Shown here: positions 1 to 64,000 of the stretch, piece after piece | How positions within the stretch are numbered: the first letter of the stretch is position 1 | How the letters are laid out: every line of letters starts with the position of its first letter | NCBI GenBank assembly: GCA_050953885.1 | Contig: JBMNNJ010000001.1 | Location: forward strand, 527,437 to 591,436 | Length of the DNA: 64,000 nucleotides | From: Patescibacteria group bacterium | Lineage (GTDB): Bacteria > Patescibacteriota > Microgenomatia > 0-14-0-10-38-17 | Direction of reading: 5' to 3' | Translations under genes and position numbers: made by a program | The notes under the pieces: model-generated | What the model was told of the DNA's origin: nothing | The model's input: the letters and a program-made list of their open reading frames with translations, nothing else | Database searches by the model: none

Positions 1-103
1 TCCCCGTATTTATTTTGGCCAAAAAAAGGAAGCCGAACTTATTGAAGCCTACGACTTAAACACCGACTTAAGCTTTACAAAACTTAAAGAACTTCTTTGT
101 CTT

Positions 104-616
104 TTGGACAACTCAAAAGTTGCCGTCCAAAATAAAGAAGAAATTCTTAACTCTCCCCTCCTGCTTCAAGGTAAAAATCCGCAAATTATTTTCGAAAGCC
201 TTAATAAAATTGGCGTCGGTAAACTCCATGGCGTTTCTCTTGAAGTGATTGAAAACCAATTCCGGGGAAAAATTTGGGAAAAGCCTCTTCGGGAAAACCA
301 CTCTCCTGCTTCTCGGGCGGCTGGTAAAATTTGGGAAAGCGTTAGCCAAGGAAGGTTTTATCAGGCTCGGCTATGGGTGGCTTGGTATGAAGAAGCAATA
401 AGAAGAGAGGGGGGATTTTTTGCCCCTCAATCAAGCTGCGGCACCACCCTTGCCTCCATATTAGCCCTAAACCCACAATCTTATTATGGACGGCCGTTTT
501 TTGGCTTGGAAATCATCCCCCGCGCCAAAGCCTGCCCGGCCTGCGGTTGGCCGCTTTTAACTCCCGTCCCCGTCGGCGGCCATTGCCCCCATTGCGGAAC
601 CGAAAGAAAATGTTAA
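104..616 (+). CDS. hypothetical protein with C-terminal zinc-ribbon (CPxCG...HCPHCG)
   Basis: ORF track; two Cys pairs at the C-terminus; no recognisable family. Confidence 0.3.
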   Translation: MDNSKVAVQNKEEILNSPLLLQGKNPQIIFESLNKIGVGKLHGVSLEVIENQFRGKIWEKPLRENHSPASRAAGKIWESVSQGRFYQARLWVAWYEEAIRREGGFFAPQSSCGTTLASILALNPQSYYGRPFFGLEIIPRAKACPACGWPLLTPVPVGGHCPHCGTERKC

Positions 617-625
617 AATAACCTT

Positions 626-1336
626 ATGGGTAAAGGGGGAAAACCTTTTTTCTCGGTCATCATCCCTGCCTTTAATGAGGAAAAAACCATTAGCCAAACC
701 CTAGGGTCCGTTTTGAGGCAAAACTTCCCGCGCCGCCAATATGAGATAATCGTCGTTAATAATAACTCCACCGATAAAACCGCCGCCATCGTTAAAAAAT
801 TTCCGGCGGTAAAATTAATTCACGAACCAAAGCAAGGCTATGTTTATGCTCTAAAGCGAGGCGCCAAAGAGGCCAGCGGAGAAATTTTGGTTTTCACCGA
901 CGCAGACACCATTGTTCCCCCCGATTGGCTTAACCAATACCAAAAAGCATACCAGAACCTAAGAGTAGTAATGGTTGGCGGAGCGGCTAATTTTCAGCCT
1001 AAATTTGGTCTCATTTTTTTAGTACAAGCTTTTCTTAATCTTTTTGGCTTCTTAACCAAAGTTGCTTCGGGCTTTAATTTTTCCCTCCGCCGCCACACTT
1101 ATGAAAAAATTGGCGGCCTTAACCCGCAAATTAACTTTCACGCCGACACCGATCTAATCCTGCGCGCCAAAAAAGAAGGTAGGGCCGTTTTTCTTTTAAA
1201 AAATCGGGTGATTACCTCCAGTCGTCACTACCGCGGCCTTGAGGGAATTGGCTATGTTGTTAAGGGGGCTATCAATGCTCTTTGGTTATTTTTATTTAAA
1301 AAAACCCTTTTTTGGCATTTTGGCGAAGTCCGCTAA
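626..1336 (+). CDS. family 2 glycosyltransferase
   Basis: N-terminal 'FSVIIPAFNEE' nucleotide-sugar binding start, DxD-like 'TDADT'; typical GT2 layout. Confidence 0.7.
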   Translation: MGKGGKPFFSVIIPAFNEEKTISQTLGSVLRQNFPRRQYEIIVVNNNSTDKTAAIVKKFPAVKLIHEPKQGYVYALKRGAKEASGEILVFTDADTIVPPDWLNQYQKAYQNLRVVMVGGAANFQPKFGLIFLVQAFLNLFGFLTKVASGFNFSLRRHTYEKIGGLNPQINFHADTDLILRAKKEGRAVFLLKNRVITSSRHYRGLEGIGYVVKGAINALWLFLFKKTLFWHFGEVR

Positions 1337-1717
1337 TTGTCAAAAAAAATAGAAAGTGCTAAACTAACAGCAATGACGCCTAAACTTTTAGCCCAGGTGG
1401 ATATCGGCCAAGAAACTAAAATTAACCCCACCCAGGGAATTAGCAGCCCTTCTCAATTCCAAACCATTGGGGGGTTAATTTCCGCCATTTTGCCTAACCT
1501 TTATGTGGCCGCGGGCTTGATTTTGCTTTTTTTCTTGATTTTTGGCGGCTTTATGGTTATATTAGGAGCAGGGAAGGGCGAAAGCCAGCAAGCCGAACAG
1601 GGCAAAAAAATTGTCACCCGCACCATAATCGGTTTCTTGATTATTTTTTTAAGTTACTGGATTATTCGCATTATAGAAATTATCACCGGAGTAAAGATTT
1701 TTAGTCCTTCGCTTTAA
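1337..1717 (+). CDS. T4SS pilin-like (VirB2/TrbC-like) small membrane protein, paralog 1
   Basis: ~120 aa, two hydrophobic helices flanking the conserved 'GGF.V..GAGKGE...A......IGFLIIF' core shared with six neighbouring paralogs. Confidence 0.5.
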   Translation: MSKKIESAKLTAMTPKLLAQVDIGQETKINPTQGISSPSQFQTIGGLISAILPNLYVAAGLILLFFLIFGGFMVILGAGKGESQQAEQGKKIVTRTIIGFLIIFLSYWIIRIIEIITGVKIFSPSL

Positions 1718-1734
1718 ATTACAAGACAAATTTT

Positions 1735-2103
1735 ATGGCTAGCAACAATAAAAAGATCGTACCTTTTTTAGCCGGGGTTGTGGGTGAAATCACTCCCCCT
1801 CCCATTGGCTATCCGGACATAGAAGCAGGCGGCTTGGGAAGTTTTTTGAACAATATTTTAATGTTAATCACCACCGTGGCCGGCCTTTTCGCCCTCTTTA
1901 ATTTTATTATGGCCGGTTTTGGTTATATGTCGGCCAACGGCGACGAAAAGAAAGTCCAACAGGCTTGGACAAAGATTTGGCAAAGCCTTCTAGGCTTAGG
2001 CATTGTGGCCACCGCTTTTCTAATTGCCGCCTTAGTTGGCTGGATTTTCTTTAAAGACCCCACCTTTATTATTAACCCAAAGATATATGGACCGGGGCAG
2101 TGA
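1735..2103 (+). CDS. T4SS pilin-like small membrane protein, paralog 2
   Basis: Motif 'AGFGYMSANGDEKK...LLGLGIV' between two TM helices. Confidence 0.5.
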   Translation: MASNNKKIVPFLAGVVGEITPPPIGYPDIEAGGLGSFLNNILMLITTVAGLFALFNFIMAGFGYMSANGDEKKVQQAWTKIWQSLLGLGIVATAFLIAALVGWIFFKDPTFIINPKIYGPGQ

Positions 2104-2417
2104 ACAAGGCAAGATACTAAGATACTGAGAGACACGATAAAGCAAATTCAAAAGTCAAAAGTCAAAAACAATAAATAAACTCAAATCGCAAAACGCAAAA
2201 CTCAAATCTACAACGCAAAACTTAAAACTTAAAAGACAAAAACAGAATTACAATTTAGAAATACAAATATTATTAAGCCCTAAAGTTTTTTAGTTTTGAG
2301 TTTTAACATGTAGTTTTGAGATTTGAGATTTGCGTTTTGAGTTTATTTTTCGTTTTCATTCGTGTCTTTTAATAATTTCTTAATTTCCTTTTTTTAACAA
2401 CTTAGCAATATAATTCT
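2104..2417. repeat. mosaic hairpin-forming intergenic repeat (contains 170-bp core element copy 1 at ~2177-2350)
   Basis: A-rich 'caaaagtcaaaa/aaactcaaat' arm, core 'gaaagacaaaaacagaattacaatttagaaatacaaatatta', then the complementary T-rich 'tttgagtttt' arm. Confidence 0.8.
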
Positions 2418-2795
2418 ATGTCCAATTATAATTTTCTTGCCCAAAGAGAAGTTCCTATTGCTCCCGATGGCGGGCTTTACGGACCTGGCCCCACAGCACC
2501 CACCACCTCCACCGGCCTAGGCGAAGGTATCGCTCATTTGATTTCCGTAGTTATCGGCCTCTTTACTTTAGTCGCCGGTCTTTGGTTTCTTTTTCAACTT
2601 ATTTTAGGCGGCTACGCTTATATGAGCGCCGGCGGCAACAAAGAAAAGGCGCAGGCTGCTAGTCAAAAAATTACCCAAGCTTTAATTGGCTTAGTGATTG
2701 TGGTTTTGGCTATCTTTATTATTAATCTCCTTGGCTATATTTTGGGCGTTGACTTCCTTGATATTATCGGGATTATCCAAAACTTAACTTTTTAA
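2418..2795 (+). CDS. T4SS pilin-like small membrane protein, paralog 3
   Basis: Motif 'GGYAYMSAGGNKEKAQAA...ALIGLVIVV'. Confidence 0.5.
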   Translation: MSNYNFLAQREVPIAPDGGLYGPGPTAPTTSTGLGEGIAHLISVVIGLFTLVAGLWFLFQLILGGYAYMSAGGNKEKAQAASQKITQALIGLVIVVLAIFIINLLGYILGVDFLDIIGIIQNLTF

Positions 2796-2804
2796 TATCC
2801 TAAG

Positions 2805-3140
2805 ATGAAACTGGCACAAGGCACAATATACAACCCTCTTCTACCCATAGAGCTTCAACAGCCACCGGCGCAGGCGCCAAATACTCTTCAGCATATTCTT
2901 TCCACCGCCATAACCCTGGCCTTAATTGGCGCCAGCGTTGTTTTTCTTTTTATTATCATCACCAGCGGCATTTCTTATATGACGGCGGGAGGAGATAAAG
3001 AAAAAAAGGTGGCCGCTTCTACCCGCCTTACCAATGGGGTTATCGGTTTGGCGATTGTTTTTTGCCTTTTTGCCTTTGCCCAACTTCTCTCTTCCCTTTT
3101 TGGCATCAATTTGTTAGAATTTACTATTCCCAGACTTTAA
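2805..3140 (+). CDS. T4SS pilin-like small membrane protein, paralog 4
   Basis: Motif 'SGISYMTAGGDKEKKVAA...GVIGLAIVF'. Confidence 0.5.
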   Translation: MKLAQGTIYNPLLPIELQQPPAQAPNTLQHILSTAITLALIGASVVFLFIIITSGISYMTAGGDKEKKVAASTRLTNGVIGLAIVFCLFAFAQLLSSLFGINLLEFTIPRL

Positions 3141-3158
3141 TTTTAAAATAAAAAGGAG

Positions 3159-3509
3159 GTGAAAAAAATGTTTAATGTTCTCGCTCAACAAGCAACCATC
3201 GACATTAATCCCGGAGAAGGATTTGAAGACATTGCCAACATTACCGTTGGTTCAATTTTAAGCGGCGCAATCCAATTGGTGTTAATCGTTGCCGCCCTTG
3301 TCTTTTTCTTTCTCTTAATTATCGGTGGTATCCGCTGGATGACGGCCGGAGGCGATAAGGAAAAAGCGGGCGCGGCTCGGGGCCAGCTCACCTCGGCTTT
3401 AATTGGCTTGGCAATTGTTTTTGCCGCTTGGGCTATTATCCGCTTAATCGAGGTTCTCTTCGGCGTTTCTATTATTAGCGGCTTTGAAATTCCCTCCTTT
3501 GTACCTTAA
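3159..3509 (+). CDS. T4SS pilin-like small membrane protein, paralog 5
   Basis: Motif 'GGIRWMTAGGDKEKAGAA...ALIGLAIVF'; perfect SD 'aaaggaggtg' 8 nt upstream. Confidence 0.55.
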   Translation: MKKMFNVLAQQATIDINPGEGFEDIANITVGSILSGAIQLVLIVAALVFFFLLIIGGIRWMTAGGDKEKAGAARGQLTSALIGLAIVFAAWAIIRLIEVLFGVSIISGFEIPSFVP

Positions 3510-3528
3510 TAACTTTTAAAACTTAAAA

Positions 3529-3903
3529 ATGTTATTAAAAAAGAAGGGGAGGAAAAAACAAGTGGCCGGACTTTTATTAGCGCAAGGTAGTGGGTGGCAG
3601 ACTAACGCTGATTATATCGCGGAAGGCGATGTGCCTACTATCTACGGCCTTGAGGCAATCGTGGCCAATATCCTCAATATTATTATCGGGTTGGCCGGGG
3701 TGGTTCTTTTGCTCATGCTAATAGGGGGTGGTTTTGGCTACATTACCTCTGGCGGTGATAAAGAAAAAGCGGCCAAGGCCAAAAACACCCTCACCTACGC
3801 CATTTTAGGCCTTTTGGTTATTTTGGGCGCTTGGCTAATTATCCGTTTAATCGAGGAATTTACCGGCTTAAATTTGCACATTTTCCAAATTCCCAAAATA
3901 TAA
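3529..3903 (+). CDS. T4SS pilin-like small membrane protein, paralog 6
   Basis: Motif 'GGFGYITSGGDKEKAAKA...AILGLLVIL'; stop overlaps the next start (TAATG). Confidence 0.5.
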   Translation: MLLKKKGRKKQVAGLLLAQGSGWQTNADYIAEGDVPTIYGLEAIVANILNIIIGLAGVVLLLMLIGGGFGYITSGGDKEKAAKAKNTLTYAILGLLVILGAWLIIRLIEEFTGLNLHIFQIPKI

Positions 3904-5900
3904 TGAAAAAGTTCCCCTTTGCCGTTAGCCTTTCCGTTTTTCTTTTCTTAGTGGCCGCAGAAGCTTGGGCAAATCCCCTTACTTATACTATTGAGTACCG
4001 AAACCGCAATATTTCTATTCCTGAAGAAAAGAAACAAGCGGTTATCAATCAAGCCCTAAAAAGTTGGCCAAATAGTAAAATTGAGATTAGCTGGGATTAT
4101 GTTTACAACAGCGCCATCAACCATAATTGGAATCCTGCTTTTGTTATTGCTCTCTGGATTGAAGAATCGGGAGCCAGCGGCGTTAGCGCTTATGATGTTG
4201 GTTGCTTAGGCGGATCACCCAATAATATTCCCAGCCAACTTAATTGCCTTTTTAGCCGCCCTTATGCTAACGAAACCTTCCGCACTTTTATGTGCAAATA
4301 TAGCGGAGAAAAAGAGGATTGCTACACCAATCCTAATTATAATTTTTTAAACAACCCCTATTTCCCTACCAACCTAGGCATTTGGTATTACCGGCTTGCC
4401 GGTAACGCCGGTCTGGGAGGTAGCGTTGGCGATGGCGGTGAGCCTACAGAACCGGGCGGCTCTTTTTATACCGAAGAAACAATTTTCTTAAAAGACAGCC
4501 TTGCCTCAAACGACCTTCTCCTCGACTACCGCTATTATCGCGAAGAAAGTCGCCCCACCCCCGCTCCTCCTCCCCCTAATATTTCTCCCGCCCCAAAAGT
4601 TCAGGGCGCTACAACAGAAAGAGGAACTAAATCGTTTGATGGGGAGTTAAATATCACCGAAGAGGGGAAAAACCTCCCTAATTTTAAAATAATGGAGGAA
4701 ACTTTATCTTTTTCTTTAGAAAGACTACTGCCGGAAAGTCTAAGAAAAGAATTATCAATTAATCCCCAAGAAATTAGCGGTAAGGCGCGGCACTTTGTCT
4801 ATGGCTTAAGCGAAAATGAAGGTAAGTTAGCGATCAATAGCGCCGCAGAAGGAATTCCCCGGGAAATTCCTGAAGAAAAAGCCGCCTTTCCCTCTTGGTG
4901 GGGCCAGCTGGTTGGGGAAAGCAAGGTAGTCTGCGGTCTTTTTAACACTTGCCCCGCCCCAGAAAGCCTTAAAATTAAAGTCGCCGCCGCTGACGAATAC
5001 AATCCTCCCGAAGGCCTCGGCCACCGAAACTCCTCTTCTTTGGTTGACGAAGAAAATCTTGATAACGAAGTCATTAGCTCTCACTTCACTATCATCAGCT
5101 TTTTTACCAGAATTATTGAGGAAATCACCGAATTCTTTGAATATTGGGGAGAAGTTCTTATCGCCAAAAAAGAAACCACCACTACCACCGCCTTAGCCGA
5201 AACACGGGCAATTGTCCCCGGCGGCGAGAATATCAGAGAAAACACTTCTTTTTTCAAAGGCTTCCTCCCCGCTTCGGCTATTCCTGCCCATCACAACTCG
5301 CCTCTAAAAGTAAGCGCCGATTATGAAGTTTCTTCAGGATACACCCTTATAGGAGAAGAGAAGCTGGAATATCATAATTTAGGCGCTACCCAAAGAAATT
5401 ATTGCTTGAGTCTTTGTTCACAATATCCAGCCGGCTTTAATATCAGCCAAATTGACCCCCTTTGCCCTTCTTGCCGTCCAGATGATTATCCTCTCGAAGG
5501 CTACGGCGATATTCCTTTAAGCAAAGAGCTGTGCCGATCCCCAAATGGGAAGATAAGACAAGAAGACGAAGAAGGAGAATGCCATTATTATGATCTCCCC
5601 AACGGAGCCAATGAGGGCTGTGAAGAAGGTCAGGATCCGGTTTGCGAAGGCGGGAGATGCAATCCTTATGAATTTTATACCGACGATTATATTAAAAAAT
5701 GCGGCACTACCCCTTGGTACGGAAGCTGTCGTGATGTTAATGTTTGCGAGTTGATGACCTTTGCTAAAAATCCCGCCGGCGGGTTTGGCGAATGCCAATA
5801 CGCCAACCCCACCGTTTGTGTTCGCACCGATCGTCTTAAGGTAGGCAAATGCGCTGCGGTTTGCAACTTGGCCTGTTGCGCGGAGCAGAAGAAAAAATAA
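3903..5900 (+). CDS. secreted cysteine-rich protein (start chosen at internal ATG 3903; signal peptide MKKFPFAVSLSVFLFLVAAEAWA)
   Basis: Signal peptide; about 30 Cys clustered in the C-terminal 180 aa; no known family. The ORF-track start at 3831 overlaps the previous gene. Confidence 0.45.
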   Translation: MKKFPFAVSLSVFLFLVAAEAWANPLTYTIEYRNRNISIPEEKKQAVINQALKSWPNSKIEISWDYVYNSAINHNWNPAFVIALWIEESGASGVSAYDVGCLGGSPNNIPSQLNCLFSRPYANETFRTFMCKYSGEKEDCYTNPNYNFLNNPYFPTNLGIWYYRLAGNAGLGGSVGDGGEPTEPGGSFYTEETIFLKDSLASNDLLLDYRYYREESRPTPAPPPPNISPAPKVQGATTERGTKSFDGELNITEEGKNLPNFKIMEETLSFSLERLLPESLRKELSINPQEISGKARHFVYGLSENEGKLAINSAAEGIPREIPEEKAAFPSWWGQLVGESKVVCGLFNTCPAPESLKIKVAAADEYNPPEGLGHRNSSSLVDEENLDNEVISSHFTIISFFTRIIEEITEFFEYWGEVLIAKKETTTTTALAETRAIVPGGENIRENTSFFKGFLPASAIPAHHNSPLKVSADYEVSSGYTLIGEEKLEYHNLGATQRNYCLSLCSQYPAGFNISQIDPLCPSCRPDDYPLEGYGDIPLSKELCRSPNGKIRQEDEEGECHYYDLPNGANEGCEEGQDPVCEGGRCNPYEFYTDDYIKKCGTTPWYGSCRDVNVCELMTFAKNPAGGFGECQYANPTVCVRTDRLKVGKCAAVCNLACCAEQKKK

Positions 5901-5919
5901 TTGCATTTTAAAAATTTTT

Positions 5920-7482
5920 GTGGTACTTTTAAACTATAAAAAGATGACCTTTTCTTTTTCTTGCAAACTTTCTTGCAAAAAACTATTTTTAGCTTTCTTT
6001 ATTTTTGGGACTGCTTTTCTTTTATTGGTCCCAAAAATAAAAGCGGTAAACGCTTATTACGAGCCGGGGACAGGCGGCGGGGTCGGCGGGAAAGTCGCTT
6101 CCTTTGAAGAAGCAGTTTACGAAACCAATGAATTTAACAACGAAAGCCATTCTTATGCCACCACCGAAAATATTATCCAAAGCCTCAACAATATGATTTT
6201 GGGTTGCGCCACTGAAACATGCGCAAATGCTTTAGCCTCAAAAGGTTTGCCTACCAACGGCGCCGTTGGCGCCGCCAGCGGCTTGATCGCCTCTCTTTAC
6301 GCCACCCCACCCGCCTCTTCTGCTTATTACTTGGCTGACTTGGGCCAGCGGCTTAATCTAACTCAATCGGTCTACGCCCAAGGAATCGGTTTTTCCGGCC
6401 TCAACCCTCTCTTGGATCTTTGGAAAGCGGCTCGCAACGTAGCCTACACTTTCTTTATTTTTGTCTTCCTAATTATTGGTTTTGCCATTATGTTTCGGGC
6501 CAAAATTAACCCCCAAACGGTGGTCACCATTCAAAGCGCCATCCCCAAGGCGGTGGTGGCCCTGATTTTGGTTACCTTTTCCTACGCCATCGCCGGGTTA
6601 ATGATTGATTTGATGTACCTCTCAATCGGTTTACTTTTTGGTCTTATCCCCGCTAATTTTAAAGCTTTTCTTCCTCATGGCAGCGATGTTACTCCTTATT
6701 ACACCGGCGGCTTTGGTGAGCTTATTCATAATGTTTGGGATGCCGGCTGGGGATCCTTCTGGAGAGTTCTTACCGAAGGTGTTGGTTGGACAGGACTAGG
6801 AGTTGATGCTGGCATAACAGGAATCGCTGCCGGTATCGCCGCACTGCTTTCCGGACCTACAGGCTGGGTTGCCCTAGCCACTGCCGTAGCTACCCCTATA
6901 CTATTAATATTCCTCGTCGCTATAATCGTTCTTTTCGCCACCGTCAAAATTTTTTGGGTGCTTTTGGTTTCTTATATCAACATCATCATTAGTATTTTGA
7001 TTGCCCCTATTCAGTTAATGCTTTCCGCCATCCCCGGCCAAAATACTTTTGGCCCCTGGATAAGCAATCTCTTAAAAAATATTCTTGTTTTTCCTGCCAC
7101 CGTCGGTATGTTTATTTTAGCCTTTATCCTCTCCGATCTTTCTAAAATAAGCGGTGATCAAAATCTTTGGGTGCCACCTCTTTTAGGTTTTTGGGGCGAA
7201 AAAACCAGTCAAGCAATCGGGGGGTTGTTAGGTTTTGGTATCATCTTGATGACCCCTAAAGTAGCTGATATAATCAAGAGTATGTTTGAGAAAAAGCCCT
7301 TCGCCGCCGGGACGGCGATAGGGGAAGCATTGGGACCGGCTAAGGGAATAGGAAAAGCCGCAGGATGGGTAGGGGTTAGTAGTGGCGCTGAAGCAATCAC
7401 GGCGGGCTGGAGTGGAGCAACGCAACCCCCAATAAAGAAGGGAGTCAGAACAATTCTCCAACGTACAAAAATAGTCCAATAA
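5920..7482 (+). CDS. polytopic membrane protein, VirB6/TrbL-like (contextual assignment)
   Basis: At least five long hydrophobic helices, Gly-rich loops, placed after the pilin genes in a T4SS-like locus. Confidence 0.4.
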   Translation: MVLLNYKKMTFSFSCKLSCKKLFLAFFIFGTAFLLLVPKIKAVNAYYEPGTGGGVGGKVASFEEAVYETNEFNNESHSYATTENIIQSLNNMILGCATETCANALASKGLPTNGAVGAASGLIASLYATPPASSAYYLADLGQRLNLTQSVYAQGIGFSGLNPLLDLWKAARNVAYTFFIFVFLIIGFAIMFRAKINPQTVVTIQSAIPKAVVALILVTFSYAIAGLMIDLMYLSIGLLFGLIPANFKAFLPHGSDVTPYYTGGFGELIHNVWDAGWGSFWRVLTEGVGWTGLGVDAGITGIAAGIAALLSGPTGWVALATAVATPILLIFLVAIIVLFATVKIFWVLLVSYINIIISILIAPIQLMLSAIPGQNTFGPWISNLLKNILVFPATVGMFILAFILSDLSKISGDQNLWVPPLLGFWGEKTSQAIGGLLGFGIILMTPKVADIIKSMFEKKPFAAGTAIGEALGPAKGIGKAAGWVGVSSGAEAITAGWSGATQPPIKKGVRTILQRTKIVQ

Positions 7483-7692
7483 TAGCATGCTCCAAAGAAC
7501 TAAAAAAGTCGCTGGAAAACTCCTTCTTTCTGCCATTTACAAAGAGGCGGCAAACCATTCAGCTAAAGGAAAAGAGCCGTGGAATACTGTAAGAAGACTG
7601 ACTAAAAAGAAAGCAGAACAAAAATAAGCCTACATTCATTAACGTAAATAAGCTTATTTTAACATCTCTTTCCCTCAAGACAAAACAATAAC

Positions 7693-9309
7693 TTATTTGT
7701 TCTTTCTCCCCTCATGTAGAGGAAGACATTCTTGTTTAGATAAGACATTTTGTATTGACTCCCATGCTTCACGAGAGTCAGAAAAAAATCCTGCCGTTTC
7801 ACAGGCCGCCTTCACATATTCAATAAGACCCTTAGAACTTCCTGCCCCCAAACTTTTAAGTAATCCATCTAAAATACCAGGAGCAACTACATCCGCTCTT
7901 CTATTTTTGCTTATTGTAGATGTTCCTAACGTTAACAATCTCCCTCCAATCAAATTTATTTTCAGTAATTTCTTTTCTTCATCATCCAAATCCCCCGTGC
8001 CTAATTGAATATCCTTATTAATCACCCTTAAGGCTTCAGGCGTTACTAATTCAGCCACCATATCTGGCAATTTATTTTCCCAAAAAATCTTTCTCACTCG
8101 ATTCTGCCTAAACATACAATAAAGCCAAGAGCTAAAGGCTGTTTCCGGAGTTTCTTTAAGTACATCCTTTAGGTTCTCCCCACCCATCCAGCGGTCAAAA
8201 ATAGATTTTTTTCCCCCTTTAGGCCCAACTTTGGTAGCATGCCAAAAATCAGTTGTTAAGCTGTCCGGAGCTGTCTGGGCCAAGACCGGTGGCCCTGCCG
8301 GTCTGCCCAGCCTTAAATCAGCTAAGGTCTTACCTCTAAAAAAGAAAAGTTTTATCAAATCAGATTGCTGCTCATTATAAAAAGTGCAATCTCCCTCTGG
8401 CTTTTCCCCTCTTTTATCCTTCTCGCCTCCCAACCAAACAGACAAGAGTGTTACTGTTGCCAAATGTTTGGCTAAAATAACCGCTCTCTTAGCTACAAAA
8501 GAATTCACACCTTCCTCGACTAATTGTTTCTCCAACATTTCCGCAAATTTCCTTCTCTCTTCTTCAGTGGAATCTTTTTCTTGTAGAATCTTAGTAAAAG
8601 TCGTTTCTATTTTTCTCCCCGCCGGTGTTTTTAATTCAACCCCAAGGTGTATATCTATTATAAGTCTCAATGCCCTCTCTGTCGCTGGACCATAATCGGG
8701 AGTTTCCAACAAATCTTTCATCATTGAAGGAGGCAAAGTCTCCAAATACGATGCACTTAAAAAAAGTCTTTCTGCATAAGTATCAACATCGCTTTCCAGG
8801 GGAGACCGTTGGGCAAAAACATTTTGAAGTCTAATCGCCGCTTCTACTTGATGAAGCACTTTCCCCCATTCTTCAGCTTCTTCTTCATTTTTTCTTTTCC
8901 TTTCTCCCTCACTCCCCATGCCTTCTCCTTTACTTTCTTCCCCAAAGGGTTGGCGTTGATATTTTCTAAGATAAGACTCTGGCAAACCGCCTATTCCCTG
9001 AAGGTGAATAGAAAATTTATCAGAATAAGCTCTCCTATTTAAAGCGTCAATAACCGGACGCACCGACCATGGCTCTATCGCCTCTGGTTTTTTCTCGTTG
9101 CTTTCTCTTGGAAATAACAGCTCAAAAATAATCACTTCTCTCCCGCCTTGTGGCGCAACTTCGGGATTACTAAGCATCTCCGCTATCCCCACCGATAACT
9201 CTCGCAACTTCATTTGCTCCTGCGTTAGCGCCTCTGGCCAACCAAGTTCCCCCTGGTTTACCTCTTCCGACGGTCTTCCTCCTGGTCTTTCTCCTTCAAC
9301 TCCTAGCAT
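7693..9309 (-). CDS. hypothetical cytoplasmic protein (acidic, no TM)
   Basis: Long ORF antisense to the T4SS-like genes; no recognisable motif. Confidence 0.5.
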   Translation of the reverse strand: MLGVEGERPGGRPSEEVNQGELGWPEALTQEQMKLRELSVGIAEMLSNPEVAPQGGREVIIFELLFPRESNEKKPEAIEPWSVRPVIDALNRRAYSDKFSIHLQGIGGLPESYLRKYQRQPFGEESKGEGMGSEGERKRKNEEEAEEWGKVLHQVEAAIRLQNVFAQRSPLESDVDTYAERLFLSASYLETLPPSMMKDLLETPDYGPATERALRLIIDIHLGVELKTPAGRKIETTFTKILQEKDSTEEERRKFAEMLEKQLVEEGVNSFVAKRAVILAKHLATVTLLSVWLGGEKDKRGEKPEGDCTFYNEQQSDLIKLFFFRGKTLADLRLGRPAGPPVLAQTAPDSLTTDFWHATKVGPKGGKKSIFDRWMGGENLKDVLKETPETAFSSWLYCMFRQNRVRKIFWENKLPDMVAELVTPEALRVINKDIQLGTGDLDDEEKKLLKINLIGGRLLTLGTSTISKNRRADVVAPGILDGLLKSLGAGSSKGLIEYVKAACETAGFFSDSREAWESIQNVLSKQECLPLHEGRKNK

Positions 9310-9416
9310 ATTTAACCTAGCAATAATTACTTATTTAAATAAATTCTACCATATTAAATATTTTCTCTCTAAAACCATTATATCACATTAAATTAATCAA
9401 TTTTTCCTATCACAGA

Positions 9417-11348
9417 CTACTGAATATCTAATCTTTCTCTTGCAAAAGCACCTCTTTTTTCAAGATAACCTAACGGGTGCTCTTTTAGTAAACTCTCAAA
9501 TACTAATCTATCCGTCACCCCAAATGGAGACGTTATTCCCCTCTTTTCCGGATTTCTCACCCCACCATAACCAGCATAAACTGCCCACACTTTCAAATTA
9601 TGAAAATGTCTTATTGCCGTCTCCTTCGAACTACCCCTCTCTTCGTAATATTCCTCAAGATTCCTTTCTAGTCTCAAAGTCCTGAAAATATCAAGAAGGG
9701 GTACAACCCACTCTCCTATTTTTTCTTCTCTCAAGGGCCTACCAGGGCTAAAGTATTCCAACAGTTCCACTGCTTCCTTCGAGATAAGAAAAAAATGATC
9801 TTCACTTGTAAGATTGCTCTGTGTTCTACTCCAGTCGATTTTTTCTTTTCTAAGCAATCTTTCCAATAAGCTTACTTTTCCTTGACTATCATCACTGTAA
9901 GTTTCCCAAAAACTTTTCATTGTGGTAACAGGATAACATTCTGGCACATAAATTAAAATTTTCCCTTTTTTTCCCTCAACCTCATAACGCCAAAACTGAG
10001 AAGGAGAGTTCGCCCCCTTAAATATAAAATCTTCTGCTTCCTTTCCCGTTTCCTTTTTTATTCTCTCAATCTGCAATACTCCCCACTTACCAAAAGCTCC
10101 CCACTCAAAACCATTTGCGCACTCATCTTCAAATCTTTCTTGAGGATGATAAACAGTCCGCAGGGCTTCGGAACACAACGCCGGAACCCAAGCATGCCGT
10201 TCTCTCAAATCCCTAGGGCCTTGCAAAGAGTATCGGCTATCAACTGACTCTATCAAGTTACTACACCATATCCAATTCCAGGCAATAGCATCAGCACTCT
10301 TAACCTTAATTCTAAGTTTTTGCCTTTCTTCCTCGCTCATTTGGCTTTCCATTTCCCGAGAAACACCAAAAACACTTCTTGCCAAATAATCCTGCAGTTT
10401 TTTCCTAAACTCATTAAGCTCCGCTCCTGATTCGCATTCTACTAAACAAAACTCTTCTTCCTCGCCACTCCCTTTATCTACAATCTTAGTCGTGCCATTT
10501 ATAATTTCATCAGCGTACCATTCCAAAGACTGCTTTACTCCCTCAATATTGTAAAGCCTTTCTGCCTGTTCAACCGTGTTTGTCAATTGTATCCAATCTA
10601 AATCTTCCGTCAACTCCTTTGGAGATGCATAATGTACTTTCTTCCAATAAGCCGCTCTGGCTAATTGCCAACGGGCATCCCAATCCCTACGCTCCTCAGA
10701 AGAAGCCTCTATATAAAACCGTGGCTCCATATTAGGAGTAAAACGCGTGTAAAAATCTTGTTGAAGCTCCACATCAACCCAACGCTCTTTCTCTTCTTCA
10801 GGAGGCAATTGAGAGTAGGCTTCTCTTGTTCTTTCATTATAACCAATAGCCATTTTTATTAAGTTTTCGGTGCTTTCTTGATTTTTTTGGGTTGACTTAA
10901 TTGTTTCTTCTTGTAAATCTTTCATTCTTCCCATAAATTTATCTAAACCGCTTAACTTTATCTCCGTGGGCATAGCCTTTTGGTTTACTTCTCCCCCCTC
11001 TTCTGACAATTCCTGCTCCCTTAATAATCTTTCCCTTTCCTCACCAAGCTCTCCGGCTAAAACCGACCATTCATCTTCAGGCACTTGCTCGTCAAGGCAC
11101 CAATCATCGCCTTTCCCTAAAAGTTTCCCCAAACCTTCCGGGGTTTGGTTGCGAGATTCCAACGCCAGCCGGCCTAAGCGTTGGAGCTTCTCGTTTCTGA
11201 TTGCCGCCTCTTGCAAAACTTTTTCTTCCTCGTCTTTTTTTGGCTCTATTAAACCCCGTAACCTTTCTTCAAAAGAAGGTTGCCTTGCCTGCTCTGCCGA
11301 TAATGGTCTTTCCTGTTCTGGTGTGGGCATAATTTCTCTTTCAACCAT
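9417..11348 (-). CDS. hypothetical cytoplasmic protein (Glu/Arg/Trp-rich)
   Basis: Long ORF; no recognisable motif. Confidence 0.5.
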   Translation of the reverse strand: MVEREIMPTPEQERPLSAEQARQPSFEERLRGLIEPKKDEEEKVLQEAAIRNEKLQRLGRLALESRNQTPEGLGKLLGKGDDWCLDEQVPEDEWSVLAGELGEERERLLREQELSEEGGEVNQKAMPTEIKLSGLDKFMGRMKDLQEETIKSTQKNQESTENLIKMAIGYNERTREAYSQLPPEEEKERWVDVELQQDFYTRFTPNMEPRFYIEASSEERRDWDARWQLARAAYWKKVHYASPKELTEDLDWIQLTNTVEQAERLYNIEGVKQSLEWYADEIINGTTKIVDKGSGEEEEFCLVECESGAELNEFRKKLQDYLARSVFGVSREMESQMSEEERQKLRIKVKSADAIAWNWIWCSNLIESVDSRYSLQGPRDLRERHAWVPALCSEALRTVYHPQERFEDECANGFEWGAFGKWGVLQIERIKKETGKEAEDFIFKGANSPSQFWRYEVEGKKGKILIYVPECYPVTTMKSFWETYSDDSQGKVSLLERLLRKEKIDWSRTQSNLTSEDHFFLISKEAVELLEYFSPGRPLREEKIGEWVVPLLDIFRTLRLERNLEEYYEERGSSKETAIRHFHNLKVWAVYAGYGGVRNPEKRGITSPFGVTDRLVFESLLKEHPLGYLEKRGAFARERLDIQ

Positions 11349-11687
11349 ATTGGTTTAGCTATAACAAACTTGGCCCGATTTTAGCAAAAAATATAGGAAA
11401 AAACAAGCTCGGCCCTTGCGCAGTTTCTTAGTTTGTTGTAAGCTAGAATTGTTTAAAGTTAAAAGTCAAAATTCAAAATGCAAAAAGTTAGCAACTCGCA
11501 ACTGGTAACCAGTAACTCGTAATAAGAAGCCAAGATTAAATAACAAAGAGTAAAATGCAAAACCAAGCCAAGAATTAAAAATGTCTTTGAATTTTGATTT
11601 AGGTTTTAATCTTTGCGCTTTGCTCTTTGCGCTTTTTTTATTACCTATTACGGACTACTGATTTTGACTTTTGAATTTTGAATTTTT
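11349..11687. repeat. mosaic hairpin-forming intergenic repeat
   Basis: Arms 'aaagtcaaaattcaaaatgcaaaa ... ttttgacttttgaattttgaattttt', with modules 'gttagcaactcgcaactggtaaccagtaactcgtaataagaa' and 'tttgatttaggttttaatctttgcgctttg'. Confidence 0.8.
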
Positions 11688-12533
11688 ATGGAACAGCATC
11701 CTATTCCTCAACACATTTCCTCCTATGAGTTTCGCCTTATCGGCGAGATGACGCTAGGACAGTTTGCCCGTGTGGCCGGCGGGGTTATCGTTGGTTTGCT
11801 TTTCTACGCTCTTCCTTTACCCGGTTTTATCAAGTGGTTCCTTGTTTTTCTTGCGGTGGGAGGAGGAGCAGCTTTTGCTTTTTTTCCCATTGAGGGCCGC
11901 CCCTTGGAAACCTGGATTTTGGCCTTCTTAAAATCAATTTATTCTCCCACCCAGTATGTCTGGCGAAAAAGCGTCGCCTCTTTTGACTTTCAAACCCGAA
12001 CGCCCTCTGCCGAAGAAGCCCTTCCTCCTTCCCCAGCCACAAAAACCCTTACCCCTCAAGAGTTGGCTCTTTTGCGCACTTTTGGACAGAAAGATACCGA
12101 TTTTTATAGTGAAGAGGAAATTAAAAAAGCCCAGGCGCTTCTTGCTCTTTATCAGCAACCCACCAAAGTAACCCCTCCTCCCCCCCCGGCGGGGGTTAAA
12201 AAAGAAGAAAAGGCCAAAGAGACTCGCTTTGAGGAAAACCTGCCTTTTCCCGCCCCGCCGGAAGAGCCGAATATTATCGTCGGTATGGTGATTGACAAAA
12301 ACGGCAAGATTGTGGAAGGAGCAATTATTGAGATCAAAAACCAAGAAGGGGAAACGATGCGGGCAATGAGAAGCAACAAGTTGGGTCAGTTTCGCACTGT
12401 TTCTCCTTTAGGTGATGGCGAATACCAAATTTCCTGCGAAAAAGAAGGACTTAATTTTGATATAATGAAAATTAAACTTGAAGGGAAAATCCTTCCACCT
12501 ATTGAAATAAGAGAAAAGCCATCGGCTCTATAG
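11688..12533 (+). CDS. PrgI/VirB3-like membrane protein with C-terminal carboxypeptidase-regulatory-like beta domain
   Basis: N-terminus 'IPQHISSYEFRLIGEMTLGQF' plus two TM helices resembles the PrgI family. C-terminus 'IIVGMVIDKNGKIVEGAIIEIKN...GQFRT' resembles the CarbopepD_reg fold. Sits directly upstream of VirB4. Confidence 0.4.
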   Translation: MEQHPIPQHISSYEFRLIGEMTLGQFARVAGGVIVGLLFYALPLPGFIKWFLVFLAVGGGAAFAFFPIEGRPLETWILAFLKSIYSPTQYVWRKSVASFDFQTRTPSAEEALPPSPATKTLTPQELALLRTFGQKDTDFYSEEEIKKAQALLALYQQPTKVTPPPPPAGVKKEEKAKETRFEENLPFPAPPEEPNIIVGMVIDKNGKIVEGAIIEIKNQEGETMRAMRSNKLGQFRTVSPLGDGEYQISCEKEGLNFDIMKIKLEGKILPPIEIREKPSAL

Positions 12534-12566
12534 GATCTATTAACCCTATATCAAATTTTTCAAAAA

Positions 12567-13337
12567 ATGCCAACCTCACCTGTCCGTGCCTCAACCCAAG
12601 AGGCCATTCCCATTGAAGACATTCGCGACAATTTAGTTATTTTAAAAGATGGCTCGGCGGCGCTGATTCTCCAAATAAGCGCCCTAAACTTTGACCTTCT
12701 TTCTCAAAGAGAACAGGAAGCGCTTATTTTTGCCTATGGCAGTCTTCTTAACTCCCTTAGTTTCTCAATCCAAATTTTTATTCGTTCGCAAAAAAAAGAC
12801 ATTACCGGCTACCTTAGTCTCTTGGAAAAGGCCAAAGATAATCAAAAAAATCCTCTTCTTAAGAAACTTATCACCGACTATCAAAAATTTATTAAAGAAG
12901 TGGTCACCAAAACAGAAATTTTGGATAAAAAATTTTATCTGGTGATTCCCTTTTCCTCACTTGAATTAGGAATAGGCGCGGCAACAAAAAGCCTTACCGC
13001 CAGTCTCCCTTTTTTTAAAAAATCTGCTCCCTCTCAAAAATTAGACTTAATTGAGGTTTCCCAAAAGGCGCAGACCTCACTTACCCCCAAGAGGGACCAT
13101 TTAATCAGGCTTTTTGCCCGCTTGGGGCTTTCTGCCCGCCAGCTCACCACCAACGAGCTTATTTACCTTTTCTTCCGTATTTACAATCCCAACGCCAAGG
13201 GGATTGAACCGGCCCTTACCAAAGAATATCTCTCGCCCTTAACCACCAGCGTTTTAACACCACCGAAAGAAGAAATCGCAAAGACAGAAAAGCCTGAAAC
13301 TCAAAATGAGAAGTCAGAAACAAAAGCGCCGCAGTAA
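12567..13337 (+). CDS. virB4: VirB4/TraE-family N-terminal domain (stand-alone ORF)
   Basis: 'IPIEDIRDNLVILKDGSAALILQISALNFDLLSQREQEALIFAYGSLLNSL.FSIQIFIRSQK' matches the Gram-positive VirB4/TrbE N-terminal region; ends in a low-complexity linker. Confidence 0.55.
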   Translation: MPTSPVRASTQEAIPIEDIRDNLVILKDGSAALILQISALNFDLLSQREQEALIFAYGSLLNSLSFSIQIFIRSQKKDITGYLSLLEKAKDNQKNPLLKKLITDYQKFIKEVVTKTEILDKKFYLVIPFSSLELGIGAATKSLTASLPFFKKSAPSQKLDLIEVSQKAQTSLTPKRDHLIRLFARLGLSARQLTTNELIYLFFRIYNPNAKGIEPALTKEYLSPLTTSVLTPPKEEIAKTEKPETQNEKSETKAPQ

Positions 13338-13798
13338 AGTCAAAAATCAAAATTTAAAAGTTTATCCGCCAGCTGGCGGATAAAATTCAAAATGAAAATG
13401 TAAAAAGTAAAAAGTTAGTAACTCGTAACTGGTAACCAGTAACTCGTAATAAGAAATCAAGATTAAATAGCAAATATCAAAATGCAAAACCAAGTTCAAA
13501 GACCAAAACTATAAATTAAATCTCAAAACGCAAATGACAAACTGCTCTGCCGGCAAGGCAGGTCTACATGGCAAATGTTAAAACTTTTTAAAGCTTAAGG
13601 TTATTTTTTTAGATTTTAGTTTTGAGTTGTAGTTTTGAGTTTTGACATTTGAGATTTAAGTTTATTTATTGTTTTTGAATTTTGATTTAGGTTCTAATCT
13701 TTGCGCTTTGCGTTTTACGCTTTTTTATTACTTATTACGAGTTACATATTACGGATTACTGATTTTTAATTTTGACTTTTGAATTTTGAATTTTTTTC
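13338..13798. repeat. mosaic hairpin-forming repeat lying between the two VirB4 halves
   Basis: Contains all modules: 'caaaa' arms, 'ccgccagctggcgg', the 'aactggtaaccagt' module, 'tgccggcaaggcagg', and ends 'ttttgaattttgaatttttttcATG'. Confidence 0.8.
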
Positions 13799-15631
13799 AT
13801 GCCCAATCCTCTTAACCAACTATTAGCAATAATCAAGCCTCCTAAAAAAGAAAGTCAGGCGGAGGCGGCCGCAGAAAAAGAAGGCGGCGACACCTTTGGC
13901 GCCGGCGTGCCCACCATTAAAGACATCATCGCCCCGGCCGCCATTGAAGTGGATTTTTCCTATCTTAAAATTGACAATAAATATTTACGGACTTTTTTTG
14001 TCGCCGGTTATCCCCGCTTTGTTTCCGCCAACTGGCTCTCGCCCCTGATTAATTTTGACCACACCTTGGATATTTCCATGTTTATTTATCCAGTGGAAAT
14101 AAAGGGAACCTTAGACGACTTGCGCCGGAAAATCGCCGAAATGGAAGCGGAAATTTCCACCGACATCCAGCGGGGCCGGGTGGTTGATCCCTCCACCCAA
14201 GCAAAATTAGAAGACGCCCTTGCCCTTCAAGAAGAGTTAGCCAAAGGAACAGAGCATTTTTTTCAATTTAGCCTCTATATCACCATTCCCGCTGATTCTC
14301 TTCAGGAATTGGAAGAGGTAAGTCGTGAAGTTGAAGCCACCTTGGGTTCGCTTTTAATTATTGCCAAAACGGCTAGCCTGCAAATGGAAGAAGGCTTTAA
14401 AACCACTCTCCCTTTGGGAGTTGATCTTTTAAATATTACCCGTAATATGGACACCACCTCACTAGCCACCACTTTCCCTTTTACTTCCTCAGAACTGACC
14501 GCCAACGAGGGGATTTTATACGGTGTTAACCAACATAATGGTTCTTTGGTTATTTTTGACCGTTTCAATTTGGAAAATTCTAATGCGGTTATTTTTGGCA
14601 AGTCCGGTTCGGGGAAAAGTTATCTGGTAAAACTTGAAGCCCTGCGCTCTTTAATGATGGGCACGGAGCTGATTATTATCGACCCCGAGGAAGAATACCA
14701 CCAGCTTTGTGAAGCAGTAGGAGGCGAGTATATTAAATTTGGTTTTGGCTCGCGGGCAAAAATCAACCCTTTTGATCTCCCCAGTCAGCAACTATCGTTT
14801 CCCGGCGAAAAAACCGAAAATGAACTTGGCTTCAAGCTTCTCTCTCTTCATTCGCTTTTAAAAATAATGTTAGGAGAGATGAGCGCTAACGAAGAAGCAA
14901 TTTTGGACCGAGCACTCGTGGCCGCTTATAAAAGCAAGGGAATCACTCCCGATCCCGCCACTTATGAACAGGAGCCGCCGCTTTTAGAAGATCTTTATAA
15001 AACTCTTTTGGGAATGGAAAGTAAAGAGGGTCAGCTTTTGGCTACCCGTTTGGAAAAATTTGTTAAAGGCTCGCTTACCGGCATTTTTGACCAGCATTCC
15101 AATGTTAACCTAAAAAATCCTTTTACGGTTTTTTCCTTAAAAGACGTCGAGGGCGACTTAAGGCCGGTGGTAATGTTTATTATCCTTGATTACATTTGGA
15201 CCAAGGTTAAGGCAGAGCTTAAAAAAAGAATCGTCATTGTTGATGAGGCGTGGTATTTAATGCGCTATCCTGATTCGGCCCAGTTTTTGGAATCTATCGC
15301 CAAAAGGGCGCGCAAGTATTATCTGGGGCTTTCCACTATCACCCAAGACGTTCCCGATTTTCTTTCTTCGCCCTATGGGGAATCAATTATCACCAATTCT
15401 TCTGTTCAAATTTTAATGAAACAGCATCCGGCCGCTATTGACCGCTTAGGCGAGGTTTTCTATCTTTCCGAGGGGGAGAAAAACTTCCTCCTCTCGGCCA
15501 ATATTGGCGAAGGGCTTTTCTTTGCCGGCGAAAACCATGTGGCCATTAAAGTCATCTCCTCCCCTCAAGAACATAAATTGGTTAGTTCCAGTCCGAAAGA
15601 GAAAATAAAAGAAACGACCAAAGAAAAATGA
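13799..15631 (+). CDS. virB4: VirB4/TraE-family ATPase, central and C-terminal domains
   Basis: 'FVAGYPRFVSANWLSPLINFDHTLDIS' VirB4 mid-region; Walker A 'GKSGSGKS'; Walker B 'IVIVDEAW'. Confidence 0.8.
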   Translation: MPNPLNQLLAIIKPPKKESQAEAAAEKEGGDTFGAGVPTIKDIIAPAAIEVDFSYLKIDNKYLRTFFVAGYPRFVSANWLSPLINFDHTLDISMFIYPVEIKGTLDDLRRKIAEMEAEISTDIQRGRVVDPSTQAKLEDALALQEELAKGTEHFFQFSLYITIPADSLQELEEVSREVEATLGSLLIIAKTASLQMEEGFKTTLPLGVDLLNITRNMDTTSLATTFPFTSSELTANEGILYGVNQHNGSLVIFDRFNLENSNAVIFGKSGSGKSYLVKLEALRSLMMGTELIIIDPEEEYHQLCEAVGGEYIKFGFGSRAKINPFDLPSQQLSFPGEKTENELGFKLLSLHSLLKIMLGEMSANEEAILDRALVAAYKSKGITPDPATYEQEPPLLEDLYKTLLGMESKEGQLLATRLEKFVKGSLTGIFDQHSNVNLKNPFTVFSLKDVEGDLRPVVMFIILDYIWTKVKAELKKRIVIVDEAWYLMRYPDSAQFLESIAKRARKYYLGLSTITQDVPDFLSSPYGESIITNSSVQILMKQHPAAIDRLGEVFYLSEGEKNFLLSANIGEGLFFAGENHVAIKVISSPQEHKLVSSSPKEKIKETTKEK

Positions 15632-15651
15632 GAAATTAAAAATTCGGTTTT

Positions 15652-18600
15652 ATGCCCGACCAAGATAAATTAATCCTTTCCCGCGAAACCGCCGCACATC
15701 TTCTTGAGGGAATCTCTTTTTTTAAAGAAAATCCCGCCGCCAAAGAATGGCAAAATTTAGATAAGAATCTTTTTATTTTTCTTTGCCGCGAACTTTGTCA
15801 ATTACCTGTCGAGGAAGAAGAAAATCTTAATGATTATCTTGCCCGTCTTGAGGATTTTTTAAAAAAAATCGTTAATGAAGAGCTCACCGCCCCTTCCCTG
15901 CCCCAAAATTTGGAAGAATTAGTTGAGGCTTGGGAAAAATTTTTGGCCCAAAAAGACGCCCAAGCGCCACCTCCTCCCAAAATAAATCTTCCCACCGTTG
16001 AAGACTGGATAAAAACTTTACAGGAAAAAAGGGTTCAGGAAGAGGTCGCCCCCCAAGTTGAAAAGGCGCTTGAAACCGCCGCTCCCCACCTTTCCTCCCA
16101 AGATAAGGCTGTTCTTGGAGAAAAGATAAGCGAAGAGATCGCCAAAACCCCCTTCCTTATCCTTCCCCGGGAAGAAAAAGAAGCGGTTGCCCAAAGGGTG
16201 GTTGAGAAAAGCCTTGAAGAAAAACAAATCCTTTTAGGAGAAGAACAAAGGCAACTGTTAACTAAGACAATGGTTAGTCCGGCGCCAACGCTTCCTTCCC
16301 AAAAGCAAGTGGTTAAGGAAATCGGAGACCAGGTAGAAAGTTTAGTAAGCCAGCATCTCCCCGACCTTTCTCCTGATCAAAAACAACTTCTCTCTCACCA
16401 GTTGGTTGAAGAAGTAATTACGCCGATAATTCCCCCCGAGGAGGCTTTTCTCAAGCCTTCGCTTTGGCTGGCCGAAGCCCCGGGGTTAAAAACACCTCCT
16501 GAAATAGCCGCTAAGGCAGAGACAATCATTGAAACCAGTGTCCCTCAAGCTTCAGGGGAACAAAAAGAAGCCTTAAAGAAAGAGGTTGAAAAAATCATTA
16601 GAGGAGAAGAAGAGCTTGGTCCGGCCACCAAAGAATGGCAGGAAACTTTTCGCCAGACACTGGCGAGAGAGGAAATAAAACCAAGGGTAGAAGCAGTTCT
16701 TGAAACCGCCGCTCCCCACCTTTCCTCCCAAGATAAGGCTGATCTTGGAGAAAAGATAAGCGAAGAGATCGCCAAAACTCCCTTCCTTACCCTTCCCCGG
16801 GAAGAAAAAGAAGCGGTTGCCCAAAGGGTGGTTGAGAAAAGCCTTGGGGAAAAACAAATCCTTTTGGGAGAAGAACAAAGACAGCTATTAACTAAGGCAA
16901 TGGTTAGTCCGGCACCAGCGCTTCCTCCAAAAGAAAGAGTCGTTAGAGAAATTATTACCCCACCTGTTTTTAAAAACTTTCAGGAACAAATCAAAGAAGC
17001 CCTAAAAATTTCTTTAGGAAAAGTTGAGCCGGAAACCATTAGCGAGGTGAGTCCCATTGTCAGCGAAGCGCTGGCGGTTAATCTTCCTTTCTTAACCCCC
17101 CAAGAATTAGCAAGCCTAAACCCTTCAGAAAAAGGCGAAATCGTGGAAAACACTATCGAGGCAGCCCTGCCGGATATTGGCGAATTTTTGGTCGCCAAAG
17201 GAATTAACCTTTCCCCCCAAGAAACTGCCAATTTTTTAGATCAGCTTACCATTGCCACAAATGATAATTTAGAAAAGCTCACCATTGTTCCGCCCGAAAA
17301 TCGTCTCCCCCAGGAAAAAATTACCAAAACCGAAGGAAGCGCCACCCCCGCCTTAGCCGCCCTCCTTCATCCCCGTCAAACCGCCACTCTCCTTTTTAAC
17401 CCCCAATTAAGAAGAAACCTTGAGGCTTTAGATAAAAACCCCTCCCTTCCTTTTAGTCTTACTGTTGAAGGAGAAGAGGCCTCGCCGGGAGAAAAAATTA
17501 AAAATATTTTTCTTCAAAAGGGAATTAATTTTCAAAGCGTTAATTTAGTCAAGCCCCTAAAAGAGGAAACCGAAAGCTTAATATTGGCCGCCAAGGGAAT
17601 TACCAGTGCCGACTTAAACTTGGCGATTAAGACAAGCCGGGAGGAAAACCGACCGGTTGAAGAAATTAGTAAATTAGAACAGCTTTTTGTCCGTCAGTTG
17701 GATTTTGAAAAAAAGTTTCCCCAGTTAGCCCAAAAATTTTATCGCCTAAGAAGAGCGCGTGAAGTTGTTTCCGGCCAGAAAAACGACCAAAAATTACCTT
17801 CCTGGCCTTTTGCCCAAATTAAAAGCCAAACTAACCTTGAAACAACAAGATGGAACTTTTTAAGAACTGCTAATCGTTTTTTGGAAAAAATAGGCTTGGT
17901 TAAAAAAGAGGAAAGTCCTTCAGGGAAAATTATCCAATCCTCTCTGGTTTGGTATTATCCCCAAAAAATTGGCCAGGCAATCTCCTCTTTTTGGCAAAAA
18001 ACAGGGATTGGCAAAACCATTAAATCTTGGTTTTCCCAACAAACTCATCGTTTTTGGCAAGGCGCTTTGGGACAAATAAGAGGATTTAGTAAAGCGGGAG
18101 TTAAAAAAGCGGCTCAGGAAGGCGCCAAAAAAGGGGTTGCCAAAGCCATCGCCTGGCTTTCTACCAAGCTGGCGGCCACCAAACTGGGGGCGGCTTTAGG
18201 CTCAATTGCCCCGGGAATAGGCAATGCGGTCGGCGCGGTAGTGGGATTTGTGGTTGATACCGGCGTCTCGCTTTTTAAAAAAGGCGGTGAATTTTTAGAA
18301 AAGCTTACCGGCGGCCAAACCGAAGCCGAACAAAAACTAAAAGCCGCTCTTGGCCCATTTTCTTTTCTGGTTTCCCCTTTAGTTTTAATTTTTATTATCG
18401 CCTTAGGCGCGCCACTTATCCTTGTTTTTTTAACTGTTACCAATATTGGTGGCGCTTTTTTGAGCCCGGCGGGGGGAGAAGAATTTGTCCCCCCGGGTAA
18501 TTCTCTCCCTCCTAATATTAACGGTCATTTATCGGAACAACTAGTTCAAATGTTTATTAACTGCGGTTTAGGAAACCCCGAGAGAGAAAATGCTACTATT

Positions 18601-19062
18601 TCTGTAAACAAAGGAAGCCTTTCTCGCTTTATAGACTGCATTGAGAACAGCGATCTAGACCCTTGGCAAAAAAACGCTCTCTCCGACAGGTTTGAAAGCA
18701 ATACTAATAAATTTTATTATTTTCAATGTGTTGGTTTTGTTTTTGGCGTGGAAGCTATCCAAGGAAGAATAATGCCTTCAAATGATGTTTGTTGGGCTAC
18801 CGCAAACCAGTGGGGCAAAGAAGAATGTTATAAAAATAGTCCTGAATATGAATTTTTAGGAAATGACTGCTCTGGAGTACAGCCCGGAACTATTGCTGTT
18901 TGGTTCGGCAGCACTACTGGTCATATCGGTATTATCACCGGCATAGAAGAAGAAGTAGGTGAGCGTCGATTCCGCTTTACCTCAGCATGGGGTAATAATG
19001 GTATTATTGATATCCGCTCTTTTCCCTGTAGTCAATTTGATGCTTTCATCAGACCTCGATAA
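15652..19062 (+). CDS. large T4SS-associated protein with internal tandem repeats, TM segments and C-terminal CHAP peptidoglycan hydrolase domain (VirB1/PrgK-like role)
   Basis: C-terminus 'FQCVGFVFG...GTIAVWFGSTTGHIGII' carries the CHAP Cys/His; two ~227-bp near-identical copies at 16069-16295 and 16699-16925. Confidence 0.55.
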   Translation: MPDQDKLILSRETAAHLLEGISFFKENPAAKEWQNLDKNLFIFLCRELCQLPVEEEENLNDYLARLEDFLKKIVNEELTAPSLPQNLEELVEAWEKFLAQKDAQAPPPPKINLPTVEDWIKTLQEKRVQEEVAPQVEKALETAAPHLSSQDKAVLGEKISEEIAKTPFLILPREEKEAVAQRVVEKSLEEKQILLGEEQRQLLTKTMVSPAPTLPSQKQVVKEIGDQVESLVSQHLPDLSPDQKQLLSHQLVEEVITPIIPPEEAFLKPSLWLAEAPGLKTPPEIAAKAETIIETSVPQASGEQKEALKKEVEKIIRGEEELGPATKEWQETFRQTLAREEIKPRVEAVLETAAPHLSSQDKADLGEKISEEIAKTPFLTLPREEKEAVAQRVVEKSLGEKQILLGEEQRQLLTKAMVSPAPALPPKERVVREIITPPVFKNFQEQIKEALKISLGKVEPETISEVSPIVSEALAVNLPFLTPQELASLNPSEKGEIVENTIEAALPDIGEFLVAKGINLSPQETANFLDQLTIATNDNLEKLTIVPPENRLPQEKITKTEGSATPALAALLHPRQTATLLFNPQLRRNLEALDKNPSLPFSLTVEGEEASPGEKIKNIFLQKGINFQSVNLVKPLKEETESLILAAKGITSADLNLAIKTSREENRPVEEISKLEQLFVRQLDFEKKFPQLAQKFYRLRRAREVVSGQKNDQKLPSWPFAQIKSQTNLETTRWNFLRTANRFLEKIGLVKKEESPSGKIIQSSLVWYYPQKIGQAISSFWQKTGIGKTIKSWFSQQTHRFWQGALGQIRGFSKAGVKKAAQEGAKKGVAKAIAWLSTKLAATKLGAALGSIAPGIGNAVGAVVGFVVDTGVSLFKKGGEFLEKLTGGQTEAEQKLKAALGPFSFLVSPLVLIFIIALGAPLILVFLTVTNIGGAFLSPAGGEEFVPPGNSLPPNINGHLSEQLVQMFINCGLGNPERENATISVNKGSLSRFIDCIENSDLDPWQKNALSDRFESNTNKFYYFQCVGFVFGVEAIQGRIMPSNDVCWATANQWGKEECYKNSPEYEFLGNDCSGVQPGTIAVWFGSTTGHIGIITGIEEEVGERRFRFTSAWGNNGIIDIRSFPCSQFDAFIRPR
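16069..16925 (+). repeat. two near-identical ~227-bp direct repeats (period ~630 bp) inside the 1136-aa CDS
   Basis: 'cttgaaaccgccgctccccacctttcctcccaagataaggctg...' repeated with only a few substitutions. Confidence 0.8.
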
Positions 19063-19085
19063 ATAAGTTATAATAAAATGGCCCA

Positions 19086-19763
19086 ATGAAAATAAACCGC
19101 AATTTAGCGATCTTAATCGTCTTTTTAGCTTTCCTGGCTACCCTGTTTTTGGGGCGGCAAATATTTTTTCCTCCCGGGGAAAAACTTCAGGTGGTAAATA
19201 CCACCCCCTTACCGGGTCAAAATAACATTCCCTTAAATCAAGAAATTGTTTTGGAATTTAATCAGGCAGTTAACCCCCAAGATCTCGTTTTTTCTTTTTT
19301 TCCCGAATTTCTTTTTGAAATTAAAAGCGAAAACCAAAAAATTATTATCAAACCTAAAGAAAGCCTTCTTCCTAAAAGCCAATATCGTCTGGAACTTAAA
19401 GATAAAAGCGATCATTCTCTTTTTTCTTTAGTTTTTGAAACCACCGGGGAAGAAATTGTCCCTTCTCCCTCTCTTTCTCTTTCGCCCCCACTAGAAGCAA
19501 CTACCGAAGGCAAGGGCGATCTTAATGCTCTTAAAGAAATGACTAAAGAACTTTATCAAAATTATCCTCTTTATGACTATACTCCCTACCGTACTCCCAC
19601 TTGGGTAACCGATTATTTAGAACCAAAAAAACTAATTATCATTTATAAAAAAGGAGAAAGTCTGCCAAGTATTCAGGAAGAAGTTTTTGCTTGGATACGA
19701 GAAAATAAAGTGGATCCTAAAACCCATCTTTATGTTTGGGAGGAAAGAGAAACCTTGCCTTAA
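19086..19763 (+). CDS. hypothetical membrane-anchored or exported protein
   Basis: N-terminal TM 'LAILIVFLAFLATLFLG'; no known family. Confidence 0.4.
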   Translation: MKINRNLAILIVFLAFLATLFLGRQIFFPPGEKLQVVNTTPLPGQNNIPLNQEIVLEFNQAVNPQDLVFSFFPEFLFEIKSENQKIIIKPKESLLPKSQYRLELKDKSDHSLFSLVFETTGEEIVPSPSLSLSPPLEATTEGKGDLNALKEMTKELYQNYPLYDYTPYRTPTWVTDYLEPKKLIIIYKKGESLPSIQEEVFAWIRENKVDPKTHLYVWEERETLP

Positions 19764-19765
19764 TT

Positions 19766-20893
19766 TTACTCCTCTTCTTGAAGTCTTACCGGCATAATCA
19801 CATGAGAAAAAGTGTTACCCTTGGGAAAGTAAAAAAGAGCCGGCGATAAAGAGTCGTTTAATTCCATTACCAACCGTTCTTCTTCTCCGGCTTCAACCAA
19901 ATCCAGTAAAAAACGAAAATTAAAGGCAATTTTTTGCTTTGGGCCGGCCGCTTGCGCTTCCAGCCGGCTTTTGGTTTCCCCCACCTGCGGCGAATTGGCA
20001 CTAATCACCAGCTCGTTTTCGCCAATATCAAGCTTAACAATATTAGCCGATTCGCGGGCAAAAATGGCCGCCATTTTTATGGCCCGCCGAAAATCTTCTT
20101 TTTCTAAAACTACTTTTGTTTTCCCCTCTTTAGGAATTACCTCCTCCACATTAGGAAAACTGCCTTCCAAAAGCCTTGAGGAAAGCTCAATGTTGGGAAG
20201 AAAAAAAACCGCCTGTTTTTCCTTATCGGAAAGACCCATTTCTATCTCTTCTTTTTCAATTTTAATCCGCCCCACTTCCGCCAAGGCGTTCGCCGGCACA
20301 ATAAATGTTTGCTCCTCCAAAGAAGAGGTTAGGCTGATTTTTTTTAAAGAAAGCCGATAGCCGTCGGTGGCGGCCAACTGACATTCTTTTCCTTTAATTT
20401 TAAATTGAATCCCGCCCAAAACCGGCCGGCTTTCATCGCTGGTGGCGGCAAAAACAGTTTCTTTAATTGCCTCATTTAAAACCGCTGTTTTAAAACTTAT
20501 TTTTGAAGAAGAAACGGTAGAGATCTGGGGAAATTCTTCCGCCGGCATCACCGGAAAAAGCGCCTGAAAACCGCCGCAGGCGGCCTCCAAACCTTCTTTT
20601 TTTAAAAAAAGATCAACTTTTCCCGCCGGCAGGGAATTAACAAATTCTAAAAAAGGGCGGGCCAAAACCGTGGTTCTCCCCTCCTCCTCAATTTTAGCCC
20701 CCAAAAAATAATTAATGCCCATTTCTAAATTGGTGGCGGAAATTTTTAGCCGGTTTTTTTCGGTTGCCAAAAGAATATTTCCTAAAACCGGCAATGTTGG
20801 TCGGCTGGGAAGAAAATGGGAAACCGTGGTGAGGGCAGAATTTAAATTTTCCTGAAGAAGAGTAAGCTTCATAATTAGATTGTTAGAATACAC
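19766..20893 (-). CDS. dnaN: DNA polymerase III beta sliding clamp
   Basis: 375 aa; 'MKLTLLQENLNSALTTVSHFLPSRPTLPVLGNILL'; three-domain length; directly downstream of dnaA. Confidence 0.85.
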   Translation of the reverse strand: MYSNNLIMKLTLLQENLNSALTTVSHFLPSRPTLPVLGNILLATEKNRLKISATNLEMGINYFLGAKIEEEGRTTVLARPFLEFVNSLPAGKVDLFLKKEGLEAACGGFQALFPVMPAEEFPQISTVSSSKISFKTAVLNEAIKETVFAATSDESRPVLGGIQFKIKGKECQLAATDGYRLSLKKISLTSSLEEQTFIVPANALAEVGRIKIEKEEIEMGLSDKEKQAVFFLPNIELSSRLLEGSFPNVEEVIPKEGKTKVVLEKEDFRRAIKMAAIFARESANIVKLDIGENELVISANSPQVGETKSRLEAQAAGPKQKIAFNFRFLLDLVEAGEEERLVMELNDSLSPALFYFPKGNTFSHVIMPVRLQEEE

Positions 20894-21552
20894 GAATTAA
20901 AACGAATGAGAAACGAATGGACACGAAAAAAAATGGCTGGCGCAAAAATAATTCAAAATGCAAAAGTCAAAATTCAAAATTGCAAGTCAAAAGTTAAAAG
21001 TTTTTTCGCTTTACTTTTTAATTTTATCCACCGACTGGCGGACAGAATCATTCTTGTAGCTGTCATTCCTGAATTAAATTCAGGACAGGCTCTGACGAAA
21101 GTCAGGATCGGCCTTAAAGCTTGACGCTTGAAACGCTTGAGGCTTGAATCGCTTTAATCGTTTAATGTTTTTACGTTTCAAACGTCTCCTGTATTTCAAG
21201 CATTTCACGCATGATTCTGAATCAAGTTCAGAATAACAATAAGGGTTAATCCGCAACAATTTAATCGTTTAACAATATAACAGTTATTATTATATCTTTA
21301 TAGTATTAGTTTTAGTAGGCAATGTCAATAAGTGGATTTAGACTGAAATTAACCATGATGTTAATGTTGGTTAATTAAATTTAGCGATTTTCCCCGTCTT
21401 TTTCTTTTTCATACCTTGTATTTTCTTTTCAGTTTTGGGTTTTTTTAGTGAGAAAAAACAAGGATAAAAAAGAATTTTTTGTGGAAAAAAATAAATAGTT
21501 TGTGGAAAACTAAATTTTTAGTTTTCCACAATTTAATAACATAATAACAAAT
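20894..21552. promoter_or_regulatory. candidate chromosomal origin (oriC) in the dnaA-dnaN intergenic region
   Basis: DnaA-box variants 'tttgtggaaaa' (x2) and 'ttttccacaa' at 21470-21535; 'ttatccacc' at 21018; AT-rich unwinding-like stretch 21240-21400. Confidence 0.55.
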
Positions 21553-22893
21553 TTAAATATTCAACTCCTTTCTTATTTTCACCACCCGATGACGGACGGT
21601 TTCATTGGTGGTAAATTCCTGATTAATTTTTTCAATCGCATGGATAACGGTGCTGTGGTCGCGGTTTCCCAAAAGCTCGCCAATTTTCATTAGCGGCAAA
21701 TTTAGGTCTTTTCTTAAAAGATACATGGCAATATGGCGGGCATTGACTAATTCTTTTTGGCGGCTTTTCCCGCAAAGGTCGCGGATTTTAAAAGAAAATT
21801 CCTTGGCGGTTTGGGAAAGCACTTTGCGGGGGGTAATTTTTTGGACCGTTTTTTGGGCTCGGCCGTAAAACTTACTGGCAAAATCCAAGGTCAGGGCTGT
21901 ATTTTCCGCCAGAGCGCGGGTTTTAAGTTGTAAAAGAGCGCCTTCAAGTTCACGGGCATTGCTTTCAATGGTTTGGGCTAAAAAGGAAAGCACTTCTTCG
22001 GGAACAGTAAAGCCCTTTTCCCCGGCCTTTTGCTTTAAAATTGCCAAGCGCATTTCATAGTCCGGAGACTGGATGTCAACGGTGAGGCCGCCCATGAAAC
22101 GGGAGGTAAGACGGTTTTCTAAGGGTTGGATTTCCTCGGGGCGGCGGTCGGAGGTTAAAACCACCTGCCGGCCAGCCAGATAAAGGAAATTAAAGGTATG
22201 GAAAAATTCCTCTTGGGAATATTCTTTGCCGGCAATAAATTGGACATCATCAATAAGTAAAACATCCACTTGGCGATATTTTTTTTTGAAATTGGTGATG
22301 GTTTTACTCTGGAGGGCGGCGACTAATTCGTTGGTAAAAGTTTCCGCGGTTGCGTAGAGGATGTTTAAGTCGGGATGTTTTTCGGCAATGGCATTGCCAA
22401 TGGCCTGAACTAAATGGGTTTTGCCCACTCCCACTCCTCCCCAGACAAAAAAGGGGTTATAGGCCTGGCCCGGGTTTTCCACGATCGCTTGGGCGGCGGC
22501 ATGGGCAAAATTATTGGAAGAGCCAACCACAAAGGAAGAAAAATTATAATAAGGAAGCAGGCCGGTTTTTGGGTTAAAACCTTCTTTTCTTTCTTTTTTT
22601 TCAAAAAGTGGCCCCATTTTTTCCGGTGTTTTTTTGGGCCGCTGGTTAATGGTAAAAACAAGACTGTTTTTTTCTCCGGTTTGGCGATCTAAGATTTCTT
22701 TAATTAAAGAATAATAGCGGCCCTCTACCAGTTCCTGAAGATAGGCGCTGGGACAACCGATGGTGGCAACATTATTTTCAAGCGATAAAAGTTGGATGGA
22801 GGAAAGAAGGGCCTGATAATTGGTTTTGGAAACGGCAATTTTCAACTCTTCCTGGACGTTTTCCCAAAGGGCGTTTTGATTCATTTTTTCCAA
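21553..22893 (-). CDS. dnaA: chromosomal replication initiator DnaA
   Basis: Walker A 'GGVGVGKTHL'; 'LLIDDVQFIAGKE'; C-terminal DnaA-box-binding HTH 'HSTVIHAIEKI'. A further box 'ttttccacaa' lies upstream at ~22945. Confidence 0.9.
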   Translation of the reverse strand: MEKMNQNALWENVQEELKIAVSKTNYQALLSSIQLLSLENNVATIGCPSAYLQELVEGRYYSLIKEILDRQTGEKNSLVFTINQRPKKTPEKMGPLFEKKERKEGFNPKTGLLPYYNFSSFVVGSSNNFAHAAAQAIVENPGQAYNPFFVWGGVGVGKTHLVQAIGNAIAEKHPDLNILYATAETFTNELVAALQSKTITNFKKKYRQVDVLLIDDVQFIAGKEYSQEEFFHTFNFLYLAGRQVVLTSDRRPEEIQPLENRLTSRFMGGLTVDIQSPDYEMRLAILKQKAGEKGFTVPEEVLSFLAQTIESNARELEGALLQLKTRALAENTALTLDFASKFYGRAQKTVQKITPRKVLSQTAKEFSFKIRDLCGKSRQKELVNARHIAMYLLRKDLNLPLMKIGELLGNRDHSTVIHAIEKINQEFTTNETVRHRVVKIRKELNI

Positions 22894-23006
22894 AATAGGC
22901 AGGAGGCTTAAGAAGGCAGGACTCTTTTAATAATAGCGAAGTTTTCCACAATTTGCAAGGGGCGGATCTATGTATCCGTCCGTTTTGATTTACAAACCCC
23001 AAAGAA

Positions 23007-23336
23007 TTATAACAGCTCTATTCCTAAAATTATTTCCAAAATTTGGACAATCCAGTAGCTTAGGAAAATAATTAAAAAACCAATTAAAGCATTGGTTATT
23101 TGCCCCTGGGCTTTTTTGGCCGCCTCCTCGTTGCCGGCGGCGGTAAGATAGCCGAAGCCGCCGATTAAAAGATAAATAAAGGTGGCGATGCCGGCCAAGG
23201 GGAAGATATAGATAAGCAGGCGGGAAACAATATCACCGATATTTTGCCATTGGGAAATGGGGGCGTTAGAAGGAATGCCGGAAATTTGAGAATAGTTAGG
23301 GATAGTGACGGCAGCAAGGTTTTGGACGAGTTTCAT
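23007..23336 (-). CDS. T4SS pilin-like small membrane protein, paralog 7
   Basis: 'GGFGYLTAAGNEEAAKKAQGQITNALIGFLIIFLSYWIVQILEI'. Confidence 0.5.
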   Translation of the reverse strand: MKLVQNLAAVTIPNYSQISGIPSNAPISQWQNIGDIVSRLLIYIFPLAGIATFIYLLIGGFGYLTAAGNEEAAKKAQGQITNALIGFLIIFLSYWIVQILEIILGIELL

Positions 23337-23691
23337 AAGAAAAAATTGTTAAAATACGCGAATGAAAACGAATAAAATTCAAAACGCAAAATTAAAAATC
23401 AGTAATCCGTAATATGCAACAAAAAAAGCGCAAAAAGCAAAGTGCAAAGATTAGAACCTAAATTAAAATTCAAAGATATTTTTAATTCTTGGCTTTGGTC
23501 TTTGAGCTTGGTTTTGCATTTTACTCTTTGCACTTTAATCTTGTTTTCTCACGAGTTACTAACTTTTTACTTTTTACATTTTCATTTTGATTTTATCCGC
23601 CAGCTGGAAGATTCGTCAGAATGACGAATCGCCTTGCGCATTACGAACCGCATACATTATACCTAATATTAGATATAAAATACAACCTTGC
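23337..23691. repeat. mosaic hairpin-forming intergenic repeat (inverted arrangement of the 11.4-kb modules, plus half of the 'ccgccagctgg' palindrome)
   Basis: 'cagtaatccgtaatatgc...gcaaagattagaacctaaat...cacgagttactaacttttt'. Confidence 0.75.
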
Positions 23692-24615
23692 CTACTCCAG
23701 CCCCGGCAGGCCCAAAATGTCAACGCCAATTAGCCGTAGGAGAAACAAAGAAAGGATGATAAAAATCAGGCCGGTAACGGCAGAGGTGATCGTTTCTTTA
23801 GCGCCTTGAATTTTTTGGGGATTGCCGGAGGAGGTCATTAGCTGGAAGCCGGAAAAAACGATCAGTCCAAAAGCGGCCAAGCCACCAAAGCCCAAAAGAT
23901 ATGGAAAAAGCCATTTCACCAAATCTATTGGGTCGGTGGGGATACAACCCAAGGCGGTTTGAACTCCCTTCCCCGAACCACAGGTTATGTTAGTTGTTCC
24001 CCTTGCGATTTCTTCTATTGCTTCTTCACCACCGCAAAACCACGCATCTCTGCTCCCTTTTATCTTAGATTTTTCACAAGGGCAACCTGTTGGACATGGC
24101 CGGCCGCCGCTTTTTGAGCAAGGCATACCGCATTCTAATTTCGTAGGGGAATCTTGCTCTTCAATTGAAAACGATATCTTTGTAATTAAGCCGTCGGAGG
24201 GGCAAGAATGCTCTCCGGTACTCTCAATCTCACACTCCAAAAGCTTAGCTTCATAATTGCCCGCCTCAAGGTAACGAGCCATTTTCATCTCCTGTGGCTG
24301 CAACGTTGCATTTTCGCTCCAGTGGAAGGATTCATAGTCTATCTCTTCCCCACCTTTATATATCTTTATAAAATATAGCCAATTACCAAAAGTGTCTTCG
24401 TTACAATTACTAACAGTTATTGTAACTTTATCCCCTTCGATTTGGTATCCCATGTCGCATGATAATTGGAGGGGTATGTTGTCTTGGCTAAAGACAGTCG
24501 AAAGATCAAGGCAGAAAAATAAAAAAAACCAAAAAATAACAACGCCACGCTTGATAAGGTTTTTAGGTATTAGTTTTAGAAGGGGTTTCATAGGCTGTTT
24601 AATTATTCTCATCAT
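23692..24615 (-). CDS. exported Cys-rich protein with C-terminal pilin-like domain
   Basis: N-terminal TM or signal peptide; Cys-rich middle; C-terminus 'FGLIVFSGFQLMTSSGNPQKIQGAKETITSAVTGLIFIILSLFLL' resembles the pilin paralogs. Confidence 0.45.
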   Translation of the reverse strand: MMRIIKQPMKPLLKLIPKNLIKRGVVIFWFFLFFCLDLSTVFSQDNIPLQLSCDMGYQIEGDKVTITVSNCNEDTFGNWLYFIKIYKGGEEIDYESFHWSENATLQPQEMKMARYLEAGNYEAKLLECEIESTGEHSCPSDGLITKISFSIEEQDSPTKLECGMPCSKSGGRPCPTGCPCEKSKIKGSRDAWFCGGEEAIEEIARGTTNITCGSGKGVQTALGCIPTDPIDLVKWLFPYLLGFGGLAAFGLIVFSGFQLMTSSGNPQKIQGAKETITSAVTGLIFIILSLFLLRLIGVDILGLPGLE

Positions 24616-25063
24616 AGCAAAAAAGGGGAAATTTTGGTAGGATTAAGATAGTCAAAAATCACAAGATCACAAGATCATAAAATCACAAGAGCATGAAATC
24701 ATGAAATCAAAAGAGCAAAAGAACAAAAGGCAACTGCTAAAATTATTGGCGCGGATTGAATAATCCATAATGGGTAATAAAAATCGCAAAGCGCAAATAT
24801 CAAAAATTAGAACCTAAATCAAAGTTCAAAAACAAAAGATAAACTCAAACCTCAAAACTCAAAACTCAAATCTACAACGCAAAACTTAAAACTTGAAAGA
24901 CAAAAACAGAATTACAATTTAGAAATACAAATATTAAGCCCTAAAGTTTTTTAGTTTTAAGTTTTAACATGTAGTTTTGCCATTTGCGTTTTGAGATTTG
25001 AGTTTATTTTTCGTGTCCATTCGTTTCTTATTCGCGCATTTTAGCTATTTATCTTACCACAAA
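24616..25063. repeat. mosaic intergenic repeat containing 170-bp core element copy 2 (~24841-25012)
   Basis: Same core 'gaaagacaaaaacagaattacaatttagaaatacaaatattaagccctaaag' with complementary arms. Confidence 0.8.
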
Positions 25064-26764
25064 ATGCCTAAAAAGCTGATTATTGTTGTCGTTCTTTTTG
25101 CCGCTCTTTTTTATTTTACCTCTTTTTCCCTTATTTTTGGGCAGACAAACGAGGAAATTGAAAAAGAGTTGGCCCAAATTGCCGAGGCCCTGCGGCTTTT
25201 GGAAATTGCCGAAAAACCCTTAAAAGAAGAGCTTTCTCAACTGCGGGTAAAATTGACGGATATTGAGAGGAGAATTAATAATGTTTCCTTAAGTATTGAC
25301 CGCCTTGAGGAAAGCATTAAAGAGCGAAGCCAAGATTTGGCCTATCAAAAAATGCTTTTTAACCAAAGAGTGAGAAACCAATATATCAAACAGCGCTCCT
25401 CTTCCTCTCCTCTTTTGCTTTTCTTAGCCACCGACGAGGCTATTGATTTAACCCAAGAAGTTTGGGCTAATCGGATGGTAGCCCGCCGCGATCAGGAAGA
25501 ATTGATTGAAATTGCCCAAAACCTTCTTGCTTTGCAAAAAGACAAGGAATTTTTAGAAAAAGAAAAAGTTAATTTGGCGGCGGTAAAAAAAACCTTTGCC
25601 TCGCGGGCTCAATTTTTGGAAGGAGAAATTAAAGGGGCGGAAAGTTATCGGGCCCAGCTTAACGCCCGCCAAAAAGAATTAATCGCCAAAAAGCTGGCCA
25701 GCCTTAATTTGCCCACCAGCTTAGGCGCCGGCCCCCTTTATTGTGTGGACGACAGGACCATTGACCCGGGTTTTCGGCCCGCCTTTGCCTTTTTTACCTT
25801 TGGCATTCCCCATCGGGTGGGGATGAATCAATATGGGGCGTTGGGTCGGGCCAAGGCGGGGCAAAACTATCACCAAATATTAGAAAGCTACTTTGCCGGC
25901 ATTAGTTTTGAGAAAATGGATCCAAATATGAGAATTAAGGTTCAGGGTTATGGAGAGATGGCCTTGGACGATTATCTTTTGGGAATTTACGAGATGCCCG
26001 GCAGTTGGCCAATTGAGGCCTTGAAGGCTCAGGTGGTGGCGGCGCGTTCCTATGCCCTCTCTTATACCGATAATGGCGCTAAGGAGATTTGCACCACTCA
26101 GGCTTGTCAAGTTTACAAAGGCGGCAATAAAGGGGGCGATTGGGAGAAGGCGGTGCGGGAAACTGCCGGCGAGGTGATGGTTTCGGGTGGGCAGGTGATT
26201 ACCGCCTGGTATGCTTCAACTGCCGGCGGCTACACTTATCGTTCTTCGGATGTGGGTTGGCAGGACCGGCCCTGGACTAAGAGGATGCAGGATACCACCG
26301 GCGCGGCTAATGGCTTTGGGGAGTTAATGGAGAAAGCCTATGACAAAGAATCACCTTGTTTTTACGCCGCCCAAGGCTGGCGAGCGCAGTACAATAAGTC
26401 GGCTTGGCTTAAAGCAGAAGAGGTGGCGGATATTGTTAACGCCATTCTTTTGGCTAAAGCCGACAGCGGTAGCCAAGACCATCTTTATCAACCCGACAAA
26501 CCCCATCCTTATGGCGGGGAAGTTTGGGATCAGGAGCGGGTAAAAAGCGAACTTCGTCAAAAAGGGATCACTCCTTTTAACCGGATTGATAACGCCTCGG
26601 TTAACGGGGTTGATTGGGGGGTAGGAAAAACCACCTCGATTAGTTTTTCCGGTGATGGCGGGAGCGTTTCTTTTTCCGGTGATGAGTTTAAAGATTATTT
26701 TAATCTGCGCGCGCCGGCCAATATCCAAATTGTCGGCCCGCTTTTTAATGTGGAGAAAAAATAG
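25064..26764 (+). CDS. SpoIID/LytB-domain protein with N-terminal TM and coiled coil
   Basis: 'YLLGIYEMPGSWPIEALKAQVVAARSYALSY...CTTQACQVYKGG' is a canonical SpoIID motif. Start taken at the ATG after the repeat; the ORF track starts at 24998. Confidence 0.7.
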   Translation: MPKKLIIVVVLFAALFYFTSFSLIFGQTNEEIEKELAQIAEALRLLEIAEKPLKEELSQLRVKLTDIERRINNVSLSIDRLEESIKERSQDLAYQKMLFNQRVRNQYIKQRSSSSPLLLFLATDEAIDLTQEVWANRMVARRDQEELIEIAQNLLALQKDKEFLEKEKVNLAAVKKTFASRAQFLEGEIKGAESYRAQLNARQKELIAKKLASLNLPTSLGAGPLYCVDDRTIDPGFRPAFAFFTFGIPHRVGMNQYGALGRAKAGQNYHQILESYFAGISFEKMDPNMRIKVQGYGEMALDDYLLGIYEMPGSWPIEALKAQVVAARSYALSYTDNGAKEICTTQACQVYKGGNKGGDWEKAVRETAGEVMVSGGQVITAWYASTAGGYTYRSSDVGWQDRPWTKRMQDTTGAANGFGELMEKAYDKESPCFYAAQGWRAQYNKSAWLKAEEVADIVNAILLAKADSGSQDHLYQPDKPHPYGGEVWDQERVKSELRQKGITPFNRIDNASVNGVDWGVGKTTSISFSGDGGSVSFSGDEFKDYFNLRAPANIQIVGPLFNVEKK

Positions 26765-26989
26765 AGTATAATATAGTCAAAAGTCAAAAATACACGAATT
26801 AAAACGAATTAGAAACGAATGAACACGAATGAGCGAATAATGTCATCCTGATGAAAATCAGGATCTGTCTTAATACTTACCAAAAACAGATTCTGTCCAC
26901 CAGCTGGCGGATTAACTTTTAATTTTTAAATTTTAGTTATAAGGATTAAGGAATAATTATAATTCTTATCAAAGATACCGTTAATCTTT
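26765..26989. repeat. mosaic intergenic repeat ('acacgaattaaaacgaat' module, 'atcctgatgaaaatcaggat' hairpin, 'ccaccagctggcgg')
   Basis: Shared modules with 20.9-kb and 61.3-kb regions. Confidence 0.7.
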
Positions 26990-27652
26990 ATGCCCGATCT
27001 TTATACCGCCTCGCCAAACACAAAAGTAGAAGCGCCCCAAAAAGAGGAAGAAAAAAAGCCAACAGCCAAAGTTCGTGTTTCCCCTTTCAAGAAAATTGTC
27101 AGCCAAAATCTTTCTCCAAAATGGGGGTTGGCCGTTAACCCTAAAAAGATTAAATTTGCCAGTCAGGAAAAGGATGAAGAAGTTTTGCTTTTAATCCGCC
27201 GCCACCCGATTACCAATTTACCTTGGGCGCTTGCTTTGGTTTTAATGATTTTTGCCCTGCCGGCCGCTTTTCATTTTCAGTGGCTGGCGCCTCTTCCTTC
27301 CAACTTTCAAATGGTGGTTGCCTTTGCTTGGCTGGCGCTGGCGTTGGCAATTTTTTGGGGCGGGTTTTTAAGCTGGTTTTTTAATGTTAATATTGTTTCC
27401 AGCAGAAGGGTAATTGATATTGATTTTTATAATCTTATTTATCGGGAGGTAACTGATGCGGAGGTGGAGAAAATTCAGGATGTCACCCATAAAATGGGCG
27501 GAATTTTTGGGTTAGTTTTCAATTATGGCGACGTGGTGATTCAAACCGCTGGCACCAAGCCGGAGATTGAGTTTTTAAAAGTTCCTCGGCCGGCGCAAAT
27601 CGCCGCGGTTTTACGCCAGATTAGAGAGGAAGCAGAGAAGGAGATAGGGTAA
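26990..27652 (+). CDS. membrane protein with bacterial PH (YdbS/bPH_2-like) domain
   Basis: Two TM helices followed by 'SSRRVIDIDF...GDVVIQTAG'. Confidence 0.35.
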   Translation: MPDLYTASPNTKVEAPQKEEEKKPTAKVRVSPFKKIVSQNLSPKWGLAVNPKKIKFASQEKDEEVLLLIRRHPITNLPWALALVLMIFALPAAFHFQWLAPLPSNFQMVVAFAWLALALAIFWGGFLSWFFNVNIVSSRRVIDIDFYNLIYREVTDAEVEKIQDVTHKMGGIFGLVFNYGDVVIQTAGTKPEIEFLKVPRPAQIAAVLRQIREEAEKEIG

Positions 27653-27790
27653 AGGCACTAAGATATTAAGAGACACGATAAAAAAATTCAAAATTTAAAA
27701 TTCAAAAGTCAAAAGTGCAAGTTAAAATTCAAAAGCAAAGCAAAAAAATTTTTAACTTTTAACTTGCAATTTTAAATTTATCAGATTTCT

Positions 27791-28030
27791 ATGGATAACC
27801 CCCAAAATTTGCTTAAATTATTTCAGGACTTTTCTCTTTGGTCGGTTTGGCGTGTTTTTCTTTTGGTCTATTTTTTAGGCTATTTAATTTTTAATCTTAT
27901 TTTAGGACGGCAAATCACCTTAATGAGTCAGCTTTTTGAGACAAACTTGAAAGGCTTGCTTAAAATTTTTAACTGGTTGCTTTTTGGTTTGGGGGTTTTG
28001 GGTTTTTTAATGGCTTTAACTTTGGGGTAA
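27791..28030 (+). CDS. small membrane protein, hypothetical
   Basis: 79 aa with two hydrophobic helices. Confidence 0.3.
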   Translation: MDNPQNLLKLFQDFSLWSVWRVFLLVYFLGYLIFNLILGRQITLMSQLFETNLKGLLKIFNWLLFGLGVLGFLMALTLG

Positions 28031-28084
28031 AAAGCGCCGGAGCGCGAGTTTTGGAAAAAAGAGGTGTTTATGATATGCTTTTAA

Positions 28085-29860
28085 GTGATGGCTGAAAACC
28101 AAAAAAATTGGGCCATTAAGGTAGGGAAAATTGTTGGTCCGCAAGACGAGACCCATTGGTCGCAAACCCATATTTTTGTGCCGCCGGAAAAAGAAAAGCG
28201 GGAGAAAAAGGGCTCTCTTTTGGCGGTTTTTTCTCTTACTGGCGAAAATTCTTTTCCTCCTGATTTGGGTAAAGAACTGATTTTTCGGCTTCAGGAAGAA
28301 TATTACGGTCGGGCTCAGGGCTGGCCGATGCAAAACCTAATGGCGGCGGTGGAGAAAGTGGCCGTTGAAGTAGAAGAAAGCCAGTTGGGAGTGGAACTGG
28401 AAATTACCGCGGCGGTTTTTTGGCAGGGAATTTGGTACTTTGTTACCAACGGCGCGGGGCGGGTTTACGTGAAGCGTGGCCCCACTCTCTCGGCGGTTTT
28501 GTCGGGTGAGGGGAAAATTTCCTCTTCATCAGGCAAGGCTGAAAAAGGCGACCTGATTCTTTTGGGTAATGATCTTTTTTTTCAAAATTTGCCAGCCGAA
28601 AGAGTGCGGCAGGCTTTGGAAAGTGCCAGTCCGGCGTTGGCGGCAGAAACATTAAGCCCCTTTTTGGTAAAAGAAGGGAGGCTGGGCGCAGCCGCTTTGG
28701 CGGTAAAATTGGAAGAAGAAGAGGCTAACGAAGAGGCAAGGACGGAGGAAGGAAAGAAGCGAGATTTTACGGGAATGAAAACAAAATTAGCAAGATATGG
28801 CAAGCCATTAGCTTTAGGACTTTTTGTTTTGCTTCTTATTGGGGCGGCTTTCTGGGGTATAGGAAAGAAAAAAGAAAGCAATTTATCAGAAAATCAAGAA
28901 ACCTTAAGACAAGTAGAAGAAAAAATTATTCAGGCGGAAGCCTTGACGGATCTTAATCCTCTTCAAGCAAAAACCATTTTGGAAGAGCAAAAGGCGGTTT
29001 TGGAAAAAGTTAGCGGCAACGAAGAGCTGGAAGCAAAAAAGAAGGATCTTGCGAACCGGCTGGAGCAACTTTTGGTTCAAGTCAGCAAGCCGAAAGAAGA
29101 AGCTCCTTTACCAGAAGAGGAGTGGCCGGTTTTTCTTGAAACAGAGGAAATAAGCGATGTGGCCAATTTAGGCAAAACCATTTACGTTCTTTCATTAGGG
29201 GCGGGAAAGATTTTGCAAATTGATTGGGAGGAAAAAACCAGCACCGTTTTTTTGGGTGATGAGAAAATCGGCAGGATGCGCTTTATTGTTCCCCAGCTTA
29301 ACAAAATGTTGCTTTTGGCCGATGACGGGGTTTATCAGGCCGACAAGAGTAAATTAAGCCCGATTATTGAAAAAGAGGAAAGTTGGGGGAAAATTGTGGG
29401 CATGAGTTCCTGGCTTGGTAATCTTTATCTTTTGGATAGCGCCAAAGACCAAATTTGGCAATATCCGGCGACGGCGAGCGGCTTTGGAGCGATTCAGGAG
29501 TGGATAAAAGAGAAGAAGCAGGATTTTTCCGATCAGGCAAAAATGACCATTGACGGCGCGGTTTGGATTGTTGACCAGGGCAAGGTTTTCCGTTATTGGA
29601 AAGGTTATGAGGAAAAAGTTTTTTCGCCCGAAGGATTGGGGAAGGAGGTCCTCCCCTACACCACCGCTGACTTTGACTCTCTTTATCTTTGGGATAAGGA
29701 AAAAGGGAAATTGGTTTTTTTAAACAAAGAAGACGGGAAAGTTACCGGTGAAAAGAATATTGGCCGGATTGAAGGAGGCAGCAGTTTTATTATTTCTCCT
29801 GACCAAACAATCGCCTTGATCGGCGCGGGGGAAAAGCTGGTAGAAATAGGGCTGAAGTAA
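28085..29860 (+). CDS. hypothetical protein with a central TM helix and coiled coil
   Basis: Long ORF; no recognised family. Confidence 0.45.
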   Translation: MMAENQKNWAIKVGKIVGPQDETHWSQTHIFVPPEKEKREKKGSLLAVFSLTGENSFPPDLGKELIFRLQEEYYGRAQGWPMQNLMAAVEKVAVEVEESQLGVELEITAAVFWQGIWYFVTNGAGRVYVKRGPTLSAVLSGEGKISSSSGKAEKGDLILLGNDLFFQNLPAERVRQALESASPALAAETLSPFLVKEGRLGAAALAVKLEEEEANEEARTEEGKKRDFTGMKTKLARYGKPLALGLFVLLLIGAAFWGIGKKKESNLSENQETLRQVEEKIIQAEALTDLNPLQAKTILEEQKAVLEKVSGNEELEAKKKDLANRLEQLLVQVSKPKEEAPLPEEEWPVFLETEEISDVANLGKTIYVLSLGAGKILQIDWEEKTSTVFLGDEKIGRMRFIVPQLNKMLLLADDGVYQADKSKLSPIIEKEESWGKIVGMSSWLGNLYLLDSAKDQIWQYPATASGFGAIQEWIKEKKQDFSDQAKMTIDGAVWIVDQGKVFRYWKGYEEKVFSPEGLGKEVLPYTTADFDSLYLWDKEKGKLVFLNKEDGKVTGEKNIGRIEGGSSFIISPDQTIALIGAGEKLVEIGLK

Positions 29861-30174
29861 AGAGACTAAGAGACTAAGATACTAAGATACACGATAAAAC
29901 AAATTCAAAATTCAAGATTCAAAAACAATAAATAAACTCAAATGTTAAATCGCAAAACGCAAAACTACAACTCAAATCTTAAAACTTGAAAGACAAAAAC
30001 AGAATTACAATTTAGAAATACAAATATTAATCCCTAAAGTTTTTTAGTTTTGAGTTTTAACATGTAGTTTTGCCATTTGCGTTTTGAGTTTTGAGATTAT
30101 CTTTCGTTTTCTCTTCGTGTCAATTTGTGTCTTCTAATAATTTAGCAATTTAACAGTTTGACAATTTAATTTTT
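29861..30174. repeat. mosaic intergenic repeat containing 170-bp core element copy 3 (~29931-30105)
   Basis: 'gatactaagat' module then the core with complementary arms. Confidence 0.8.
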
Positions 30175-30541
30175 TGGTGGAGATGGGGAGGAATGACCTC
30201 CCGTCCGAAAAAAACCCTTCTGAATTTCTCCAAGCTCAGTTAGCCTTTTAAATTTTCTTTTGGGATTTTAGCCGCTAACCGCTTTTTCCCAAAATAGCCT
30301 TTAATTCTCTGCTTTTTTCCTTAAGGCAAAGGGAAAAAGCGCCTCTTGCCTTGCGTTTTCACCTTCCCTGCCCCGACAAGAGGGGGAAAAGAAGATGTCT
30401 TTTCCTTACGCGAAAGCGTAATTCAAAGAGTAGTCGACATCATTGTCGGCATTCTTTTTTTGGTGAATTTTAACGGGGTGATCACCTTCCCCGGCTTGCC
30501 CTTCAGAACAGGCCTTTTCCGTCGATTCAAAGAGCATCCCC
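30175..30541 (-). ncRNA. ssrA: tmRNA (SsrA)
   Basis: Minus-strand 5' 'GGGGATGCTCTTTGAATCGACGG' is close to the E. coli tmRNA 5' end. 3' 'GGACGGGAGGTCATTCCTCCCCATCTCCACCA' has an encoded CCA and a G3:U acceptor pair. Tag ORF 'GCC GAC AAT GAT GTC GAC TAC TCT TTG AAT TAC GCT TTC GCG TAA' gives ADNDVDYSLNYAFA*. Confidence 0.8.
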
Positions 30542-30712
30542 AAAAATCGCCCTATGGGCGAGGAATTTCGAATTACAAATCACAAATTCCAAACAAATTC
30601 TAAATTCTAATTTTCAAATTTAAAAAAATGGATTACATTTCATTCGCTCATTCGTGTTTATTCGTTTCCCATTCGCGTCTTTTAACAATGAAACAATATG
30701 GCAATGTAATTT

Positions 30713-31114
30713 CTATTTTAGAATAGTTGCTTTTCCTTTTCCGACCCTCTTCTTTTTTCTCCCCAACCCCACTTTCAGTTTAATTAAGTTGTTCTTATTA
30801 TACCACTCTAAGGCTAGAGGGGTCAATTTTTGTTGTTTGTTTTTATTATGAAGAGCTAAAATTTCCTTTTTTTTTAGAAGCAGCTTTCGGTGGCGGCGGG
30901 GATCAGGCGGGTTAAGGCCGGCCGCTGGTTGATAAGGGGCAATATAGGCATTTTCCAAAAAAGCCTCGCCCTTTCTGATAGTAATAAGGCTTTGATCAAG
31001 ATTCCCCTGTCCGGCGCGTAAGCTTTTTACCTCCGGTCCGGTCAGTGCCACGCCGGCCTCAAGTTCATCTAAAATTAAATAATCGCGATAGGCTTTATGG
31101 TTTTTGATGAGCAT
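30713..31114 (-). CDS. smpB: SsrA-binding protein SmpB
   Basis: 'KNHKAYRDYLILDELEAGVALTGPEVKSLRAG...DPRRHRKLLLKKKEI'. Confidence 0.85.
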   Translation of the reverse strand: MLIKNHKAYRDYLILDELEAGVALTGPEVKSLRAGQGNLDQSLITIRKGEAFLENAYIAPYQPAAGLNPPDPRRHRKLLLKKKEILALHNKNKQQKLTPLALEWYNKNNLIKLKVGLGRKKKRVGKGKATILK

Positions 31115-31299
31115 GATAAAAAACTCAAAACTTAAATCTAAAAAAAAACAACTTTAAGCTTTAAAAAGTTTTAACATTTGCCATGTAGATTTGAGATTTG
31201 CGATTTAAGTTTGCCATTAAACTGTCAACCATTTGTTATTTTTTTATTTCTTCGTGTTGTTTATCTTTGTCTCGTGCTTATATTATACTTTATCTACCG
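31115..31299. repeat. mosaic intergenic repeat fragment
   Basis: 'gccatgtagatttgagatttgcgatttaagtttgcc' module. Confidence 0.55.
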
Positions 31300-31998
31300 A
31301 TGCCTTTTTCTTTACTTGATATTTTCTATCCCCGTCATTGTTTGTTTTGCGGCCGGAAGGGCAGTTTTTTCTGTCCCGATTGCTTTTCAAAAAAGCCCTT
31401 GATCCCTTTCCAAATCTGTCCTATTTGCCAGCGGCCTAGTTTTTCCGGCCAAACTCACCCTTCCTGCCAAACAAAATTTAATTTAAACGGCCTGATCAGT
31501 CTTTTCTCCTACCCCCCTTTTTCCTCGGCAATTAAAAAAATAAAGTATCGGCCTTATTATTTTGCCGCCATAGAAGAACTGATGGTAAGGGTGGGCCCCA
31601 TTTTAAAAAACGAGGCAAGTTTTGGGCGATGGCGGCGATTTATCAAGGAGTGGCCGGCGGTGGTGGTTCCCTTGCCCTTGGCGGCGGGTCGGGAAAAAGA
31701 GCGGGGTTTTAATCAGGCCGAACTAATGGGCCGATTTTTGGCCTCTTTTTTCAAGCTTCCCTTTGATAATCATCTTCTTTGGCGGGTAAAAGAAACCTGG
31801 CCGCAATCTTTATTAAGCAAGAAGGAAAGAAAAGAAAACGTTAAAAACGCTTTTGCGGTTTTGCCGGGGAAACGTTGCCCCCAGGCGGTACTTTTGGTGG
31901 ATGATGTTTGGACCAGCGGTGCCAGTCTTAAGAATGCCGCCTCTGCCTTGAAACATCACGGCGCTTCCTTGGTTTGGGGCCTCACTCTTTGCCGGTAA
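31300..31998 (+). CDS. comFC: ComF family protein (ComFC-like phosphoribosyltransferase; DNA uptake)
   Basis: N-terminal double zinc finger 'CLFCG...CPDC...CPICQ...HPSCQ'; C-terminal PRTase 'VLLVDDVWTSGASL'. Start moved to the internal ATG at 31300. Confidence 0.7.
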   Translation: MPFSLLDIFYPRHCLFCGRKGSFFCPDCFSKKPLIPFQICPICQRPSFSGQTHPSCQTKFNLNGLISLFSYPPFSSAIKKIKYRPYYFAAIEELMVRVGPILKNEASFGRWRRFIKEWPAVVVPLPLAAGREKERGFNQAELMGRFLASFFKLPFDNHLLWRVKETWPQSLLSKKERKENVKNAFAVLPGKRCPQAVLLVDDVWTSGASLKNAASALKHHGASLVWGLTLCR

Positions 31999-31999
31999 G

Positions 32000-32073
32000 T
32001 GCGCCTGGCCGGATTTGAACCGGCACTTTTTGGCTCCGGAGGCCAACGCTTTATCCAGTTAAGCTACAGGCGC
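32000..32073 (-). tRNA. tRNA-Arg (anticodon CCG)
   Basis: Cloverleaf: acceptor GCGCCUG/CAGGCGC, anticodon loop CUCCGGA, T-arm GCCGG-UUCAAAU-CCGGC. Confidence 0.8.
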
Positions 32074-32078
32074 GAAAG

Positions 32079-32166
32079 CGGAGGGAGGGAGATTCGAACT
32101 CCCGTGGGCCGTAGGGCCCGCAAGGTTTTCGAGACCTGCCAGATAAGCCACTCCTGCATCCCTCCA
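32079..32166 (-). tRNA. type-II tRNA with long variable arm, probably Ser (anticodon CGA)
   Basis: Acceptor GGAGGGA/UCCCUCC, T-arm GGGAG-UUCGAAU-CUCCC, variable arm GGGCC-CUAC-GGCCC, loop CUCGAAA; anticodon-stem folding partly ambiguous. Confidence 0.55.
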
Positions 32167-32263
32167 AAGCAAGATACTAAGGGACTAAGATACTAAGAAA
32201 TAAGAATAAAATTTTTCTTCTCCCCGGGTTTCTTTGTATCGGGTATCTTTGTATTTTACCTAG

Positions 32264-32337
32264 TGCGCCTGGGGCGATTTGAACGCCCAACCGCCAGCTC
32301 CGCAAGCTGATGCTCTATCCAGTTAAGCTACAGGCGC
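32264..32337 (-). tRNA. tRNA-Arg (anticodon reads GCG)
   Basis: Acceptor GCGCCUG/CAGGCGC, anticodon arm UCAGC-UUGCGGA-GCUGG, T-arm GGGCG-UUCAAAU-CGCCC. Confidence 0.7.
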
Positions 32338-32754
32338 AAAAGAAAAGTTAAAAGTTAATCCGCCAGCTGGCGGATTAAAAATCAAAAATCTAGCGCAAAG
32401 CGCAAAGATTAAAACGCAAAACCAAGCTCAAAGACCAAAACCATAAACTGAATCTCAAAACGCAGATGGCAAGCTTAAATCTCAAAACTACATGTTAAAA
32501 CTCAAAACTAAAAAACTTTAGGGCTTAATATTTGTATTTCTAAATTGTAATTCTGTTTTTGTCTTTCAAGTTTTGAGTTTTGCGTTGTAGTTTTGCGTTT
32601 TGCGATTTGAGATTTGAGTTTATTTATTATTTTTGAACTTTGATTTAGGTTTTGATCTTTGATATTTGCACTTTGCGTTTTTTTATTACGAATTTTGCGT
32701 ATCTTTCTTATTATATCAAACCTCACTTGCAAAACGCCAAAAGTTTGTTATACA
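32338..32754. repeat. mosaic intergenic repeat containing an inverted copy (copy 4, ~32471-32630) of the 170-bp core element and 'taatccgccagctggcggatta'
   Basis: Reverse complement of the core 'taatatttgtatttctaaattgtaattctgtttttgtctttc'. Confidence 0.8.
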
Positions 32755-33321
32755 ATGACTTTAATGGCCGAAGAAGAAAAACCCGCCCCAAAACTTGAAA
32801 AGAGCGATATTCGTTTTAAGGAAATTTTTTCCTGGGAAGCGCCGGAAAGGCCCTTCAAAAGAAGAAGTAAGGAATTTTGGACCACCCTTCTTTCACTGGT
32901 GCTTTTAATTTCTTTAATTCTTTTTTTCGCCAAAGAATATTTCTTAATTGCCACCATTTTTGCCCTCGTTTTTCTTTTTTATATTCTTTCTACCCGCCCG
33001 CCTCAAAAGATTACTTACAAAATTACCAATCAAGGGATTTTTTGGGGGCAGACAAAATATGAATGGCCGGTTTTGCACTCTTTTTGGGTTGAGAGCGACG
33101 ACGGGCAGGCAGTTTTAAAAGTGAGCACTTATCTTTCTTTCCCGCGGCAGTTGATTTTACCTTTAGGCGATCAGGATGAAAAAGCCTTGCGAGAAGTTTT
33201 GGAGAATTTTTTACCCTACGAACAGCCGGAGCCTACTTTTATTGAGAAGGCCACCAATTGGCTTGCTAAAACTTTTCCTTTGGAAGGAAAGCCTCAGGAA
33301 CCGCCGCAAGGGGGAAAATAA
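32755..33321 (+). CDS. hypothetical membrane protein
   Basis: Start placed at the ATG after the repeat (the ORF-track start at 32659 lies inside the repeat); two TM helices. Confidence 0.4.
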   Translation: MTLMAEEEKPAPKLEKSDIRFKEIFSWEAPERPFKRRSKEFWTTLLSLVLLISLILFFAKEYFLIATIFALVFLFYILSTRPPQKITYKITNQGIFWGQTKYEWPVLHSFWVESDDGQAVLKVSTYLSFPRQLILPLGDQDEKALREVLENFLPYEQPEPTFIEKATNWLAKTFPLEGKPQEPPQGGK

Positions 33322-33354
33322 CCTCTTTATTAACCGCTTCTTGATATAATTATA

Positions 33355-35136
33355 GTGATGAGTCAGATTGACGAGGTTTTGGCCAAAACGGATATCGTGG
33401 AATTAATCGGCAGTTATTTGCCTTTAAAAAAAGCCGGCCGTAATTTTAAAGCCCTCTGCCCTTTTCATGCCGAAAAAACTCCTTCTTTTATTGTTTCCCC
33501 CGAACGGCAAATTTTTAAATGTTTTGGCTGTCAAATTGGCGGAAACGCGCTTAAATTCTTAATGGAGTATGAAAAAATGGATTTTGGCGAGGCGCTGCGG
33601 TTTTTGGCTCAAAGAGCAGGGATTACCCTAAGAGATTATCGGCCCGGACCTCAAGAGGCCAAGCGGGAGCGCCTCTTGCAACTTAATCATCTGGCGGCCG
33701 AACTTTATCATTTTTTGCTTACTGAGCATCGGGCGGGCGAGCCGGGCCGGAAATATTTAGCCCAAAGAGGGATTAAGAAAGAAACAATTGAGGAATTTAA
33801 CCTTGGTTATGCCCCACTCCGCCGTAATTTACTGGAGGAATTTTTGGTGGGCAAAAAGGGATTTAGCCGGGAAGAGCTGGAGCTTTCCGGTTTAGTTTTT
33901 AAGAACAACAAAGGCCAATTGGGAGATCGGTTTTTCCAGCGCCTTATTTTCCCCTTAACTGACCAGCGGGGTAATGTTTTGGGTTTTTCCGGGCGGTTAA
34001 TTTCCCCCCGTGAGGGTACGGGTAAATATATTAACACCCCCGAAACGCCGCTTTACCATAAAAGCCAAATGCTTTTTGGTTTGGCGCAGGCAAAGGAGGC
34101 AATTCGGCAGGAGAAGAAAGTTTTGGTGGTGGAAGGAGAGTTTGATATGATTTCCCCCTATCAGGCGGGGATTAAAAATGTGGTGGCCATTAAAGGCAGT
34201 GCCTTAACCGAAGAGCAAGTGAAGCTTTTACATCGTTTTAGCGAGGAGATTCTTTTGGCTTTAGATGAGGATAGCGCCGGCGACGCGGCGACGCGGCGGG
34301 GAATTCAGGTGGCCTTAAATGAAGGCCTGAATGTTTTGGTGGTTTCGCTTTTAGGCAAATATAAGGATCCGGATGAGGCGGTGCGGGCGGATTTGGATTT
34401 TTTTAAACAGAGAATGGCGGCGGCAGTGCCGGTTTTTGATTTTTTTATTGCCTCGGCCCTGAAGCGTTTTGACATTAACTCGGCTTGGGGGAAAAAGCAG
34501 GTGGTTGAGGATTTGGCGCCCATCCTTTCCGGCGTTGAAGATGAGGTTTTACTCTCTTCCTATGTTAAGCAAATGGCCTCGGCTCTAAAAATTGGCGAGG
34601 AGGCAATTTTTGCCAAAATCGCCAAGACAAACGAAATGTCTTCGGGAAATAATTTTAGAAAGAGGGAGGATTTAGCCTTAACAGAGAAAAAAGAAAACCG
34701 ACAGGAGGTTTTGGCCCACTATTTTTTGGCTCTTTGTTTTCAAACCCATCGCGAGGAGGCGCTTTTAACGCCCGGCCTTGAGGAATGGCTTGATAATCCC
34801 GGCTATCGGCGCTTAATTAAAGCCTTGAACCAGTTTATGGGAAAAGAAAAAAAATTTTCTTCTTCTGGTTTTTCCCAGAAGTTAGCGCCGGAGCTAAAAG
34901 AAATTTTTGACGAGTTTTATTTAACTCCCCTGCCGGAGAAATTAACCGATCCGTCAGAGCAGGAAAAAGAAATTAATCGGGTTTTGGATGAATTAAAAAA
35001 ACTTTATTTAAGAAAACGTTTGGAAAAATTAACCCAAGAATTAGAGATAAAAGAGAAGGCAGGCGAGGAAAAAACCCTGACCGTGCTTGAGGAAAAAATT
35101 AGCCAAACCCTAAAAGAGCTGAAAATGGAGAGCTGA
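33355..35136 (+). CDS. dnaG: DNA primase
   Basis: CHC2 zinc finger 'CPFHAEKTPSF...CFGCQIGGN'; TOPRIM 'VLVVEGEFDMIS...LALDEDSAGDAATRRG'. Confidence 0.85.
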   Translation: MMSQIDEVLAKTDIVELIGSYLPLKKAGRNFKALCPFHAEKTPSFIVSPERQIFKCFGCQIGGNALKFLMEYEKMDFGEALRFLAQRAGITLRDYRPGPQEAKRERLLQLNHLAAELYHFLLTEHRAGEPGRKYLAQRGIKKETIEEFNLGYAPLRRNLLEEFLVGKKGFSREELELSGLVFKNNKGQLGDRFFQRLIFPLTDQRGNVLGFSGRLISPREGTGKYINTPETPLYHKSQMLFGLAQAKEAIRQEKKVLVVEGEFDMISPYQAGIKNVVAIKGSALTEEQVKLLHRFSEEILLALDEDSAGDAATRRGIQVALNEGLNVLVVSLLGKYKDPDEAVRADLDFFKQRMAAAVPVFDFFIASALKRFDINSAWGKKQVVEDLAPILSGVEDEVLLSSYVKQMASALKIGEEAIFAKIAKTNEMSSGNNFRKREDLALTEKKENRQEVLAHYFLALCFQTHREEALLTPGLEEWLDNPGYRRLIKALNQFMGKEKKFSSSGFSQKLAPELKEIFDEFYLTPLPEKLTDPSEQEKEINRVLDELKKLYLRKRLEKLTQELEIKEKAGEEKTLTVLEEKISQTLKELKMES

Positions 35137-35299
35137 AGAGGTATAATAAGTAAAGTTAAAATTCAAAAGTCAAAAGTCAAAATTGCAAGTCAAAAGTCAA
35201 AAGTTTTTTACTTTACTTTTTAATTTTAACTTGTACTTTTGACTTTTAAATTTTGAATTTTGAATTTTAATTTCATTCGTGTATTTTAAAACATAAAAC
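35137..35299. repeat. mosaic intergenic hairpin repeat
   Basis: 'aaattcaaaagtcaaaagtcaaaattgcaagtcaaaagtcaaaagtttttt ... ttgacttttaaattttgaattttgaatttt'. Confidence 0.75.
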
Positions 35300-36424
35300 A
35301 TGGCTAAAAAATTAAGCAAGAATAAAACCAGCACCCTTTCCCCGACTAAAGACATCCTCTCGCCTGCGGCAAGGGATTTATTGGCGCGAGGTAAAGATGA
35401 AGGGTTTTTAACCCAAGACGATGTGTTGGCGGTTTTTCCTGATGCGGAAAACCGTCTGGAGGAATTAGACGAGTTTTATAACCAAGCCCTTAGGGAAGGG
35501 GTGGATATTTTTGAGGCGATTGATCTTGAAGAGGCCGGGGAAGAAGATTTTGAAAAGCTAAGCCGTCAAATTGAGGAGCTGACTCTTCAGCAAAATGAGC
35601 CGCTGGATCCGGTGCGCAATTATTTGCGGGAAATTGGTCGGGTACCCCTTCTTAAGACTGATGAAGAGTATGAGTTAGCCAAAAAAGTGGCTGAGGGATC
35701 GCGGGAAGCAAAGCAGAAGTTAATTGAGGCAAATTTACGGCTGGTGGTTTCTATTGCCAAGCGCTATATTGGCCGGGGCCTGCCGTTTTTGGATTTGATT
35801 CAGGAGGGCAATAAAGGGCTGATCAGGGCGACCGAAAAATATGACTATCGGCGGGGTTTTAAATTTTCTACCTATGCCACCTGGTGGATTCGGCAGGCGA
35901 TTACCCGGGCCATTGCCGATCAGGCGCGGACGATTCGCATTCCGGTGCATATGGTGGAAACAATTAATAAGGTTTATCGTGCCACCCGTCAGCTGACACA
36001 AAAATTAGGTTATGAGCCAAGCGCGGCAGAAATTGCCCAAGAGCTTGACATCCCCGTCTCTAAGGTAAAGACGGTTTTTAAAATTTCCCAAGGCACGGCT
36101 TCTCTTCAAGCGCCGGTAGGCGAGGATGGTGATTCGGTTTTGGGCGATTTTATTGAGGATTCGGTGCAACTTTCGCCCTATGAGGAGGCTTCGCGAGAGC
36201 TTTTAAAAGAAAACATCGACGAAGTGCTTTCCTCGCTTACCGATCGGGAGGCCAAAGTTTTGCGGATGAGATTTTCTCTTGACGGCGATCAACCCCACAC
36301 CTTGGAAGAAGTGGGCCGTCATTTTGGCGTTACCCGGGAGCGGATTCGCCAAATTGAAGCCAAAGCCCTGCGCAAGCTAAAGCACCCCTCCCGCCGCCAT
36401 AAACTTCAGGATTATTTGGATTAA
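35300..36424 (+). CDS. rpoD: RNA polymerase sigma-70 factor
   Basis: Region 2 '[50 protein letters not shown]'; region 4 HTH '[20 protein letters not shown]'. Confidence 0.9.
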
Positions 36425-36593
36425 AAACTGCCTTACCAAAAGACGCGAATTAACGAGTAATGGGCGCGCCCTGAAGCGCGCTAATCCATTCTATTCTGAC
36501 CGCATTATTTAACTTGTACAGAGAAAAAATTTAGGCTGGATGAAGTGGTATTTTAAACGAGAAGTTGTTATAATGCGAGTTAATAATTTGATA

Positions 36594-36646
36594 TTCCTCG
36601 GTAGCTTGGTTGGTAGACCTGCCTGCCGGCAGGCAGGGCGTCCGCC
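36594..36646 (+). pseudogene. partial duplicate of tRNA-Asn 5' half (positions ~1-31) carrying a 20-nt perfect palindrome insertion (36618-36637, 'cctgcctgccggcaggcagg')
   Basis: 'ttcctcggtagcttggttggtagac[cctgcctgccggcaggcagg]gcgtccgcc' versus genuine tRNA 'tcctcggtagctcagttggtagagcgtccgcc' at 36918. Confidence 0.6.
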
Positions 36647-36668
36647 GTTGTTTTTGTATGATTTAAGT

Positions 36669-36914
36669 ATGTATTATGTTTATGTGATAAAAAGTGAAAA
36701 AGACAATAGTCTTTATAAGGGGATTACTAACTGCCTATCAAGGAGGTTGAAAGAACATAATTTGGGGAAAAATCAATCAACAAAAAGTAAAATTCCTTAT
36801 GTTTTGGTTTATCATGAGACGGTTGATAACAGGATGAAAGCGAGAGAAAGAGAAAAGTGGTTTAAAAGTGGTGAGGGCAGAGAGTTTTTGAGAAAAATTA
36901 TTTTAGAAAAGTGA
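36669..36914 (+). CDS. small GIY-YIG nuclease (COG2827/UPF0213-like, tRNA-adjacent type)
   Basis: 'YYVYVIKSEKDNSLYKGITNCLSRRLKEHNLGK...IPYVLVYHETVDNRMKAREREKWFK'. Start at internal ATG 36669; the ORF-track N-terminus would read through the tRNA fragment. Confidence 0.7.
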   Translation: MYYVYVIKSEKDNSLYKGITNCLSRRLKEHNLGKNQSTKSKIPYVLVYHETVDNRMKAREREKWFKSGEGREFLRKIILEK

Positions 36915-36917
36915 TAT

Positions 36918-36990
36918 TCCTCGGTAGCTCAGTTGGTAGAGCGTCCGCCTGTTAAGCGGCTGGTCGGAGGTTCGAGTCCTCCCCGAGGAG
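36918..36990 (+). tRNA. tRNA-Asn (anticodon GTT)
   Basis: Acceptor UCCUCGG/CCGAGGA, D-arm GCUC-AGUUGGUA-GAGC, loop CUGUUAA, T-arm GGAGG-UUCGAGU-CCUCC. Confidence 0.8.
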
Positions 36991-37176
36991 CACGGTCTTT
37001 CTTACTCAAAACAGAAAAGCAAGTTTAGTTTATCCTTAAAATACTTCAAAAACCTATTGAAGAGTGTGAGCTTTTATTTTCTCTGGAAAATAGCTCCTAA
37101 AAGTTGTTTTAGGAGAGACGGTAAATACGTTTTTTGTCAAAGCTTCAAAAAAGCAATAGAAAAATAATAGCTTTGT

Positions 37177-38265
37177 TTGGGAAAAATGATACAATATGGT
37201 GGAGATATGGGCAAGAAAGACAAAAGTTCGGCTAAAAACAAGGCCTCTTGGCATTATTTCTGGTTTTGGCTTTTAACATTAGGCTTTTTTTGGCTAATTC
37301 TATTTGCTGTAAAATTTGATTTTTCAGAAAACTCCTCTGGAGCTTGGCTAGTTTTATTTCTCCTAAATATCCTTTTAGGGATAGTTTTCTTCTTAAGATT
37401 TATTGGTAACCTTTTTCAATCTTTTAAAAATAAAGATAAAAAAGAACCCATAAGGTATGGTTTTGCCGCTTTAGCTTTAATAATTTTATTCTTTACTTCT
37501 TTCTATACAGCTTCCCCTATTGCCAAGGCCTACTTCGCCCTGTCAAGTAGCGAAGTTAAGGGAGAACAAACAGCTAATGATCCCGCCAAACTTTCTCAGC
37601 CTGTAGAAGAAGCTAGTAGCGAAAAATCAAAACCCTCGATAAACAACAGTAATAGCGTCAATATCAATACGGTTGAGTGTATTGGCCCTGACGGGAAACA
37701 TTTTGATACAACTCTAGAGGAATGTACAGCCTTAAATGAAAAATGGGGTGAAGAAGTAAATTATATGGTTGATTGCCCAATTCATCAAAGTTGTGGTGGG
37801 GGGACCAAAAGAATGGCTAAAAAAGAGTGTGATAATTCTATTTGTTGTGAGGTTGGCGGAGTTTGGGAGCTGTACCTTTCTAAAACTGCTTGTCAACAGG
37901 CTCAAGATAAATATTGGAAAGATTATTATGATGATCTTTATGGTAAGGAGAGCAAGGAGTGGGAGGAAGAGCTTAATGGGAGATATAGTAATTCATCCAA
38001 TAACGAAAATATCCCCTATTCAGTCCCTCAAAACCCAGTTCCTGCCAACACCCCTATACCAACAGTAAAAGCGGATAATAATTATGCGAACTTAAGATGT
38101 AAAGGAGATGTTCGTCGTTGGCTGGAGACTCAAAAGAGTTTATTACGGCAATATGCGAGAGCGAAGAACATGCTAAATAGTAGCTGGTATGATTATGGAG
38201 TTTTTAGATTGGAAAGGGAAGCAAAAAATAAATTAGACGAATGCGATATTCTCTATCCTGTCTAA
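37177..38265 (+). CDS. membrane protein with extracytoplasmic Cys-rich domain, hypothetical
   Basis: Three or four N-terminal TM helices, then 14 Cys in about 120 aa. Confidence 0.4.
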   Translation: MGKMIQYGGDMGKKDKSSAKNKASWHYFWFWLLTLGFFWLILFAVKFDFSENSSGAWLVLFLLNILLGIVFFLRFIGNLFQSFKNKDKKEPIRYGFAALALIILFFTSFYTASPIAKAYFALSSSEVKGEQTANDPAKLSQPVEEASSEKSKPSINNSNSVNINTVECIGPDGKHFDTTLEECTALNEKWGEEVNYMVDCPIHQSCGGGTKRMAKKECDNSICCEVGGVWELYLSKTACQQAQDKYWKDYYDDLYGKESKEWEEELNGRYSNSSNNENIPYSVPQNPVPANTPIPTVKADNNYANLRCKGDVRRWLETQKSLLRQYARAKNMLNSSWYDYGVFRLEREAKNKLDECDILYPV

Positions 38266-38353
38266 AGGTATTGAGAAAATTGCGATCGTTGTTCCTTATA
38301 ATTTTTAGTAAAATGATTTAAAGTATAGTTGTTGATATTTTTTATAAGCTTTT

Positions 38354-38662
38354 ATGAATAAAGAAATACAGAAAAGAAAACTTTTTTCTAAAAATAAAAA
38401 GACAAATTTGATTTTATTGATAGCGGGTCTGTTGGGGTTTATTAGCGGTGGTGCTGCAATTCAGTTTCCTGGACTAGTTGCGTTGATTGGCGGTGTTGGG
38501 GGATTAATTAAAAACAGGAAAATTGATGAAAAAGACAAAAAAATGCCTTGGGTGGTTTTGGTTTCGATTATTTTATTAGTTGTTGGTGTTATATCTCTCC
38601 TTGTGCTTTTTCTGATTAACCCAATTGAATCAATAGAGAGGTCAAGGCAGTTAGCTAACTAG
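38354..38662 (+). CDS. small membrane protein, hypothetical
   Basis: Two TM helices. Confidence 0.35.
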   Translation: MNKEIQKRKLFSKNKKTNLILLIAGLLGFISGGAAIQFPGLVALIGGVGGLIKNRKIDEKDKKMPWVVLVSIILLVVGVISLLVLFLINPIESIERSRQLAN

Positions 38663-38691
38663 ATTTTTAAGCAGTTAGTTTTCAATATTAG

Positions 38692-38991
38692 ATGAGTCTC
38701 AAAAAGCCTTCAATAATTGCTGGTGTTCTTCTTCTCCTTGCCATTCCCCCTATTTGGCCCTATGGTTATTATATTTTTCTTCGTTGGGTTATTTTTATTA
38801 CTTCAATAATTGTCGCTTGGGGATTCTATAAATCAAAACTAACCGCTTGGACATTTATTTTTGGGGCAATAGCCTTTTTGTTTAATCCAATAGCTCCAAT
38901 TTACTTGACTAAAAGCAACTGGATTACCATAGATTTTGTTTCGTCAATTTTTTTCTTTTTGGCAGCGTATTCAGCAAAGAAAAAAACATGA
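38692..38991 (+). CDS. small membrane protein, hypothetical
   Basis: Three hydrophobic helices; overlaps the next gene by 4 nt. Confidence 0.35.
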   Translation: MSLKKPSIIAGVLLLLAIPPIWPYGYYIFLRWVIFITSIIVAWGFYKSKLTAWTFIFGAIAFLFNPIAPIYLTKSNWITIDFVSSIFFFLAAYSAKKKT

Positions 38992-39980
38992 AAAAACTTT
39001 TATTGGTTTTGCTAGAAATATCTTTAGCCACGTTATGGTTGTTTAACTTCTGTGCAGGAATAGTGGGTGGGGCGTGGCTTTTGCTTTCTGGTGGATGGAA
39101 AATAGTTATTTTGGGGCTACTAATCTCAATTATCATGCCCTGGGCATATACCATAGCCCTTCTCCCAGCTTTCCCAATTACACTACTCTTGGCGAAAGTA
39201 GTTGAGAAAAAAAGTAGATTTTGGGTTTCTATGTTAGGATTTATTGTTGGTAGTTATCAATACCTCATATTGGCATTATGGGCGACGCTTGCTTTTGGGT
39301 GGTTTGTACTTGAATTTGAGGGCGGTTATTCACCTATTGCATTGATTTTATGGGGATACTCGGTTGTTATGGGGCCAATCGGTTACATGGCTTCAAAGGA
39401 AGTTTCTGATTCTACAGGAACTACGCTTGGGGTTCTATTCACCCAAATTTCATATATCACATTAGCAGTCAATTACCTTGTGGGTGGCAGTATAGAACAG
39501 GGCTACTTAATAGTGTGGCTCTTCCTGATTGTTTTTGCAGTGTTAGTTGTGTCGGTTCTTAATTTGGCTTTTCCCAAAAAAGCAGAGATCTCAGAAACCA
39601 CTTTGCCCATCATCGAGGATGGAAGAAAATATCCTACGTATTTTTCTAGATTGTTTAACGGAAGAATTAACAGAACAAGCTTTCTAATTGGAAATATTAT
39701 TATTTATGCGGTGGTTATTGCCCTAGTGTTCGTTTTAAATGAAACATTTTATAACATTGCAGCATATACAATCACGATAGTTTATAGTCTTTCTTTTTAT
39801 ATCAGGAGACTGCATGACTTAGGGAAAAGCGGTTGGTATATGTTGATAGGCCTAATCCCTCTTGCTAATTTAATCTTCTTGTTTTGGTTGCTACTCGCAT
39901 TGGGGCAAAATACTACCAACAAGTTTGGGAAACAGCCCTCAAAAGGAGTCAATATCAAAGAAATTTTAGCATTTGAATAA
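38988..39980 (+). CDS. polytopic membrane protein with C-terminal DUF805 domain
   Basis: 'RRLHDLGKSGWYMLIGLIPLANLIFLFWLLLALGQ' is the DUF805 signature. Confidence 0.5.
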   Translation: MKKLLLVLLEISLATLWLFNFCAGIVGGAWLLLSGGWKIVILGLLISIIMPWAYTIALLPAFPITLLLAKVVEKKSRFWVSMLGFIVGSYQYLILALWATLAFGWFVLEFEGGYSPIALILWGYSVVMGPIGYMASKEVSDSTGTTLGVLFTQISYITLAVNYLVGGSIEQGYLIVWLFLIVFAVLVVSVLNLAFPKKAEISETTLPIIEDGRKYPTYFSRLFNGRINRTSFLIGNIIIYAVVIALVFVLNETFYNIAAYTITIVYSLSFYIRRLHDLGKSGWYMLIGLIPLANLIFLFWLLLALGQNTTNKFGKQPSKGVNIKEILAFE

Positions 39981-40074
39981 TTTATGAACTAAACAATGAA
40001 TAGTGGGGTGGACTAAAAAGCTAGATATAGTTCTTTTTGTCTAAAAAGGTACTCTTTTAACCACTGTCTCATTC

Positions 40075-40290
40075 GAGTATCATCCAAGCGCGGGAGCCAA
40101 GCTTGACGAGAGGCCGAATCGGCTATCTTGTCAAAAGGATTTACCTAGTCAAATCGGACTTTTTGCTCTTTAACTCTAAGCCCTGAAGCACCATCTTCAA
40201 AAGCAGCCGTTTTTCGTGGGCTTCAGAACTTTCAAACACTTTCCCAGCGTTTTCAGCCAGTTTTAGCAGGTAAGATGAGGTTACATAGTA
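40075..40290. repeat. island repeat family R, copy 1
   Basis: 'gacgagaggccgaatcggctatcttgtcaaaaggatttacctagtcaaatcggacttttt...ctctaagccctgaagcaccatcttcaaaagcagccgtttttcgtgggcttcag'. Confidence 0.7.
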
Positions 40291-40500
40291 TTCCTCGTCG
40301 GCAAATTGTAGCTTCTCAATTTTCTTATTGATTGCCTTCTGTTTTGCCCGATACCCTTTTCGTTTTTTCTCTATAGTAGCTCTCAGTAATTTTCCGCTGC
40401 CTGGCGAATTGTTAAAAATTTTGGTAACCCTTTCTTAGCCCTCTGTAGATCTCAATAAAATTATACAAAAAACCAGGGTAAAATGGTATTATCAAAGTGA

Positions 40501-41541
40501 ATGAAAAAACATAATTTTCCTTGCCTTGTTCATGCCACTTTAATCTCTGCCCTTGTTTTGGCTTTATATTCCCTCTGGTTTGTCCTTCTTGACCGCAGGT
40601 TTGTTTTCCTCTATGGACATTTGCATAGCACTCCGTTTGATTTCAGGACTGTCAGTCGCTACTGGATGACTGGTTTGGTAGCAAGCGGTGCAGTTTTAAT
40701 CGCTTGCACAATCGTCAATCTGGTTATCAAAAAAGTGCGTCATGATTATCAACTGCCCGATTGGAAGGTAGTTTGGAAATATACCTGTTTAATTACGGCT
40801 TTACCTGTTTTTATTATCCTCACTTTTGTCGGTAAACCCCCAATACCCGCCTTGCTGTCTCTCTGGACTTTGGTAGTCCTTTTCGCTTCTTTAAGGCTGG
40901 CTTTGTATACCAGTAGCTTTATTGTTAATAACTTTCGCCAGTCAGTTTTTGCTTTCTTTGATGGTTTAGCCTTGATACCGATATTGCAGTTGCTTCCTCT
41001 TTCTTTTGATTATGGTTTGAGGAAAGCATTTCCACCAGTTACAGTAATCGCTCCACTGGTTATTATCTTGGTAGGATTATTTTGGTTGTGGATTATGACT
41101 TTGTTTTACAAGCGCTTCAAGCAGCCCTTTACTTCTTCAATAAATATCTTTCTCTCTGGCTTGGTTTCCACCTACCTTCTTTTGCCGCTTCTGCATTATG
41201 TTAACTCCCGCCCTGGATATATCAGGTATCTTTCCGATAGCGCTAACTTCTTTGCCAACGAAGTTTGGCTTCAGATAACTACTTTCCTGGTGGCTACTGG
41301 TGTTCTTTGGTGGATTGGTAAATGGAGAAAAAACAACGATTTCAATCCTGTCAAAAGCTTGCTGTTTTGGCTAACCCTACTTACTGTTGTCGGCTTCCTA
41401 ATAACGAATGTAACCGCAGGCAAGGAAACAGATATTTGGGTTTGTAAAAATGACCAGTGGGTAAAACAAGGCAACCCACCTTATGAAAAGCCTTTTGATG
41501 AGGAATGTGGGATAATTGATAAAGCATTCGAGGGATTATGA
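40501..41541 (+). CDS. polytopic membrane protein (at least eight TM helices), hypothetical
   Basis: Hydrophobicity pattern only. Confidence 0.4.
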   Translation: MKKHNFPCLVHATLISALVLALYSLWFVLLDRRFVFLYGHLHSTPFDFRTVSRYWMTGLVASGAVLIACTIVNLVIKKVRHDYQLPDWKVVWKYTCLITALPVFIILTFVGKPPIPALLSLWTLVVLFASLRLALYTSSFIVNNFRQSVFAFFDGLALIPILQLLPLSFDYGLRKAFPPVTVIAPLVIILVGLFWLWIMTLFYKRFKQPFTSSINIFLSGLVSTYLLLPLLHYVNSRPGYIRYLSDSANFFANEVWLQITTFLVATGVLWWIGKWRKNNDFNPVKSLLFWLTLLTVVGFLITNVTAGKETDIWVCKNDQWVKQGNPPYEKPFDEECGIIDKAFEGL

Positions 41542-41924
41542 AAATAAATCTTAGTTTCCTAAGCCCCGACCTTTGAACACATTGCTGTCGCTTGTTATAT
41601 TCTCATTGCCCCTTCTTCGAGAAAGAGCCAGGCTGCCAGATGGCGCGATTATTGAGGTTATTTATTACCGCCCAATCTTTCTTTTACCTCTTATTTTTAA
41701 ATGCAGGATTGGTATCCCTTCTTTTTGATGATTGGTTTCTTCCTGGTTATTTACTTTTCCGCCTTCCTGGTTGTGGCTATTCTTCACACACAATTACACA
41801 CCCGATGTGCAACAGATTACTCCTGTTTGGAAGAGAGCAAACAAGTCAAAAGGCTAAAAACCTATTAACTTCCTTGTTTTTAAACTCAGGATATTCGAGG
41901 TAGTTTACTCAGTCTGTTCTTCGA

Positions 41925-42130
41925 AAAACATACCATCGCTAGAGCCAACTTTGACGAGAGGCCGAATCGGCTATCTTGTCAAAGGGGTTTATCCAGTTAT
42001 ATCGGACTTTTTTACCCTTTATCTCTAAGTTCTGAAGTGCCATCTTCAAAAGCAGGCGTTTTCCGCGAACTTCATTCGGCAGGTGTTAAGCTATTCCACC
42101 TGGAAGGTGGAAATCACTTTAGAAAACGGC
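41925..42130. repeat. island repeat family R, copy 2
   Basis: 'gacgagaggccgaatcggctatcttgtcaaaggggtttatccagttatatcggactttttt...ctctaagttctgaagtgccatcttcaaaagcaggcgttttccgcg'. Confidence 0.7.
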
Positions 42131-42230
42131 GGCATGAATTTGGGAGATGAAAACTGGCCAATAAGGTACTATAAAGAAGTGCTGAGTGCCAGTTGAGCAA
42201 AAATTAAAACTCTGTTAACATACAACCAGA

Positions 42231-42809
42231 ATGAAATATATAGAGAAGGAAATAAAGTTTGAGATAAAGGATTTGCCGAAGCTTATTGATTGCTTAAAAA
42301 AGAACGGTGCGAAATTCCTAAATGAATCTAAAGAAAGAACGATCAGGCTAGATACTTCAGACGGCGCTTTGGAAAAAAAGGGCGTATTCCTTCGAGTAAG
42401 AGCGGGAAACAAGAACACAATCACGCTTAAAGAGAAGGTTGGTGATGACAGAGATGTTAGGGCAAGAAAGGAAACGGAATTTGAGATTAAGGATGTGGAT
42501 GCAATGGCATATATCTTAGAAAGATTAGGCTTTGACTATCTTCGGATTATGGAAAAATACAGAATTAATTTGGAATATAAGGGAACAAAGCTATCCATAG
42601 ATGAATTATCTATCGGATTTTACCTCGAAATTGAAGGGCCCGAAAGAAAGATTGAAGCGGTTGCCGAGGAATTGGGCTTTGATCTAAAAGAGAAAATACT
42701 GGTGACGTATTGGGATATTCTTGAAGAGTTTAACAAAAGGGATAAAACAAAAAGGAAAGATATCGTTTTCCCCAAAGAGTACCAGCCCAAACTTTTGGGG
42801 GCATACTGA
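42231..42809 (+). CDS. CYTH-domain protein (CyaB-like class IV adenylyl cyclase / triphosphatase fold)
   Basis: 'EKEIKFEIKD...GVFLRVR...ITLKEKVGDD...EFEIKDVD...LSIDELSIGFYLEIEGPE' alternating acidic beta-strands. Confidence 0.55.
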   Translation: MKYIEKEIKFEIKDLPKLIDCLKKNGAKFLNESKERTIRLDTSDGALEKKGVFLRVRAGNKNTITLKEKVGDDRDVRARKETEFEIKDVDAMAYILERLGFDYLRIMEKYRINLEYKGTKLSIDELSIGFYLEIEGPERKIEAVAEELGFDLKEKILVTYWDILEEFNKRDKTKRKDIVFPKEYQPKLLGAY

Positions 42810-42924
42810 AAGGCTTGTCCACCCGGAAAGTGTCTTAGCTTGACACCTGGAGTATATTTAGTTGTGTTTTATTACCAAGGAGTAAAAATATGCCAAGTGT
42901 GAACCTGGGACACCTGGAAGGTGT

Positions 42925-43060
42925 ATTTACCAACTTTTTGCCATCAAGCCTTAAGCCCTGAAGGAAGTGTCACCTTCAAAAGTAGCCGTTTTTCGTGGAC
43001 TTCAGAACTTTCAAACAACTTACCTGTGTTTTGGGCAAGCTTCAGAAAGTTGGCTTATTC
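42925..43060. repeat. island repeat family R, copy 3 (partial)
   Basis: 'ttaagccctgaaggaagtgtcaccttcaaaagtagccgtttttcgtggacttcagaactttcaaaca'. Confidence 0.65.
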
Positions 43061-43119
43061 ATTTTCTGATTGGTATAATGTCTTCATATAGTTAAACAAA
43101 TTTTGTTTACCGAAAGAAG

Positions 43120-43308
43120 GTGAATAAAATAATGAGTATTCGAAAGGAAGTATTGTCAATGATTCCTAGTGAGGTTATAGGGCCTTCTGGGCAAGAAAGA
43201 TTGGGTCTCGAGCAAATAGGGTTGAAAGAATTATGTTCAAAGACTGACTTTATGAGTACCAAGAGAGGAGGTAGGGAGCCAGGGGTTAGGAAATGGGGAA
43301 GAGGATAA
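43120..43308 (+). CDS. small ORF (62 aa), speculative precursor peptide
   Basis: Preceded by 'gaaggtg' SD-like sequence; directly upstream of the PqqD-like gene; otherwise unsupported. Confidence 0.15.
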   Translation: MNKIMSIRKEVLSMIPSEVIGPSGQERLGLEQIGLKELCSKTDFMSTKRGGREPGVRKWGRG

Positions 43309-43404
43309 GAGAAATTAAAAGAAGATTAAATTAGTGAGTGTGCCATGGTTAACACTTAAGGCGTAAGCTGTTTTAAAGGCAAGTCTTTTAAATTCTTAGT
43401 TAAT

Positions 43405-43677
43405 ATGTATTTTAAATTAAACAAGGACTCAATAATTTTCCTGGATTCTGATGCGCAAGAAGGTTACAAAACAATAGCCTATGACTGGAAGAATGATAAA
43501 ATTTTAGAAATCTCCCCTCCTCTTTATCATATTTTAAAAGCTTTAGATTCTTCAGGATCAGCGACCGAAGAAGATTTAGAAAAATGGATTAACACTTTTT
43601 CCGCTAACGATAATTCTGTAAAAAAAGCGATAGCTGATTTAATTGAGAGAGAGATAATTAACAAGTATGAATACTAA
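43405..43677 (+). CDS. PqqD-like small protein (putative RiPP recognition element)
   Basis: 90 aa; 'IIFLDSDAQEGYKTIAYDWKN...LYHILKAL' resembles the PqqD family; overlaps the next gene by 11 nt. Confidence 0.3.
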   Translation: MYFKLNKDSIIFLDSDAQEGYKTIAYDWKNDKILEISPPLYHILKALDSSGSATEEDLEKWINTFSANDNSVKKAIADLIEREIINKYEY

Positions 43678-45289
43678 TTTTACTTTTACTTTTTCGCCAA
43701 GTACATCCTCGCTTGAACAATTAAGCAAACAGCTTAAAGATGTTATTTTGCCGGCAAAGGTATTTATTGAGAACAAAGAGATGGCTGTCTGGGGCTATTT
43801 TTCAAGCTACAGGCCTGAAATATCTGAAAACAGTTTGGCTGACGAGTTAAAAAAATACGGCTTTGGGCGAATTGCAAACAGCGATTGTGATTATCTTTTG
43901 TTTGTCTGGGACAAACAAACCAAAAAACTAATGGTGGGGCTTGATAATATAATGAGCATTTCATGTTACTTCACTATCTTAGACAACCAAATTGTCTTTT
44001 CTTCAAGTTTTTCGGAAATTAAAAACACCGTCTCTTACCATCAACCATTAATAGCTGACTTGGACGGCTTATTAACATATGTAACAAACGGAATGCATTC
44101 AACGGAACGGACCATCCTTGATTCAGTAAAATCAATTCCTCCTGGAAGCGTGGTTGATTTTGTTTTTGAACCTGGTATCTCGTATCAAATAAGCTCTTGT
44201 GTTGATATTGACGGTTTTCTTAATTCTTTGCCTAAAGACGAATTTAAAGATGAAAAAGAGTTTGCAAAGGCGCTGGAGTTAGTCTTAACGGATGCGGTGG
44301 CGCGCCGTTTGGAAAAAATTCCGCAAGGGACCCATATTGGCTGTGAAATCTCAAGTGGTTTTGACTGCACTTTGGTTGCTTATATCATGGCCAAGCTTAT
44401 TGGTCCGGAGAATTTTTATTGTTATTCGTTTTATTTTCCAGAAGGTTATGGTACAGAAAGTTTGGCAGTTATTCGCAAATTTGCAGATAAACATTCTCTG
44501 CAGTTAAGAGCGGTAGAGCTTAATCCCAAAGAGGGCTATGCACGGGATTATTTCAAACTTTGGGAAAATGATGATCTTTTGCAACTGCGCGCTGATTACT
44601 TCGGCGATTATATAAAATTATTAGAGAAATATACCCCTCGTTTACTTTTTACTGGCCAACACGGGGATGAGACTTATTCTCTTAAGGAATTGCTGTTGAC
44701 CGCAAAATATAATCGCCAGATGAGTTATTTTGATAATGTCTGGTGGTTGAAAAAGGATAACCAGGCTGTGCTTTATACACAAAAGGGCTTGGATTTGCTA
44801 CTTGATAGGGAGAGATTTAATAGCCGAGGAAGGTATCCTGTGTTTTATTCAGACATTAATTTAGCAGAGACAGCCTTGATAGATCAAGTCTATAGGAATT
44901 TTGGAACTCGCGAGGTGTCCCCTTATTTGGATTTGCAGGTGCTGTCGGTGGGAATAAGGCGAGGTTCGAAAAAGAAAGAAATAAAGGATGAGAAACAGCT
45001 CTATTTTCGATATCTTGATCATATATTTATTCCCGAGATGTTTATTCCCAAAAGGGGAGGAACAGAATTCGCTTTGGATTTTCCGAGAAATCAAAAAACT
45101 TTAATATCTTGGGTAATGGAGAATTCTGTTTTAGCCCAATCTGGGTTGATAGATCCTAAAAAGATTATGCAGATGATGGCCAATAAAAATAGCCCCCTTT
45201 ACAAAGACGCGTTTGTGGCTTTAGCTTTCGAATATTTGGTGAGGGCAGATTGGTATTTAATCAAGAACAAAATAAGTCTGCCGATATGA
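43667..45289 (+). CDS. asparagine-synthetase-like (AsnB family) ATP-dependent amidotransferase/cyclase-like protein
   Basis: Degenerate PP-loop 'EISSGFDCTLVAYIM'; N-terminal domain without Cys1 resembles lasso-cyclase-type AsnB homologs; size 540 aa. Confidence 0.4.
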   Translation: MNTNFTFTFSPSTSSLEQLSKQLKDVILPAKVFIENKEMAVWGYFSSYRPEISENSLADELKKYGFGRIANSDCDYLLFVWDKQTKKLMVGLDNIMSISCYFTILDNQIVFSSSFSEIKNTVSYHQPLIADLDGLLTYVTNGMHSTERTILDSVKSIPPGSVVDFVFEPGISYQISSCVDIDGFLNSLPKDEFKDEKEFAKALELVLTDAVARRLEKIPQGTHIGCEISSGFDCTLVAYIMAKLIGPENFYCYSFYFPEGYGTESLAVIRKFADKHSLQLRAVELNPKEGYARDYFKLWENDDLLQLRADYFGDYIKLLEKYTPRLLFTGQHGDETYSLKELLLTAKYNRQMSYFDNVWWLKKDNQAVLYTQKGLDLLLDRERFNSRGRYPVFYSDINLAETALIDQVYRNFGTREVSPYLDLQVLSVGIRRGSKKKEIKDEKQLYFRYLDHIFIPEMFIPKRGGTEFALDFPRNQKTLISWVMENSVLAQSGLIDPKKIMQMMANKNSPLYKDAFVALAFEYLVRADWYLIKNKISLPI

Positions 45290-45895
45290 GGTGTAGACGG
45301 GATTGAAAAGGAGGTTTTTTATCGGGAATACCGAAAATACTCGGCTTTAGAAAGAAAATTAAGAGGAAATAACATTTGTATTAGAGGTTTAAAAATCTAT
45401 CTACCTCTTTGCTTACAAATTCAGGATATTCCAGCTCTTTAGTCTAGTCTGTCCTTCGGAAAACATATTTAGTCCGCCGTAGATTTTAGCTTTAGCGAAG
45501 GAGACCCATTATTCGAGCCTATTGCACACCCCTATCCCACACCTATTGCCCGATGTGCAACAGATACGGCACATCGGCAAGATCAGTTTTCCCAGGTTAA
45601 ATGTTTAATCTTCTCCAACTCTTTCTGATAATTGACTTGATTAAAAATAAATCTCTGGTTAAATTAAAAAACGATTTTCCTATTTATCCCGATGTGCAAG
45701 GGGTAAATCACATCGGGTGCGAAGCAGTGGCGTGAACTTGTAGGGTAGATTTTACCCCCGCTTCGTACTTATTTGGTCAACAGGGGCAAGTTAAATTCTC
45801 CCTAGTAAAATTGTTTAAATTTATGCTAAAATTTAGTTGTTGTTATCAAGAGGCTTTTTAAGAAAGCCGCAAGAATAATTTTTTAAAATAAATAT

Positions 45896-46330
45896 ATGTG
45901 TCCTGTTTGTACCGTGGGCGTGGCGGCGGGGTTGGGTTTATCTCGCTGGCTTAAAGTTGACGATGCCATTTCCGGTCTTTGGATTGGGGCTTTAATTTTG
46001 GCCTTGGCTATTTGGTTTTGGCGATGGCTTTACCAAAAGAAGGCCCAGAAACCGTTTAGCGCCCTCTTGCTTTTGGTGGTGGCTTTTTGGCTTTTAACTT
46101 TTCTTCCCCTTAATTATGCCGGCATTCTTGAGGACTGCCGCCCTCTTTGGGGGATGAATCGCTTAATTTTAAGTTCAATTATTGGCGTGTTGGTGGCGCT
46201 CTTGGGCATTTTGCTTGATAAAGATATTAGAGCCGGCAAAAAAGGCAAGGCGGCCTTCCCTTACCAAAAAGTGGTTTTGCCCCTTACCCTTCTTCTTTTG
46301 GCCAGCTTGATGATGGCCTTAGTTTCTTAA
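45896..46330 (+). CDS. membrane protein, hypothetical (four TM helices)
   Basis: Hydrophobicity pattern; N-terminal CPVC. Confidence 0.35.
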   Translation: MCPVCTVGVAAGLGLSRWLKVDDAISGLWIGALILALAIWFWRWLYQKKAQKPFSALLLLVVAFWLLTFLPLNYAGILEDCRPLWGMNRLILSSIIGVLVALLGILLDKDIRAGKKGKAAFPYQKVVLPLTLLLLASLMMALVS

Positions 46331-46338
46331 TTAAAACG

Positions 46339-46860
46339 ATGAATAAAGAGGAACTTTTAAAAAAAGTTAAAAATTTTAAAGAGAGCGACAAGGTTGATCT
46401 TTCTTCGAAAGAGGATTTAGCGGTGGCGGTGATGAATCTTATTAGCATCGAGGAGCATCTTTTCTTTACCTACAATAAAACCGGCGATAAGAAATATTTA
46501 GGTTTATTAAAAGAAGTCAGAGAAGGGCGCAAAAAGTATCTGGCCCAGATTGTTAAAAATCCCAAGGGAGAGCTTTGGTGCATTTCCAAGCATTTGTTGA
46601 GCGCTTCGATGAGGTTGATGGAGGTGGGCACCAAGAAATTAAATGAAGGAGAGGAAAAAGAGGCGAAGGAACTTTTTGAAAAAAGTTATGATCTTTGGAA
46701 TATTTTTTGGGGGCTTAACTTAGGCTTAATTGAGGCAAAAGATGTGCTGGCCGAAGAGGATGAGAAAGAAGAGATTAAGCTTGGGGAAGGGAAAAAGGTT
46801 TCCGTTTTTGCCAAATTGGGAGATGTTATCCAAAAAGTTTTGGATTGCTGTCGGGAGTAA
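46339..46860 (+). CDS. hypothetical protein
   Basis: ORF only. Confidence 0.35.
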   Translation: MNKEELLKKVKNFKESDKVDLSSKEDLAVAVMNLISIEEHLFFTYNKTGDKKYLGLLKEVREGRKKYLAQIVKNPKGELWCISKHLLSASMRLMEVGTKKLNEGEEKEAKELFEKSYDLWNIFWGLNLGLIEAKDVLAEEDEKEEIKLGEGKKVSVFAKLGDVIQKVLDCCRE

Positions 46861-47336
46861 AACAAAGTTTAGGTTATCCCCTTTTCCCCTCAATTTTAGT
46901 TTTAAGAATGAAAAGCCCGGTTTGTCAAAGAGATGGTTTCGGTTGCGGCATTGCCTGCCTTGCTTTTATAACCGGCAGGTCCTACGAGAAGATCGCGGAA
47001 GGATTAGATAAAGAAAAAGCCAAAACAGAAGGTTTTTCTTGTCGGGAATTAATTGCTTATTTGAAAAGTTTAGGATACCGGGCGGAGTACCATTATCTTA
47101 ACCAAAAGTGGCGAAAAAAGATTTATCGGGAGAAAGCGATTGTTTTTCTAAAACGAAGCAAAAAATTTCCTTCCGGTCATTATCTTGCTCGCTATCATAC
47201 TTTTTGGATGGATCCTTGGCTTAATTTCTCAAAAGAAAAAAGCTTGGTATTGGCCAAAGCAGGTTTTAGAAAAAGACTGCCGGGAAAGCCAATTTACGGC
47301 ATTTTTGTGACCGGACCGCAGAAAGTGAAAACATAA
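46845..47336 (+). CDS. peptidase C39-like (papain-fold) cysteine protease domain protein
   Basis: 'CQRDGFGCGIACLAFITGRSYEKI...GFSCRELIAYLKSLGY' carries the Gln/Cys catalytic-site pattern of the C39-like family. Confidence 0.45.
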   Translation: MLSGVKQSLGYPLFPSILVLRMKSPVCQRDGFGCGIACLAFITGRSYEKIAEGLDKEKAKTEGFSCRELIAYLKSLGYRAEYHYLNQKWRKKIYREKAIVFLKRSKKFPSGHYLARYHTFWMDPWLNFSKEKSLVLAKAGFRKRLPGKPIYGIFVTGPQKVKT

Positions 47337-47438
47337 TATTCCCAAGAAGACCTATTATTTTGGATCGTTCTGGAGGTTAAGATACGACGTGACGGGGACA
47401 AAATTTATCATGCTGACTTGCCAGCTGGCGGGTCGGCC

Positions 47439-47510
47439 TCTTTGTATAATGTTTAGATCTTGAATCAGGCTCAGAGTCTGCCCTGAATCTAACTCAGGGA
47501 TGACATTTAT
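47439..47510 (+). promoter_or_regulatory. conserved promoter/leader element copy 1 (extended -10 'tTGtATAATg' plus hairpin 'ccctgaatcta.ctcaggga')
   Basis: About 70 nt nearly identical to 53637-53710. Confidence 0.45.
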
Positions 47511-47762
47511 GCCCTAACCGCATAATATTTATACGAAAAATGTCGGCTAAAAATCAAACGAAAAGGAATTGGTGGAGATAAAAACTTCTTGAAGCGGACT
47601 TTATGGCGGGAGTTGTTTTTTAATTTTAAAAGAAATACGCTATTTTTAGCAATGGATAATAATCAGGCTAATTAAGCCGGCCAAATAAATCAGGCGCCGA
47701 GGGAAAATCAGTTTTCAAAGATTCTGGACGGGGCGGGAAGATATCTTTTCGGCCTTTTTCTT

Positions 47763-47978
47763 TTGGCGCTGCCGATGCTGATTATTATTTTGGTGAAGGG
47801 AAAACCTCTTCAATTTTTGTTTTTGGCTGCCTTAACGCCGCCGCTTAACCTTATTGTCGTGCCGCCGATTATTATTGGTTTGTATTTTATGCTTTCCGGC
47901 AAACTAAGGGCACGCTTGGATATCACTCTGCTGATTCTTTACGCCCTTCTTCTTTTTGGACTTGTAAAGCTGGAATAA
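47763..47978 (+). CDS. small membrane protein, hypothetical
   Basis: 71 aa with two TM helices. Confidence 0.25.
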   Translation: MALPMLIIILVKGKPLQFLFLAALTPPLNLIVVPPIIIGLYFMLSGKLRARLDITLLILYALLLFGLVKLE

Positions 47979-47997
47979 AGTGTTTATGCTTCTTGGT

Positions 47998-49365
47998 TTA
48001 GGGTTGATAGAGATCTAAAATCTTCTTGCCGATTTCGGCGTTGAAGCCGGAGAAAGCTTTTTGACCAACAAAAATAATCGGGTAATAACCAAAAGAAGAA
48101 GAAACGCCTTCGCTTTTATTACCAACGGCCTGTTTTTTCTCCTCCAGTTTTTGGGTAAAATCGGCTTCTTCTATAAGATACTCCTCAAAGGGAATATTTT
48201 GGTCCTTGAAAAATTCTTTGGCCTCAAGACACATCGGGCCGCTATTGTTGTGAAACATTAAAACTTCTGCCGCCCCTTCAGCCTCTTCTTTTTCTGGCGC
48301 GGGCGTTTCTTTTGATTCCTCGTTCGTTTTTGGCCAATATTTTCCTACCTCATCGACGGCGCAAGGATTAGCGATATTTTCCTCCTCGTCATAAGAAACA
48401 AGCGGCCTGATTTTTTCCGGTGTATAAGGGGCGGTGCGGTTTTGGGGGATTTGCCAGCCGGGTAAAACTACCACCTCATTCTGGGCCAGCTCATCAATGG
48501 TTACCCACTCCACTTCTTCATTGTCAAAAAAATTCAGCCACATTTGATACCACGGCTTTTTAAGGCCGCCAATATAGGTATGGGAAACCGGAGTAATCTG
48601 GCTCTGCCGAAGGGCCGCCTTAAGCTCCGCCAGCATATCATCCGGCGTTCCTCCCCGCTCGTAGTAACTATAATCGCAAAGACTGCCGTATTTAAATTTA
48701 ATGGAAGGAATGTTAGAGACAGAAACCACTTTGACATCAGGATACTCCTCGGCCTGATAAACCGTGGCTTTGGTGTCGGTGGTGCCCCGGGCAAAAAGAT
48801 AAGGGATACCCAACTCTTGCGCCACTTCGATTGTGGTTAAATCAGTGCCCATATAACGAGCCGAGATAATCCTTAGAGGCTGGCCGGTGCAGGCCTCAAT
48901 GCGTTCTTTCAAGTTAACAATCGCTTTTTTTTGCTCTTCATAGGGTTTATCCCAAAAAGGGGCTTCCAAGCTTGAACCGGCAATTTCTAAATTATAGGGG
49001 AGTAACTTTTTAACATCTTCGCAATTTTTTTCAATAAAATCCGCCCCCACCATTAGATAACCATGAATCCCCCGCCGGTAAAGCTCGTTAACAAAATTAG
49101 CCAAACCAACCGTGTCTTTCATCTCAATTAAAATCATCAGCCCTTTCGGAGGAGGATAAAGCCGCGTCGATGGTGTTGCCTGATAAGTTTTTGCTTCATA
49201 AAGCTCATCTTGACAAAGCGCTAAATCTTTTTTTAAAGAAGCCAAGGCGGAGGAAGAAAAAAGACCGGTGATTAAAAAGATCAGCAAAAGGCAAAGAAGG
49301 ATAATTTCTTTTTGTTCTTTTTCCATTTCTGCTTTCAGTTTAACATTTATTTTTCCCTTTGCCAA
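47998..49365 (-). CDS. exported or membrane-anchored protein with C-terminal glutaredoxin-like domain; possible divergent polysaccharide deacetylase fold
   Basis: N-terminal TM; C-terminus 'VLMFHNNSGPMCLEAKEFFKDQNIPFEEYLIEE' is thioredoxin-fold-like with a single Cys. Confidence 0.35.
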   Translation of the reverse strand: MAKGKINVKLKAEMEKEQKEIILLCLLLIFLITGLFSSSALASLKKDLALCQDELYEAKTYQATPSTRLYPPPKGLMILIEMKDTVGLANFVNELYRRGIHGYLMVGADFIEKNCEDVKKLLPYNLEIAGSSLEAPFWDKPYEEQKKAIVNLKERIEACTGQPLRIISARYMGTDLTTIEVAQELGIPYLFARGTTDTKATVYQAEEYPDVKVVSVSNIPSIKFKYGSLCDYSYYERGGTPDDMLAELKAALRQSQITPVSHTYIGGLKKPWYQMWLNFFDNEEVEWVTIDELAQNEVVVLPGWQIPQNRTAPYTPEKIRPLVSYDEEENIANPCAVDEVGKYWPKTNEESKETPAPEKEEAEGAAEVLMFHNNSGPMCLEAKEFFKDQNIPFEEYLIEEADFTQKLEEKKQAVGNKSEGVSSSFGYYPIIFVGQKAFSGFNAEIGKKILDLYQP

Positions 49366-49458
49366 ATTACGCCGGCGCCGGCAATAGGGGGGCTCACCGT
49401 CCGTGGCAATTTAACAATTTATTCGTCATTTTCCATTCCAGTAAGCTATAATATAGAT

Positions 49459-49716
49459 ATGAAAAAATTAGCGCCTCTTTTTAAAGAAAAGCCCTATCTT
49501 GCCTGGGATGTAAAAGATAAGGGGGGTTTATCGGAAAAAAGTATTTTAGAACATATTTTAAATTACGGCAATTGGGACGACTATTTGGCGGCCGAAAAAA
49601 CTTTTGGTTTAAAAAAAACCAAAGCTTTCTATGAGGAGCTTAAAAACAAAAAAAGAGTTAACTTAAGGCCGCAGACCATCAATTATTTTGATTTATACTT
49701 TAAAAAATATGCATGA
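49459..49716 (+). CDS. small protein, putative partner (antitoxin-like) of the downstream nucleotidyltransferase
   Basis: Overlaps the downstream gene by 8 nt; start taken at internal ATG. Confidence 0.3.
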   Translation: MKKLAPLFKEKPYLAWDVKDKGGLSEKSILEHILNYGNWDDYLAAEKTFGLKKTKAFYEELKNKKRVNLRPQTINYFDLYFKKYA

Positions 49717-50320
49717 GGAAGTGCTTTCAGAAAAGCAAAAAAAACTTTTACCGCTTTTAAAAAGCTTCTCGGACAACTTTGGCTTGGTGGGCGGCACCGC
49801 CGTTGCCCTACAAATAGGCCACCGCCGCTCAATCGATTTTGACCTTTTTACTCTTAAAAAACTGGCGGGCGAAAATATTCGCGAGATTGTTAGGGAAAAA
49901 TACCCGATTCAGGAAATTATTACTGATGAGCCTAATGAACTTTCCCTGGCCGTTGAGGATGTAAAAATTACTTTTCTCAAGTATCCTTTTAAGATCAAAT
50001 TTTCCAAACCGTTTAAAGATATTATTAGCTGTCCTGACCTTCTCACTCTGGGGGCCATGAAAGCTTTTAGCTTAGGCCGGCGGGCGAAGTGGAAAGACTA
50101 TGTTGACCTTTATTTTATCTTTAAAAGCATCTCATTTGCCCAAATTGCCAAAAAAGCCCAAGTCCTGTTTGGAGGGGAATTTAACGAAAAGCTTTTTCGC
50201 GAGCAATTGGCTTATTTTGAAGACATTGATTATTCGGAAACAATTGACTATATGAGGGGGTTTGAAACAGAGGAGAAAGCCATAAAAGAAGAGTTAAAAA
50301 GGGTAAGTCTTCAGCGATAA
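49709..50320 (+). CDS. AbiEii/AbiGii-family nucleotidyltransferase (type IV toxin-like)
   Basis: 'FGLVGGTAVALQIGHRRSIDFDLFT' matches the DUF1814/AbiEii N-terminal motif. Confidence 0.55.
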   Translation: MHEEVLSEKQKKLLPLLKSFSDNFGLVGGTAVALQIGHRRSIDFDLFTLKKLAGENIREIVREKYPIQEIITDEPNELSLAVEDVKITFLKYPFKIKFSKPFKDIISCPDLLTLGAMKAFSLGRRAKWKDYVDLYFIFKSISFAQIAKKAQVLFGGEFNEKLFREQLAYFEDIDYSETIDYMRGFETEEKAIKEELKRVSLQR

Positions 50321-50586
50321 GAGAACCACCTTGTTAACAAATTACACCTCTGGTAATAAAAACTGGTTCTTCCCGCTTATACCAACATCGCCACGAATAT
50401 TCTCACTCTCCCGCACTAAATTGCTATATAGCAATTTAGTCTTTGAATAAGTTAAAACACACCCGTAAATAATATTGCTATCGCAAAAGTACTTAACTTA
50501 TACAAGGGCTTGACAAACCGCCTCCTTGTTGTTATTATGAATAAGTATTCACTATATTATTTAATAACAAAAGGAGGTGAGGAAAG

Positions 50587-50832
50587 ATGCCAGGATTTGA
50601 CGGCACCGGCCCAACAGGAACAGGTCCACTTACCGGCCGGGGTTTCGGCCCTTGCGGTTTGGGTTTGGGCTGGAGGAAAAGATTTGGCGCGGGGCGAGGC
50701 TTGGGAAGATATTTCCGCTGGAGTTGGCCCACTACCCGCGAGGACCAGGAAAAAGCTCTTGCCGATTACAAGAAAGCGCTTGAAGAAGAAATGGAAGATG
50801 TGGAAAAGGAACTTGCTGACTTGCAAAAGTAA
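50587..50832 (+). CDS. DUF5320-like glycine-rich small protein
   Basis: 'MPGFDGTGPTGTGPLTGRGFGPCG' plus C-terminal coiled coil; perfect SD 'aaaggaggtgagg'. Confidence 0.5.
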   Translation: MPGFDGTGPTGTGPLTGRGFGPCGLGLGWRKRFGAGRGLGRYFRWSWPTTREDQEKALADYKKALEEEMEDVEKELADLQK

Positions 50833-50920
50833 GCGCTGAGAATAAAGTCCCTACCTTGTCTGGTTTTTTTATCCTAAATAGCCCAAGGTAGGGACTTACC
50901 GTATTATAATATAGTTAATT

Positions 50921-51199
50921 ATGCCCAGAAGAAAAATTCCCCGCCGTGTTCGGTTTAAACCAAATGTTTATTATTTTAAACCCCAAGGGATTCCCCTGCG
51001 GTTTCTTGAAGAGATCGTCTTATTCCCCGATGAGCTTGAGGCTTTAAAACTCTACGAAGTTGACGGCTTGGCGCAAACCGCCGCGGCTAAAAAAATGAAA
51101 ATATCTCAGCCGACCTTTGCCAGAATATTAGAAAGCGCCAATAAAAAAATTGCCCAGGCGATCATTGCGGGAAAAGCAATTAGAATCGAAGAAAAATGA
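50921..51199 (+). CDS. DUF134/UPF0251 predicted DNA-binding protein
   Basis: 'PRRVRFKP.VYYFKPQGIPL..LEEIVL..DELEALKLYEVDGL.Q..AAKKM.ISQPTFARIL' sigma-region-4-like HTH. Confidence 0.55.
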   Translation: MPRRKIPRRVRFKPNVYYFKPQGIPLRFLEEIVLFPDELEALKLYEVDGLAQTAAAKKMKISQPTFARILESANKKIAQAIIAGKAIRIEEK

Positions 51200-52317
51200 A
51201 AAAGAAATTACTTGCTTTTCTTTTCCTATTGCCGGCCTTTTTTTCTCTTAGCGGCGCTCTTGTTTTTGCCCAAGGTGAAGGGGTTAGTCAACCGCCCCAA
51301 GAAGAAACCCTTGAAGCGGTGGTAGAAAAAATAGCGGAAGAAAAACAGATTAAGCCTTTAGGGGCAGAAAACTTTCAGCTTTATCAAAAACTGGAACTTT
51401 TGGTCACGAAAGGCTCTTTAAAAGATAAGAAAATTATTGTTGAAAACGGCAATTTGCCGGCGGCCAATAGCTTAAGGTATAAGGTTGGCGACAAGGTAAT
51501 GGTTAGTTTTAACAAGGATTTTGAGGGCAACGACAGTTTTTATATCACGGATTATATCAGGCGGGAATCATTGGCTTGGCTTTTCTTAATCTTTGCCGTC
51601 TTGGCGATCGTTGTTGCCAGAGGACGCGGGGTGGCCTCAATTATTGGTATGGGGGTTTCCTTTTTGATTATTTTTGTCTTTATTCTTCCCAAAATTGCTA
51701 CGGGCAAAAATCCAGTTTTGATCGTTATTTTAGGCTCGTTGGTGATTATCCCCATCACTTTTTTCCTTTCCCATGGTTTTAATAAAAAAACCTTAGTCGC
51801 CATGGGTGGAACGCTGATTGCCCTAATTATTACCGGAATTTTGGCTAATATTTTTGTGGAAGCCGCCAAACTCACCGGTTTTGCCTCTGAAGAAGCAGGG
51901 TTTTTACAAGTGGCCAAAGGGGGAGTAATTAACATGAAAGGTCTTCTTTTGGCCGGAATTATCATCGGCCTTTTGGGGGTTCTGGACGACGTGACCGTTT
52001 CTCAGGCGGCGATTGTTTTTCAACTTAAAGAAGCCAATAACAGACTGAAATTTAACCAGCTTTACCAGCGGGCGATGAGGGTGGGGCAGGATCATATTGC
52101 CTCAATGATTAACACCCTTATTTTAGTTTACGCCGGCGCTTCCTTGCCGCTCCTGCTTCTTTTTATTGACAGCCCTCGCCCTTTTTTAGAAGTAGTTAAT
52201 TATGAAATTATTGCCGACGAGGTGGTCCGCACCTTGGTGGGCAGTATTGGCCTTATCTTAGCCGTCCCTCTTACCACCCTCATTGCTTCTTTAGCGGTAA
52301 GCGCGGAAAAAAAATAA
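51196..52317 (+). CDS. YibE/F-like polytopic membrane protein
   Basis: Signal peptide, about 110-aa N-terminal domain, then about 7 TM helices; overlaps DUF134 gene by 4 nt. Confidence 0.4.
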   Translation: MKKKLLAFLFLLPAFFSLSGALVFAQGEGVSQPPQEETLEAVVEKIAEEKQIKPLGAENFQLYQKLELLVTKGSLKDKKIIVENGNLPAANSLRYKVGDKVMVSFNKDFEGNDSFYITDYIRRESLAWLFLIFAVLAIVVARGRGVASIIGMGVSFLIIFVFILPKIATGKNPVLIVILGSLVIIPITFFLSHGFNKKTLVAMGGTLIALIITGILANIFVEAAKLTGFASEEAGFLQVAKGGVINMKGLLLAGIIIGLLGVLDDVTVSQAAIVFQLKEANNRLKFNQLYQRAMRVGQDHIASMINTLILVYAGASLPLLLLFIDSPRPFLEVVNYEIIADEVVRTLVGSIGLILAVPLTTLIASLAVSAEKK

Positions 52318-52510
52318 GAAGTTCTTAAGTTTTTCTTCTCTGGCAATGAGCTCTCCTGCCACGCCCGCCGGTATTTCTTCCTTAAGCTAATACTGATTAC
52401 TAATCCCTACATTTTAGGTAAGCAAAACTTCAGGGGCAAAATTTTAACCAAAATTAAAATTGGAAATTTTGCGTTTTAAAAGCTTTAGGTTTAAAATAGG
52501 CTTTTTGAAC

Positions 52511-53113
52511 ATGAACGAAAGACGAATTGGCCACCAAGAACGACCGATTACTAACGAAATCCTCTGGAAAGAAAGGGCTTTTTTTGCTCGTCGCGTTTTA
52601 GGGCAAGGAGGCACTTTTGTTGGCGTTGGCCGACCGGAAAAAGTTTATCAGCAGGGAAAAATTTTAATGGCAACTCAAATTTTTGGCTGTGACTTAGACG
52701 AAAAAATTTTAACCGAATACCGAAAGTTTGCCCGTCTTAAAAGCAACTTTAGTTTTTTGGAAGGCGACATTTTAGCCGAAAAACAAAAAGAAGCGATTAG
52801 GCAATTAAGAGAAAGCCATGCTCCTTTAGTGGTTGATTTTGCAAATCTTTTTAACTGGGAGCAAAAATCGCCGAAAAAATTGTTAGATTTTTGTTGTCAA
52901 GTTAAGCCAGAAATGATCTTTTTAAGCGATTTTCCCAACGGTCCTCTCTTTGCCGCCGTAGAAAAATCTTTACCAGCAAATAGCTCTTTTCGGGGCTTGC
53001 TCGAAGAAGATTTTGACCCCCGTTCTTGCCCAAAAGCCGCTTTTTCTCTGCGCGCCATAGCCTTACCTTTAGAAAATAACTTTATAGAAAAAGTGGCCGC
53101 CTTGGTGGATTAA
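52511..53113 (+). CDS. hypothetical protein
   Basis: ORF, start at internal ATG; no motif. Confidence 0.3.
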   Translation: MNERRIGHQERPITNEILWKERAFFARRVLGQGGTFVGVGRPEKVYQQGKILMATQIFGCDLDEKILTEYRKFARLKSNFSFLEGDILAEKQKEAIRQLRESHAPLVVDFANLFNWEQKSPKKLLDFCCQVKPEMIFLSDFPNGPLFAAVEKSLPANSSFRGLLEEDFDPRSCPKAAFSLRAIALPLENNFIEKVAALVD

Positions 53114-53636
53114 GAAAAAACAGCTTAGGGGTGGTTTGTTGTTAGCTTCGAAGATAAAAATTATCAGGGGAATAACTGTTATTTCAGGAAGGTAAAATTT
53201 CAAAAAGGACAAAAGCGCTCCCACAGCATACTTGTTTTTCAAAGCCTCCTCGTCAACTTCCACCAAATTTTCTGCCAGCAAGCCTTTGAAAATTAATTCG
53301 TCGGAGAATGTTTGTCCAAAAAGTGTCTCCCAACTGAAAAGACTGGTAAGCACCTTGAAGTTTCCTTTTTCCAAAGGAGAAAAAATCCAAATTAGCGGGG
53401 AAAATGAAGTTTCCCGCGGCCGCGTTTTTCCGTCTTGGGCTTATCCGGTCGGAGGCGGGCTGATAGTGGCGGGCTTGGCTTTTATTTTGATAAAATATCG
53501 AAAAAGCAAAGTGGTGAAAGCGCTTGGGAAGGCGGCAAGAGGTGAATTGCTATTTCCCCCTCTGGCAAAAAAGGCTAAAGTATTTAAAAATAATTAAACG
53601 AAACTTACATAGTTTGTTATGTTGAATTCAACTCAG

Positions 53637-53710
53637 CATCTTTGTATAATGTTTCAGATTCTGAACGAAGTTCAGGGCCTGCCCTGAATCTAATTCAGGG
53701 ATAAAATTTA
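53637..53710 (+). promoter_or_regulatory. conserved promoter/leader element copy 2, upstream of the MazG-like gene
   Basis: 'ctttgtataatgtttcagattctgaacgaagttcagggcctgccctgaatctaattcaggga'. Confidence 0.45.
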
Positions 53711-53729
53711 TGTTCCAATAATAAAAACG

Positions 53730-54059
53730 ATGGACTTTAGAGACTATCAAAAGCTTTCCCGCAAAACGGCCATTTATCCCCAAAAAGGGAAAAACTTTAT
53801 CTACCCTACTCTAGGCCTGGCTGGTGAAGCCGGCGAGGTGGCGGAGAAAATTAAAAAAGTTTTAAGGGATAATCAGGGGATTATTGACCAACCCAAAAAA
53901 GAGGAAATTGCCAAGGAGTTAGGGGATGTGCTTTGGTATCTGGCGCAAATTGCCACCGAGTTGGGCCTTTCGCTGGAGGAAGTGGCGAAGGGCAATCTTA
54001 AGAAACTAAGTTCAAGGCAAAAAAGAAAGCGGCTTTCTGGAAGCGGAGATAATCGTTAG
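53730..54059 (+). CDS. MazG-like nucleotide pyrophosphohydrolase
   Basis: 'FRDYQKLSRKTAIYP...LGLAGEAGEVAEKIKK...ELGDVLWYLAQIA' MazG/EEXXE motifs. Confidence 0.65.
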   Translation: MDFRDYQKLSRKTAIYPQKGKNFIYPTLGLAGEAGEVAEKIKKVLRDNQGIIDQPKKEEIAKELGDVLWYLAQIATELGLSLEEVAKGNLKKLSSRQKRKRLSGSGDNR

Positions 54060-54350
54060 GCTCTTGACAAATACTATTTGACGGGGCCACCAGGACAACA
54101 GAGCGCCGCCTCTTTTTTATCGGTAAACCAGCCTACCCTAGTTCTTTGACGCGGAGTAAACCGCTGCCCACCAGCATCACCTCGCCTTCGGCGCAGGAAG
54201 CCAGTGTCGGCAATTACATCCAAAACATTAAGGGTAATTATGCTGATTAATTTAAAAAGATGGCCTTAAATTGGCGGTTGATTTCCGATGGGTGTTTGGG
54301 ATAGAATAAAAAGCAATTAGTTAGAAGTTAAAGGAGGTGAAATAATAAAA

Positions 54351-54608
54351 ATGAGTTATAACTTAACAAGCGATGCGGAAAAGCAAACGGAGGAGGCCAA
54401 AAACTTGGCGCGCGCCAGGCAGTCTTTAATTGAAGAGCTTGACGCCATTAATGTTTATGAAGAGCGTTTTCAGGCCAGCAATGACGAAGAATTAAAGAGA
54501 ATTCTGGCGCATAATCGTGATGAGGAAAAAGAGCACGCGGCGATGCTGGTTGAATATCTAAAAGAAAAAGACGCGACTTTCAAGAGGATGTTTGAAGAGC
54601 ATGACTAA
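54351..54608 (+). CDS. small ferritin-like (EExxH) protein
   Basis: 'LIEELDAINVYEER...RDEEKEHAAMLVEYL'; perfect SD 'taaaggaggtgaaa'. Confidence 0.3.
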   Translation: MSYNLTSDAEKQTEEAKNLARARQSLIEELDAINVYEERFQASNDEELKRILAHNRDEEKEHAAMLVEYLKEKDATFKRMFEEHD

Positions 54609-54697
54609 AACTTAAAAAGAGATTTGTTTCTCTTAAAGCTTGCTTAAAAAGGGGGAACGTTTTTAAAAAACAATTAGAGTTTTATTAAAGGTTAGTT

Positions 54698-55966
54698 ATG
54701 AGTTTGGAGAGAGAAAGAAGAGAACAAGAGCAATCGCCTTCGCCAATAGTTTTTTTTCTTCACGCCTATCAGCCGCCGCGCGAGCTTTATTTTGTCAACA
54801 ATGGCCACGGGGAAACGCTTCAAATTTATCCCGAGATTAACGAACAAATTTACCGAGAGGTTTATCGGCCAATTTTAGTTGATTCGGAAGAAAGATTTCC
54901 CCAAGGGATGGTTTTTTCCTTCTACTCTACCCTGCGGGAATGGATGAAAAGCACTCACCCTGATGATTTTGAGAAAATGGTTGATCTTGTTGGCAGGCAA
55001 AAAGACCGGGAATATCAAGTTTTAGGAGACCCTTTTATTCACGCGATTTTACCCCTTTTACCCGAAGACGATCAAAGGCTTCTTTTAGATTTGGGGCAGA
55101 AAGCTTTTAGGGAGGATTTTGGTTTTACCCCTAAAGGCTTGTGGCTTCCGGAAACAGCGATTAGTTCGGCCACTTTAGACAAGGCTAAGGAAGTTGGCTA
55201 TGAATTTGTTGCTTTGCGAGACGATCAAATAGTCTTCCCGCCGGGGGTAAAAAAAGAACAGCCGGTATTTGTTTCTTTGCCATCAGGAGAAAAGATGGGG
55301 GTTTTTTGGTTTGAGACTTCGGAAAGCGGCAAAGTTGCCTTTGATGATGGGGAAACAATTAGCGCCGATAATTTTCTGGAAAGATGCCAAAATAGCCAAG
55401 AGCAACTGGCGGTGGGGGTGGATATGGAAACCTTTGGCCATCATAAGCCCGGTCGGGAAAAATTTTTACTGGAAGCTCTTTCTCCGGCGGTTTTAACTTC
55501 CCACCGTATTGCCCCCTTAAACTTAAGAGAAGCCTTGGCAAAGCCAAGCGGAGAAAAAACATTTGTTGGGTTGGTGGAGGATTCCAGTTGGAGTTGTCCG
55601 CACCTGCTGGGTCGGTGGCGGGGAACTTGTTCTTGCGATTCTCCTTCGGAAGCGGTTCTGGCCGAGAAAAGAAAACTTTATGAAGAATTAGCCGCTTTTA
55701 ATAGCGAGTTTCAAATTAGTAGGGGTCAGGAAAGCGATTTTATAAAAAGAGTCTTGCGGGCAAGAGAGGATCTTTTTGCCGGCAGGAATTTTGAGGCTAA
55801 ATTTTGTTTCGGATTAACAGATGAAGAAAAGAAACAATATTTAGGTAAGCTCTACTCTCTTTTGGGTTTTACCAGTTGCGGTTGGTTTTGGGGAGGGGAT
55901 AATCGTCGGGAAAGAATGATTACCCAAAAAGCACTGGAAACATTAGAAACAATAGCGAGCGAATAA
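54698..55966 (+). CDS. hypothetical protein, possibly GH57-like glycoside hydrolase
   Basis: 'FFLHAYQPPRE', 'GLWLPETAIS', 'DMETFGHH' resemble GH57 conserved regions; weak. Confidence 0.3.
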   Translation: MSLERERREQEQSPSPIVFFLHAYQPPRELYFVNNGHGETLQIYPEINEQIYREVYRPILVDSEERFPQGMVFSFYSTLREWMKSTHPDDFEKMVDLVGRQKDREYQVLGDPFIHAILPLLPEDDQRLLLDLGQKAFREDFGFTPKGLWLPETAISSATLDKAKEVGYEFVALRDDQIVFPPGVKKEQPVFVSLPSGEKMGVFWFETSESGKVAFDDGETISADNFLERCQNSQEQLAVGVDMETFGHHKPGREKFLLEALSPAVLTSHRIAPLNLREALAKPSGEKTFVGLVEDSSWSCPHLLGRWRGTCSCDSPSEAVLAEKRKLYEELAAFNSEFQISRGQESDFIKRVLRAREDLFAGRNFEAKFCFGLTDEEKKQYLGKLYSLLGFTSCGWFWGGDNRRERMITQKALETLETIASE

Positions 55967-56021
55967 TTAGATAGTAAGGTAGGACTTGCTTTTAGGTTGT
56001 AAATTGTGTACTCTTAACTAG

Positions 56022-56831
56022 ATGTTAAACCAAGAAACGAATTCTTCCATGGCAGGATTTTGGGGAAAAAAGTCAACGCTGGTGAATGTTTTTCTGGCCG
56101 TTTTGATTATTTTTGCGGTGGCCTTAACCGTTTCCACCGTCGTGGGGATACAAAATAAAATTAAGGAAGGAAGATATATTGGTCAGGAGATTGAAACCAA
56201 AAATACGCTGGTGGTTTCCGGTCGTGGCGAGGTTTACGGTAAGCCTGATTTGGCCTTAATTTCTTTTGCGGTTTCCTCCGAGGCAAAAACAGTGGCCGAG
56301 GCCATGGCCCAAAACAGCCAAAAGATGAACGCGGTGATTGCTTTTGTTAAGAGCCAAGGCATAGAAGATAAGGATTTAAAAACCACCACCTTTAGCCTTC
56401 GTCCTCGCTATGAATGGCGCGAGGATCTTTCTCCCCAGCGGCAGTTGATAGGTTATGAAGCGCGCCAGGAATTGGAGGTAAAAGTGCGGGCAATGGATAA
56501 AATCGGCAGCCTTATTGAAGGAGCCACCGCCGCTGGTGCCAATCAGATAGGCGATCTGCAGTTTACGATTGATAATCGGGAAGAGCTGGAGAGGGAGGCG
56601 CGAGAAGAAGCGGTGAAAAATGCCAAGGATAGGGCCAAAGAGCTGGCTTCTCTTTTAGGAGTGAACTTGGTGCGAATTACTAATTTCAGTGAAAAGAGCC
56701 AGGCGCCAACCTATTCTTTGCAAACTTTTGGTGCTTTGGAAGCAACAACTGACGAGAAAGAAGCGCCGCAAATAGAGACAGGGGAAAATAAAATTGAAAT
56801 TACGGTAAGCATTACTTATGAAATTAATTAG
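56022..56831 (+). CDS. SIMPL/DUF541 (BP26-like) periplasmic protein
   Basis: TM anchor then 'LVVSGRGEVYGKPDLALISFAVSSEAKTVAEAMAQNSQKMNAVIAFVKSQGIEDKDLKTTTFSLRP'. Confidence 0.7.
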   Translation: MLNQETNSSMAGFWGKKSTLVNVFLAVLIIFAVALTVSTVVGIQNKIKEGRYIGQEIETKNTLVVSGRGEVYGKPDLALISFAVSSEAKTVAEAMAQNSQKMNAVIAFVKSQGIEDKDLKTTTFSLRPRYEWREDLSPQRQLIGYEARQELEVKVRAMDKIGSLIEGATAAGANQIGDLQFTIDNREELEREAREEAVKNAKDRAKELASLLGVNLVRITNFSEKSQAPTYSLQTFGALEATTDEKEAPQIETGENKIEITVSITYEIN

Positions 56832-56950
56832 TCGAAACGGATTTTTAAAAAAAGAAAGAAACCTCACATTCTCTTCTCTAACTCCCCAGAGGCCTTGGCG
56901 TAATTATTTGACAAAAGCACTAAAATAATCTTAGATAAAGTTTATCTTTT

Positions 56951-57712
56951 ATGGGAGAAGAAAAAAAATTAGTCAGTGTTATTATCCCCGCCTTCAACGA
57001 GGAGAAAACAGTGGCGGAAGTGGTTAAGGTTTGCCTAAAGACGCCCGAAGTGGGAGAGATAATTGTTGTCAACGATGGCTCGCAGGATAAAACCAAGGAA
57101 AGGCTTCAGGTTTTTAGAGATAAAGATAAAATTAAGGTGGTTAATCTTCCCAAAAACCGCGGCAAGGGTTATGCTGTGGCCCAAGGAATTAAAAGAGCGC
57201 GTTATGATTACCTCCTTTTTTTAGATGCCGATTTAATTAATCTTCAGCCGTATTATCTTTCTTCTTTGTCTTGGCCGGTGTTGAATGATCAGGCCGATAT
57301 GACGATTGCCGCCCCCTCTTTTTTCTACAGCCCCTATTATCTTTCTTGGCCTCTTTCCGGTCAGCGCTGTTTGAAGAAAATTTTTTTTAGTAAGGAAACA
57401 GTTGAAAAAATGGAAAAGACGGGTTATGGTTTAGAAGTTTTCCTTAATGAATTGATGAAAAAGAAAAGAATTGTCGTGGTGCCCTGGGTTTCTGGTAAGC
57501 CGCTTCATCTTAAGAAAGTTAAGAAACAACAAAATTGGATGAAGGCCTATGTGAAGGAGAACTTTCAGGTTTTCCGCCAAACAATTGCCAACCAGCGCTC
57601 TTCTTATCAGGAAAAAATGAAAACAGGTTTTCTCCGTAGTTTAGCTGACTACCTTAAGGTTAACTATCAGCGTTTAAAGGACTACCTTTTAGAGGAAGAG
57701 CTAGAAGAATAG
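56951..57712 (+). CDS. family 2 glycosyltransferase (Dpm1/GtrB-like)
   Basis: 'VSVIIPAFNEEKTVAEVV...IIVVNDGSQDKT...LFLDADL'. Confidence 0.7.
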   Translation: MGEEKKLVSVIIPAFNEEKTVAEVVKVCLKTPEVGEIIVVNDGSQDKTKERLQVFRDKDKIKVVNLPKNRGKGYAVAQGIKRARYDYLLFLDADLINLQPYYLSSLSWPVLNDQADMTIAAPSFFYSPYYLSWPLSGQRCLKKIFFSKETVEKMEKTGYGLEVFLNELMKKKRIVVVPWVSGKPLHLKKVKKQQNWMKAYVKENFQVFRQTIANQRSSYQEKMKTGFLRSLADYLKVNYQRLKDYLLEEELEE

Positions 57713-58710
57713 TTAAGAAGAGAAAAAATTTCGTTTTGAGCCTGAAAAGAGCGGAAAAGCACCCTTAAAGTAGGGATAATGAGCTGGCTTTGGTAACAGT
57801 TGAGAGCCTTTCTTTTTTTAGCTATTTGTTCTTTTGATAGCCAAAAGCTGAACCAGCCTTCCCCTTTTGGGCTGACTTGTCGAGGAGGAAACAAAATTTT
57901 ATTTTTCTTTTTTAGGCCTGGCGGGTAAACACGGAAAAAATTGAAAATTCTTAGGTGGATCGGATATTGGTAGAGAGTTCCCTGCCAGCGAATTGCTTTT
58001 AAGGCTTTTTTGATAAAAAGGGCAACGGCTTGATGATCGGGATTGCTCTCTTTCTGATGGGGAGCAAAAATAACTGTGGGCTGAAATTCTTCGATGACGT
58101 CTTTAATGTCTTTAGCAAGATTTTCTCCGCGGTATTCCTGTGAAGTATCTGGCGAGTGGTCAAGTTTTGTTGTTTGGCTGGCAATTAATTTTTTTGGTTT
58201 TTTCCATAAAGAAGAGAGGACTCCGTCGGGATAATCCCAAAAAAGCAGGTTATTTTCTTGCCCGCCTAAAGCTTTGATTGCCCTTTTGGCTTCTTCTTCT
58301 CTTACCCGGCTGGTTTCAATAAATTTTTCCGGCAAAAACCTGACTTTTTTATCCTTTAAAAAAAGAGAGGGGTTGCCATTACCGCGGGTAACAAAAACAA
58401 TTTTAAGGGGATTTTTTTGGGCTAAAAGTTGGCTGATCAGGCCGCCGGCGGCAAGAGTTTCGTCGTCAGGATGGGGGGAAAAGAAAAGCACCCGTTCCTT
58501 TCTTTTTATTTTTAGCAAAGAAAGGGAAGGCTTTTTTGAACGCGAGAGCCAACCTTCTAAAAAGCCAATTCCTCCTGAAAGAAAAATCAGAAAGAGAACA
58601 AGCCATCCTAAGATTAAGGCAAAACTATTGGCAAGACTTGGGAAAGGAAGACCGCTTATTTGGGAGAAAAAAGCCATTCCTAAACTGATTACCAGTAAGA
58701 TTTTTATCAT
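57682..58710 (-). CDS. PIG-L/LmbE family N-acetylglucosaminyl deacetylase with N-terminal TM
   Basis: 'VLFFSPHPDDETLAAGGLI...NPDHQAVA'. Confidence 0.7.
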   Translation of the reverse strand: MIKILLVISLGMAFFSQISGLPFPSLANSFALILGWLVLFLIFLSGGIGFLEGWLSRSKKPSLSLLKIKRKERVLFFSPHPDDETLAAGGLISQLLAQKNPLKIVFVTRGNGNPSLFLKDKKVRFLPEKFIETSRVREEEAKRAIKALGGQENNLLFWDYPDGVLSSLWKKPKKLIASQTTKLDHSPDTSQEYRGENLAKDIKDVIEEFQPTVIFAPHQKESNPDHQAVALFIKKALKAIRWQGTLYQYPIHLRIFNFFRVYPPGLKKKNKILFPPRQVSPKGEGWFSFWLSKEQIAKKRKALNCYQSQLIIPTLRVLFRSFQAQNEIFSLLNYSSSSSSKR

Positions 58711-58762
58711 TAAGTTCCTATTTTAACATTTTGCCTTATTTTTTAAGATATAATGATTAGTA

Positions 58763-59533
58763 ATGACTTATTTTCAAGCCTTTATTCTTTCCCTGGTTGA
58801 GGGGATTACCGAATTTTTGCCTGTTTCCTCAACCGGCCATCTGATTTTAGTAAGCCACCTTTTGGGTCTTGCCCAAACGGAATTTTTAAAAAGTTTTGAA
58901 ATCATTATCCAATTGGGGGCAATTTTGGCGGTGGCCGTTTTATACTGGCGCACTTTGTTTTCCAGCCGCCGCCTGCTTCTCCGGGTGCTTATCGCCTTTA
59001 TCCCCACCGGCCTGATTGGTTTTTTTGCTTATCCGTTGGTGAAGGGTTTTCTTCTTGGTAATCTTCAGATAGTGATTGTTTCCCTTGCTTTAGGGGGGAT
59101 CTTAATGCTGGCTCTGGAGGACTTCTTTAGCCAAAGAAAGCGTCAGAAGAAAATTAAAGACTTAAACCTAGCTCAAGTTTTTTTAATCGGTGTGGCCCAA
59201 TCTCTTGCTTTGGTCCCCGGGGTTTCCCGGGCAATGGTAACGATTTTTGCCGGTCTGGGGACGGGCTTGAGCCGCAAAAGCGCCACCGAGTTTTCTTTTC
59301 TTTTGGCCATCCCCACCATGGTGGGGGCCGCGGGTCTTGATTTGGCAAAAGTAGGTTTTTCTTTCACACGTCAGGAGTATTTGATTTTGCTGGTGGGCTT
59401 TTTGGGAGCTTTTCTGGCGGCGCTTTTAACAATTAAAGCCTTGACTGGCTTTGTTAAGAGCCATTCTTTTCGGATTTTTGCTTTCTACCGGATTATTTTG
59501 GCTTTTGTTTTTTGGTTTTTCTTGGGCCGCTAA
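58763..59533 (+). CDS. uppP: undecaprenyl-diphosphatase
   Basis: 'AFILSLVEGITEFLPVSSTGHLIL' canonical BacA/UppP N-terminus; about 8 TM helices. Confidence 0.85.
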   Translation: MTYFQAFILSLVEGITEFLPVSSTGHLILVSHLLGLAQTEFLKSFEIIIQLGAILAVAVLYWRTLFSSRRLLLRVLIAFIPTGLIGFFAYPLVKGFLLGNLQIVIVSLALGGILMLALEDFFSQRKRQKKIKDLNLAQVFLIGVAQSLALVPGVSRAMVTIFAGLGTGLSRKSATEFSFLLAIPTMVGAAGLDLAKVGFSFTRQEYLILLVGFLGAFLAALLTIKALTGFVKSHSFRIFAFYRIILAFVFWFFLGR

Positions 59534-59577
59534 AGCTTTAAAGCACTTATTTTTGTTCTACCGCTTTCTTTTCTTTC

Positions 59578-60591
59578 TTGGGTAAGAAGAATATAATGGA
59601 AAAATTAAAAATGATTGGCAAGTTAAAAAAAGCAACGATTTTTTTGGGAGTTTTTGTTTTGGGAGTGGCTTTGGGCGCTTTAGGGGAAAAGCTTTTAACC
59701 AAAAAAGAAGAAGAAAATGTTTTTTTCCGCCAGCGCCAGTCGGAGTATCAATTCATTAATCCCCTGCTTGACTTTGCTCCCCTTGAAGAAACCAGACGGG
59801 GGGATTTAGTTTTTTTAAGAAAAAAGCTGGAAGAGTTAATCAATACGGCTGTTAAAAGTAACAAGGCTTCCCAAGTGGGCATTTATTTTCAAGAACTAAA
59901 TTCCGGCGCCTGGATTGGTCTTGGCGAGAGAGAAAAATTTGCTCCCGCCAGCCTCCTTAAAGTTCCTTTAATGATTGCTTATCTAAAAGTTGCCGAAGAG
60001 GATCCCGATTATCTTTACCAAGAGATAGAATATCAGCCCCAGGAGGCGCTTTCCCAAAATATTCCGCCGGAAAAGCAATTAGTGGCGGGCCAATCTTATT
60101 CAATTGGCAATCTTATTAGGCGGATGATTGTTTATTCCGACAATCAGGCGCTGGAGATCTTGGCGGACAAAATTGAAAAAAATAAATTGGCGGAAGTTTA
60201 TGCCGATTTAGGCTTAAAGGTGCCGGCAGATGAGGCGGAGGAGAACTTTATCACCGTCAAAGACTATGCCGCTCTTTTCAGGATTCTTTATAACGCCTCT
60301 TATCTTAGCCGCGAGATGTCGGAGAAGGCGCTTAAATTATTAAGCGAAGTGGTTTATGAGGATGGTTTGGTCGCTGTCCTGCCTGAAGGGATTAAGGTGG
60401 CCCATAAATTTGGCGAGCGGGCTTATGAGGAAAGCGGGGTAAAACAATTTCACGATTGCGGGATTATTTATTACCCCGGCAAGCCCTACCTGCTTTGCGT
60501 AATGACCCGTGGAGACGATTTTAACGCTCTTCAGGGAATTGTGCGGCAAGTTTCCCAGACTGTTTATCAAACTATTAGCCTTAATAATTAG
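59578..60591 (+). CDS. class-A beta-lactamase-like serine hydrolase, membrane anchored
   Basis: 'FAPASLLKVPLM' (SxxK), 'YSDNQA' (SDN), 'AHKFGE'. Confidence 0.55.
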   Translation: MGKKNIMEKLKMIGKLKKATIFLGVFVLGVALGALGEKLLTKKEEENVFFRQRQSEYQFINPLLDFAPLEETRRGDLVFLRKKLEELINTAVKSNKASQVGIYFQELNSGAWIGLGEREKFAPASLLKVPLMIAYLKVAEEDPDYLYQEIEYQPQEALSQNIPPEKQLVAGQSYSIGNLIRRMIVYSDNQALEILADKIEKNKLAEVYADLGLKVPADEAEENFITVKDYAALFRILYNASYLSREMSEKALKLLSEVVYEDGLVAVLPEGIKVAHKFGERAYEESGVKQFHDCGIIYYPGKPYLLCVMTRGDDFNALQGIVRQVSQTVYQTISLNN

Positions 60592-60613
60592 CTCTCGGTT
60601 TTGCCCGCCTGGC

Positions 60614-61057
60614 TTAATTTGTTTTTGTTTTTAGTCCGGGTGGTTGGTGCGGGCGGCGAGAAGCTTCCATCAGTTTTTGGTCTAAGCTTTTTAAGGCGAT
60701 GTTTTTTCGAGACGAGAGAAAGACATAGGCGGCATCATAAAAAGAAAGGTTTTCACCCAGGCTAATGGCCAGAGTTTCTTCATAATTAATCTCCTCGTAA
60801 ATTATTGGCAATCTTAAAAAAGCTTCTAAAAGCTTTACCCCCGTGTTTTTGGCGAGTCTTTTTTGCTTAATGGCCGATCTTAGGGCATTGGCCACTTCAT
60901 ATCGCAGTAGGCTTGGGGCAAGAAAGTCAACCGCGCCTTTTTCAAAAGAAGAAAATAACTTTTTAATCTTTGGCCTTGCGGCCTCGTCCGGAAGCAGTTT
61001 TGCCAAGATAATGCTGGCGTCAACAACAACTTTTTTAGTATTTTCGGCCATCTTCAA
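60614..61057 (-). CDS. vapC: PIN-domain toxin (VapC-like)
   Basis: 'VVVDASIILAKLLPDE...', acidic residues spaced as in PIN domains. Confidence 0.65.
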   Translation of the reverse strand: MKMAENTKKVVVDASIILAKLLPDEAARPKIKKLFSSFEKGAVDFLAPSLLRYEVANALRSAIKQKRLAKNTGVKLLEAFLRLPIIYEEINYEETLAISLGENLSFYDAAYVFLSSRKNIALKSLDQKLMEASRRPHQPPGLKTKTN

Positions 61058-61277
61058 CTAATTTTTTATAATCAATCCCCTTTGTTTTGGCTTGGGCGGA
61101 GAGGTTTTCTATTTCTTCCAGGATTTGTTGGCGGGAATTGGCGGCTTGATAATCATAGAAAGCCCTTATCGCCCTTCTTATTAATTCGCCCATTGATTTG
61201 TTTTCTTTTTCAGCCAAACGCGACAAGAGAGCGTAATCAGTTTCGGTGAGCAAGAGGTTAGTTCTTTTGGTAAGCAT
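61035..61277 (-). CDS. ribbon-helix-helix antitoxin (VapB/CopG-like)
   Basis: 'TNLLLTETDYALLSRLAEKENKSMGELIRRAI'; overlaps the PIN gene by 23 nt. Confidence 0.55.
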   Translation of the reverse strand: MLTKRTNLLLTETDYALLSRLAEKENKSMGELIRRAIRAFYDYQAANSRQQILEEIENLSAQAKTKGIDYKKLVEDGRKY

Positions 61278-61464
61278 AATATTAAAGTAACATATTACTT
61301 AATGACTGTCAAGAGAAGAAATTAATAATCGTTAAACTGTTAGGAACACGAATTAATACGAATGAGTGAACAAAATGTAGGAGCGCCCCTTGTGGGCGCC
61401 CGACCATGTGGGCGGAAATAAGCCCCCAACGGGTGATTCATAAATCACCCCTACCATGATTAGT

Positions 61465-61737
61465 TTAAGAAACAGCCGGCTTTTGGTAGCTTTCAAAGGC
61501 GGCGGCGGCTTGGGGGTTGACCAACCGGAGGGAAGACAAAACCTTTTCCCTGATAGCGGCGGTGCGAACAAAGCCTTTAGCGGCGTTAGCTGCCGCCCAA
61601 TTTTCTACTTCTTGGGCAATGCTTTCTGCTTCCTGATCGGTGGCGCCGGCGGCAATAAGACTTTGGCGGATTTTATTGGCGTCAAATTCTTCCAGCCGGC
61701 CGTCTCTTTTTTGCACCCGAATACTCATTTTTCTCAC
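61465..61737 (-). CDS. stand-alone ATP-cone domain protein
   Basis: 'IRVQKRDGRLEEFDANKIRQSLIAAGA' ATP-cone consensus. Confidence 0.5.
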   Translation of the reverse strand: MRKMSIRVQKRDGRLEEFDANKIRQSLIAAGATDQEAESIAQEVENWAAANAAKGFVRTAAIREKVLSSLRLVNPQAAAAFESYQKPAVS

Positions 61738-61977
61738 CCCCCTTTGTTTAGGATACTAAGATATTAAGATACAAAGAGACTAAGATACTAAGAACACAAG
61801 GCATGATACACGATACAAAGAAATACGAGACAGGATGGTTTCTATCCTGTTTTATCCTGTAAACATCCTGTTTAATCCCGTGTGCTTCGCTAGCAGCTTA
61901 TTTCCAGCTTACCCCATTTTTTTGCCAAAAGCAATTTTGGCCGCTGGCCTTTGGGAAAATGATAAAATGAGTTTTAA

Positions 61978-62865
61978 ATGAAACCAGTAGTTAGCTATTC
62001 GGTTATTATTACTGCTTTTCGGGAGGAAAAAACTATTGGTCGGGCCATTGAAGCGATTTTGCCGCAAATTGATTTTTCCAAGGCCGAGCTTTGGGTGGCG
62101 GCGCCGGATGAGGCTACCCTCAAGGTGGCGAAAAACTACCCGCAGGTTAAAACCCTAAAAGATGAGGGGAAAGGCAAGCCGGCGGCGCTTAATCTGGCGG
62201 TTTCAAAAGCCGGCGGAGAAGTTTTAGTTTTAACCGATGGCGATGTTTGGCTGGGAAAGGAGGCATTGGAAAAGATTTTGGCGGTCTTTAAAAATCCCAA
62301 AGTCGGTTTGGCCACCGGTCAACCAAAGCCGGTTAATAAAAGAGATTCTCTTTTTGGTTTCTGGGCGTTCTGCTTAACCGGCGCCGCTCACCAAATAAGG
62401 CTTAAAAGAAGTGCCGCCGGAGATTATTTTGACGGCTCCGGCTATCTTTTGGTGATAAGAAAAAAGTATTGGTCACCGGTTCCGCCTTCTTTATTAACCG
62501 AGGATGTTTTTTTCTCCCAAGAGGTTTGGGAAAAGGGAGGAAAATTGGTCTACGTGCCCCAAGCGGTAGTTTGGGTTAAATTTCCCACTAATTTTTCCGA
62601 CTGGAAAAAGCAAAAGGTGCGCTCGGTGGGTGGGGCGGCGCAAAAGAGAAAAGATTTGCCTTCAATGCGCGGTTTTAAAAATGAATTAAAAGAAAGCCTT
62701 TTTCTTTTAACTCTCCCCTCCTCCTTTAAGGAGTGGCTTTGGCTTTTGCTTCTTTTTTTAGCCCGGCTTTACCTTTGGCTTTTAATTTTTTGGAAGCTAA
62801 AGATACGGCAGTTACCGCAGGAGAAAATTTGGCTAAGAACAGAGAGCACAAAGATGATAGAATAG
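61978..62865 (+). CDS. family 2 glycosyltransferase
   Basis: 'YSVIITAFREEKTIGRAI...VLVLTDGDVWL'. Confidence 0.65.
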   Translation: MKPVVSYSVIITAFREEKTIGRAIEAILPQIDFSKAELWVAAPDEATLKVAKNYPQVKTLKDEGKGKPAALNLAVSKAGGEVLVLTDGDVWLGKEALEKILAVFKNPKVGLATGQPKPVNKRDSLFGFWAFCLTGAAHQIRLKRSAAGDYFDGSGYLLVIRKKYWSPVPPSLLTEDVFFSQEVWEKGGKLVYVPQAVVWVKFPTNFSDWKKQKVRSVGGAAQKRKDLPSMRGFKNELKESLFLLTLPSSFKEWLWLLLLFLARLYLWLLIFWKLKIRQLPQEKIWLRTESTKMIE

Positions 62866-62871
62866 AAATTA

Positions 62872-63993
62872 ATGAGGGCTATTGTTTTGGGAGGAGAAAG
62901 AAAGGATGCCGCTTCGCTTTACCGCCGGCGGCTAATTGTTACCAATTTGGCGGATTTTCGCGTCCAGCTTTTAAACCCCTCTCCCGGCCGGCCGCCGCAG
63001 ACTTCCCCACCTCCCCCTCTTTTTCCCCAACTTTTTTACCAAGAAGAAGAAAAATTTTTGGAAAAGGCGGATTTGGTAATTGCCGACTTAACCAAGAGTG
63101 ATTTTAAAACTGGTTTTTTAGTCTCCAAGGCTTTAGGCTTGCAAAAACCGGTTTTAGGCCTTTTTTGGCAAGAAAAGGAAACAAAAATGCCCGCTTTTGA
63201 TGAGGATTGGCAAAAAAAAGAGCAATTTTTTTGGGAAAGTTTTAACGAGCAAAATATCCGCTCTTTACTGCGCCATTTTTTAAGTTTTTGCCGCCGAAAA
63301 AAACGTTTTTGGGGGAAGCTAATTGCTATTGAGGGAGTGGATGGGTCGGGGAAAAGCACCCAAGCCAGAAAACTTTTTGCCTATTTTAAAAAAAAGGGTC
63401 TAACGGCCAAAATTATTGATTTTCCCTGTTATAAAACTTCTTTTTATGGCCAAATGGTCGGTCGTTTTCTTCAGGGGGAATTTGGCTCACCGCTGGAGGT
63501 TAACCCCTATTTTGCCTCCCTGCCCTATGCTCTTGACCGTCTTGGGGCAAAAGACCAAATTGAGGATTGGTTGCGGGGTGGTTGCTTGGTGATCGCCAAC
63601 CGCTACGCCCCCTCAAACCTTGCCTATCAGGGAGCGCGGTTAAAAGGCAAGAAAGAACAGGAAAAATTTTGGGACTGGGCAGAGCAAATGGAGTATCAGG
63701 TTAACAAAATTCCCCGCGAGGAGGTGGTGGTTTTTCTTCACCTGCCGGCGAGAGTAAGCCAGAAACTTGCTTTTAAGCGCTTTAAAAAAACAGGTAAAAG
63801 CGACGCCTACGAAAAAAATTTGCCTTATCTTGAGGCGGTAGAAAAAGCTTATCTAAAATTAGCCAAGCGGTCCCCCCATTGGTTAACCATTGAATGCCTT
63901 TCTTCGACAGGGGATAAGATTTTGCCGCCAGCGGAAATTAAAAGAAAATTATTCAAGGGCTTGAAGAGAGAAAGATTGTTAAGTAGAATATAG
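62872..63993 (+). CDS. tmk: thymidylate kinase with ~145-aa N-terminal nucleoside-2-deoxyribosyltransferase-like extension
   Basis: C-terminal 'IAIEGVDGSGKSTQ' P-loop plus Tmk lid; N-terminus 'ADLVIADLTKSDFKTGFLVSKALGLQKPVLGLF' is Rossmann-like. Confidence 0.65.
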   Translation: MRAIVLGGERKDAASLYRRRLIVTNLADFRVQLLNPSPGRPPQTSPPPPLFPQLFYQEEEKFLEKADLVIADLTKSDFKTGFLVSKALGLQKPVLGLFWQEKETKMPAFDEDWQKKEQFFWESFNEQNIRSLLRHFLSFCRRKKRFWGKLIAIEGVDGSGKSTQARKLFAYFKKKGLTAKIIDFPCYKTSFYGQMVGRFLQGEFGSPLEVNPYFASLPYALDRLGAKDQIEDWLRGGCLVIANRYAPSNLAYQGARLKGKKEQEKFWDWAEQMEYQVNKIPREEVVVFLHLPARVSQKLAFKRFKKTGKSDAYEKNLPYLEAVEKAYLKLAKRSPHWLTIECLSSTGDKILPPAEIKRKLFKGLKRERLLSRI

Positions 63994-64000
63994 ATAAATT

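Follow-up and report, generated by a model that had tools for sequence, protein, structure and literature searches.

We consider it likely that the locus analyzed here is a chromosomal, origin-proximal and non-conjugative T4SS of a Microgenomatia (CPR/Patescibacteria) bacterium, which belongs to an MPF_FATA-derived, Patescibacteria-specific lineage and whose role would be host-cell contact and exchange. The locus is typical of its kind, a type that was described in 2023–2025. The architecture has already been published, its genomics by Quinonero-Coronel 2025 (PMC12102498) and its essentiality in a Saccharibacterium by Wang 2023 (as cited in the former), so that the locus serves as a good example rather than a discovery. 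The headline of the initial annotation, a T4SS-like locus of CPR type, is upheld by the pilin array and the monoderm-type PrgI/VirB4/CHAP core, in agreement with PMC12102498 and PMC12857230.

The genes are arranged in two co-oriented blocks (Table 1). The first runs from the pilin array through a secreted protein, Cys-rich and modular in its head, to a VirB6-like polytopic protein; the second runs from PrgI/VirB3 with its beta-sandwich through TrsD, VirB4 and a membrane-anchored CHAP hydrolase to a Big_5 protein, and between the two lies a variable slot that holds unrelated genes on the minus strand. The initial annotation correctly listed the pilins, PrgI, VirB4 and CHAP, all of which were supported by profile searches, but omitted TrsD, the two minus-strand genes and the adjacency of the locus to dnaN and dnaA. 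In a comparison set of 80 loci with VirB4 relatives at 56–70% identity, dnaN/dnaA lie beside the T4SS in 61, and homologues of PrgI and TrsD are found in 70 and 74, respectively; the nearest VirB4s come from MAGs of Microgenomates, Shapirobacteria, Chisholmbacteria and Gottesmanbacteria. The same dnaN/dnaA-adjacent gene order in 61 of 80 genomes across Microgenomatia indicates that the locus is inherited vertically at one fixed place in the chromosome and is not a mobile element. In the window, i.e., the whole 64-kb stretch of DNA analyzed, which is part of a ~0.6-Mb contig, no family match to VirD4, relaxase or VirB8/9/10/11 was found among the 48 ORFs searched with Pfam profiles, 20 of which were searched with NCBIfam as well (from 26.8 to 64 kb, ORFs of at least ~110 aa were included), as had been claimed before. 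Thus neither relaxase nor VirD4, which together would mark an ordinary conjugative element, was detected within the window, and no VirB8-like component was identified at the locus.

Table 1. Features of the T4SS locus and neighboring genes, with positions in the window.
Feature	Position	Strand	Evidence
VirB2-like pilin paralogue 1, 126 aa	1337..1717	+	PF18895 E 7.1e-6, 26.4 bits (cutoff 26.6); two TM-like segments
Pilin paralogue 2, 122 aa	1735..2103	+	PF18895 28.2 bits; positional orthologues 70% (L085) and 51% (L004) identity
Pilin paralogue 3, 125 aa	2418..2795	+	PF18895 30.1 bits; L085 orthologue 62% identity
Pilin paralogue 4, 111 aa	2805..3140	+	PF18895 28.5 bits; L085 orthologue 50% identity
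Pilin paralogue 5, 116 aa	3159..3509	+	PF18895 38.4 bits; orthologues 65% identity in L085 and L004
Pilin paralogue 6, 124 aa	3529..3903	+	PF18895 45.4 bits; PF04956 (TrbC/VirB2) 19.9 bits and NF045849 E 3.8e-8, both below cutoff
Secreted modular protein, 665 aa	3903..5900	+	Signal-peptide-like N-terminus; 24 Cys
Polytopic membrane protein, VirB6 candidate, 520 aa	5920..7482	+	7 TM-like segments; fold match to R388 stalk chains
Lineage-specific charged protein, 538 aa	7693..9309	-	No Pfam/NCBIfam match; absent from 80 related loci
Lineage-specific acidic protein, 643 aa	9417..11348	-	No Pfam/NCBIfam match; absent from 80 related loci
PrgI/VirB3-like membrane protein with C-terminal CarboxypepD_reg-like beta-sandwich	11688..12533	+	PF12666 32.2 bits (cutoff 27); PF13620 30.8 bits (cutoff 32.3)
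TrsD-like protein, 256 aa	12567..13337	+	NF041427 TrsD E 2.9e-9
VirB4 ATPase, monoderm (CD1110/CTn2, MPF_FATA) type	13799..15631	+	NF045971 395.8 bits (cutoff 325); PF19044 106.9 bits
Large protein, 1136 aa, C-terminal CHAP peptidoglycan hydrolase	15652..19062	+	PF05257 28.6 bits (cutoff 26)
Membrane-anchored Big_5 (Ig-like) protein	19086..19763	+	PF13205 35.6 bits; last gene before dnaN
Pilin paralogue 7, 109 aa	23007..23336	-	PF18895 36.0 bits; far side of dnaA
Fusion protein, 307 aa: signal peptide, Cys-rich ectodomain, C-terminal pilin domain	23692..24615	-	PF18895 34.6 bits, residues 240-296; 13 Cys
comF	31198-31998		TIGR00201 E 7e-26, below curated cutoff

The order PrgI/VirB3-like protein, then VirB4, was annotated correctly, both proteins scoring above their family cutoffs. 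The C-terminal carboxypeptidase-regulatory-like domain of PrgI is indeed fused to it, but can no longer be called unusual, since both parts were present in 30 of 30 clade relatives checked. TrsD aligns to the VirB4_plasma model at 102–281 of its 894 positions (E 1.5e-9) and to TIGR00929 at positions 5–124; it also matches PF11130 TraC_F_IV (E 0.0027), and the JGI record tags its gene as PF26593 TraC-like, while an alignment of TrsD with VirB4 by hhalign was not significant. VirB4 has no canonical N-terminal domain, its alignment to NF045971 beginning at model position 186. Judged from these alignments, TrsD covers the N-terminal model positions missing from VirB4 and acts as its detached N-terminal domain. 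The CHAP hydrolase that had been noted after VirB4 is also confirmed, by a C-terminal PF05257 match, and the protein has one TM segment (residues 911–929). This hydrolase slot is exchangeable among relatives, with CHAP in L008 and M23 in L060, and by analogy its product would be a functional counterpart of VirB1/PrgK. An internal 254-nt repeat was observed in the CHAP protein gene. The Big_5 protein, which has a homologue in the corresponding place in 14 loci, is a possible accessory part of the T4SS.

All eight pilin ORFs, i.e., the six tandem VirB2/TrbC-like copies originally recognized at 1337-3903 and the two further copies beyond dnaA, one of them within a fused protein, matched PF18895 T4SS_pilin in a Pfam profile search (E 7e-6 to 9e-12), and all except paralogue 1 passed its gathering score. 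A core motif, GG.xYM(T/S)AGGDKEK, had been proposed for the family; it is near-exact only in copies 3–6, and the columns shared without change by all eight copies are three Gly positions. Gene order in the array matches that of relatives, with 50–70% identity between orthologues versus ≤47% between copies within the array. Because it is collinear and orthologous between genomes, specialized pilins are favored over rapid antigenic turnover. The paralogues form old, collinear sets of orthologues, and of the functional or antigenic diversification suggested in the initial annotation, sequence comparison favors functional specialization over recent antigenic expansion, though the N-terminal regions diverge faster than the cores. 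In independent gene calls, pilin paralogue 5 starts 9 nt further downstream.

The VirB6 candidate matched no Pfam or NCBIfam family, so the original VirB6-like call has no support at the level of sequence families; it has >500 homologues, none of which is annotated among the best 120, and a homologue occupies the same position in 23 of 80 related loci. Its AF2 model (pLDDT 74.6) gave R388 VirB5/VirB6 stalk chains as the top three PDB fold matches (probability 1.00, E 5e-3 to 1.6e-2, TMt 0.41-0.43), which lends marginal, model-based support to a VirB6 identity. The candidate is 512 aa long in independent gene calls. The adjoining 3.7 kb (7693-11348) had been treated as belonging to the system; we rejected it as a conserved part of the T4SS, since both minus-strand genes are missing from the 80 related loci. 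The charged protein has five homologues in 5.8e9 proteins and, in L085 and L086, both close relatives, adjoins the homologue of the VirB6 candidate, and the acidic protein has 109 representative clusters of homologues. In L084, the neighboring gene encodes 525 aa.

The secreted Cys-rich protein of the initial annotation does have a signal-peptide-like N-terminus and many cysteines. Its true start, 3903, matches independent gene calls. It consists of an N-terminal 'EESG' module (residues 26–166) and a conserved middle and Cys-rich C-terminal body, none of which matched Pfam or NCBIfam. Among its 32 homologues the widely shared part is the head module only, while the body has a homologous counterpart in L085 that carries PF11790 Glyco_hydro_cc as its head; in relatives the head is exchanged for PF11790 or GH5 glycosidase domains. 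The head is swappable and probably glycan-cleaving. In the structure model the head alone is confident, and its fold resembles peptidoglycan hydrolases only weakly (E ≥ 0.95, not significant); the 'EESG' module is possibly lysozyme-like.

We infer that the locus functions as a host-contact conduit for import or export. In the proposed mechanism, PrgI/VirB3 would dock VirB4 and its detached N-domain TrsD at the membrane, where VirB4 with TrsD would drive assembly on a platform formed by the VirB6-like protein. This platform would pull two-helix VirB2-like pilins out of the membrane into a surface filament or short conduit, and CHAP, possibly together with the Cys-rich protein through its glycosidase-like head, would open the cell wall, either its own or that of the host. 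The five or six anciently diverged, position-conserved pilins and the ectodomain-pilin fusion might have distinct, non-redundant roles (e.g., major, minor and tip subunits). Such a system would serve contact and macromolecule exchange with the host cell, importing from or delivering effectors to a host bacterium, and not conjugation.

Another reading, to which we give perhaps one chance in four, is that of an effector exporter that parasitizes the host bacterium; candidate effectors would include the Cys-rich protein with its glycosidase head or the acidic proteins specific to the lineage, and the pilins would act only as adhesins or a needle. The genes in the slot beside VirB6 are variable and fast-evolving, one having so few homologues and other lineages carrying other genes there; the hydrolase heads are swappable; and effector delivery has been speculated upon in the literature. 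However, no T4CP, the usual substrate receptor, was found nearby in the window, the acidic proteins have no secretion signal or toxin domain recognizable by Pfam or NCBIfam, and the Sec-type signal peptide of the Cys-rich protein means that the T4SS is not needed for its exit.

Rather improbable is a dedicated DNA-uptake (competence) T4SS, like H. pylori ComB or archaeal Ced, that feeds ComEC/ComFC for nucleotide scavenging or transformation. The lack of relaxase and T4CP in the window, a comF gene within it and a weak CedB match of VirB4 (E 2.6e-13) are consistent with uptake, and import of DNA or other macromolecules is speculated upon in PMC12102498. At 49.5 bits, however, the match to CedB stays far under the cutoff of 700, and neither ComEC nor type IV pilus genes were found in the 64-kb window. 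The comFC gene reported 12 kb from the locus is there, but its position is uninformative, since dnaN, dnaA, SpoIID, tmRNA and smpB intervene; co-localization with comF is reported in PMC12102498 for the class ABY1 and not for Microgenomatia. In S. epibionticum the T4SS with its pilin array is essential and comEC dispensable (Wang 2023, as cited in PMC12102498 and PMC12857230), so the essential role there is not ComEC-linked uptake. Thus, of the pilus/DNA-uptake system proposed initially, the match of the gene set to CPR T4SSs stands, while uptake is one published speculation and comEC is dispensable in the one organism tested.

About equally doubtful is the suggestion that the small 'pilins' are membrane-resident two-helix proteins (channel/holin-like components or translocon stabilizers) and not filament subunits. 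To our knowledge, a pilus has never been observed for any such system. Pilin sequence profiles reach no solved VirB2/TraA pilin, one copy has weak holin-family matches, several window copies have no full signal peptide, and monoderm T4SSs are normally without pili (PMC12102498). Against this, all eight copies match a curated T4SS_pilin family and weaker TrbC/VirB2 matches were obtained (best for paralogue 6, cutoff 27.9 bits), and each has a VirB2-like topology, with two hydrophobic segments around a short K/E-rich loop. Surface exposure would also fit the faster-evolving N-terminal regions and the ectodomain-pilin fusions, which, with 227–592 aa, also stand at the array head in L068, L070, L076, L078 and L079.

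That the locus is a conjugative element (ICE), ordinary or in decay, with relaxase, T4CP and oriT outside the window or lost, is very improbable: although VirB4, PrgI, TrsD and CHAP are parts of monoderm conjugation machines, and relaxases occur in some Patescibacteria genomes and T4CP homologues at a distance from virB4 in many (PMC12102498), the gene order beside dnaN/dnaA is conserved, no integrase, relaxase or T4CP was found in the window, GC is uniform along it (36–45% in 2-kb bins) without setting the locus apart, all genes of the locus are intact, and just 15 relaxases lie close to virB4 among 2,474 virB4 genes (PMC12102498). Further samples of this organism show housekeeping genes upstream of the locus.

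The preferred reading, a host-contact T4SS, can be set against several known systems. With monoderm MPF_FATA systems (pCF10 Prg/Pcf, pIP501 Tra, C. difficile CTn2 and pGO1 Trs) the locus shares PrgI, TrsD, VirB4 and a CHAP-type hydrolase (PrgK/TraG-like), and its VirB4 passes the cutoff of the CTn2 (CD1110) family. Those systems lie on plasmids or ICEs and have a relaxase, a T4CP (PcfC), a VirB8-like PrgL and surface adhesins but no VirB2-like pilin; here pilins are present, and relaxase, T4CP and VirB8 were not detected in the window. Mycoplasma ICEs (Mbov_0395 pilin-like, Mbov_0397 VirB4) are linked to the locus by NF045849, matched by pilins (E 3.8e-8 and 3.7e-6), and NF045975, matched by TrsD (E 1.5e-9) and VirB4 (E 9.6e-82), all under equivalog cutoffs, so that the proteins here are not members. 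Such ICEs encode a wall-less monoderm T4SS with a small pilin-like protein and an unsplit VirB4, and are mobile and conjugative. Several divergent tandem VirB2-like genes also occur in Bartonella, Anaplasma and Rickettsia, diderm MPF_T pathogens of eukaryotes, in which variation of surface-exposed VirB2 has been proposed and linked to immune evasion; the paralogues here are ancient and positionally orthologous, and what the system targets is presumably a second bacterium. H. pylori ComB and archaeal Ced are likewise T4SS-derived without a relaxase; both serve import, ComB having VirB7-10 outer-membrane parts and Ced using CedA/CedB, whose CedB profile VirB4 here matches only far below cutoff.

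The closest counterparts are the Patescibacteria T4SSs (PMC12102498), including the experimentally probed one of Ca. Southlakia epibionticum ML1, a member of Saccharimonadia, whereas the genome here is from Microgenomatia. Shared are a VirB4 of MPF_FATA ancestry with TrsD beside it, PrgI/VirB3, a VirB6-like protein, a divergent VirB2-like pilin array (six in ML1, six plus two here), hydrolases after virB4, a chromosomal site and the lack of a relaxase; arrays of 2–11 pilins and dnaA proximity are reported for such loci, with dnaA/dnaN proximity in Microgenomatia and Paceibacteria (PMC12102498). That the VirB6 candidate here escapes all sequence profiles is consistent with the remark there that in Microgenomatia VirB6 is 'scarce'. 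The main text of PMC12102498 makes no mention of the PrgI-CarboxypepD_reg fusion, of the Cys-rich protein with its modules or of the variable slot on the minus strand. The small additions made here to the published picture are the marginal fold support for VirB6, the consistent PrgI beta fusion, the collinear pilin orthologues, the swappable Cys-rich head and the recognition that comFC proximity is not meaningful.

The ORFs listed in the initial annotation were all found at their positions, and we noticed TrsD, two genes of a variable slot, dnaN and dnaA, all of which had been overlooked. The initial interpretation is supported, with refinements. In related loci, the gene order starts with a pilin array, a Cys-rich protein in some cases, a VirB6 candidate and a variable slot of minus-strand genes, and continues with PrgI, TrsD, VirB4, a large hydrolase-tailed protein, a Big_5 protein, dnaN and dnaA. 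In the window, dnaN and dnaA follow the locus directly, at 0.7 and 2.5 kb from its end, and such proximity was found in 61 of the 80 loci of VirB4 relatives. Three JGI metagenomes also contain this organism, with its genes in the same order and a housekeeping upstream flank, and the GC content is even throughout the window.

Positions, sizes and principal family matches of the features discussed in the text
Feature	Position (nt)	Strand	Size (aa)	Principal match
Pilins 1-6	1337-3903	+		PF18895
Cys-rich protein	3903-5900	+	665	
VirB6 candidate	5920-7482	+	520	
First slot gene	7693-9309	-		
Second slot gene	9417-11348	-		
PrgI/VirB3	11688-12533			PF12666, 32.2 bits (cutoff 27)
TrsD	12567-13337		256	NF041427, E 2.9e-9, 37 bits (subfamily cutoff 200)
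VirB4	13799-15631		610	NF045971 conju_CD1110, 395.8 bits (curated cutoff 325); PF19044; PF12846
CHAP protein	15652-19062		1136	PF05257, residues 1019-1100, 28.6 bits (cutoff 26)
Direct repeat in CHAP gene	16069-16322; 16699-16952			
dnaN	19766-20893			
dnaA	21553-22893			
Separate pilin copy	23007-23336	-		PF18895
Fusion with C-terminal pilin domain	23692-24615	-		PF18895
tmRNA gene	30175-30541	-		Rfam, 134.7 bits
smpB	30713-31114			
C39 peptidase-like ORF	46845-47336			
AbiEii-like nucleotidyltransferase toxin fragment (weak)	49688-50320			
Hairpins, four aligned copies	2150-2370; 24820-25030; 29910-30125; 32440-32625 (reverse)			
Related hairpins	11461-11686; 13382-13794; 23439-23536; 27698-27779; 35152-35273			

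The VirB4 assignment was borne out by Pfam matches and by a score above the curated cutoff of CD1110, a family of the C. difficile CTn2 type in the monoderm MPF_FATA class. By sequence identity, the closest relatives of this VirB4 were all in Patescibacteria MAGs, and those at 56-70% identity came from the Microgenomates group (Shapirobacteria, Chisholmbacteria, Gottesmanbacteria, Woesebacteria and Levybacteria). Some public MAGs with a Microgenomatia-type locus (L001, L002, L017 and others) are labelled Gammaproteobacteria, Pseudomonadales, Clostridia or Bathyarchaeia, and these labels are probably wrong. A TrsD homologue lies immediately upstream of virB4 in 74 of the 80 related loci. Compared with full-length VirB4 models in NCBIfam, the TrsD ORF covered part of their N-terminal region (102-281 of 894 positions in one model, 5-124 of 792 in another), and VirB4 aligned to these models only from approximately position 186-270 onward. 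Thus, TrsD and VirB4 behave as a split VirB4. A comparison of the TrsD and VirB4 alignments by hhalign, both too shallow for this purpose (Neff 2.6), was not significant (probability 0.2, E 0.38), and a TrsD sequence profile retrieved nothing meaningful from PDB.

PrgI contains two TM-like segments, and its homologues were found in 70 of the 80 related loci. The PrgI/VirB3-like call stood, whereas the C-terminal beta domain, described as unusual, proved to be the rule, as PrgI and CarboxypepD_reg were both present in 30 of 30 relatives examined. The main text of the 2025 survey (PMC12102498) says nothing of this fusion, which is a clade trait. In the window and the 30 related loci, a Pro-rich linker joins PrgI to the CarboxypepD_reg-like beta-sandwich.

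The reported absence of VirD4, relaxase and VirB8/9/10/11 agrees with the Pfam and NCBIfam scans of the window ORFs tested. The window ORFs tested matched no relaxase family (Pfam E <= 0.001, NCBIfam E <= 0.01). No T4CP (VirD4/TcpA) family was matched in the window either, the sole trace being VirB4 itself against NF045973 at 12.9 bits, which is at the P-loop level. Neither integrase, VirB8-11, ComEC nor type IV pilus genes were detected in the window ORFs scanned, no hidden T4CP or relaxase was found among the unannotated ones, and a VirB8-like (PrgL/TraM, NTF2-like) protein had no sequence match in Pfam or NCBIfam. The distance of 12 kb given for comFC was correct. Because comFC is that far off, beyond dnaN, dnaA, SpoIID, tmRNA and smpB, the version in which the locus serves DNA uptake receives no specific support from the window. 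The tmRNA gene, which was not reported by ARAGORN, adjoins smpB. Two other features, the AbiEii-like fragment and the C39 peptidase-like ORF, belong to the window's housekeeping part.

A family of intergenic hairpins of approximately 200 nt also occurs in the window. In each of them, an A-rich arm built of CAAAA/TCAAAA-like repeats precedes a complementary T-rich arm, and an alignment of four copies shows a mean identity of 86%. The family had no match in Rfam, and its members look like MITE/REP-type elements. A role as oriT or as T4SS-specific regulatory sites was rejected, as members of the same family also occur throughout the window at intergenic sites with no relation to the locus. A nested copy places 460 bp between TrsD and VirB4, two genes that abut or overlap in relatives.

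The proposal of six tandem pilins and two further copies was upheld: all eight ORFs or domains matched PF18895 (T4SS_pilin) with E of 7e-6 to 9e-12, and seven passed its gathering score, with pilin 1 at 26.4 vs. 26.6. The classical VirB2/TrbC profile PF04956 yielded weak matches in three copies, none of which reached threshold (the best, pilin 6, scored 19.9 bits against a cutoff of 27.9), and a pilin sequence profile retrieved no solved pilin from PDB. In the alignment of the pilin domains, a short K/E-rich loop of the GGDKEK type lies between two TM-like hydrophobic helices in all eight copies, and the window pilins are predicted to have the VirB2-type layout of a leader, two hydrophobic helices and a short charged loop. 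The proposed core motif is near-exact in copies 3-6; elsewhere it does not hold, and only three glycine columns are invariant across the eight domains. The window pilins also matched NF045849, the Mycoplasma-ICE "pilin-like" family of NCBIfam (E 3.8e-8, under cutoff), which hints that some monoderm T4SSs already had a pilin-like protein. Larger fusions of an N-terminal Cys-containing ectodomain with a C-terminal pilin domain, comparable to the one in the window, stand at the head of arrays in five other loci. The leaders of the tandem window pilins comprise 5-20 residues without a hydrophobic core and end in L-A-Q/A/G, LAQ among them. Several positional orthologues (in the arrays at 7624-9489 of related locus L085 and 2-2158 of related locus L004) have a complete Sec signal peptide that ends in AxA|Q, and a signal peptide seems, judging from these sequences, to have been gained or lost between orthologues.

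In pairwise comparison, the window pilins share 30% identity on average and 47% at most (means of 34% for the cores and 18% for the N-terminal regions), in agreement with published arrays, for which the corresponding values are 25% and 54% (PMC12102498). Pilins 2-6 share 70, 62, 50, 65, and 64% identity, respectively, with their positional orthologues in L085, and 51, 37, 41, 65, and 47% with those in L004. In L085, the positional counterpart gave the best alignment score for each of pilins 2-6, and the same was true in L004 except for pilin 4, which scored higher with the next column. The L085 identities of pilins 2, 3, 5, and 6 exceed any identity inside the window array, and pilin 4 is ambiguous, at 50% on the L085 diagonal vs. 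53% to the neighbouring L085 copy. The array therefore already existed before these lineages separated, and every position in it has been kept. This argues for non-redundant pilin roles and against an antigenic cassette with quick turnover. Of the diversification previously suggested, functional specialisation is therefore favoured by the collinear orthology; the N-terminal regions of orthologues still diverge faster, at 38-56% identity vs. 51-76% for the cores.

The VirB6-like protein is a candidate for that component. It is polytopic, with seven TM-like segments, but matched nothing in Pfam, NCBIfam or, by sequence, PDB. Of its more than 500 homologues, the best 120 all lack annotation, and the gene was found in 23 of the 80 related loci, a count lowered by the 10-kb flank, which often cuts the gene off. 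Its AlphaFold (AF2) model from 55 sequences has a pLDDT of 74.6, reaching approximately 90 in the membrane core. In a Foldseek search of the whole PDB, the top three matches of the model were stalk chains of R388 TrwJ/VirB5-TrwI/VirB6, without distinction between VirB5 and VirB6 (probability 1.00, E 5e-3 to 1.6e-2, target-normalised TM 0.41-0.43), and the top 11 included four further chains from these complexes. The modelled likeness to the R388 stalk is specific but marginal.

The 3.7-kb region 7693-11348 is a variable slot that separates two conserved blocks of T4SS genes and does not belong to the machine. Its two genes encode highly charged proteins with no Pfam or NCBIfam family match. 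The first has just five homologues among 5.8 billion proteins, the second belongs to a family of 109 representative clusters, and neither family was found in the 80 related T4SS loci by jackhmmer and family profiles. In other lineages, the position holds different minus-strand genes (for example a small methyltransferase, NAD synthase or large unknowns). The possibility that the two acidic ORFs are a split conserved T4SS component was rejected, as they have no homology to the slot ORFs of relatives, which are different genes. The slot has a strong negative GC skew (-0.24 to -0.33), and its first gene also adjoins a homologue of the VirB6 candidate in the close relatives L085 and L086.

The protein that follows the pilins is secreted and Cys-rich as described, with a predicted signal peptide and 24 Cys. 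It matched no Pfam or NCBIfam family, and its sequence profile retrieved nothing meaningful from PDB. Eight of its 32 homologues are full-length. The others share only residues 26-166 (the "EESG" head), at 50-60% identity. They are larger proteins in which this module is C-terminal, and one of them neighbours a homologue of the VirB6 candidate. W85, E87, E88 and S89 are invariant in this head, to which confident modelling is limited. Its fold matches were non-significant (E 0.95-7), with lysozyme-fold peptidoglycan hydrolases recurring among them (GH73 autolysins, g-type lysozyme, Slt35 and SltB). The L085 protein at this position shares the middle and the Cys-rich C-terminal body (E 1e-29), and its head is a PF11790 glycosidase; two other homologues, P0149 and P0150, carry GH5. 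The protein thus consists of a conserved Cys-rich body and exchangeable heads, which are probably glycan-cleaving. The CHAP hydrolase called after VirB4 scored above the PF05257 cutoff. The tail domain at this position varies, being CHAP in the window and in related locus L008 and M23 in L060, and no tail hydrolase domain was detected in L004 or L001. A lytic transglycosylase or lysozyme-like domain is absent from the CHAP protein, and the "EESG" head is a candidate for it. The CHAP gene also contains a 254-nt direct repeat (91% identity), which duplicates a module of approximately 85 aa in the long N-terminal region.

The genes present, their topology and conservation, and their chromosomal setting were observed here, and what is known of VirB/Prg systems suggests a working scheme. 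At a VirB6-like platform, PrgI would anchor TrsD and the VirB4 ATPase. Pilins would be pulled out of the membrane by this ATPase into a surface filament or conduit, and the cell wall would be cut by CHAP and possibly also by the head of the Cys-rich protein. Instead of conjugation, such a machine would serve contact with a host bacterium and the exchange of macromolecules with it. A bolder reading, which we consider rather unlikely, is that five or six ancient, non-redundant pilins form a heteropolymeric filament with the Cys-rich protein as its distal element, whose exchangeable glycan-hydrolase heads (the lysozyme-like "EESG", PF11790 and GH5) fit the machine to the walls or capsules of different hosts. 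This would be a VirB5/VirB1-like host-range determinant, new for these systems. On this reading, the Mycoplasma-ICE homology would further mean that the ancestral monoderm machine already contained the pilin and did not acquire it from diderm T4SSs. CPR/Patescibacteria account for a large fraction of bacterial diversity, and they live in attachment to other microbes. The hydrolase-headed Cys-rich protein is a candidate host-specificity factor. Given a Microgenomatia co-culture, these components are targets for structural or genetic work.

In Candidatus Southlakia epibionticum, according to the 2025 survey and two reviews, Tn-seq found the T4SS genes and a six-pilin array to be essential for epibiotic growth and comEC to be dispensable (PMC12102498, PMC12857230, PMC11665869). 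[quoted passage not shown] In the 2025 survey, the Patescibacteria VirB4 clade is nested in MPF_FATA and TrsD is its commonest partner (Quinonero-Coronel et al., 2025; PMC12102498). The other parts are PrgI/VirB3, VirB2-like pilins, which form 441 arrays of 2-11 genes, notably in Microgenomatia and Saccharimonadia, and VirB6, which is scarce in Microgenomatia; VirB8 is almost undetectable outside ABY1 (PMC12102498). Relaxases are nearly absent, T4CP is seldom near virB4, dnaA/dnaN proximity occurs in Paceibacteria and Microgenomatia, and comF co-localisation is confined to ABY1 (PMC12102498). The window locus differs from the Ced/ComB DNA-import T4SSs, as its VirB4 scored 49.5 bits against NF041017 CedB (cutoff 700) and VirB7-10 and ComEC were not found in the window, and from the conjugative T4SSs of plasmids and ICEs, whose relaxase and T4CP had no match there. 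With the Patescibacteria-clade T4SS it shares VirB4, TrsD, PrgI/VirB3, the pilin array, the lack of a nearby relaxase and the dnaA/dnaN proximity. To this system, which is already described, the locus adds no new principle. Its minor additions are a VirB6 candidate for Microgenomatia, collinear pilin orthology, a clade-wide PrgI fusion and a modular hydrolase-headed protein, within a clean and complete Microgenomatia example.

Follow-up and report, generated by a model that had tools for sequence, protein, structure and literature searches.

A lineage-specific family of mosaic, hairpin-forming repeats in the intergenic spacers of a Patescibacteria metagenome genome

Related intergenic repeat families

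Heptamer arrays (STRR) with nested small dispersed repeats (SDR) were reportedly described in cyanobacteria by Mazel in 1990 and by Elhai in 2008. They are intergenic and consist of tandem 7-nt units, with palindromes of 16-27 nt nested in the arrays and in one another, and they are restricted to particular lineages; we know of no enzyme or function associated with them. The BOX elements of Streptococcus pneumoniae follow the scheme boxA-boxB(n)-boxC, with modules of 45-59 nt, and to our knowledge no transposase is associated with them. Correia elements and MITEs have inverted repeats as defined termini and duplicate their target (TA or another sequence), and Rickettsia palindromic elements (RPEs) insert in frame into genes. 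Secondary regulatory roles are known for REP, Correia and BOX elements in other bacteria. SDR is mentioned in PMC5861425 and PMC3116915.

The sequence analysed here, hereafter the window, is a 64,000-nt stretch, covering oriC, dnaA and dnaN, of the small metagenome genome of a candidate-phyla bacterium (Patescibacteria, Shapirobacteria-like). About one tenth of its first 36 kb is taken up by hairpin repeats of 7-nt units, whose closest architectural analogues are STRR arrays with nested SDR and pneumococcal BOX elements, and which overall look most like the selfish spacer repeats of other bacteria. The likeness to STRR/SDR lies in the intergenic 7-nt tandem units, the small palindromes nested in the arrays and the restriction to one lineage. 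However, cyanobacteria and Patescibacteria are unrelated, the unit sequences differ, and the Patescibacteria arrays consist of an A-rich arm and a complementary T-rich arm, giving hairpins of 100-460 nt, besides larger composites with a unique centre. The window contains no HIP1 sites. With BOX elements, the family shares modularity, a variable number of internal tandem modules, a stable predicted structure, an intergenic position and a size of about 100-300 nt, whereas the sequences are unrelated, the BOX modules measure 45-59 nt rather than 7 nt, and BOX elements are not built as nested palindromes.

The first-pass annotation had likened the repeats to BIME/REP or Rickettsia palindromic elements. 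This comparison is apt insofar as they form a dispersed, mosaic, hairpin-forming intergenic family, but they belong to none of these named families. As with E. coli REP/BIME and Pseudomonas REPIN elements, they are extragenic mosaics of a few motifs, form hairpins, often lie within operons, show no classical terminal repeats or target duplications, and exhibit a REPIN-like pairing of inverted units. In contrast to these, their arms are AT-rich heptamer arrays and the elements are much longer. They lack a GC-rich REP unit of 20-40 nt whose head is of the conserved GTAG type, and no RAYT gene was found in the window or in 320 kb of sequence; membership in the REP/RAYT family was rejected on these grounds. 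With Neisseria Correia elements, RPEs and MITEs, they have in common that they are non-coding palindromic repeats of 100-250 nt, found in both orientations after a burst in one lineage, with possible side effects on transcription or processing. Nevertheless, all copies are intergenic, with no in-frame insertion into genes as in RPEs, and the large elements have neither the defined ends nor the target duplications of classical MITEs. In the literature, which was incompletely covered, we found no comparable organisation in this kind of genome, which agrees with the earlier statement that none was known but falls short of proving the point.

Composition and distribution of the repeats

The shared set of modules (a to f and a 170-nt core) proposed in the first-pass annotation was borne out, each named module recurring far above the expectation from dinucleotide shuffles: 17 matches versus 0.03 expected for module a, 2 versus 0.00 for b, 5 versus 0.01 for c, 7 versus 0.01 for d and 5 versus 0.10 for e. 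The octamers of module f are also present and recur. The building units are A-rich and of short period, mostly 7 nt (A4-5 N2-3), with further units of 8 and 10 nt, each accompanied by its complement; 7, 8 and 10 nt are also the main repeat periods of the window. The elements assembled from these units (Table 1) fall into a small set of types. Type I hairpins are about 125 nt long. The core, of about 170 nt, is not palindromic at its centre and is joined by outer modules into a composite of about 256 nt. There are also b/c composites of about 230 nt, a GC-rich palindrome of 16-18 nt (TCCGCCAGCTGGCGGA) which breaks up heptamer arrays, and short GTCATYCTGA..TCAGRATGAC hairpins.

Table 1. Repeat elements of the window and their coordinates (z, fold z-score)
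Position	Strand	Element	Contents, context and fold
2151-2350; 24816-25014; 29909-30107; 32477-32646	+; +; +; -	170-nt core	Four window copies
2104-2417		Composite element	Between two + genes; f octamers 2111-2130, GACACGA clamp, A-rich heptamers, core, T-rich heptamers, d' 2346-2365; -72.3 kcal/mol (RNA), z -7 to -11 with three shuffle kinds
11450-11687	+	b/c composite hairpin	Modules a, b, c and complements; stops 1 nt short of ATG of PrgI-like gene; z -3 to -4
13338-13798	+	Largest nested element	Between TraC-like and VirB4-like genes; from outside inward a arms, 18-nt palindrome 13364-13381, b and c, short-core variant ~13500-13660 with central GC hairpin; z -6.6 to -9.9 (RNA), -7.0 (DNA)
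20894-21270	-	Repeat block in dnaN leader	Module d 20890-20927, type I left arm and loop 20945-21030, e-like palindrome ~21027-21042, cluster of REP-like GTCATYCTGA..TCAGRATGAC hairpins 21062-21237; not a single hairpin; z ~-1
23337-23600	-	b/c composite, inverted relative to 11450-11687	Between two minus-strand pilin-like genes; truncated e palindrome 23595-23610; weak fold, z ~-2
24616-25063	+	Divergent spacer	8-nt arrays 24655-24733, module c 24800-24819, core; z -5 to -8
26765-26989		Spacer, no single hairpin	Module d 10-nt repeats 26792-26832, REP-like hairpin ~26843-26866, e-variant palindrome 26895-26912 then T-rich tail; z ~0
27653-27790		Short type I-like hairpin	f octamers 5'; from stop codon to ATG of DUF5657 gene
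29861-30174	+	Composite element	+ gene on one side, tmRNA 3' end on the other; f octamers 29860-29887, core, d'; z -3.6 to -5.4
31115-31215	-	Short-core variant, inverted	Upstream of smpB and a divergent gene; fold not significant
32166-32262		f-type octamer hairpin	Between tRNA-Ser and tRNA-Arg genes
32338-32700	-	Nested element	Adjoins tRNA-Arg; 18-nt palindrome 32358-32375, inverted core; outer shell homologous to 13448-13736; z -6 to -13
35137-35299		Type I hairpin, ~125 nt, and d'	Between dnaG and rpoD; TATAAT box immediately 5' of A-rich arm; z -3 to -9
47418-47500		Outlying e-like palindrome and REP-like hairpins	No heptamer arrays
61343-61813		Outlying module d 61346-61365 and f octamer array 61752-61793	Sole family members past 47.5 kb

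With regard to nesting, 13338-13798 and 32338-32700 have outer shells of 81-82% identity around different centres, and the small palindrome interrupts the arms of the core and of type I elements at varied points. One filled/empty pair of this palindrome exactly fits a TCAA duplication; over 29 contexts, identical 4-nt flanks were seen 4 times versus 2.1 expected, which is not significant (p ~0.12). In the large elements, neither a target-site duplication nor clear terminal inverted repeats, other than their own palindromy, were seen. Conservation peaks at the centre and fades outward, the reverse of classical MITEs, in a search that was seeded on the centre and is thereby biased. Relative to co-directional genes, the core lies in sense orientation in seven cases and in antisense orientation in three.

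Period-7 self-similarity is restricted to spacers listed in the first-pass annotation and makes up 11 segments totalling 3,220 nt, every one within 2.1-35.3 kb and none beyond 36.4 kb of the window. Spacers filled with A-rich 7-nt arrays followed by T-rich complements account for 11-13 of the approximately 18 gaps of at least 60 nt between 2.1 and 35.3 kb, and for 0 of 18 after 36.4 kb. The family had been placed in nearly every intergenic region of this part; many spacers are indeed filled, but the heptamer arrays are missing from the gaps 7483-7692, 9310-9416 and 22894-23006 and from the oriC spacer 21131-21552. It had also been reported as absent from 36.5-45.8 kb and sparse after 47 kb, where two outlying groups of elements lie (Table 1). 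Every copy is intergenic, whether the flanking genes diverge, converge or run in the same direction. Both orientations are represented, as had been noted and as the core copies on the two strands illustrate. The arrangement of an A-rich 5' half and a T-rich 3' half is nearly invariant, with 29 A-to-T junctions versus one T-to-A junction across the window and sister-genome loci.

Folding of the repeat-filled spacers

Fold z-scores were computed against shuffles that keep either the composition of each half or its 7-nt blocks. Significant long hairpins were obtained for seven of the 12 regions listed in the first-pass annotation (those starting at 2104, 11349, 13338, 24616, 29861, 32338 and 35137), with z from -3 to -10 against these shuffles; a repeat-free control spacer (47337-47762) gave z = -0.7. 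The whole-region fold is not significant at 20894, 26765, 27653 and 31115 and is weakly so at 23337, these five regions containing local hairpins or half-elements. The proposal of a single long hairpin spanning the entire spacer is thus upheld for the former group but not for the latter. Arm complementarity does exceed that expected from A/T composition, as the folds beat both composition-preserving and 7-nt-block-preserving shuffles.

The arms are 65-81% complementary. No G.U excess was found on the sense strand (48 G.T versus 58 A.C mismatches), nor any co-evolution of the arms, which are no more complementary to their own partners than to the arms of other copies. Together with the five regions that do not fold as a whole, these results weaken the idea of one purpose-built hairpin per spacer.

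Copies in other genomes and origin of the family

The family is real and lineage-specific: the two sister species carry it, and more distant relatives do not. The non-repetitive 23-mer of the core has 22 true copies on other metagenome contigs, with flanks unlike those in the window, in addition to its four window copies. In the sister species, whose DnaA is 93% identical, the same family was found on at least five contigs. A type I 25-mer (AAAATTGCAAGTYAAAAGTYAAAAG, located in 35137-35299) has seven copies on five contigs of the sister genome GCA_018052565.1, and among 185,579 species genomes it was otherwise found on only one 4.4-kb contig. The modules recur genome-wide in the sister genome, besides the 22 other metagenome contexts. 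Sister loci of 8 kb contain 2-4 heptamer segments each. Across syntenic dnaA regions, 11 period-7 segments in the window compare with 10 in a sister locus (L028) and none in the 21-kb regions of relatives with 58-68% DnaA identity, whose spacers are compact.

Genes of the sister species are 78-86% identical at the nucleotide level, yet orthologous spacers differ in content. The VirB4/CHAP gap measures 20 nt in the window but 230 nt in the sister. Between bPH_2 and DUF5657 the window has 138 nt, whereas in the sister these genes overlap and leave no spacer. The TraC-like/VirB4 gap is 461 nt in the window, 222 nt in the sister and at most 3 nt in more distant relatives. Insertions separate stop and start codons at operon junctions which relatives keep tight, or push a start codon away from the conserved block upstream of it. 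In the leader of the PrgI-like gene, the block TTAGTTTGTTGTAAGCT is situated about 20 nt from the ATG in a relative (L038), with about 235 nt of repeat intervening in the window; in the dnaN leader, 16 nt separate the ATG from a conserved block ending in TATAAT in the sister species, compared with about 375 nt of repeats in the window.

These observations argue for a burst, specific to this lineage, of mosaic repeats that are nested, non-autonomous and MITE/REP-like, spread by copy-and-paste between spacers and into one another, and belong functionally with MITE, REP/BIME and BOX repeats, a reading to which we assign a probability of roughly 0.6. Near-identical strains show no insertion polymorphism, which counts against active mobility, and so does the lack of heptamer arrays across 18 kb at 46-64 kb where the genes look native.

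Alternatively, the hairpins could primarily serve host cis-regulation, as bidirectional intrinsic terminators or insulators, 3'-exonuclease barriers, RNase III sites or structured 5' leaders, copy-and-paste being merely their route of distribution. The A-then-T polarity on both strands is indeed the layout of a bidirectional terminator, and a scan picked out GC-rich palindromes with T-rich tails as terminator-like at 26892-26911 (+) and 32378-32355 (-). Elements extend exactly from stop to start and adjoin the tmRNA 3' end and tRNA genes, module d' is found 12-45 nt before the start codon of five genes, some A-rich arms follow directly on a TATAAT box, and the secondary roles of REP, Correia and BOX elements provide a precedent. 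However, a regulatory function is hard to reconcile with the lack of G.U excess and of arm co-evolution, with the occurrence of elements in both orientations and in all three kinds of spacer, and with the fact that relatives, and 18 spacers at 36-64 kb, lack them. Moreover, the long A/U stems have no canonical U tracts next to GC stems, and promoter and terminator scans gave overall no clear excess over shuffles. Elements also split junctions that overlap or are 3 nt apart in relatives (TraC-like/VirB4), where termination would be harmful. We consider a primarily regulatory origin unlikely.

Replication slippage of short A/T-rich spacers in place, as in STRR, with inverted halves arising by template switching and nothing moving, could explain the dominant periods of 7, 8 and 10 nt, the heptamers that vary in number and order from copy to copy, the fuzzy element edges and the 20-nt VirB4/CHAP spacer, which resembles a miniature A-then-T unit. 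It is nonetheless improbable, given that long non-repetitive stretches are 88-96% identical between unrelated loci and that the 23-mer centre recurs in 26 contexts. The composites 2104-2417 and 29861-30174 share 89% identity over about 256 nt, the module b 29-mer is identical at two loci, one composite occurs in both orientations, and near-identical strains show no differences in repeat length. That the arrays encode small guide RNAs, TIGR-Tas or CRISPR-like, is suggested by the host, as TIGR systems occur in parasitic bacteria and their phages and their arrays lack strong sequence conservation (PMC12045711). TIGR arrays are, however, single loci beside a tas gene with a Nop domain; their units measure 36 nt, and they have dual spacers and two repeats of 8-12 nt in alternation (PMC12045711). 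The periods of the window do not include 36 nt, its elements are scattered over a dozen spacers, and no Nop, Cas or reverse-transcriptase domain was detected among the window proteins scanned against Pfam, which effectively refutes this very remote reading. A/T sequence of low complexity that arose by chance, or an artefact of assembly, would fit the low-complexity arms and the generic complementarity across regions, but is refuted by modules 17 to more than 100 times commoner than in shuffles, by the folds, and by the same repeat sequences, letter for letter, in independent JGI, ENA, Logan and NCBI assemblies, which rule out an artefact.

Under copy-and-paste spread, non-coding elements would have entered intergenic spacers and each other, probably mobilised in trans by an enzyme encoded outside the window. 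The candidates would be a hairpin-recognising, single-strand transposase of the HUH/Y1 type or, instead, recombination or gene conversion between copies. A Pfam scan of window proteins revealed no transposase and no other gene for mobilisation. A search of 320 kb of sequence was negative too, but with an approximate query protein this result carries little weight. Once inserted, the elements may have decayed neutrally. Their uniform A-5'/T-3' polarity on both strands would be a product of descent, because an inverted A-then-T palindrome is again an A-then-T palindrome. If the elements act as terminators, stabilisers or promoters at all, this would be a secondary effect. Inserts may be tolerated because they pair with themselves: the RNA could fold back and its flanks meet, placing a stop codon beside the next start, or the 5' end beside the AUG. 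Alongside this idea, we note the near-absence of Shine-Dalgarno sites in the genome, a Shine-Dalgarno-like motif occurring at 3 of 66 gene starts.

Extent and architecture of the intergenic repeats

Tandem Repeats Finder detected arrays with a period of mainly 7 nt, and in some cases of 8 and 10 nt, exactly in the twelve spacers named in the first-pass annotation (from 2104-2417 to 35137-35299). An autocorrelation scan delimited 11 period-7 segments, all located in spacers between 2.1 and 35.3 kb, which together amount to 3,220 nt, or about 9% of the first 36 kb. The scan found no such segment in the window after 36.4 kb, and the stretch from 46 to 64 kb comprises 18 kb of native-looking genes without heptamer arrays. 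Neither period-7 segments nor copies of the core, an element of ~170 nt, were found inside long ORFs. The repeats had been described as present in nearly every intergenic region of the first 36 kb; they are indeed widespread there, but this wording was somewhat generous, as they occupy 11-13 of about 18 gaps of at least 60 nt. The recurrence of the short motifs designated modules a to e was borne out, these being 17 to more than 100 times commoner than in dinucleotide shuffles. Near-identical contigs are present in several independent assemblies, which rules out an assembly artefact.

It had also been proposed that each spacer folds as a whole into a long hairpin. This holds for seven of the twelve regions, which fold far better than shuffled sequences (z = -3 to -13), the controls being mononucleotide shuffles, shuffles keeping the composition of each half and shuffles keeping 7-nt blocks within each half. 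Region 13338-13798 gave z = -7.0 when folded as DNA, and a control spacer without repeats gave z = -0.7. Against the same shuffles, the regions beginning at 20894, 26765, 27653 and 31115 were not significant as single hairpins, and that beginning at 23337 was only weakly so. Of the 30 arm junctions in the window and in the loci of the sister genome, 29 have an A-rich arm followed by a T-rich arm. This uniform polarity requires no selection, since an inverted A-then-T palindrome is again A-then-T, and descendants keep the first polarity.

The elements fall into at least five types, whose positions are collected in the table. The centre of the core, ACAGAATTACAATTTAGAAATAC, is not palindromic, so that the orientation of a copy can be read. 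Together with outer modules (the octamers of module f, a GACACGA/TCGTGTC clamp and module d'), the core forms a composite of ~256 nt, which is common to 2104-2417 and 29861-30174 with 89% identity. The small palindrome TCCGCCAGCTGGCGGA often breaks an otherwise continuous heptamer arm. The short GTCATYCTGA..TCAGRATGAC hairpins constitute a separate family and often form tandem clusters adjoining the GC-rich palindrome; one such cluster of 146 nt (21092-21237) recurs on other contigs with 94-95% identity. The elements are nested: 13338-13798 and 32338-32700 have outer shells with 81-82% identity around different centres, and the same modules are recombined in varied order and orientation. Five start codons are preceded, at a distance of 12-45 nt, by module d', TTCG(T/C)GT(A/C)TTTTAA(C/A)A; this module may serve as a promoter or leader motif that the elements bring with them.

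Coordinates of the repeat elements and of the dnaN-dnaA locus in the window
Feature	Length	Positions	Remarks
Type I hairpin	~125 nt	35137-35299; 27653-27790	half-element at 20945-21030
Core	~170 nt	2151 (+); 24816 (+); 29909 (+); 32477 (-)	
Shorter core variant		~13500-13660; 31115-31215	lacks ~41 central nt
b/c composite	~230 nt	11454-11687; 13381-13795	inverted at 23343-23588
Palindrome TCCGCCAGCTGGCGGA	16-18 nt		perfect; 29 distinct contexts in the window and other fetched loci
GTCATYCTGA..TCAGRATGAC hairpin		21062-21237; 23610-23635; 26843-26866; 47440-47500	also on the compared contigs L006, L007, L010, L019 and L026
Module d'		2346-2372; 20872-20927; 23337-23375; 30640-30690; 35272-35299	gene 2418; dnaN; pilin gene 23336; smpB; rpoD, respectively
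dnaN		19766-20893 (-)	
dnaN-dnaA spacer		21131-21552 (part with the probable oriC)	
dnaA		21553-22893 (-)	

The repeats matched no Rfam covariance model at gathering thresholds or even at E <= 1, where only the tmRNA and the tRNAs were recovered, and a known RNA family was rejected on this basis. A phage or plasmid origin was likewise rejected, as blastn against phage and plasmid collections gave no match and IMG/VR viral contigs contained no exact copy of the motifs. TIGR-Tas loci consist of a single array of ~36-nt units with two alternating repeats and dual spacers, adjoining a tas gene that encodes a Nop domain (PMC12045711). TIGR- or CRISPR-like arrays were discarded, given that the repeats have no 36-nt period, that the loci are dispersed and that no Nop domain was found among those proteins of the window that were scanned against Pfam.

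Host lineage and turnover of the repeats

The ORFs of the window encode T4SS-type pilins, PrgI-like and TraC-like proteins, a VirB4/TraG-type ATPase, a CHAP-domain protein, DnaN, DnaA, SpoIID, SmpB, DnaG and RpoD, and its RNA genes comprise one tmRNA and four tRNAs. The DnaA of the window is identical to one encoded on a 597,657-bp contig of an NCBI MAG labelled Patescibacteria group bacterium, and the nearest named relatives by DnaA are Candidatus Shapirobacteria. The GC skew switches sign at ~21 kb. The part of the dnaN-dnaA spacer at 21131-21552, to which the sister species and more distant relatives have conserved counterparts, contains two TTTTCCACA DnaA-box-like sequences in inverted arrangement at 21500-21531, with more boxes close by, and is therefore the probable replication origin region (oriC). 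A cyanobacterial origin, which the heptamers had led us to suspect, was ruled out: the window contains no HIP1 site, so that the heptamer repeats are not a cyanobacterial signature, and the relatives by DnaA are Patescibacteria/Shapirobacteria. A Shine-Dalgarno-like motif was found at 3 of the 66 predicted gene starts in the window, indicating that translation initiation is not based on this motif. TATAAT boxes lie 3-12 nt upstream of the start codons at 19086, 33355, 50921, 58763 and 2418; the sequence suggests that leaderless or very-short-leader mRNAs may be widespread.

An exact search of 185,579 reference species genomes, among which the window's own species is apparently not represented, gave no match to the 23-mer taken from the core; on metagenome contigs with flanks unlike those of the window, it had 22 true matches. 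Every core copy is intergenic; between co-directional genes, seven copies are in sense and three in antisense orientation. The type I 25-mer was present in seven copies on five contigs of the sister species, Candidatus Shapirobacteria bacterium Gw_SlDig_bin_51 (GCA_018052565.1), whose DnaA is 93% identical to that of the window, and elsewhere only on JAQURC010000016.1 (L032), a 4401-nt contig labelled Candidatus Omnitrophota. This contig carries a type I hairpin and the TCCGCCAGCTGGCGGA palindrome, both typical of the Shapirobacteria-like lineage, and is probably mis-binned. The search for copies in related genomes that the first-pass annotation had proposed revealed two to four heptamer segments in each of the 8-kb loci of the sister species. 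The syntenic dnaA regions of relatives with 65%, 67% and 58% DnaA identity have compact spacers and no period-7 segments. Since the sister species carries the family and relatives at 58-67% DnaA identity are without arrays, the family expanded in one narrow lineage.

Between the window and the sister species, genes are 78-86% identical at the nucleotide level, and the same spacers tend to hold repeats, with different content and length. The VirB4/CHAP junction, 20 nt long in the window, measures 230 nt in the sister and is occupied there by a type I hairpin and GC hairpins. The bPH_2/DUF5657 junction measures 138 nt in the window, and the two genes overlap in the sister. For the TraC-like/VirB4 junction, the lengths are 461 nt in the window and 222 nt in the sister; in more distant relatives, the two genes are 3 nt apart or overlap. 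A conserved block upstream of the PrgI-like gene, TTAGTTTGTTGTAAGCT, is located ~20 nt from the ATG on the compared contig L038, whereas ~235 nt of repeat intervene in the window. Similarly, a conserved block ending in TATAAT lies 16 nt from the ATG of dnaN in the sister and ~375 nt from it in the window. Given these positions in stop-to-start junctions and leaders, the elements would have to be transcribed if the downstream genes are expressed from the conserved upstream sequences. Neither target duplications nor defined ends of the large elements were seen when filled and empty junctions were compared.

On a 1186-nt contig of a related genome (ERZ795046), compared with 1397-2167 and 29909-30216 of the window, a single core joins the 3' end of the tmRNA to a homologue of the gene at 1735-2103. 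As a distance of 27 kb separates these flanks in the window, repeat copies appear to mark or mediate rearrangement breakpoints. Many copies are terminal or nearly so on short metagenome contigs; in this lineage, the repeats are probably a cause of assembly breaks and mediators of rearrangement.

Function, spread and relation to known repeat families

These data are best accounted for by non-autonomous mosaic palindromic repeats that have proliferated recently and in this lineage only. Such repeats would insert into spacers and into one another, and would then decay. Initiation without Shine-Dalgarno sites may explain why AU-rich structured inserts are tolerated beside start codons.

That the repeats act as terminators, stabilisers, processing sites or leaders is unlikely, and such a regulatory role would be a secondary effect. 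Were RNA structure maintained, G.U appositions should exceed A.C appositions on the sense strand, and each arm should fit its own partner better than that of another copy. The counts were 48 for G.U and 58 for A.C, without G.U excess; own arms did not score better than those of other copies (26.9 versus 29.1 for type I, 27.9 versus 27.5 for the core); and RNAalifold found a double change in only 3 of 47 pairs. With all three tests negative, RNA-level selection for pairing was rejected. In a bidirectional intrinsic terminator, a GC-rich stem-loop lies between an upstream A tract and a U tract that follows it directly. Two e-type palindromes match a simple terminator pattern; the stems of the long hairpins are AT-rich, and several of these hairpins are located inside conserved operons. 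Terminator-like sites numbered 35, which is not above the 28.6 +/- 5.8 obtained in shuffles, and consensus scans for promoters and terminators were uninformative overall. Because copies are located in divergent, co-directional and convergent spacers alike, they cannot all be explained by one promoter or terminator role. Hypervariable contingency repeats were ruled out by the constant repeat length among near-identical strains; the indels of the near-identical contig L001 are single bases inside genes.

The repeats had been likened to BIME/REP or Rickettsia palindromic elements (RPEs), a comparison that is only partly sustained. Extragenic clusters forming a mosaic of few motifs in alternating orientation are indeed shared with REP/BIME. 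However, the REP unit is an imperfect GC-rich palindrome of 20-40 nt with a conserved 5' tetranucleotide, whereas A-rich heptamers are found here, and the sole GC-rich palindrome, TCCGCCAGCTGGCGGA, is perfect, 16-18 nt long and a minor component. REP/BIME also have a cognate RAYT (Y1/HUH) gene flanked by repeats. Here, a Pfam scan of the larger ORFs of the window yielded no transposase, and tblastn of 320 kb with an approximate IS200/IS605 TnpA query gave no match, which is a weak negative. In contrast to RPEs, which are frequently inserted in frame in protein-coding genes, all copies are intergenic. With MITEs, the repeats share a short, non-coding, multi-copy nature and a presence or absence that differs between related genomes, but neither defined terminal inverted repeats nor target-site duplications were seen in the large elements, their ends being inverted only through the palindromy of the whole element and their edges being fuzzy. 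The repeats are akin to REP/BIME, REPIN, BOX and MITE in their working, yet they do not fit the definition of any of these families.

We take the closest known architecture to be that of the cyanobacterial heptamer arrays (STRRs) with nested small dispersed repeats (SDRs), whose mechanism, to our knowledge, has been open for decades. Intergenic tandem heptamer arrays and tiny palindromes inside them are common to both systems. The host here belongs to the Patescibacteria rather than to the Nostocaceae and HIP1 is lacking, and the likeness is one of architecture only. The literature searched yielded no account of comparable repeats from candidate-phyla genomes.

An exact pair of filled and empty sites is available for the small palindrome: caaaagTCAA[TCCGCCAGCTGGCGGA]TCAAaattgcaagt on two other contigs (L006, L032) corresponds to caaaagTCAAaattgcaagt at 35165-35190 of the window, and a duplication of TCAA fits this one pair. 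Identical 4-nt flanks were found 4 times versus 2.1 expected from shuffled pairing over 29 contexts (p ~0.12), so that target duplication is possible, not established. It is conceivable, at a very modest probability, that a two-tier system as in heterocystous cyanobacteria has evolved independently in this streamlined candidate-phyla bacterium, in which a mobile 16-nt palindrome would insert in heptamer arrays, possibly duplicating (T)CAA, and that large self-complementary inserts may survive in operons and leaders since the RNA hairpin topologically removes the insert. Such removal, if true, would keep stop-start coupling and 5'-end-proximal initiation without Shine-Dalgarno sites, and the two-tier system would perhaps reveal a general transposase-independent or hairpin-directed mechanism moving very small palindromes.

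Genomes of the candidate phyla (Patescibacteria) are regarded as small and tightly packed, and spacers of relatives at the same gene junctions measure 0-30 nt. In the 36-kb stretch around the replication origin, ~9% is recently expanded repeat DNA, some of it inserted in a conserved type IV secretion-like operon and near dnaN, rpoD, tRNA and tmRNA genes. The proliferation of mosaic repeats would thereby be a burst of non-coding DNA that can be dated in a reduced genome, would test in a natural setting what amount of structured RNA between genes Shine-Dalgarno-free translation can bear, and would add a second, independent case of heptamer arrays with nested tiny palindromes.

The 36.5-45.8 kb island and other features of the window

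The island at 36540-45798 has a lower GC content (0.36-0.40), and its start adjoins tRNA-Asn (36918-36991). Its products include GIY-YIG, DUF6804, DUF805, CYTH and Asn_synthase-like proteins. As originally reported, it contains none of the repeat family. The point at which the near-identical contig L001 departs from the window is exactly 45798, and L001 has an rve_3 integrase/transposase gene there; this gene was rejected as mobiliser, being located at the island border and unrelated to the repeats. The island spacers contain a 109-nt direct repeat (40056-40164 and 41904-42012, 79% identity) that is unrelated to the heptamer family.

The gene of the CHAP-domain protein (1136 aa) contains a 254-nt direct repeat (16069-16322 and 16699-16952, 91% identity), so that a segment of the protein is duplicated internally. 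At 49688-50320, within 49312-50320, the window encodes an AbiEii-type nucleotidyltransferase toxin domain (type IV toxin-antitoxin), and the small ORF upstream of it may be a candidate antitoxin gene.

Follow-up and report, generated by a model that had tools for sequence, protein, structure and literature searches.

Core A, a sequence of about 165 bp present in four copies in the 64-kb stretch of DNA analyzed here (the window), is in our judgment, with a probability of roughly 60%, one family of lineage-specific, non-coding, hairpin-forming DNA repeats which are selfish or neutral, act at the DNA level and spread as a cassette, and not an RNA gene. On the best reading of the data, it is a family of MITE/BIME-like palindromic repeats that is new and confined to one lineage. 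The window comes from the genome of an uncultured Candidatus Shapirobacteria bacterium (CPR/Patescibacteria) and represents its replication-origin region. An earlier reading made from the sequence alone had treated core A as a stand-alone element, either a small structured RNA or a recently active MITE. This treatment was incomplete because core A is one inner module of a larger mosaic of hairpins, and of the two proposals the recently active MITE is closer to the truth.

Copies of core A in the window

The four copies, three on the + strand and one on the − strand, share a near-identical non-palindromic centre, which in all of them is flanked by imperfect A-rich and T-rich arms. Two blocks of the centre were searched for with up to 3 mismatches, for which 100 shuffles gave 0 expected matches. 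The 38-nt block (GACAAAAACAGAATTACAATTTAGAAATACAAATATTA) occurs exactly four times, at 2235-2272, 24899-24936 and 29992-30029 on the + strand and at 32526-32563 on the − strand, and the 39-nt block (CCTAAAGTTTTTTAGTTTTGAGTTTTAACATGTAGTTTT) also has four occurrences, each with 0-1 mismatch. The boundaries of the full copies were taken from a profile of the element. Copy 1 (2178-2343, +; centre 2235-2317, in which 3 nt, TTA, are inserted) has a T4SS-pilin-like gene on either side, and copy 2 (24842-25004, +; centre 24899-24978) lies in the divergent intergenic region of a pilin-domain gene (−) and a SpoIID-like gene (+). Copy 3 (29935-30097, +; centre 29992-30071) lies where a 591-aa gene converges on the 3′ end of tmRNA, and the inverted copy 4 (32452-32620, −; centre 32484-32563) is located between tRNA-Arg(gcg) and a + strand gene. 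The four copies of the sequence-only reading were thus recovered by both the block search and the profile, and from the profile boundaries its coordinates are accurate to a few bases; the inverted copy that it had placed at 32471-32630 is present and reaches about 20 nt beyond that span, to 32452. No polarity relative to the replication origin was seen, copies 1-3 being all + on both sides of the origin.

The sole ORF inside core A (32508-32732, −) is spurious, as had been supposed, and its translation is a low-complexity sequence rich in K, Q and N. A public pipeline has called this ORF of copy 4 as a 72-aa gene (contig L104, 4389-4607).

Structure and conservation

Core A is a 7-nt-periodic inverted repeat that encloses about 50 nt of unique, A-rich sequence as its centre. 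The arms are 67-70 nt long and 76-81% complementary, in agreement with the complementary arms described earlier, and they form imperfect inverted termini (AAACTCAAA.../...TTTGAGTTT). Autocorrelation within the arms peaked at a period of 7 (0.67, versus 0.17-0.42 at other periods), and their variation was limited to 3 variable nucleotides per unit, the A-runs being invariant. Folded as DNA, core A gave −32.5 kcal/mol (z = −5.8 versus shuffles). The left boundary, (A/G)AACTCAAA, was rather sharp in every flank class. Copies differed in where they end on the right and in how many units they contain.

Mean pairwise identity among 15 intact copies was 98% in the unpaired centre, 96% in the inner hairpin and 80% in the outer arms, a contrast that is in part inflated because a 22-mer in the centre was used to find the metagenome copies. 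The centre was likewise more conserved than the arms when only the four window copies, which are free of this bias, were compared, and the earlier statement that identity is higher in the centre than in the arms therefore holds.

A mosaic of nested intergenic hairpins

Nearly every intergenic region longer than 100 nt in the interval from 2 to 36 kb folds as a long A-rich/T-rich hairpin. These hairpins are nested and built of 7-8-nt units, and modules common to them recur in differing combinations and nesting orders; about a tenth of the 36-kb origin-proximal region, as estimated from 14-mers, consists of nested palindromic repeats. Copy 1 is part of a 314-nt intergenic cassette (2104-2417, +). 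Listed inwards, the modules of this cassette are GATACTAAGA units, ACACGAT, AAAGTCAAAA units, core A and ATTCGTGTC units. Aligned from end to end, it is 84% identical to its paralogue around copy 3 (29861-30174, +, also 314 nt). Copy 4 is enclosed by an outer hairpin, 'O' (32380-32694; arms 32380-32475 and 32621-32694), which at 13448-13736 surrounds a different inner element, core B, and at about 11500-11690 and about 23340-23550 has no inner element. Copy 2 has a half-arm of 'O' on one side only (24779-24841), and 24779-24985 is 92% complementary to 32477-32683; this one-sided half-arm shows the mosaic construction.

Core B (13520-13662, with a second copy at 31122-31212) has the same kind of heptamer-unit arms as core A and the same CTACA...TGTAG inner stem, but its centre is shorter and different. 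A further hairpin family, core C, consists of AAAGTCAAAA units and is found at 35153-35272, 20950-21026 and 27685-27779. The length of flank common to copy pairs varied (314, 207, 170 and 121 nt). Each intergenic region may accordingly be regarded as a nested palindrome put together from a common vocabulary of modules, in which A-rich unit arrays are mirrored by T-rich ones.

Distribution in genomes and metagenomes

A metagenome scan with the 22-mer gave 22 further core-A copies on contigs; a 23rd match, on contig L012, was discarded as a chance match. The metagenome source of the lineage is anaerobic digesters. Clustering of the flanks distinguished about 20 gene contexts, and the neighbours of the metagenome copies are housekeeping genes (pgk, radA, relA/spoT, aspS and recA, names assigned by eye from translations without a family search). 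The 22-mer had 0 matches in 185,579 GTDB species genomes and 0 in viral contigs, and a profile search of the closest species showed similarity only at the level of the arms. In about 78 more distant relatives, long hairpins were rare according to a self-BLAST hairpin census. Contigs L106, L108 and L109 end inside core-A copies, indicating breaks of short-read assembly. Four locus pairs have only one flank in common, which could be due to assembly chimeras at the repeat instead of real rearrangements.

Turnover at orthologous sites

Core A is missing from the orthologous sites of relatives that have the same flanking genes and 80-95% identical flanks. At the copy-3 site, L115/L116 (93% identity) share core A with the window, but L110-L114 (94-95%), L119 and L024 carry other modules there. 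In L110 the copy-4 site is taken up by a different hairpin of 124 nt, and in L024 by one that is core-B-like. At the copy-1 site, L120 and L125 have core-C hairpins, L121 has a large mosaic of another kind, and L127 has a core-B-like hairpin. The outer modules stay at these sites, GATACTAAGA right after stop codons and ATTCGTGTC before gene starts, and the inner modules change. Because sites free of core A are filled by different modules, and sites with core A have lost part of the resident hairpin, the pattern is one of replacement, not insertion.

Orthologous intergenic comparisons gave 47-60% identity, versus 84% for the two paralogous cassettes, with the exception of the copy-3 region and L115, both of which carry core A and are 92% identical. 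In L019, a core-A copy lies upstream of the orthologue of the gene downstream of copy 1; identity of L019 to the window is 97-99% in the centre but only about 78-85% in the adjacent coding sequence.

We suppose from these patterns that core A moves between intergenic regions as a cassette, most likely by gene-conversion-type recombination or template switching in which the outer modules would provide the homology, and not by cut-and-paste. The arm units would be exchangeable with many similar units elsewhere, so that the arms would diverge quickly, and the centre, for which the other core-A copies would be the only template, would stay nearly identical, and selection need not be invoked. Some points speak against this explanation. 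The sharp left boundary is as expected of a discrete transposable unit. The identity of the L019 centre requires that the copies evolve in concert, that they arrived independently and recently, or that purifying selection acts on them, and selection may play a part. The locus pairs with one common flank have to be accounted for, possibly as chimeras of assembly. The analysis covered 64 kb of the genome and short metagenome contigs, and a transposase may be encoded outside these.

Transposition

A classical MITE, namely a non-autonomous element with terminal inverted repeats which is mobilized in trans by a transposase encoded elsewhere and targets the AT-rich apex of a palindrome, giving nested insertions, appears rather unlikely, although several features in keeping with the recently active MITE suspected earlier were found. 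Core A is non-coding, of suitable size and bounded by imperfect inverted arms, with the same left boundary in all flank classes; it is dispersed (4 window and 22 metagenome copies in about 20 flank classes), varies in presence between strains whose flanks are 93-95% identical, lies nested in an outer hairpin that also occurs without it, and breaks short-read contigs. Searches for a target-site duplication, a clean empty site and a transposase gave none in the sequences covered. The check for target-site duplications suggested earlier was run at all copy boundaries and gave none, only a non-significant 'AT', as the flanks simply continue the palindrome. Clean empty sites were not found, because the orthologous sites without core A in close relatives are filled with other hairpin modules, which is the replacement pattern described above. 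No transposase was present among 30 ORFs of the 64-kb window scanned against Pfam or among the ORFs flanking the metagenome copies on their short contigs, and no RAYT (Y1 transposase) gene was seen in the window. The variable right boundary and unit number also argue against a classical MITE. An extra 435-aa gene of the L110 group was considered as a mobile-element protein and rejected, as it encodes a membrane protein with a signal peptide and not a transposase.

Structured RNA and other functions

The small structured RNA proposed in the sequence-only reading was not supported by any of the comparisons made, which concerned Rfam families, covariation, strand asymmetry, promoters and terminators, and synteny. 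At gathering thresholds Rfam reported tmRNA and tRNAs only, with no match to core A, and at E up to 10 only plant miRNA-precursor hairpins were hit, with 23 bits versus a cutoff of 200. Covariation, which had been named as the evidence to look for, was not found: the covariation term of RNAalifold was just −0.68 kcal/mol, a few double changes were seen in 3 of 43 pairs of the alignment with about as many broken, and pairing of a left arm with the right arm of the same copy was not better than with those of the remaining copies (permutation p = 0.22). Mean minimum free energy was −41.5 kcal/mol on both strands (Wilcoxon, p = 0.83), indicating no strand asymmetry in RNA folding. A scan of the copy-2 region gave 0 sigma-70-like promoters and 0 intrinsic terminators; the best hexamers, TTGAAA and TACAAT, were rejected as a promoter because they are just 14 nt apart. 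Core A is also not kept syntenically, being missing at orthologous sites in L024, L110-L114, L119, L120, L125 and L127.

A broader proposal is that the centre is functional and under purifying selection, as a protein-binding site or as a small or cis-regulatory RNA, is borne on the hairpin and was recruited to the vicinity of highly expressed genes (pilins, tmRNA and tRNAs). The high identity of the centre relative to the outer arms and its near-identity to L019 despite the diverged coding sequence nearby are consistent with this, as is the start of a co-oriented gene about 90-160 nt downstream in roughly 10-11 of the 15 scorable copies. We nevertheless consider it quite improbable. Besides the negative results for an RNA given above and the promoter and terminator scan, close relatives keep the same flanking genes without core A, and core A occupies co-directional, divergent and convergent gene pairs alike. 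The bias of its orientation relative to flanking genes is weak and not significant (4 to 1 among the informative co-directional contexts), and in copy 4 a terminator-like palindrome separates core A from the tRNA.

With a similarly low probability, the nested modules of this streamlined genome would constitute a dedicated lineage-specific system of exchangeable intergenic cassettes, with exchange driven by a novel hairpin- or cruciform-directed recombination or mobilization activity, in which the core-A centre would be the recognition site or a selected non-coding RNA or protein-binding sequence; passive junk homogenized by gene conversion is the alternative to such a system.

A REP/BIME-style structural element beneficial to the host, in which the hairpin matters and the centre is incidental (a terminator or insulator, a stabilizer of mRNA 3′ ends, or a site for nucleoid proteins or topoisomerase), would suit the strictly intergenic location, the strong hairpins and the persistence of the outer modules, but is very improbable, since the hairpins also occupy promoter regions of four divergent gene pairs, which have no need of a terminator, canonical terminators with a GC-rich stem and T-run exist separately in the same regions (e.g., 30547-30561), core A, of which copies 2 and 4 lie between divergent genes, contained no intrinsic terminator in the scan and matches no terminator pattern, and a specific role for core A is hard to reconcile with an inner module that can be replaced completely.

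Comparison with known repeats

REP/BIME repeats of Enterobacteria and Pseudomonas include REPINs mobilized by RAYT transposases, and REPs are 20-40 bp long, GC-rich, marked by a GTAG or CGTC tag and associated with RAYT (PMC2817692, PMC3116915, PMC3333891, PMC3733652). Like them, core A is high-copy, strictly intergenic and palindromic, forms mosaic composites of a few motifs, varies among strains, and is a target or neighbour of other repeats. Unlike REPs, it is AT-rich, much longer and untagged, and has a unique centre. BOX, RUP and SPRITE of Streptococcus pneumoniae and the Correia elements of Neisseria are bacterial MITE-like repeats, and BOX is modular (boxA-boxB(n)-boxC). Core A is similar to these in being modular or bounded by inverted repeats, 100-200 bp long, intergenic and hairpin-forming with a variable number of internal units, and in causing spurious ORF calls and assembly breaks. 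The terminal repeats of Correia and RUP match known IS families, and these elements have target-site duplications (TA for Correia); in core A neither feature was found. None of the four is known to have arms in which arrays of 7-nt units are nested at several levels.

Foldback (FB) transposons of Drosophila and other eukaryotes are kilobase-scale and linked to specific transposases. A family related to them has been described (PMC3169594). Core A shares with Foldback elements long inverted arms which are arrays of short tandem units, an arm length that varies by unit number and a unique central 'loop', but this resemblance is one of form only, with no evidence of common descent.

The genomes of CPR/Patescibacteria are regarded as small and streamlined, and full-text literature searches for comparable repeats in CPR bacteria returned nothing relevant. 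The core-A family is a natural case in which to study the persistence and spread of long palindromes in a minimal genome. Nested repeats of this kind differ between strains with 93-95% identical genes and could serve as sensitive strain markers for digester communities; they also break short-read assemblies, may create chimeric joins, and produce spurious gene calls such as the 72-aa 'gene' in copy 4.

A GC-rich 16-nt palindrome, TCCGCCAGCTGGCGGA (32359-32374), is a separate small dispersed repeat with further copies at 13365, 26896, 21027 and 23596, and the core-A arms of metagenome copies are interrupted or replaced by it at varying positions. It is REP-like in size but without the GTAG or CGTC tag. 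The palindrome resembles DnaA boxes; the actual DnaA-box cluster is TTTTCCACA at 21480-21530.

Core A is a dispersed, hairpin-forming DNA repeat

The four copies of core A are placed in the window by a profile built from all copies at 2178-2343, 24842-25004 and 29935-30097 on the forward strand (copies 1 to 3) and at 32452-32620 on the reverse strand (copy 4), and inspection of all four regions bore out the three direct copies and one inverted copy of the sequence-only reading. Two blocks of the centre, of 38 and 39 nt, each occur exactly four times with 0-1 mismatch, against 0 expected in shuffled sequence. Each copy forms an imperfect hairpin of the form AAACTCAAA...TTTGAGTTT, whose arms of 67-70 nt are 76-81% complementary and enclose a non-palindromic, A-rich centre of about 50 nt; the DNA folding energy was -32.5 kcal/mol (z = -5.8). 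Among 15 intact copies, the mean pairwise identity fell from 98% in the centre to 96% in the inner hairpin and 80% in the outer arms, a contrast that is partly inflated because the metagenome copies were found through a 22-mer of the centre; the four copies of the window display it free of this bias. From the fourfold blocks, the profile placement, the hairpin and this gradient of identity, we conclude that the earlier observation of a centre better conserved than its complementary arms was correct.

In the alignment of metagenome copies the centre is essentially invariant. The arms, whose autocorrelation has a sharp peak at period 7 (0.67), differ by swaps of whole unit types (ACT, ACG, TCG, TGG or TGT before an invariant AAA), by altered unit number, and by a GC-rich palindrome that interrupts or replaces an arm. 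Core A is non-coding, and the ORF at 32508-32732 on the reverse strand, inside copy 4, encodes 74 low-complexity amino acids and is spurious, as had been supposed. In public annotation it appears as a 72-aa gene (4389-4607 of the retrieved locus L104), and on the same locus a 43-aa 'gene' is called inside the tmRNA (6578-6709).

Core A belongs to a mosaic of nested hairpins

Core A is one component of a mosaic, specific to its lineage, in which intergenic modules are nested within one another. From 2 to 36 kb of the window, nearly all intergenic regions longer than 100 nt fold as a long hairpin with an A-rich left arm and a T-rich right arm, built from units such as CAAAACT/CAAAACG/CAAATCG, AAAGTCA, ACACGAAT and GATACTAA. 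The regions have modules in common, and the combinations and nesting orders differ. Besides core A, no fewer than three centres are found repeatedly: core B (13520-13662 and 31122-31212), core C (20950-21026, 27685-27779 and 35153-35272) and a fourth type (11565-11686 and 23374-23495). The outer hairpin occurs without an inner element (about 11500-11690 and 23340-23550), around core B (13380-13800) and around core A (32338-32700). Repeated 14-mer blocks are concentrated in the hairpin-bearing regions and amount to 4.3 kb within the first 36 kb, of which hairpin regions make up about 10% as estimated by eye. Hairpin modules are otherwise few, and the spacers GC-richer, in the second half of the window, where two intergenic regions (40056-40164 and 41904-42012) share a direct repeat of 109 nt, 79% identical.

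Two smaller modules were also resolved. The GC-rich 16-nt palindrome TCCGCCAGCTGGCGGA is a small dispersed repeat in its own right, with five copies in the window (13365-13380, 21027-21042, 23596-23611, 26896-26911 and 32359-32374) versus 0.17 expected; it interrupts or replaces core-A arms at varying positions in five metagenome copies (L003, L006, L010, L015 and L019), and just upstream of tRNA-Arg it scored as terminator-like. Arrays of the 8-nt units GATACTAA/GAGACTAA (2104-2145, 27644-27683, 29861-29899, 32171-32210 and 61750-61813) begin right after the stop codons of forward-strand genes and are retained at orthologous sites of relatives even where the inner hairpin is different; they may constitute a functional 3′-end module.

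Hairpins are exchanged between close relatives

Orthologous sites were anchored by the SmpB and pilin homologues. At the site of copy 3, core A is also found in L115 and L116, with flanks 93% identical to those of the window, and the site is occupied by a different mosaic in L110-L114 (flanks 94-95% identical), by a core-C-type hairpin with the GC palindrome in L119 (85%) and by yet another hairpin in the Candidatus Shapirobacteria reference MAG, L024 (about 80%). At the copy-4 site, L110 has a 124-nt hairpin of GTAACTCGTAAC units and L024 a core-B-like hairpin. At the copy-1 site, L120 and L125 have core-C hairpins, L121 a large unrelated mosaic and L127 a core-B-like hairpin; L019 carries core A upstream of the pilin orthologue, but there the left flank is different and the right arm has been replaced. 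The gene-adjacent sequence was kept at all compared sites, with GATACTAAGA units following the stop codon and ATTCGTGTC...TTTAGCAAT ahead of the next gene, and the interior between these conserved modules was exchanged. In sequences with core A at the copy-1 site, the resident core-C hairpin has lost its inner part and right arm; from the sequences compared, the event looks like a replacement rather than a simple insertion. Moreover, the 314-nt intergenic region of copy 1 is 84% identical to that of copy 3, 28 kb apart, and only 47-56% identical to its own orthologues. Among close strains the modules change rapidly, and within a genome they are copied from site to site.

Some further features were noted at these sites. 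Just before the pilin start codon, (A/T)ATATAATT(C/G)TATG is conserved at 2395-2420 and in the orthologues of L019, L120, L121 and L125; a perfect TATAAT lies just 3 nt before the pilin ATG, a distance too short for it to serve that start as a normal -10 box. The TTTAGCAAT...TTTAA motif also adjoins the 3′ end of the tmRNA (30135-30170). Between tRNA-Arg(ccg) and the DZR_2 gene, an additional stretch of about 1.8 kb is present in the 94-95% identical relatives (L110 1051-2825, and L111-L113). It codes for a 435-aa multi-pass membrane protein with a signal peptide and is missing from the window, where the corresponding point is 31998/31999.

Copies in metagenomes and distribution

The exact 22-mer of the centre had no match in one genome each of 185,579 species or in viral contigs, and was present on 23 metagenome contigs, most of which come from anaerobic digesters; L012 was rejected as a chance match. 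Clustering of flanks gave about 20 distinct contexts, and the adjoining genes, named by reading translations only, look housekeeping (pgk, radA, relA/spoT, aspS and recA). Four pairs of loci have one flank in common and the other different, as also noted for L019 and L021. Some contigs (L021, L105 and the pairs L004/L009 and L002/L003) are identical or similar to the window on one side and then change to unrelated sequence; the switch falls at or near a repeat, except in L105 (3386-3964), where it lies inside the 591-aa gene, at window position 29776. These are either real rearrangements or assembly chimeras, and several short-read contigs terminate within a core-A copy. When the profile was run on 80 loci from related GTDB genomes, only arm-level similarity was found, in the closest species, and long hairpins are rare in all more distant relatives, indicating that the core-A family is young and narrowly distributed.

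Spread and conservation of core A

We infer that core A spreads as a cassette through recombination, gene conversion or replication template switching, for which the shared outer modules would supply the homology. The main rival is classical transposition by a transposase that was not seen, in line with the recently active MITE proposed from sequence alone. Core A fits that proposal in its size, its inverted-repeat arms, its number of copies, their dispersal and their polymorphism among strains, and the left boundary (A/G)AACTCAAA is sharp in every flank class. However, no target-site duplication was found at the core-A copies, whose flanks carry the palindrome onward, no clean empty site was found among the orthologous sites of relatives, and no transposase was seen among the ORFs examined in the window and beside the metagenome copies. 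In addition, the flank common to pairs of copies varies in length (314, 207, 170 and 121 nt), which is more typical of conversion tracts or composite duplication than of a unit with fixed ends.

The contrast between the invariant centre and the variable arms can be explained neutrally, since the centre is unique and the arm units could be exchanged with many similar units elsewhere; the arm changes observed are unit swaps that spare the A-runs. Purifying selection on the centre is also conceivable, as the copy in L019 is 97-99% identical and the adjacent coding sequence only about 78-85%, but concerted evolution or recent arrival in a multi-copy family explains this identity equally well.

A structured small RNA, the other earlier suggestion, was not supported: no Rfam family reached threshold, the RNAalifold covariation term was only -0.68 kcal/mol with almost all pairs invariant, and the left arm paired with its own right arm no better than with those of other copies (9.93 vs 9.71 pairs at variable positions, permutation p = 0.22). 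With the Rfam search relaxed to E = 10, plant miRNA-precursor models alone scored, far below threshold, as expected for any long hairpin. RNA folding was equal on both strands (mean -41.5 kcal/mol each, p = 0.83), and therefore the palindrome is a property of the DNA. No promoter-like or terminator-like site was found within core A. Its gene contexts are co-directional, divergent and convergent, with a weak, non-significant orientation bias relative to neighbouring genes and no polarity relative to the replication origin. A sigma-70-like match in the right flank of copy 3 (30096-30123, reverse strand; 11/12, TTGACA, 16-nt spacer, GATAAT), the second best in a scan of 20-36 kb, points into core A and probably arose by chance inside the ATTCGTGTC module.

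In its behaviour core A is like the small palindromic repeats found between genes in other bacteria (REP/BIME/REPIN, BOX/RUP and Correia/MITEs), and in form it resembles eukaryotic foldback elements, in which a unique centre lies between arms composed of short-unit arrays. It differs from REP in size, GC content and the GTAG/CGTC tag, and from MITEs in target-site duplication; we therefore file it as a new addition to the broad class of dispersed palindromic repeats in bacteria, outside any named family. No description of comparable repeats in CPR bacteria was found in literature searches.

Genomic setting

The source of the window is a CPR bacterium whose closest species-level reference is L024, from a sludge digester (DnaG 84% identical). 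dnaA (21553-22893) and dnaN (19766-20893), both on the reverse strand, the minimum of cumulative GC skew at about 21 kb and a cluster of three DnaA-box-like TTTTCCACA sites (21480-21530) indicate that the window spans the replication origin, whose region is placed at 19766-23700. Two of these boxes (21501-21509 and 21522-21530) form the ends of a perfect inverted pair TTGTGGAAAACTAAAAATTTAGTTTTCCACAA at 21500-21531, and an additional site lies at 22942. The window also contains tmRNA, smpB, four tRNAs and a T4SS-like cluster with several pilin paralogues. This cluster, of CPR type, extends over 1735-19062 and includes five pilin-sized ORFs in tandem at 1735-3903, each about 110-125 aa long; both of those that were scanned (1735-2103 and 2418-2795) matched T4SS_pilin. 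Also in the cluster are a PrgI-like protein (11688-12533), a TraG P-loop/AAA_10 ATPase that is possibly VirB4-like (13799-15631) and a CHAP-domain protein of 1136 aa (15652-19062), whose gene has an internal direct repeat of 254 nt (16069-16322 vs 16699-16952, 91% identical). A small stand-alone GIY-YIG nuclease-domain protein of 124 aa is encoded at 36540-36991, immediately upstream of tRNA-Asn.
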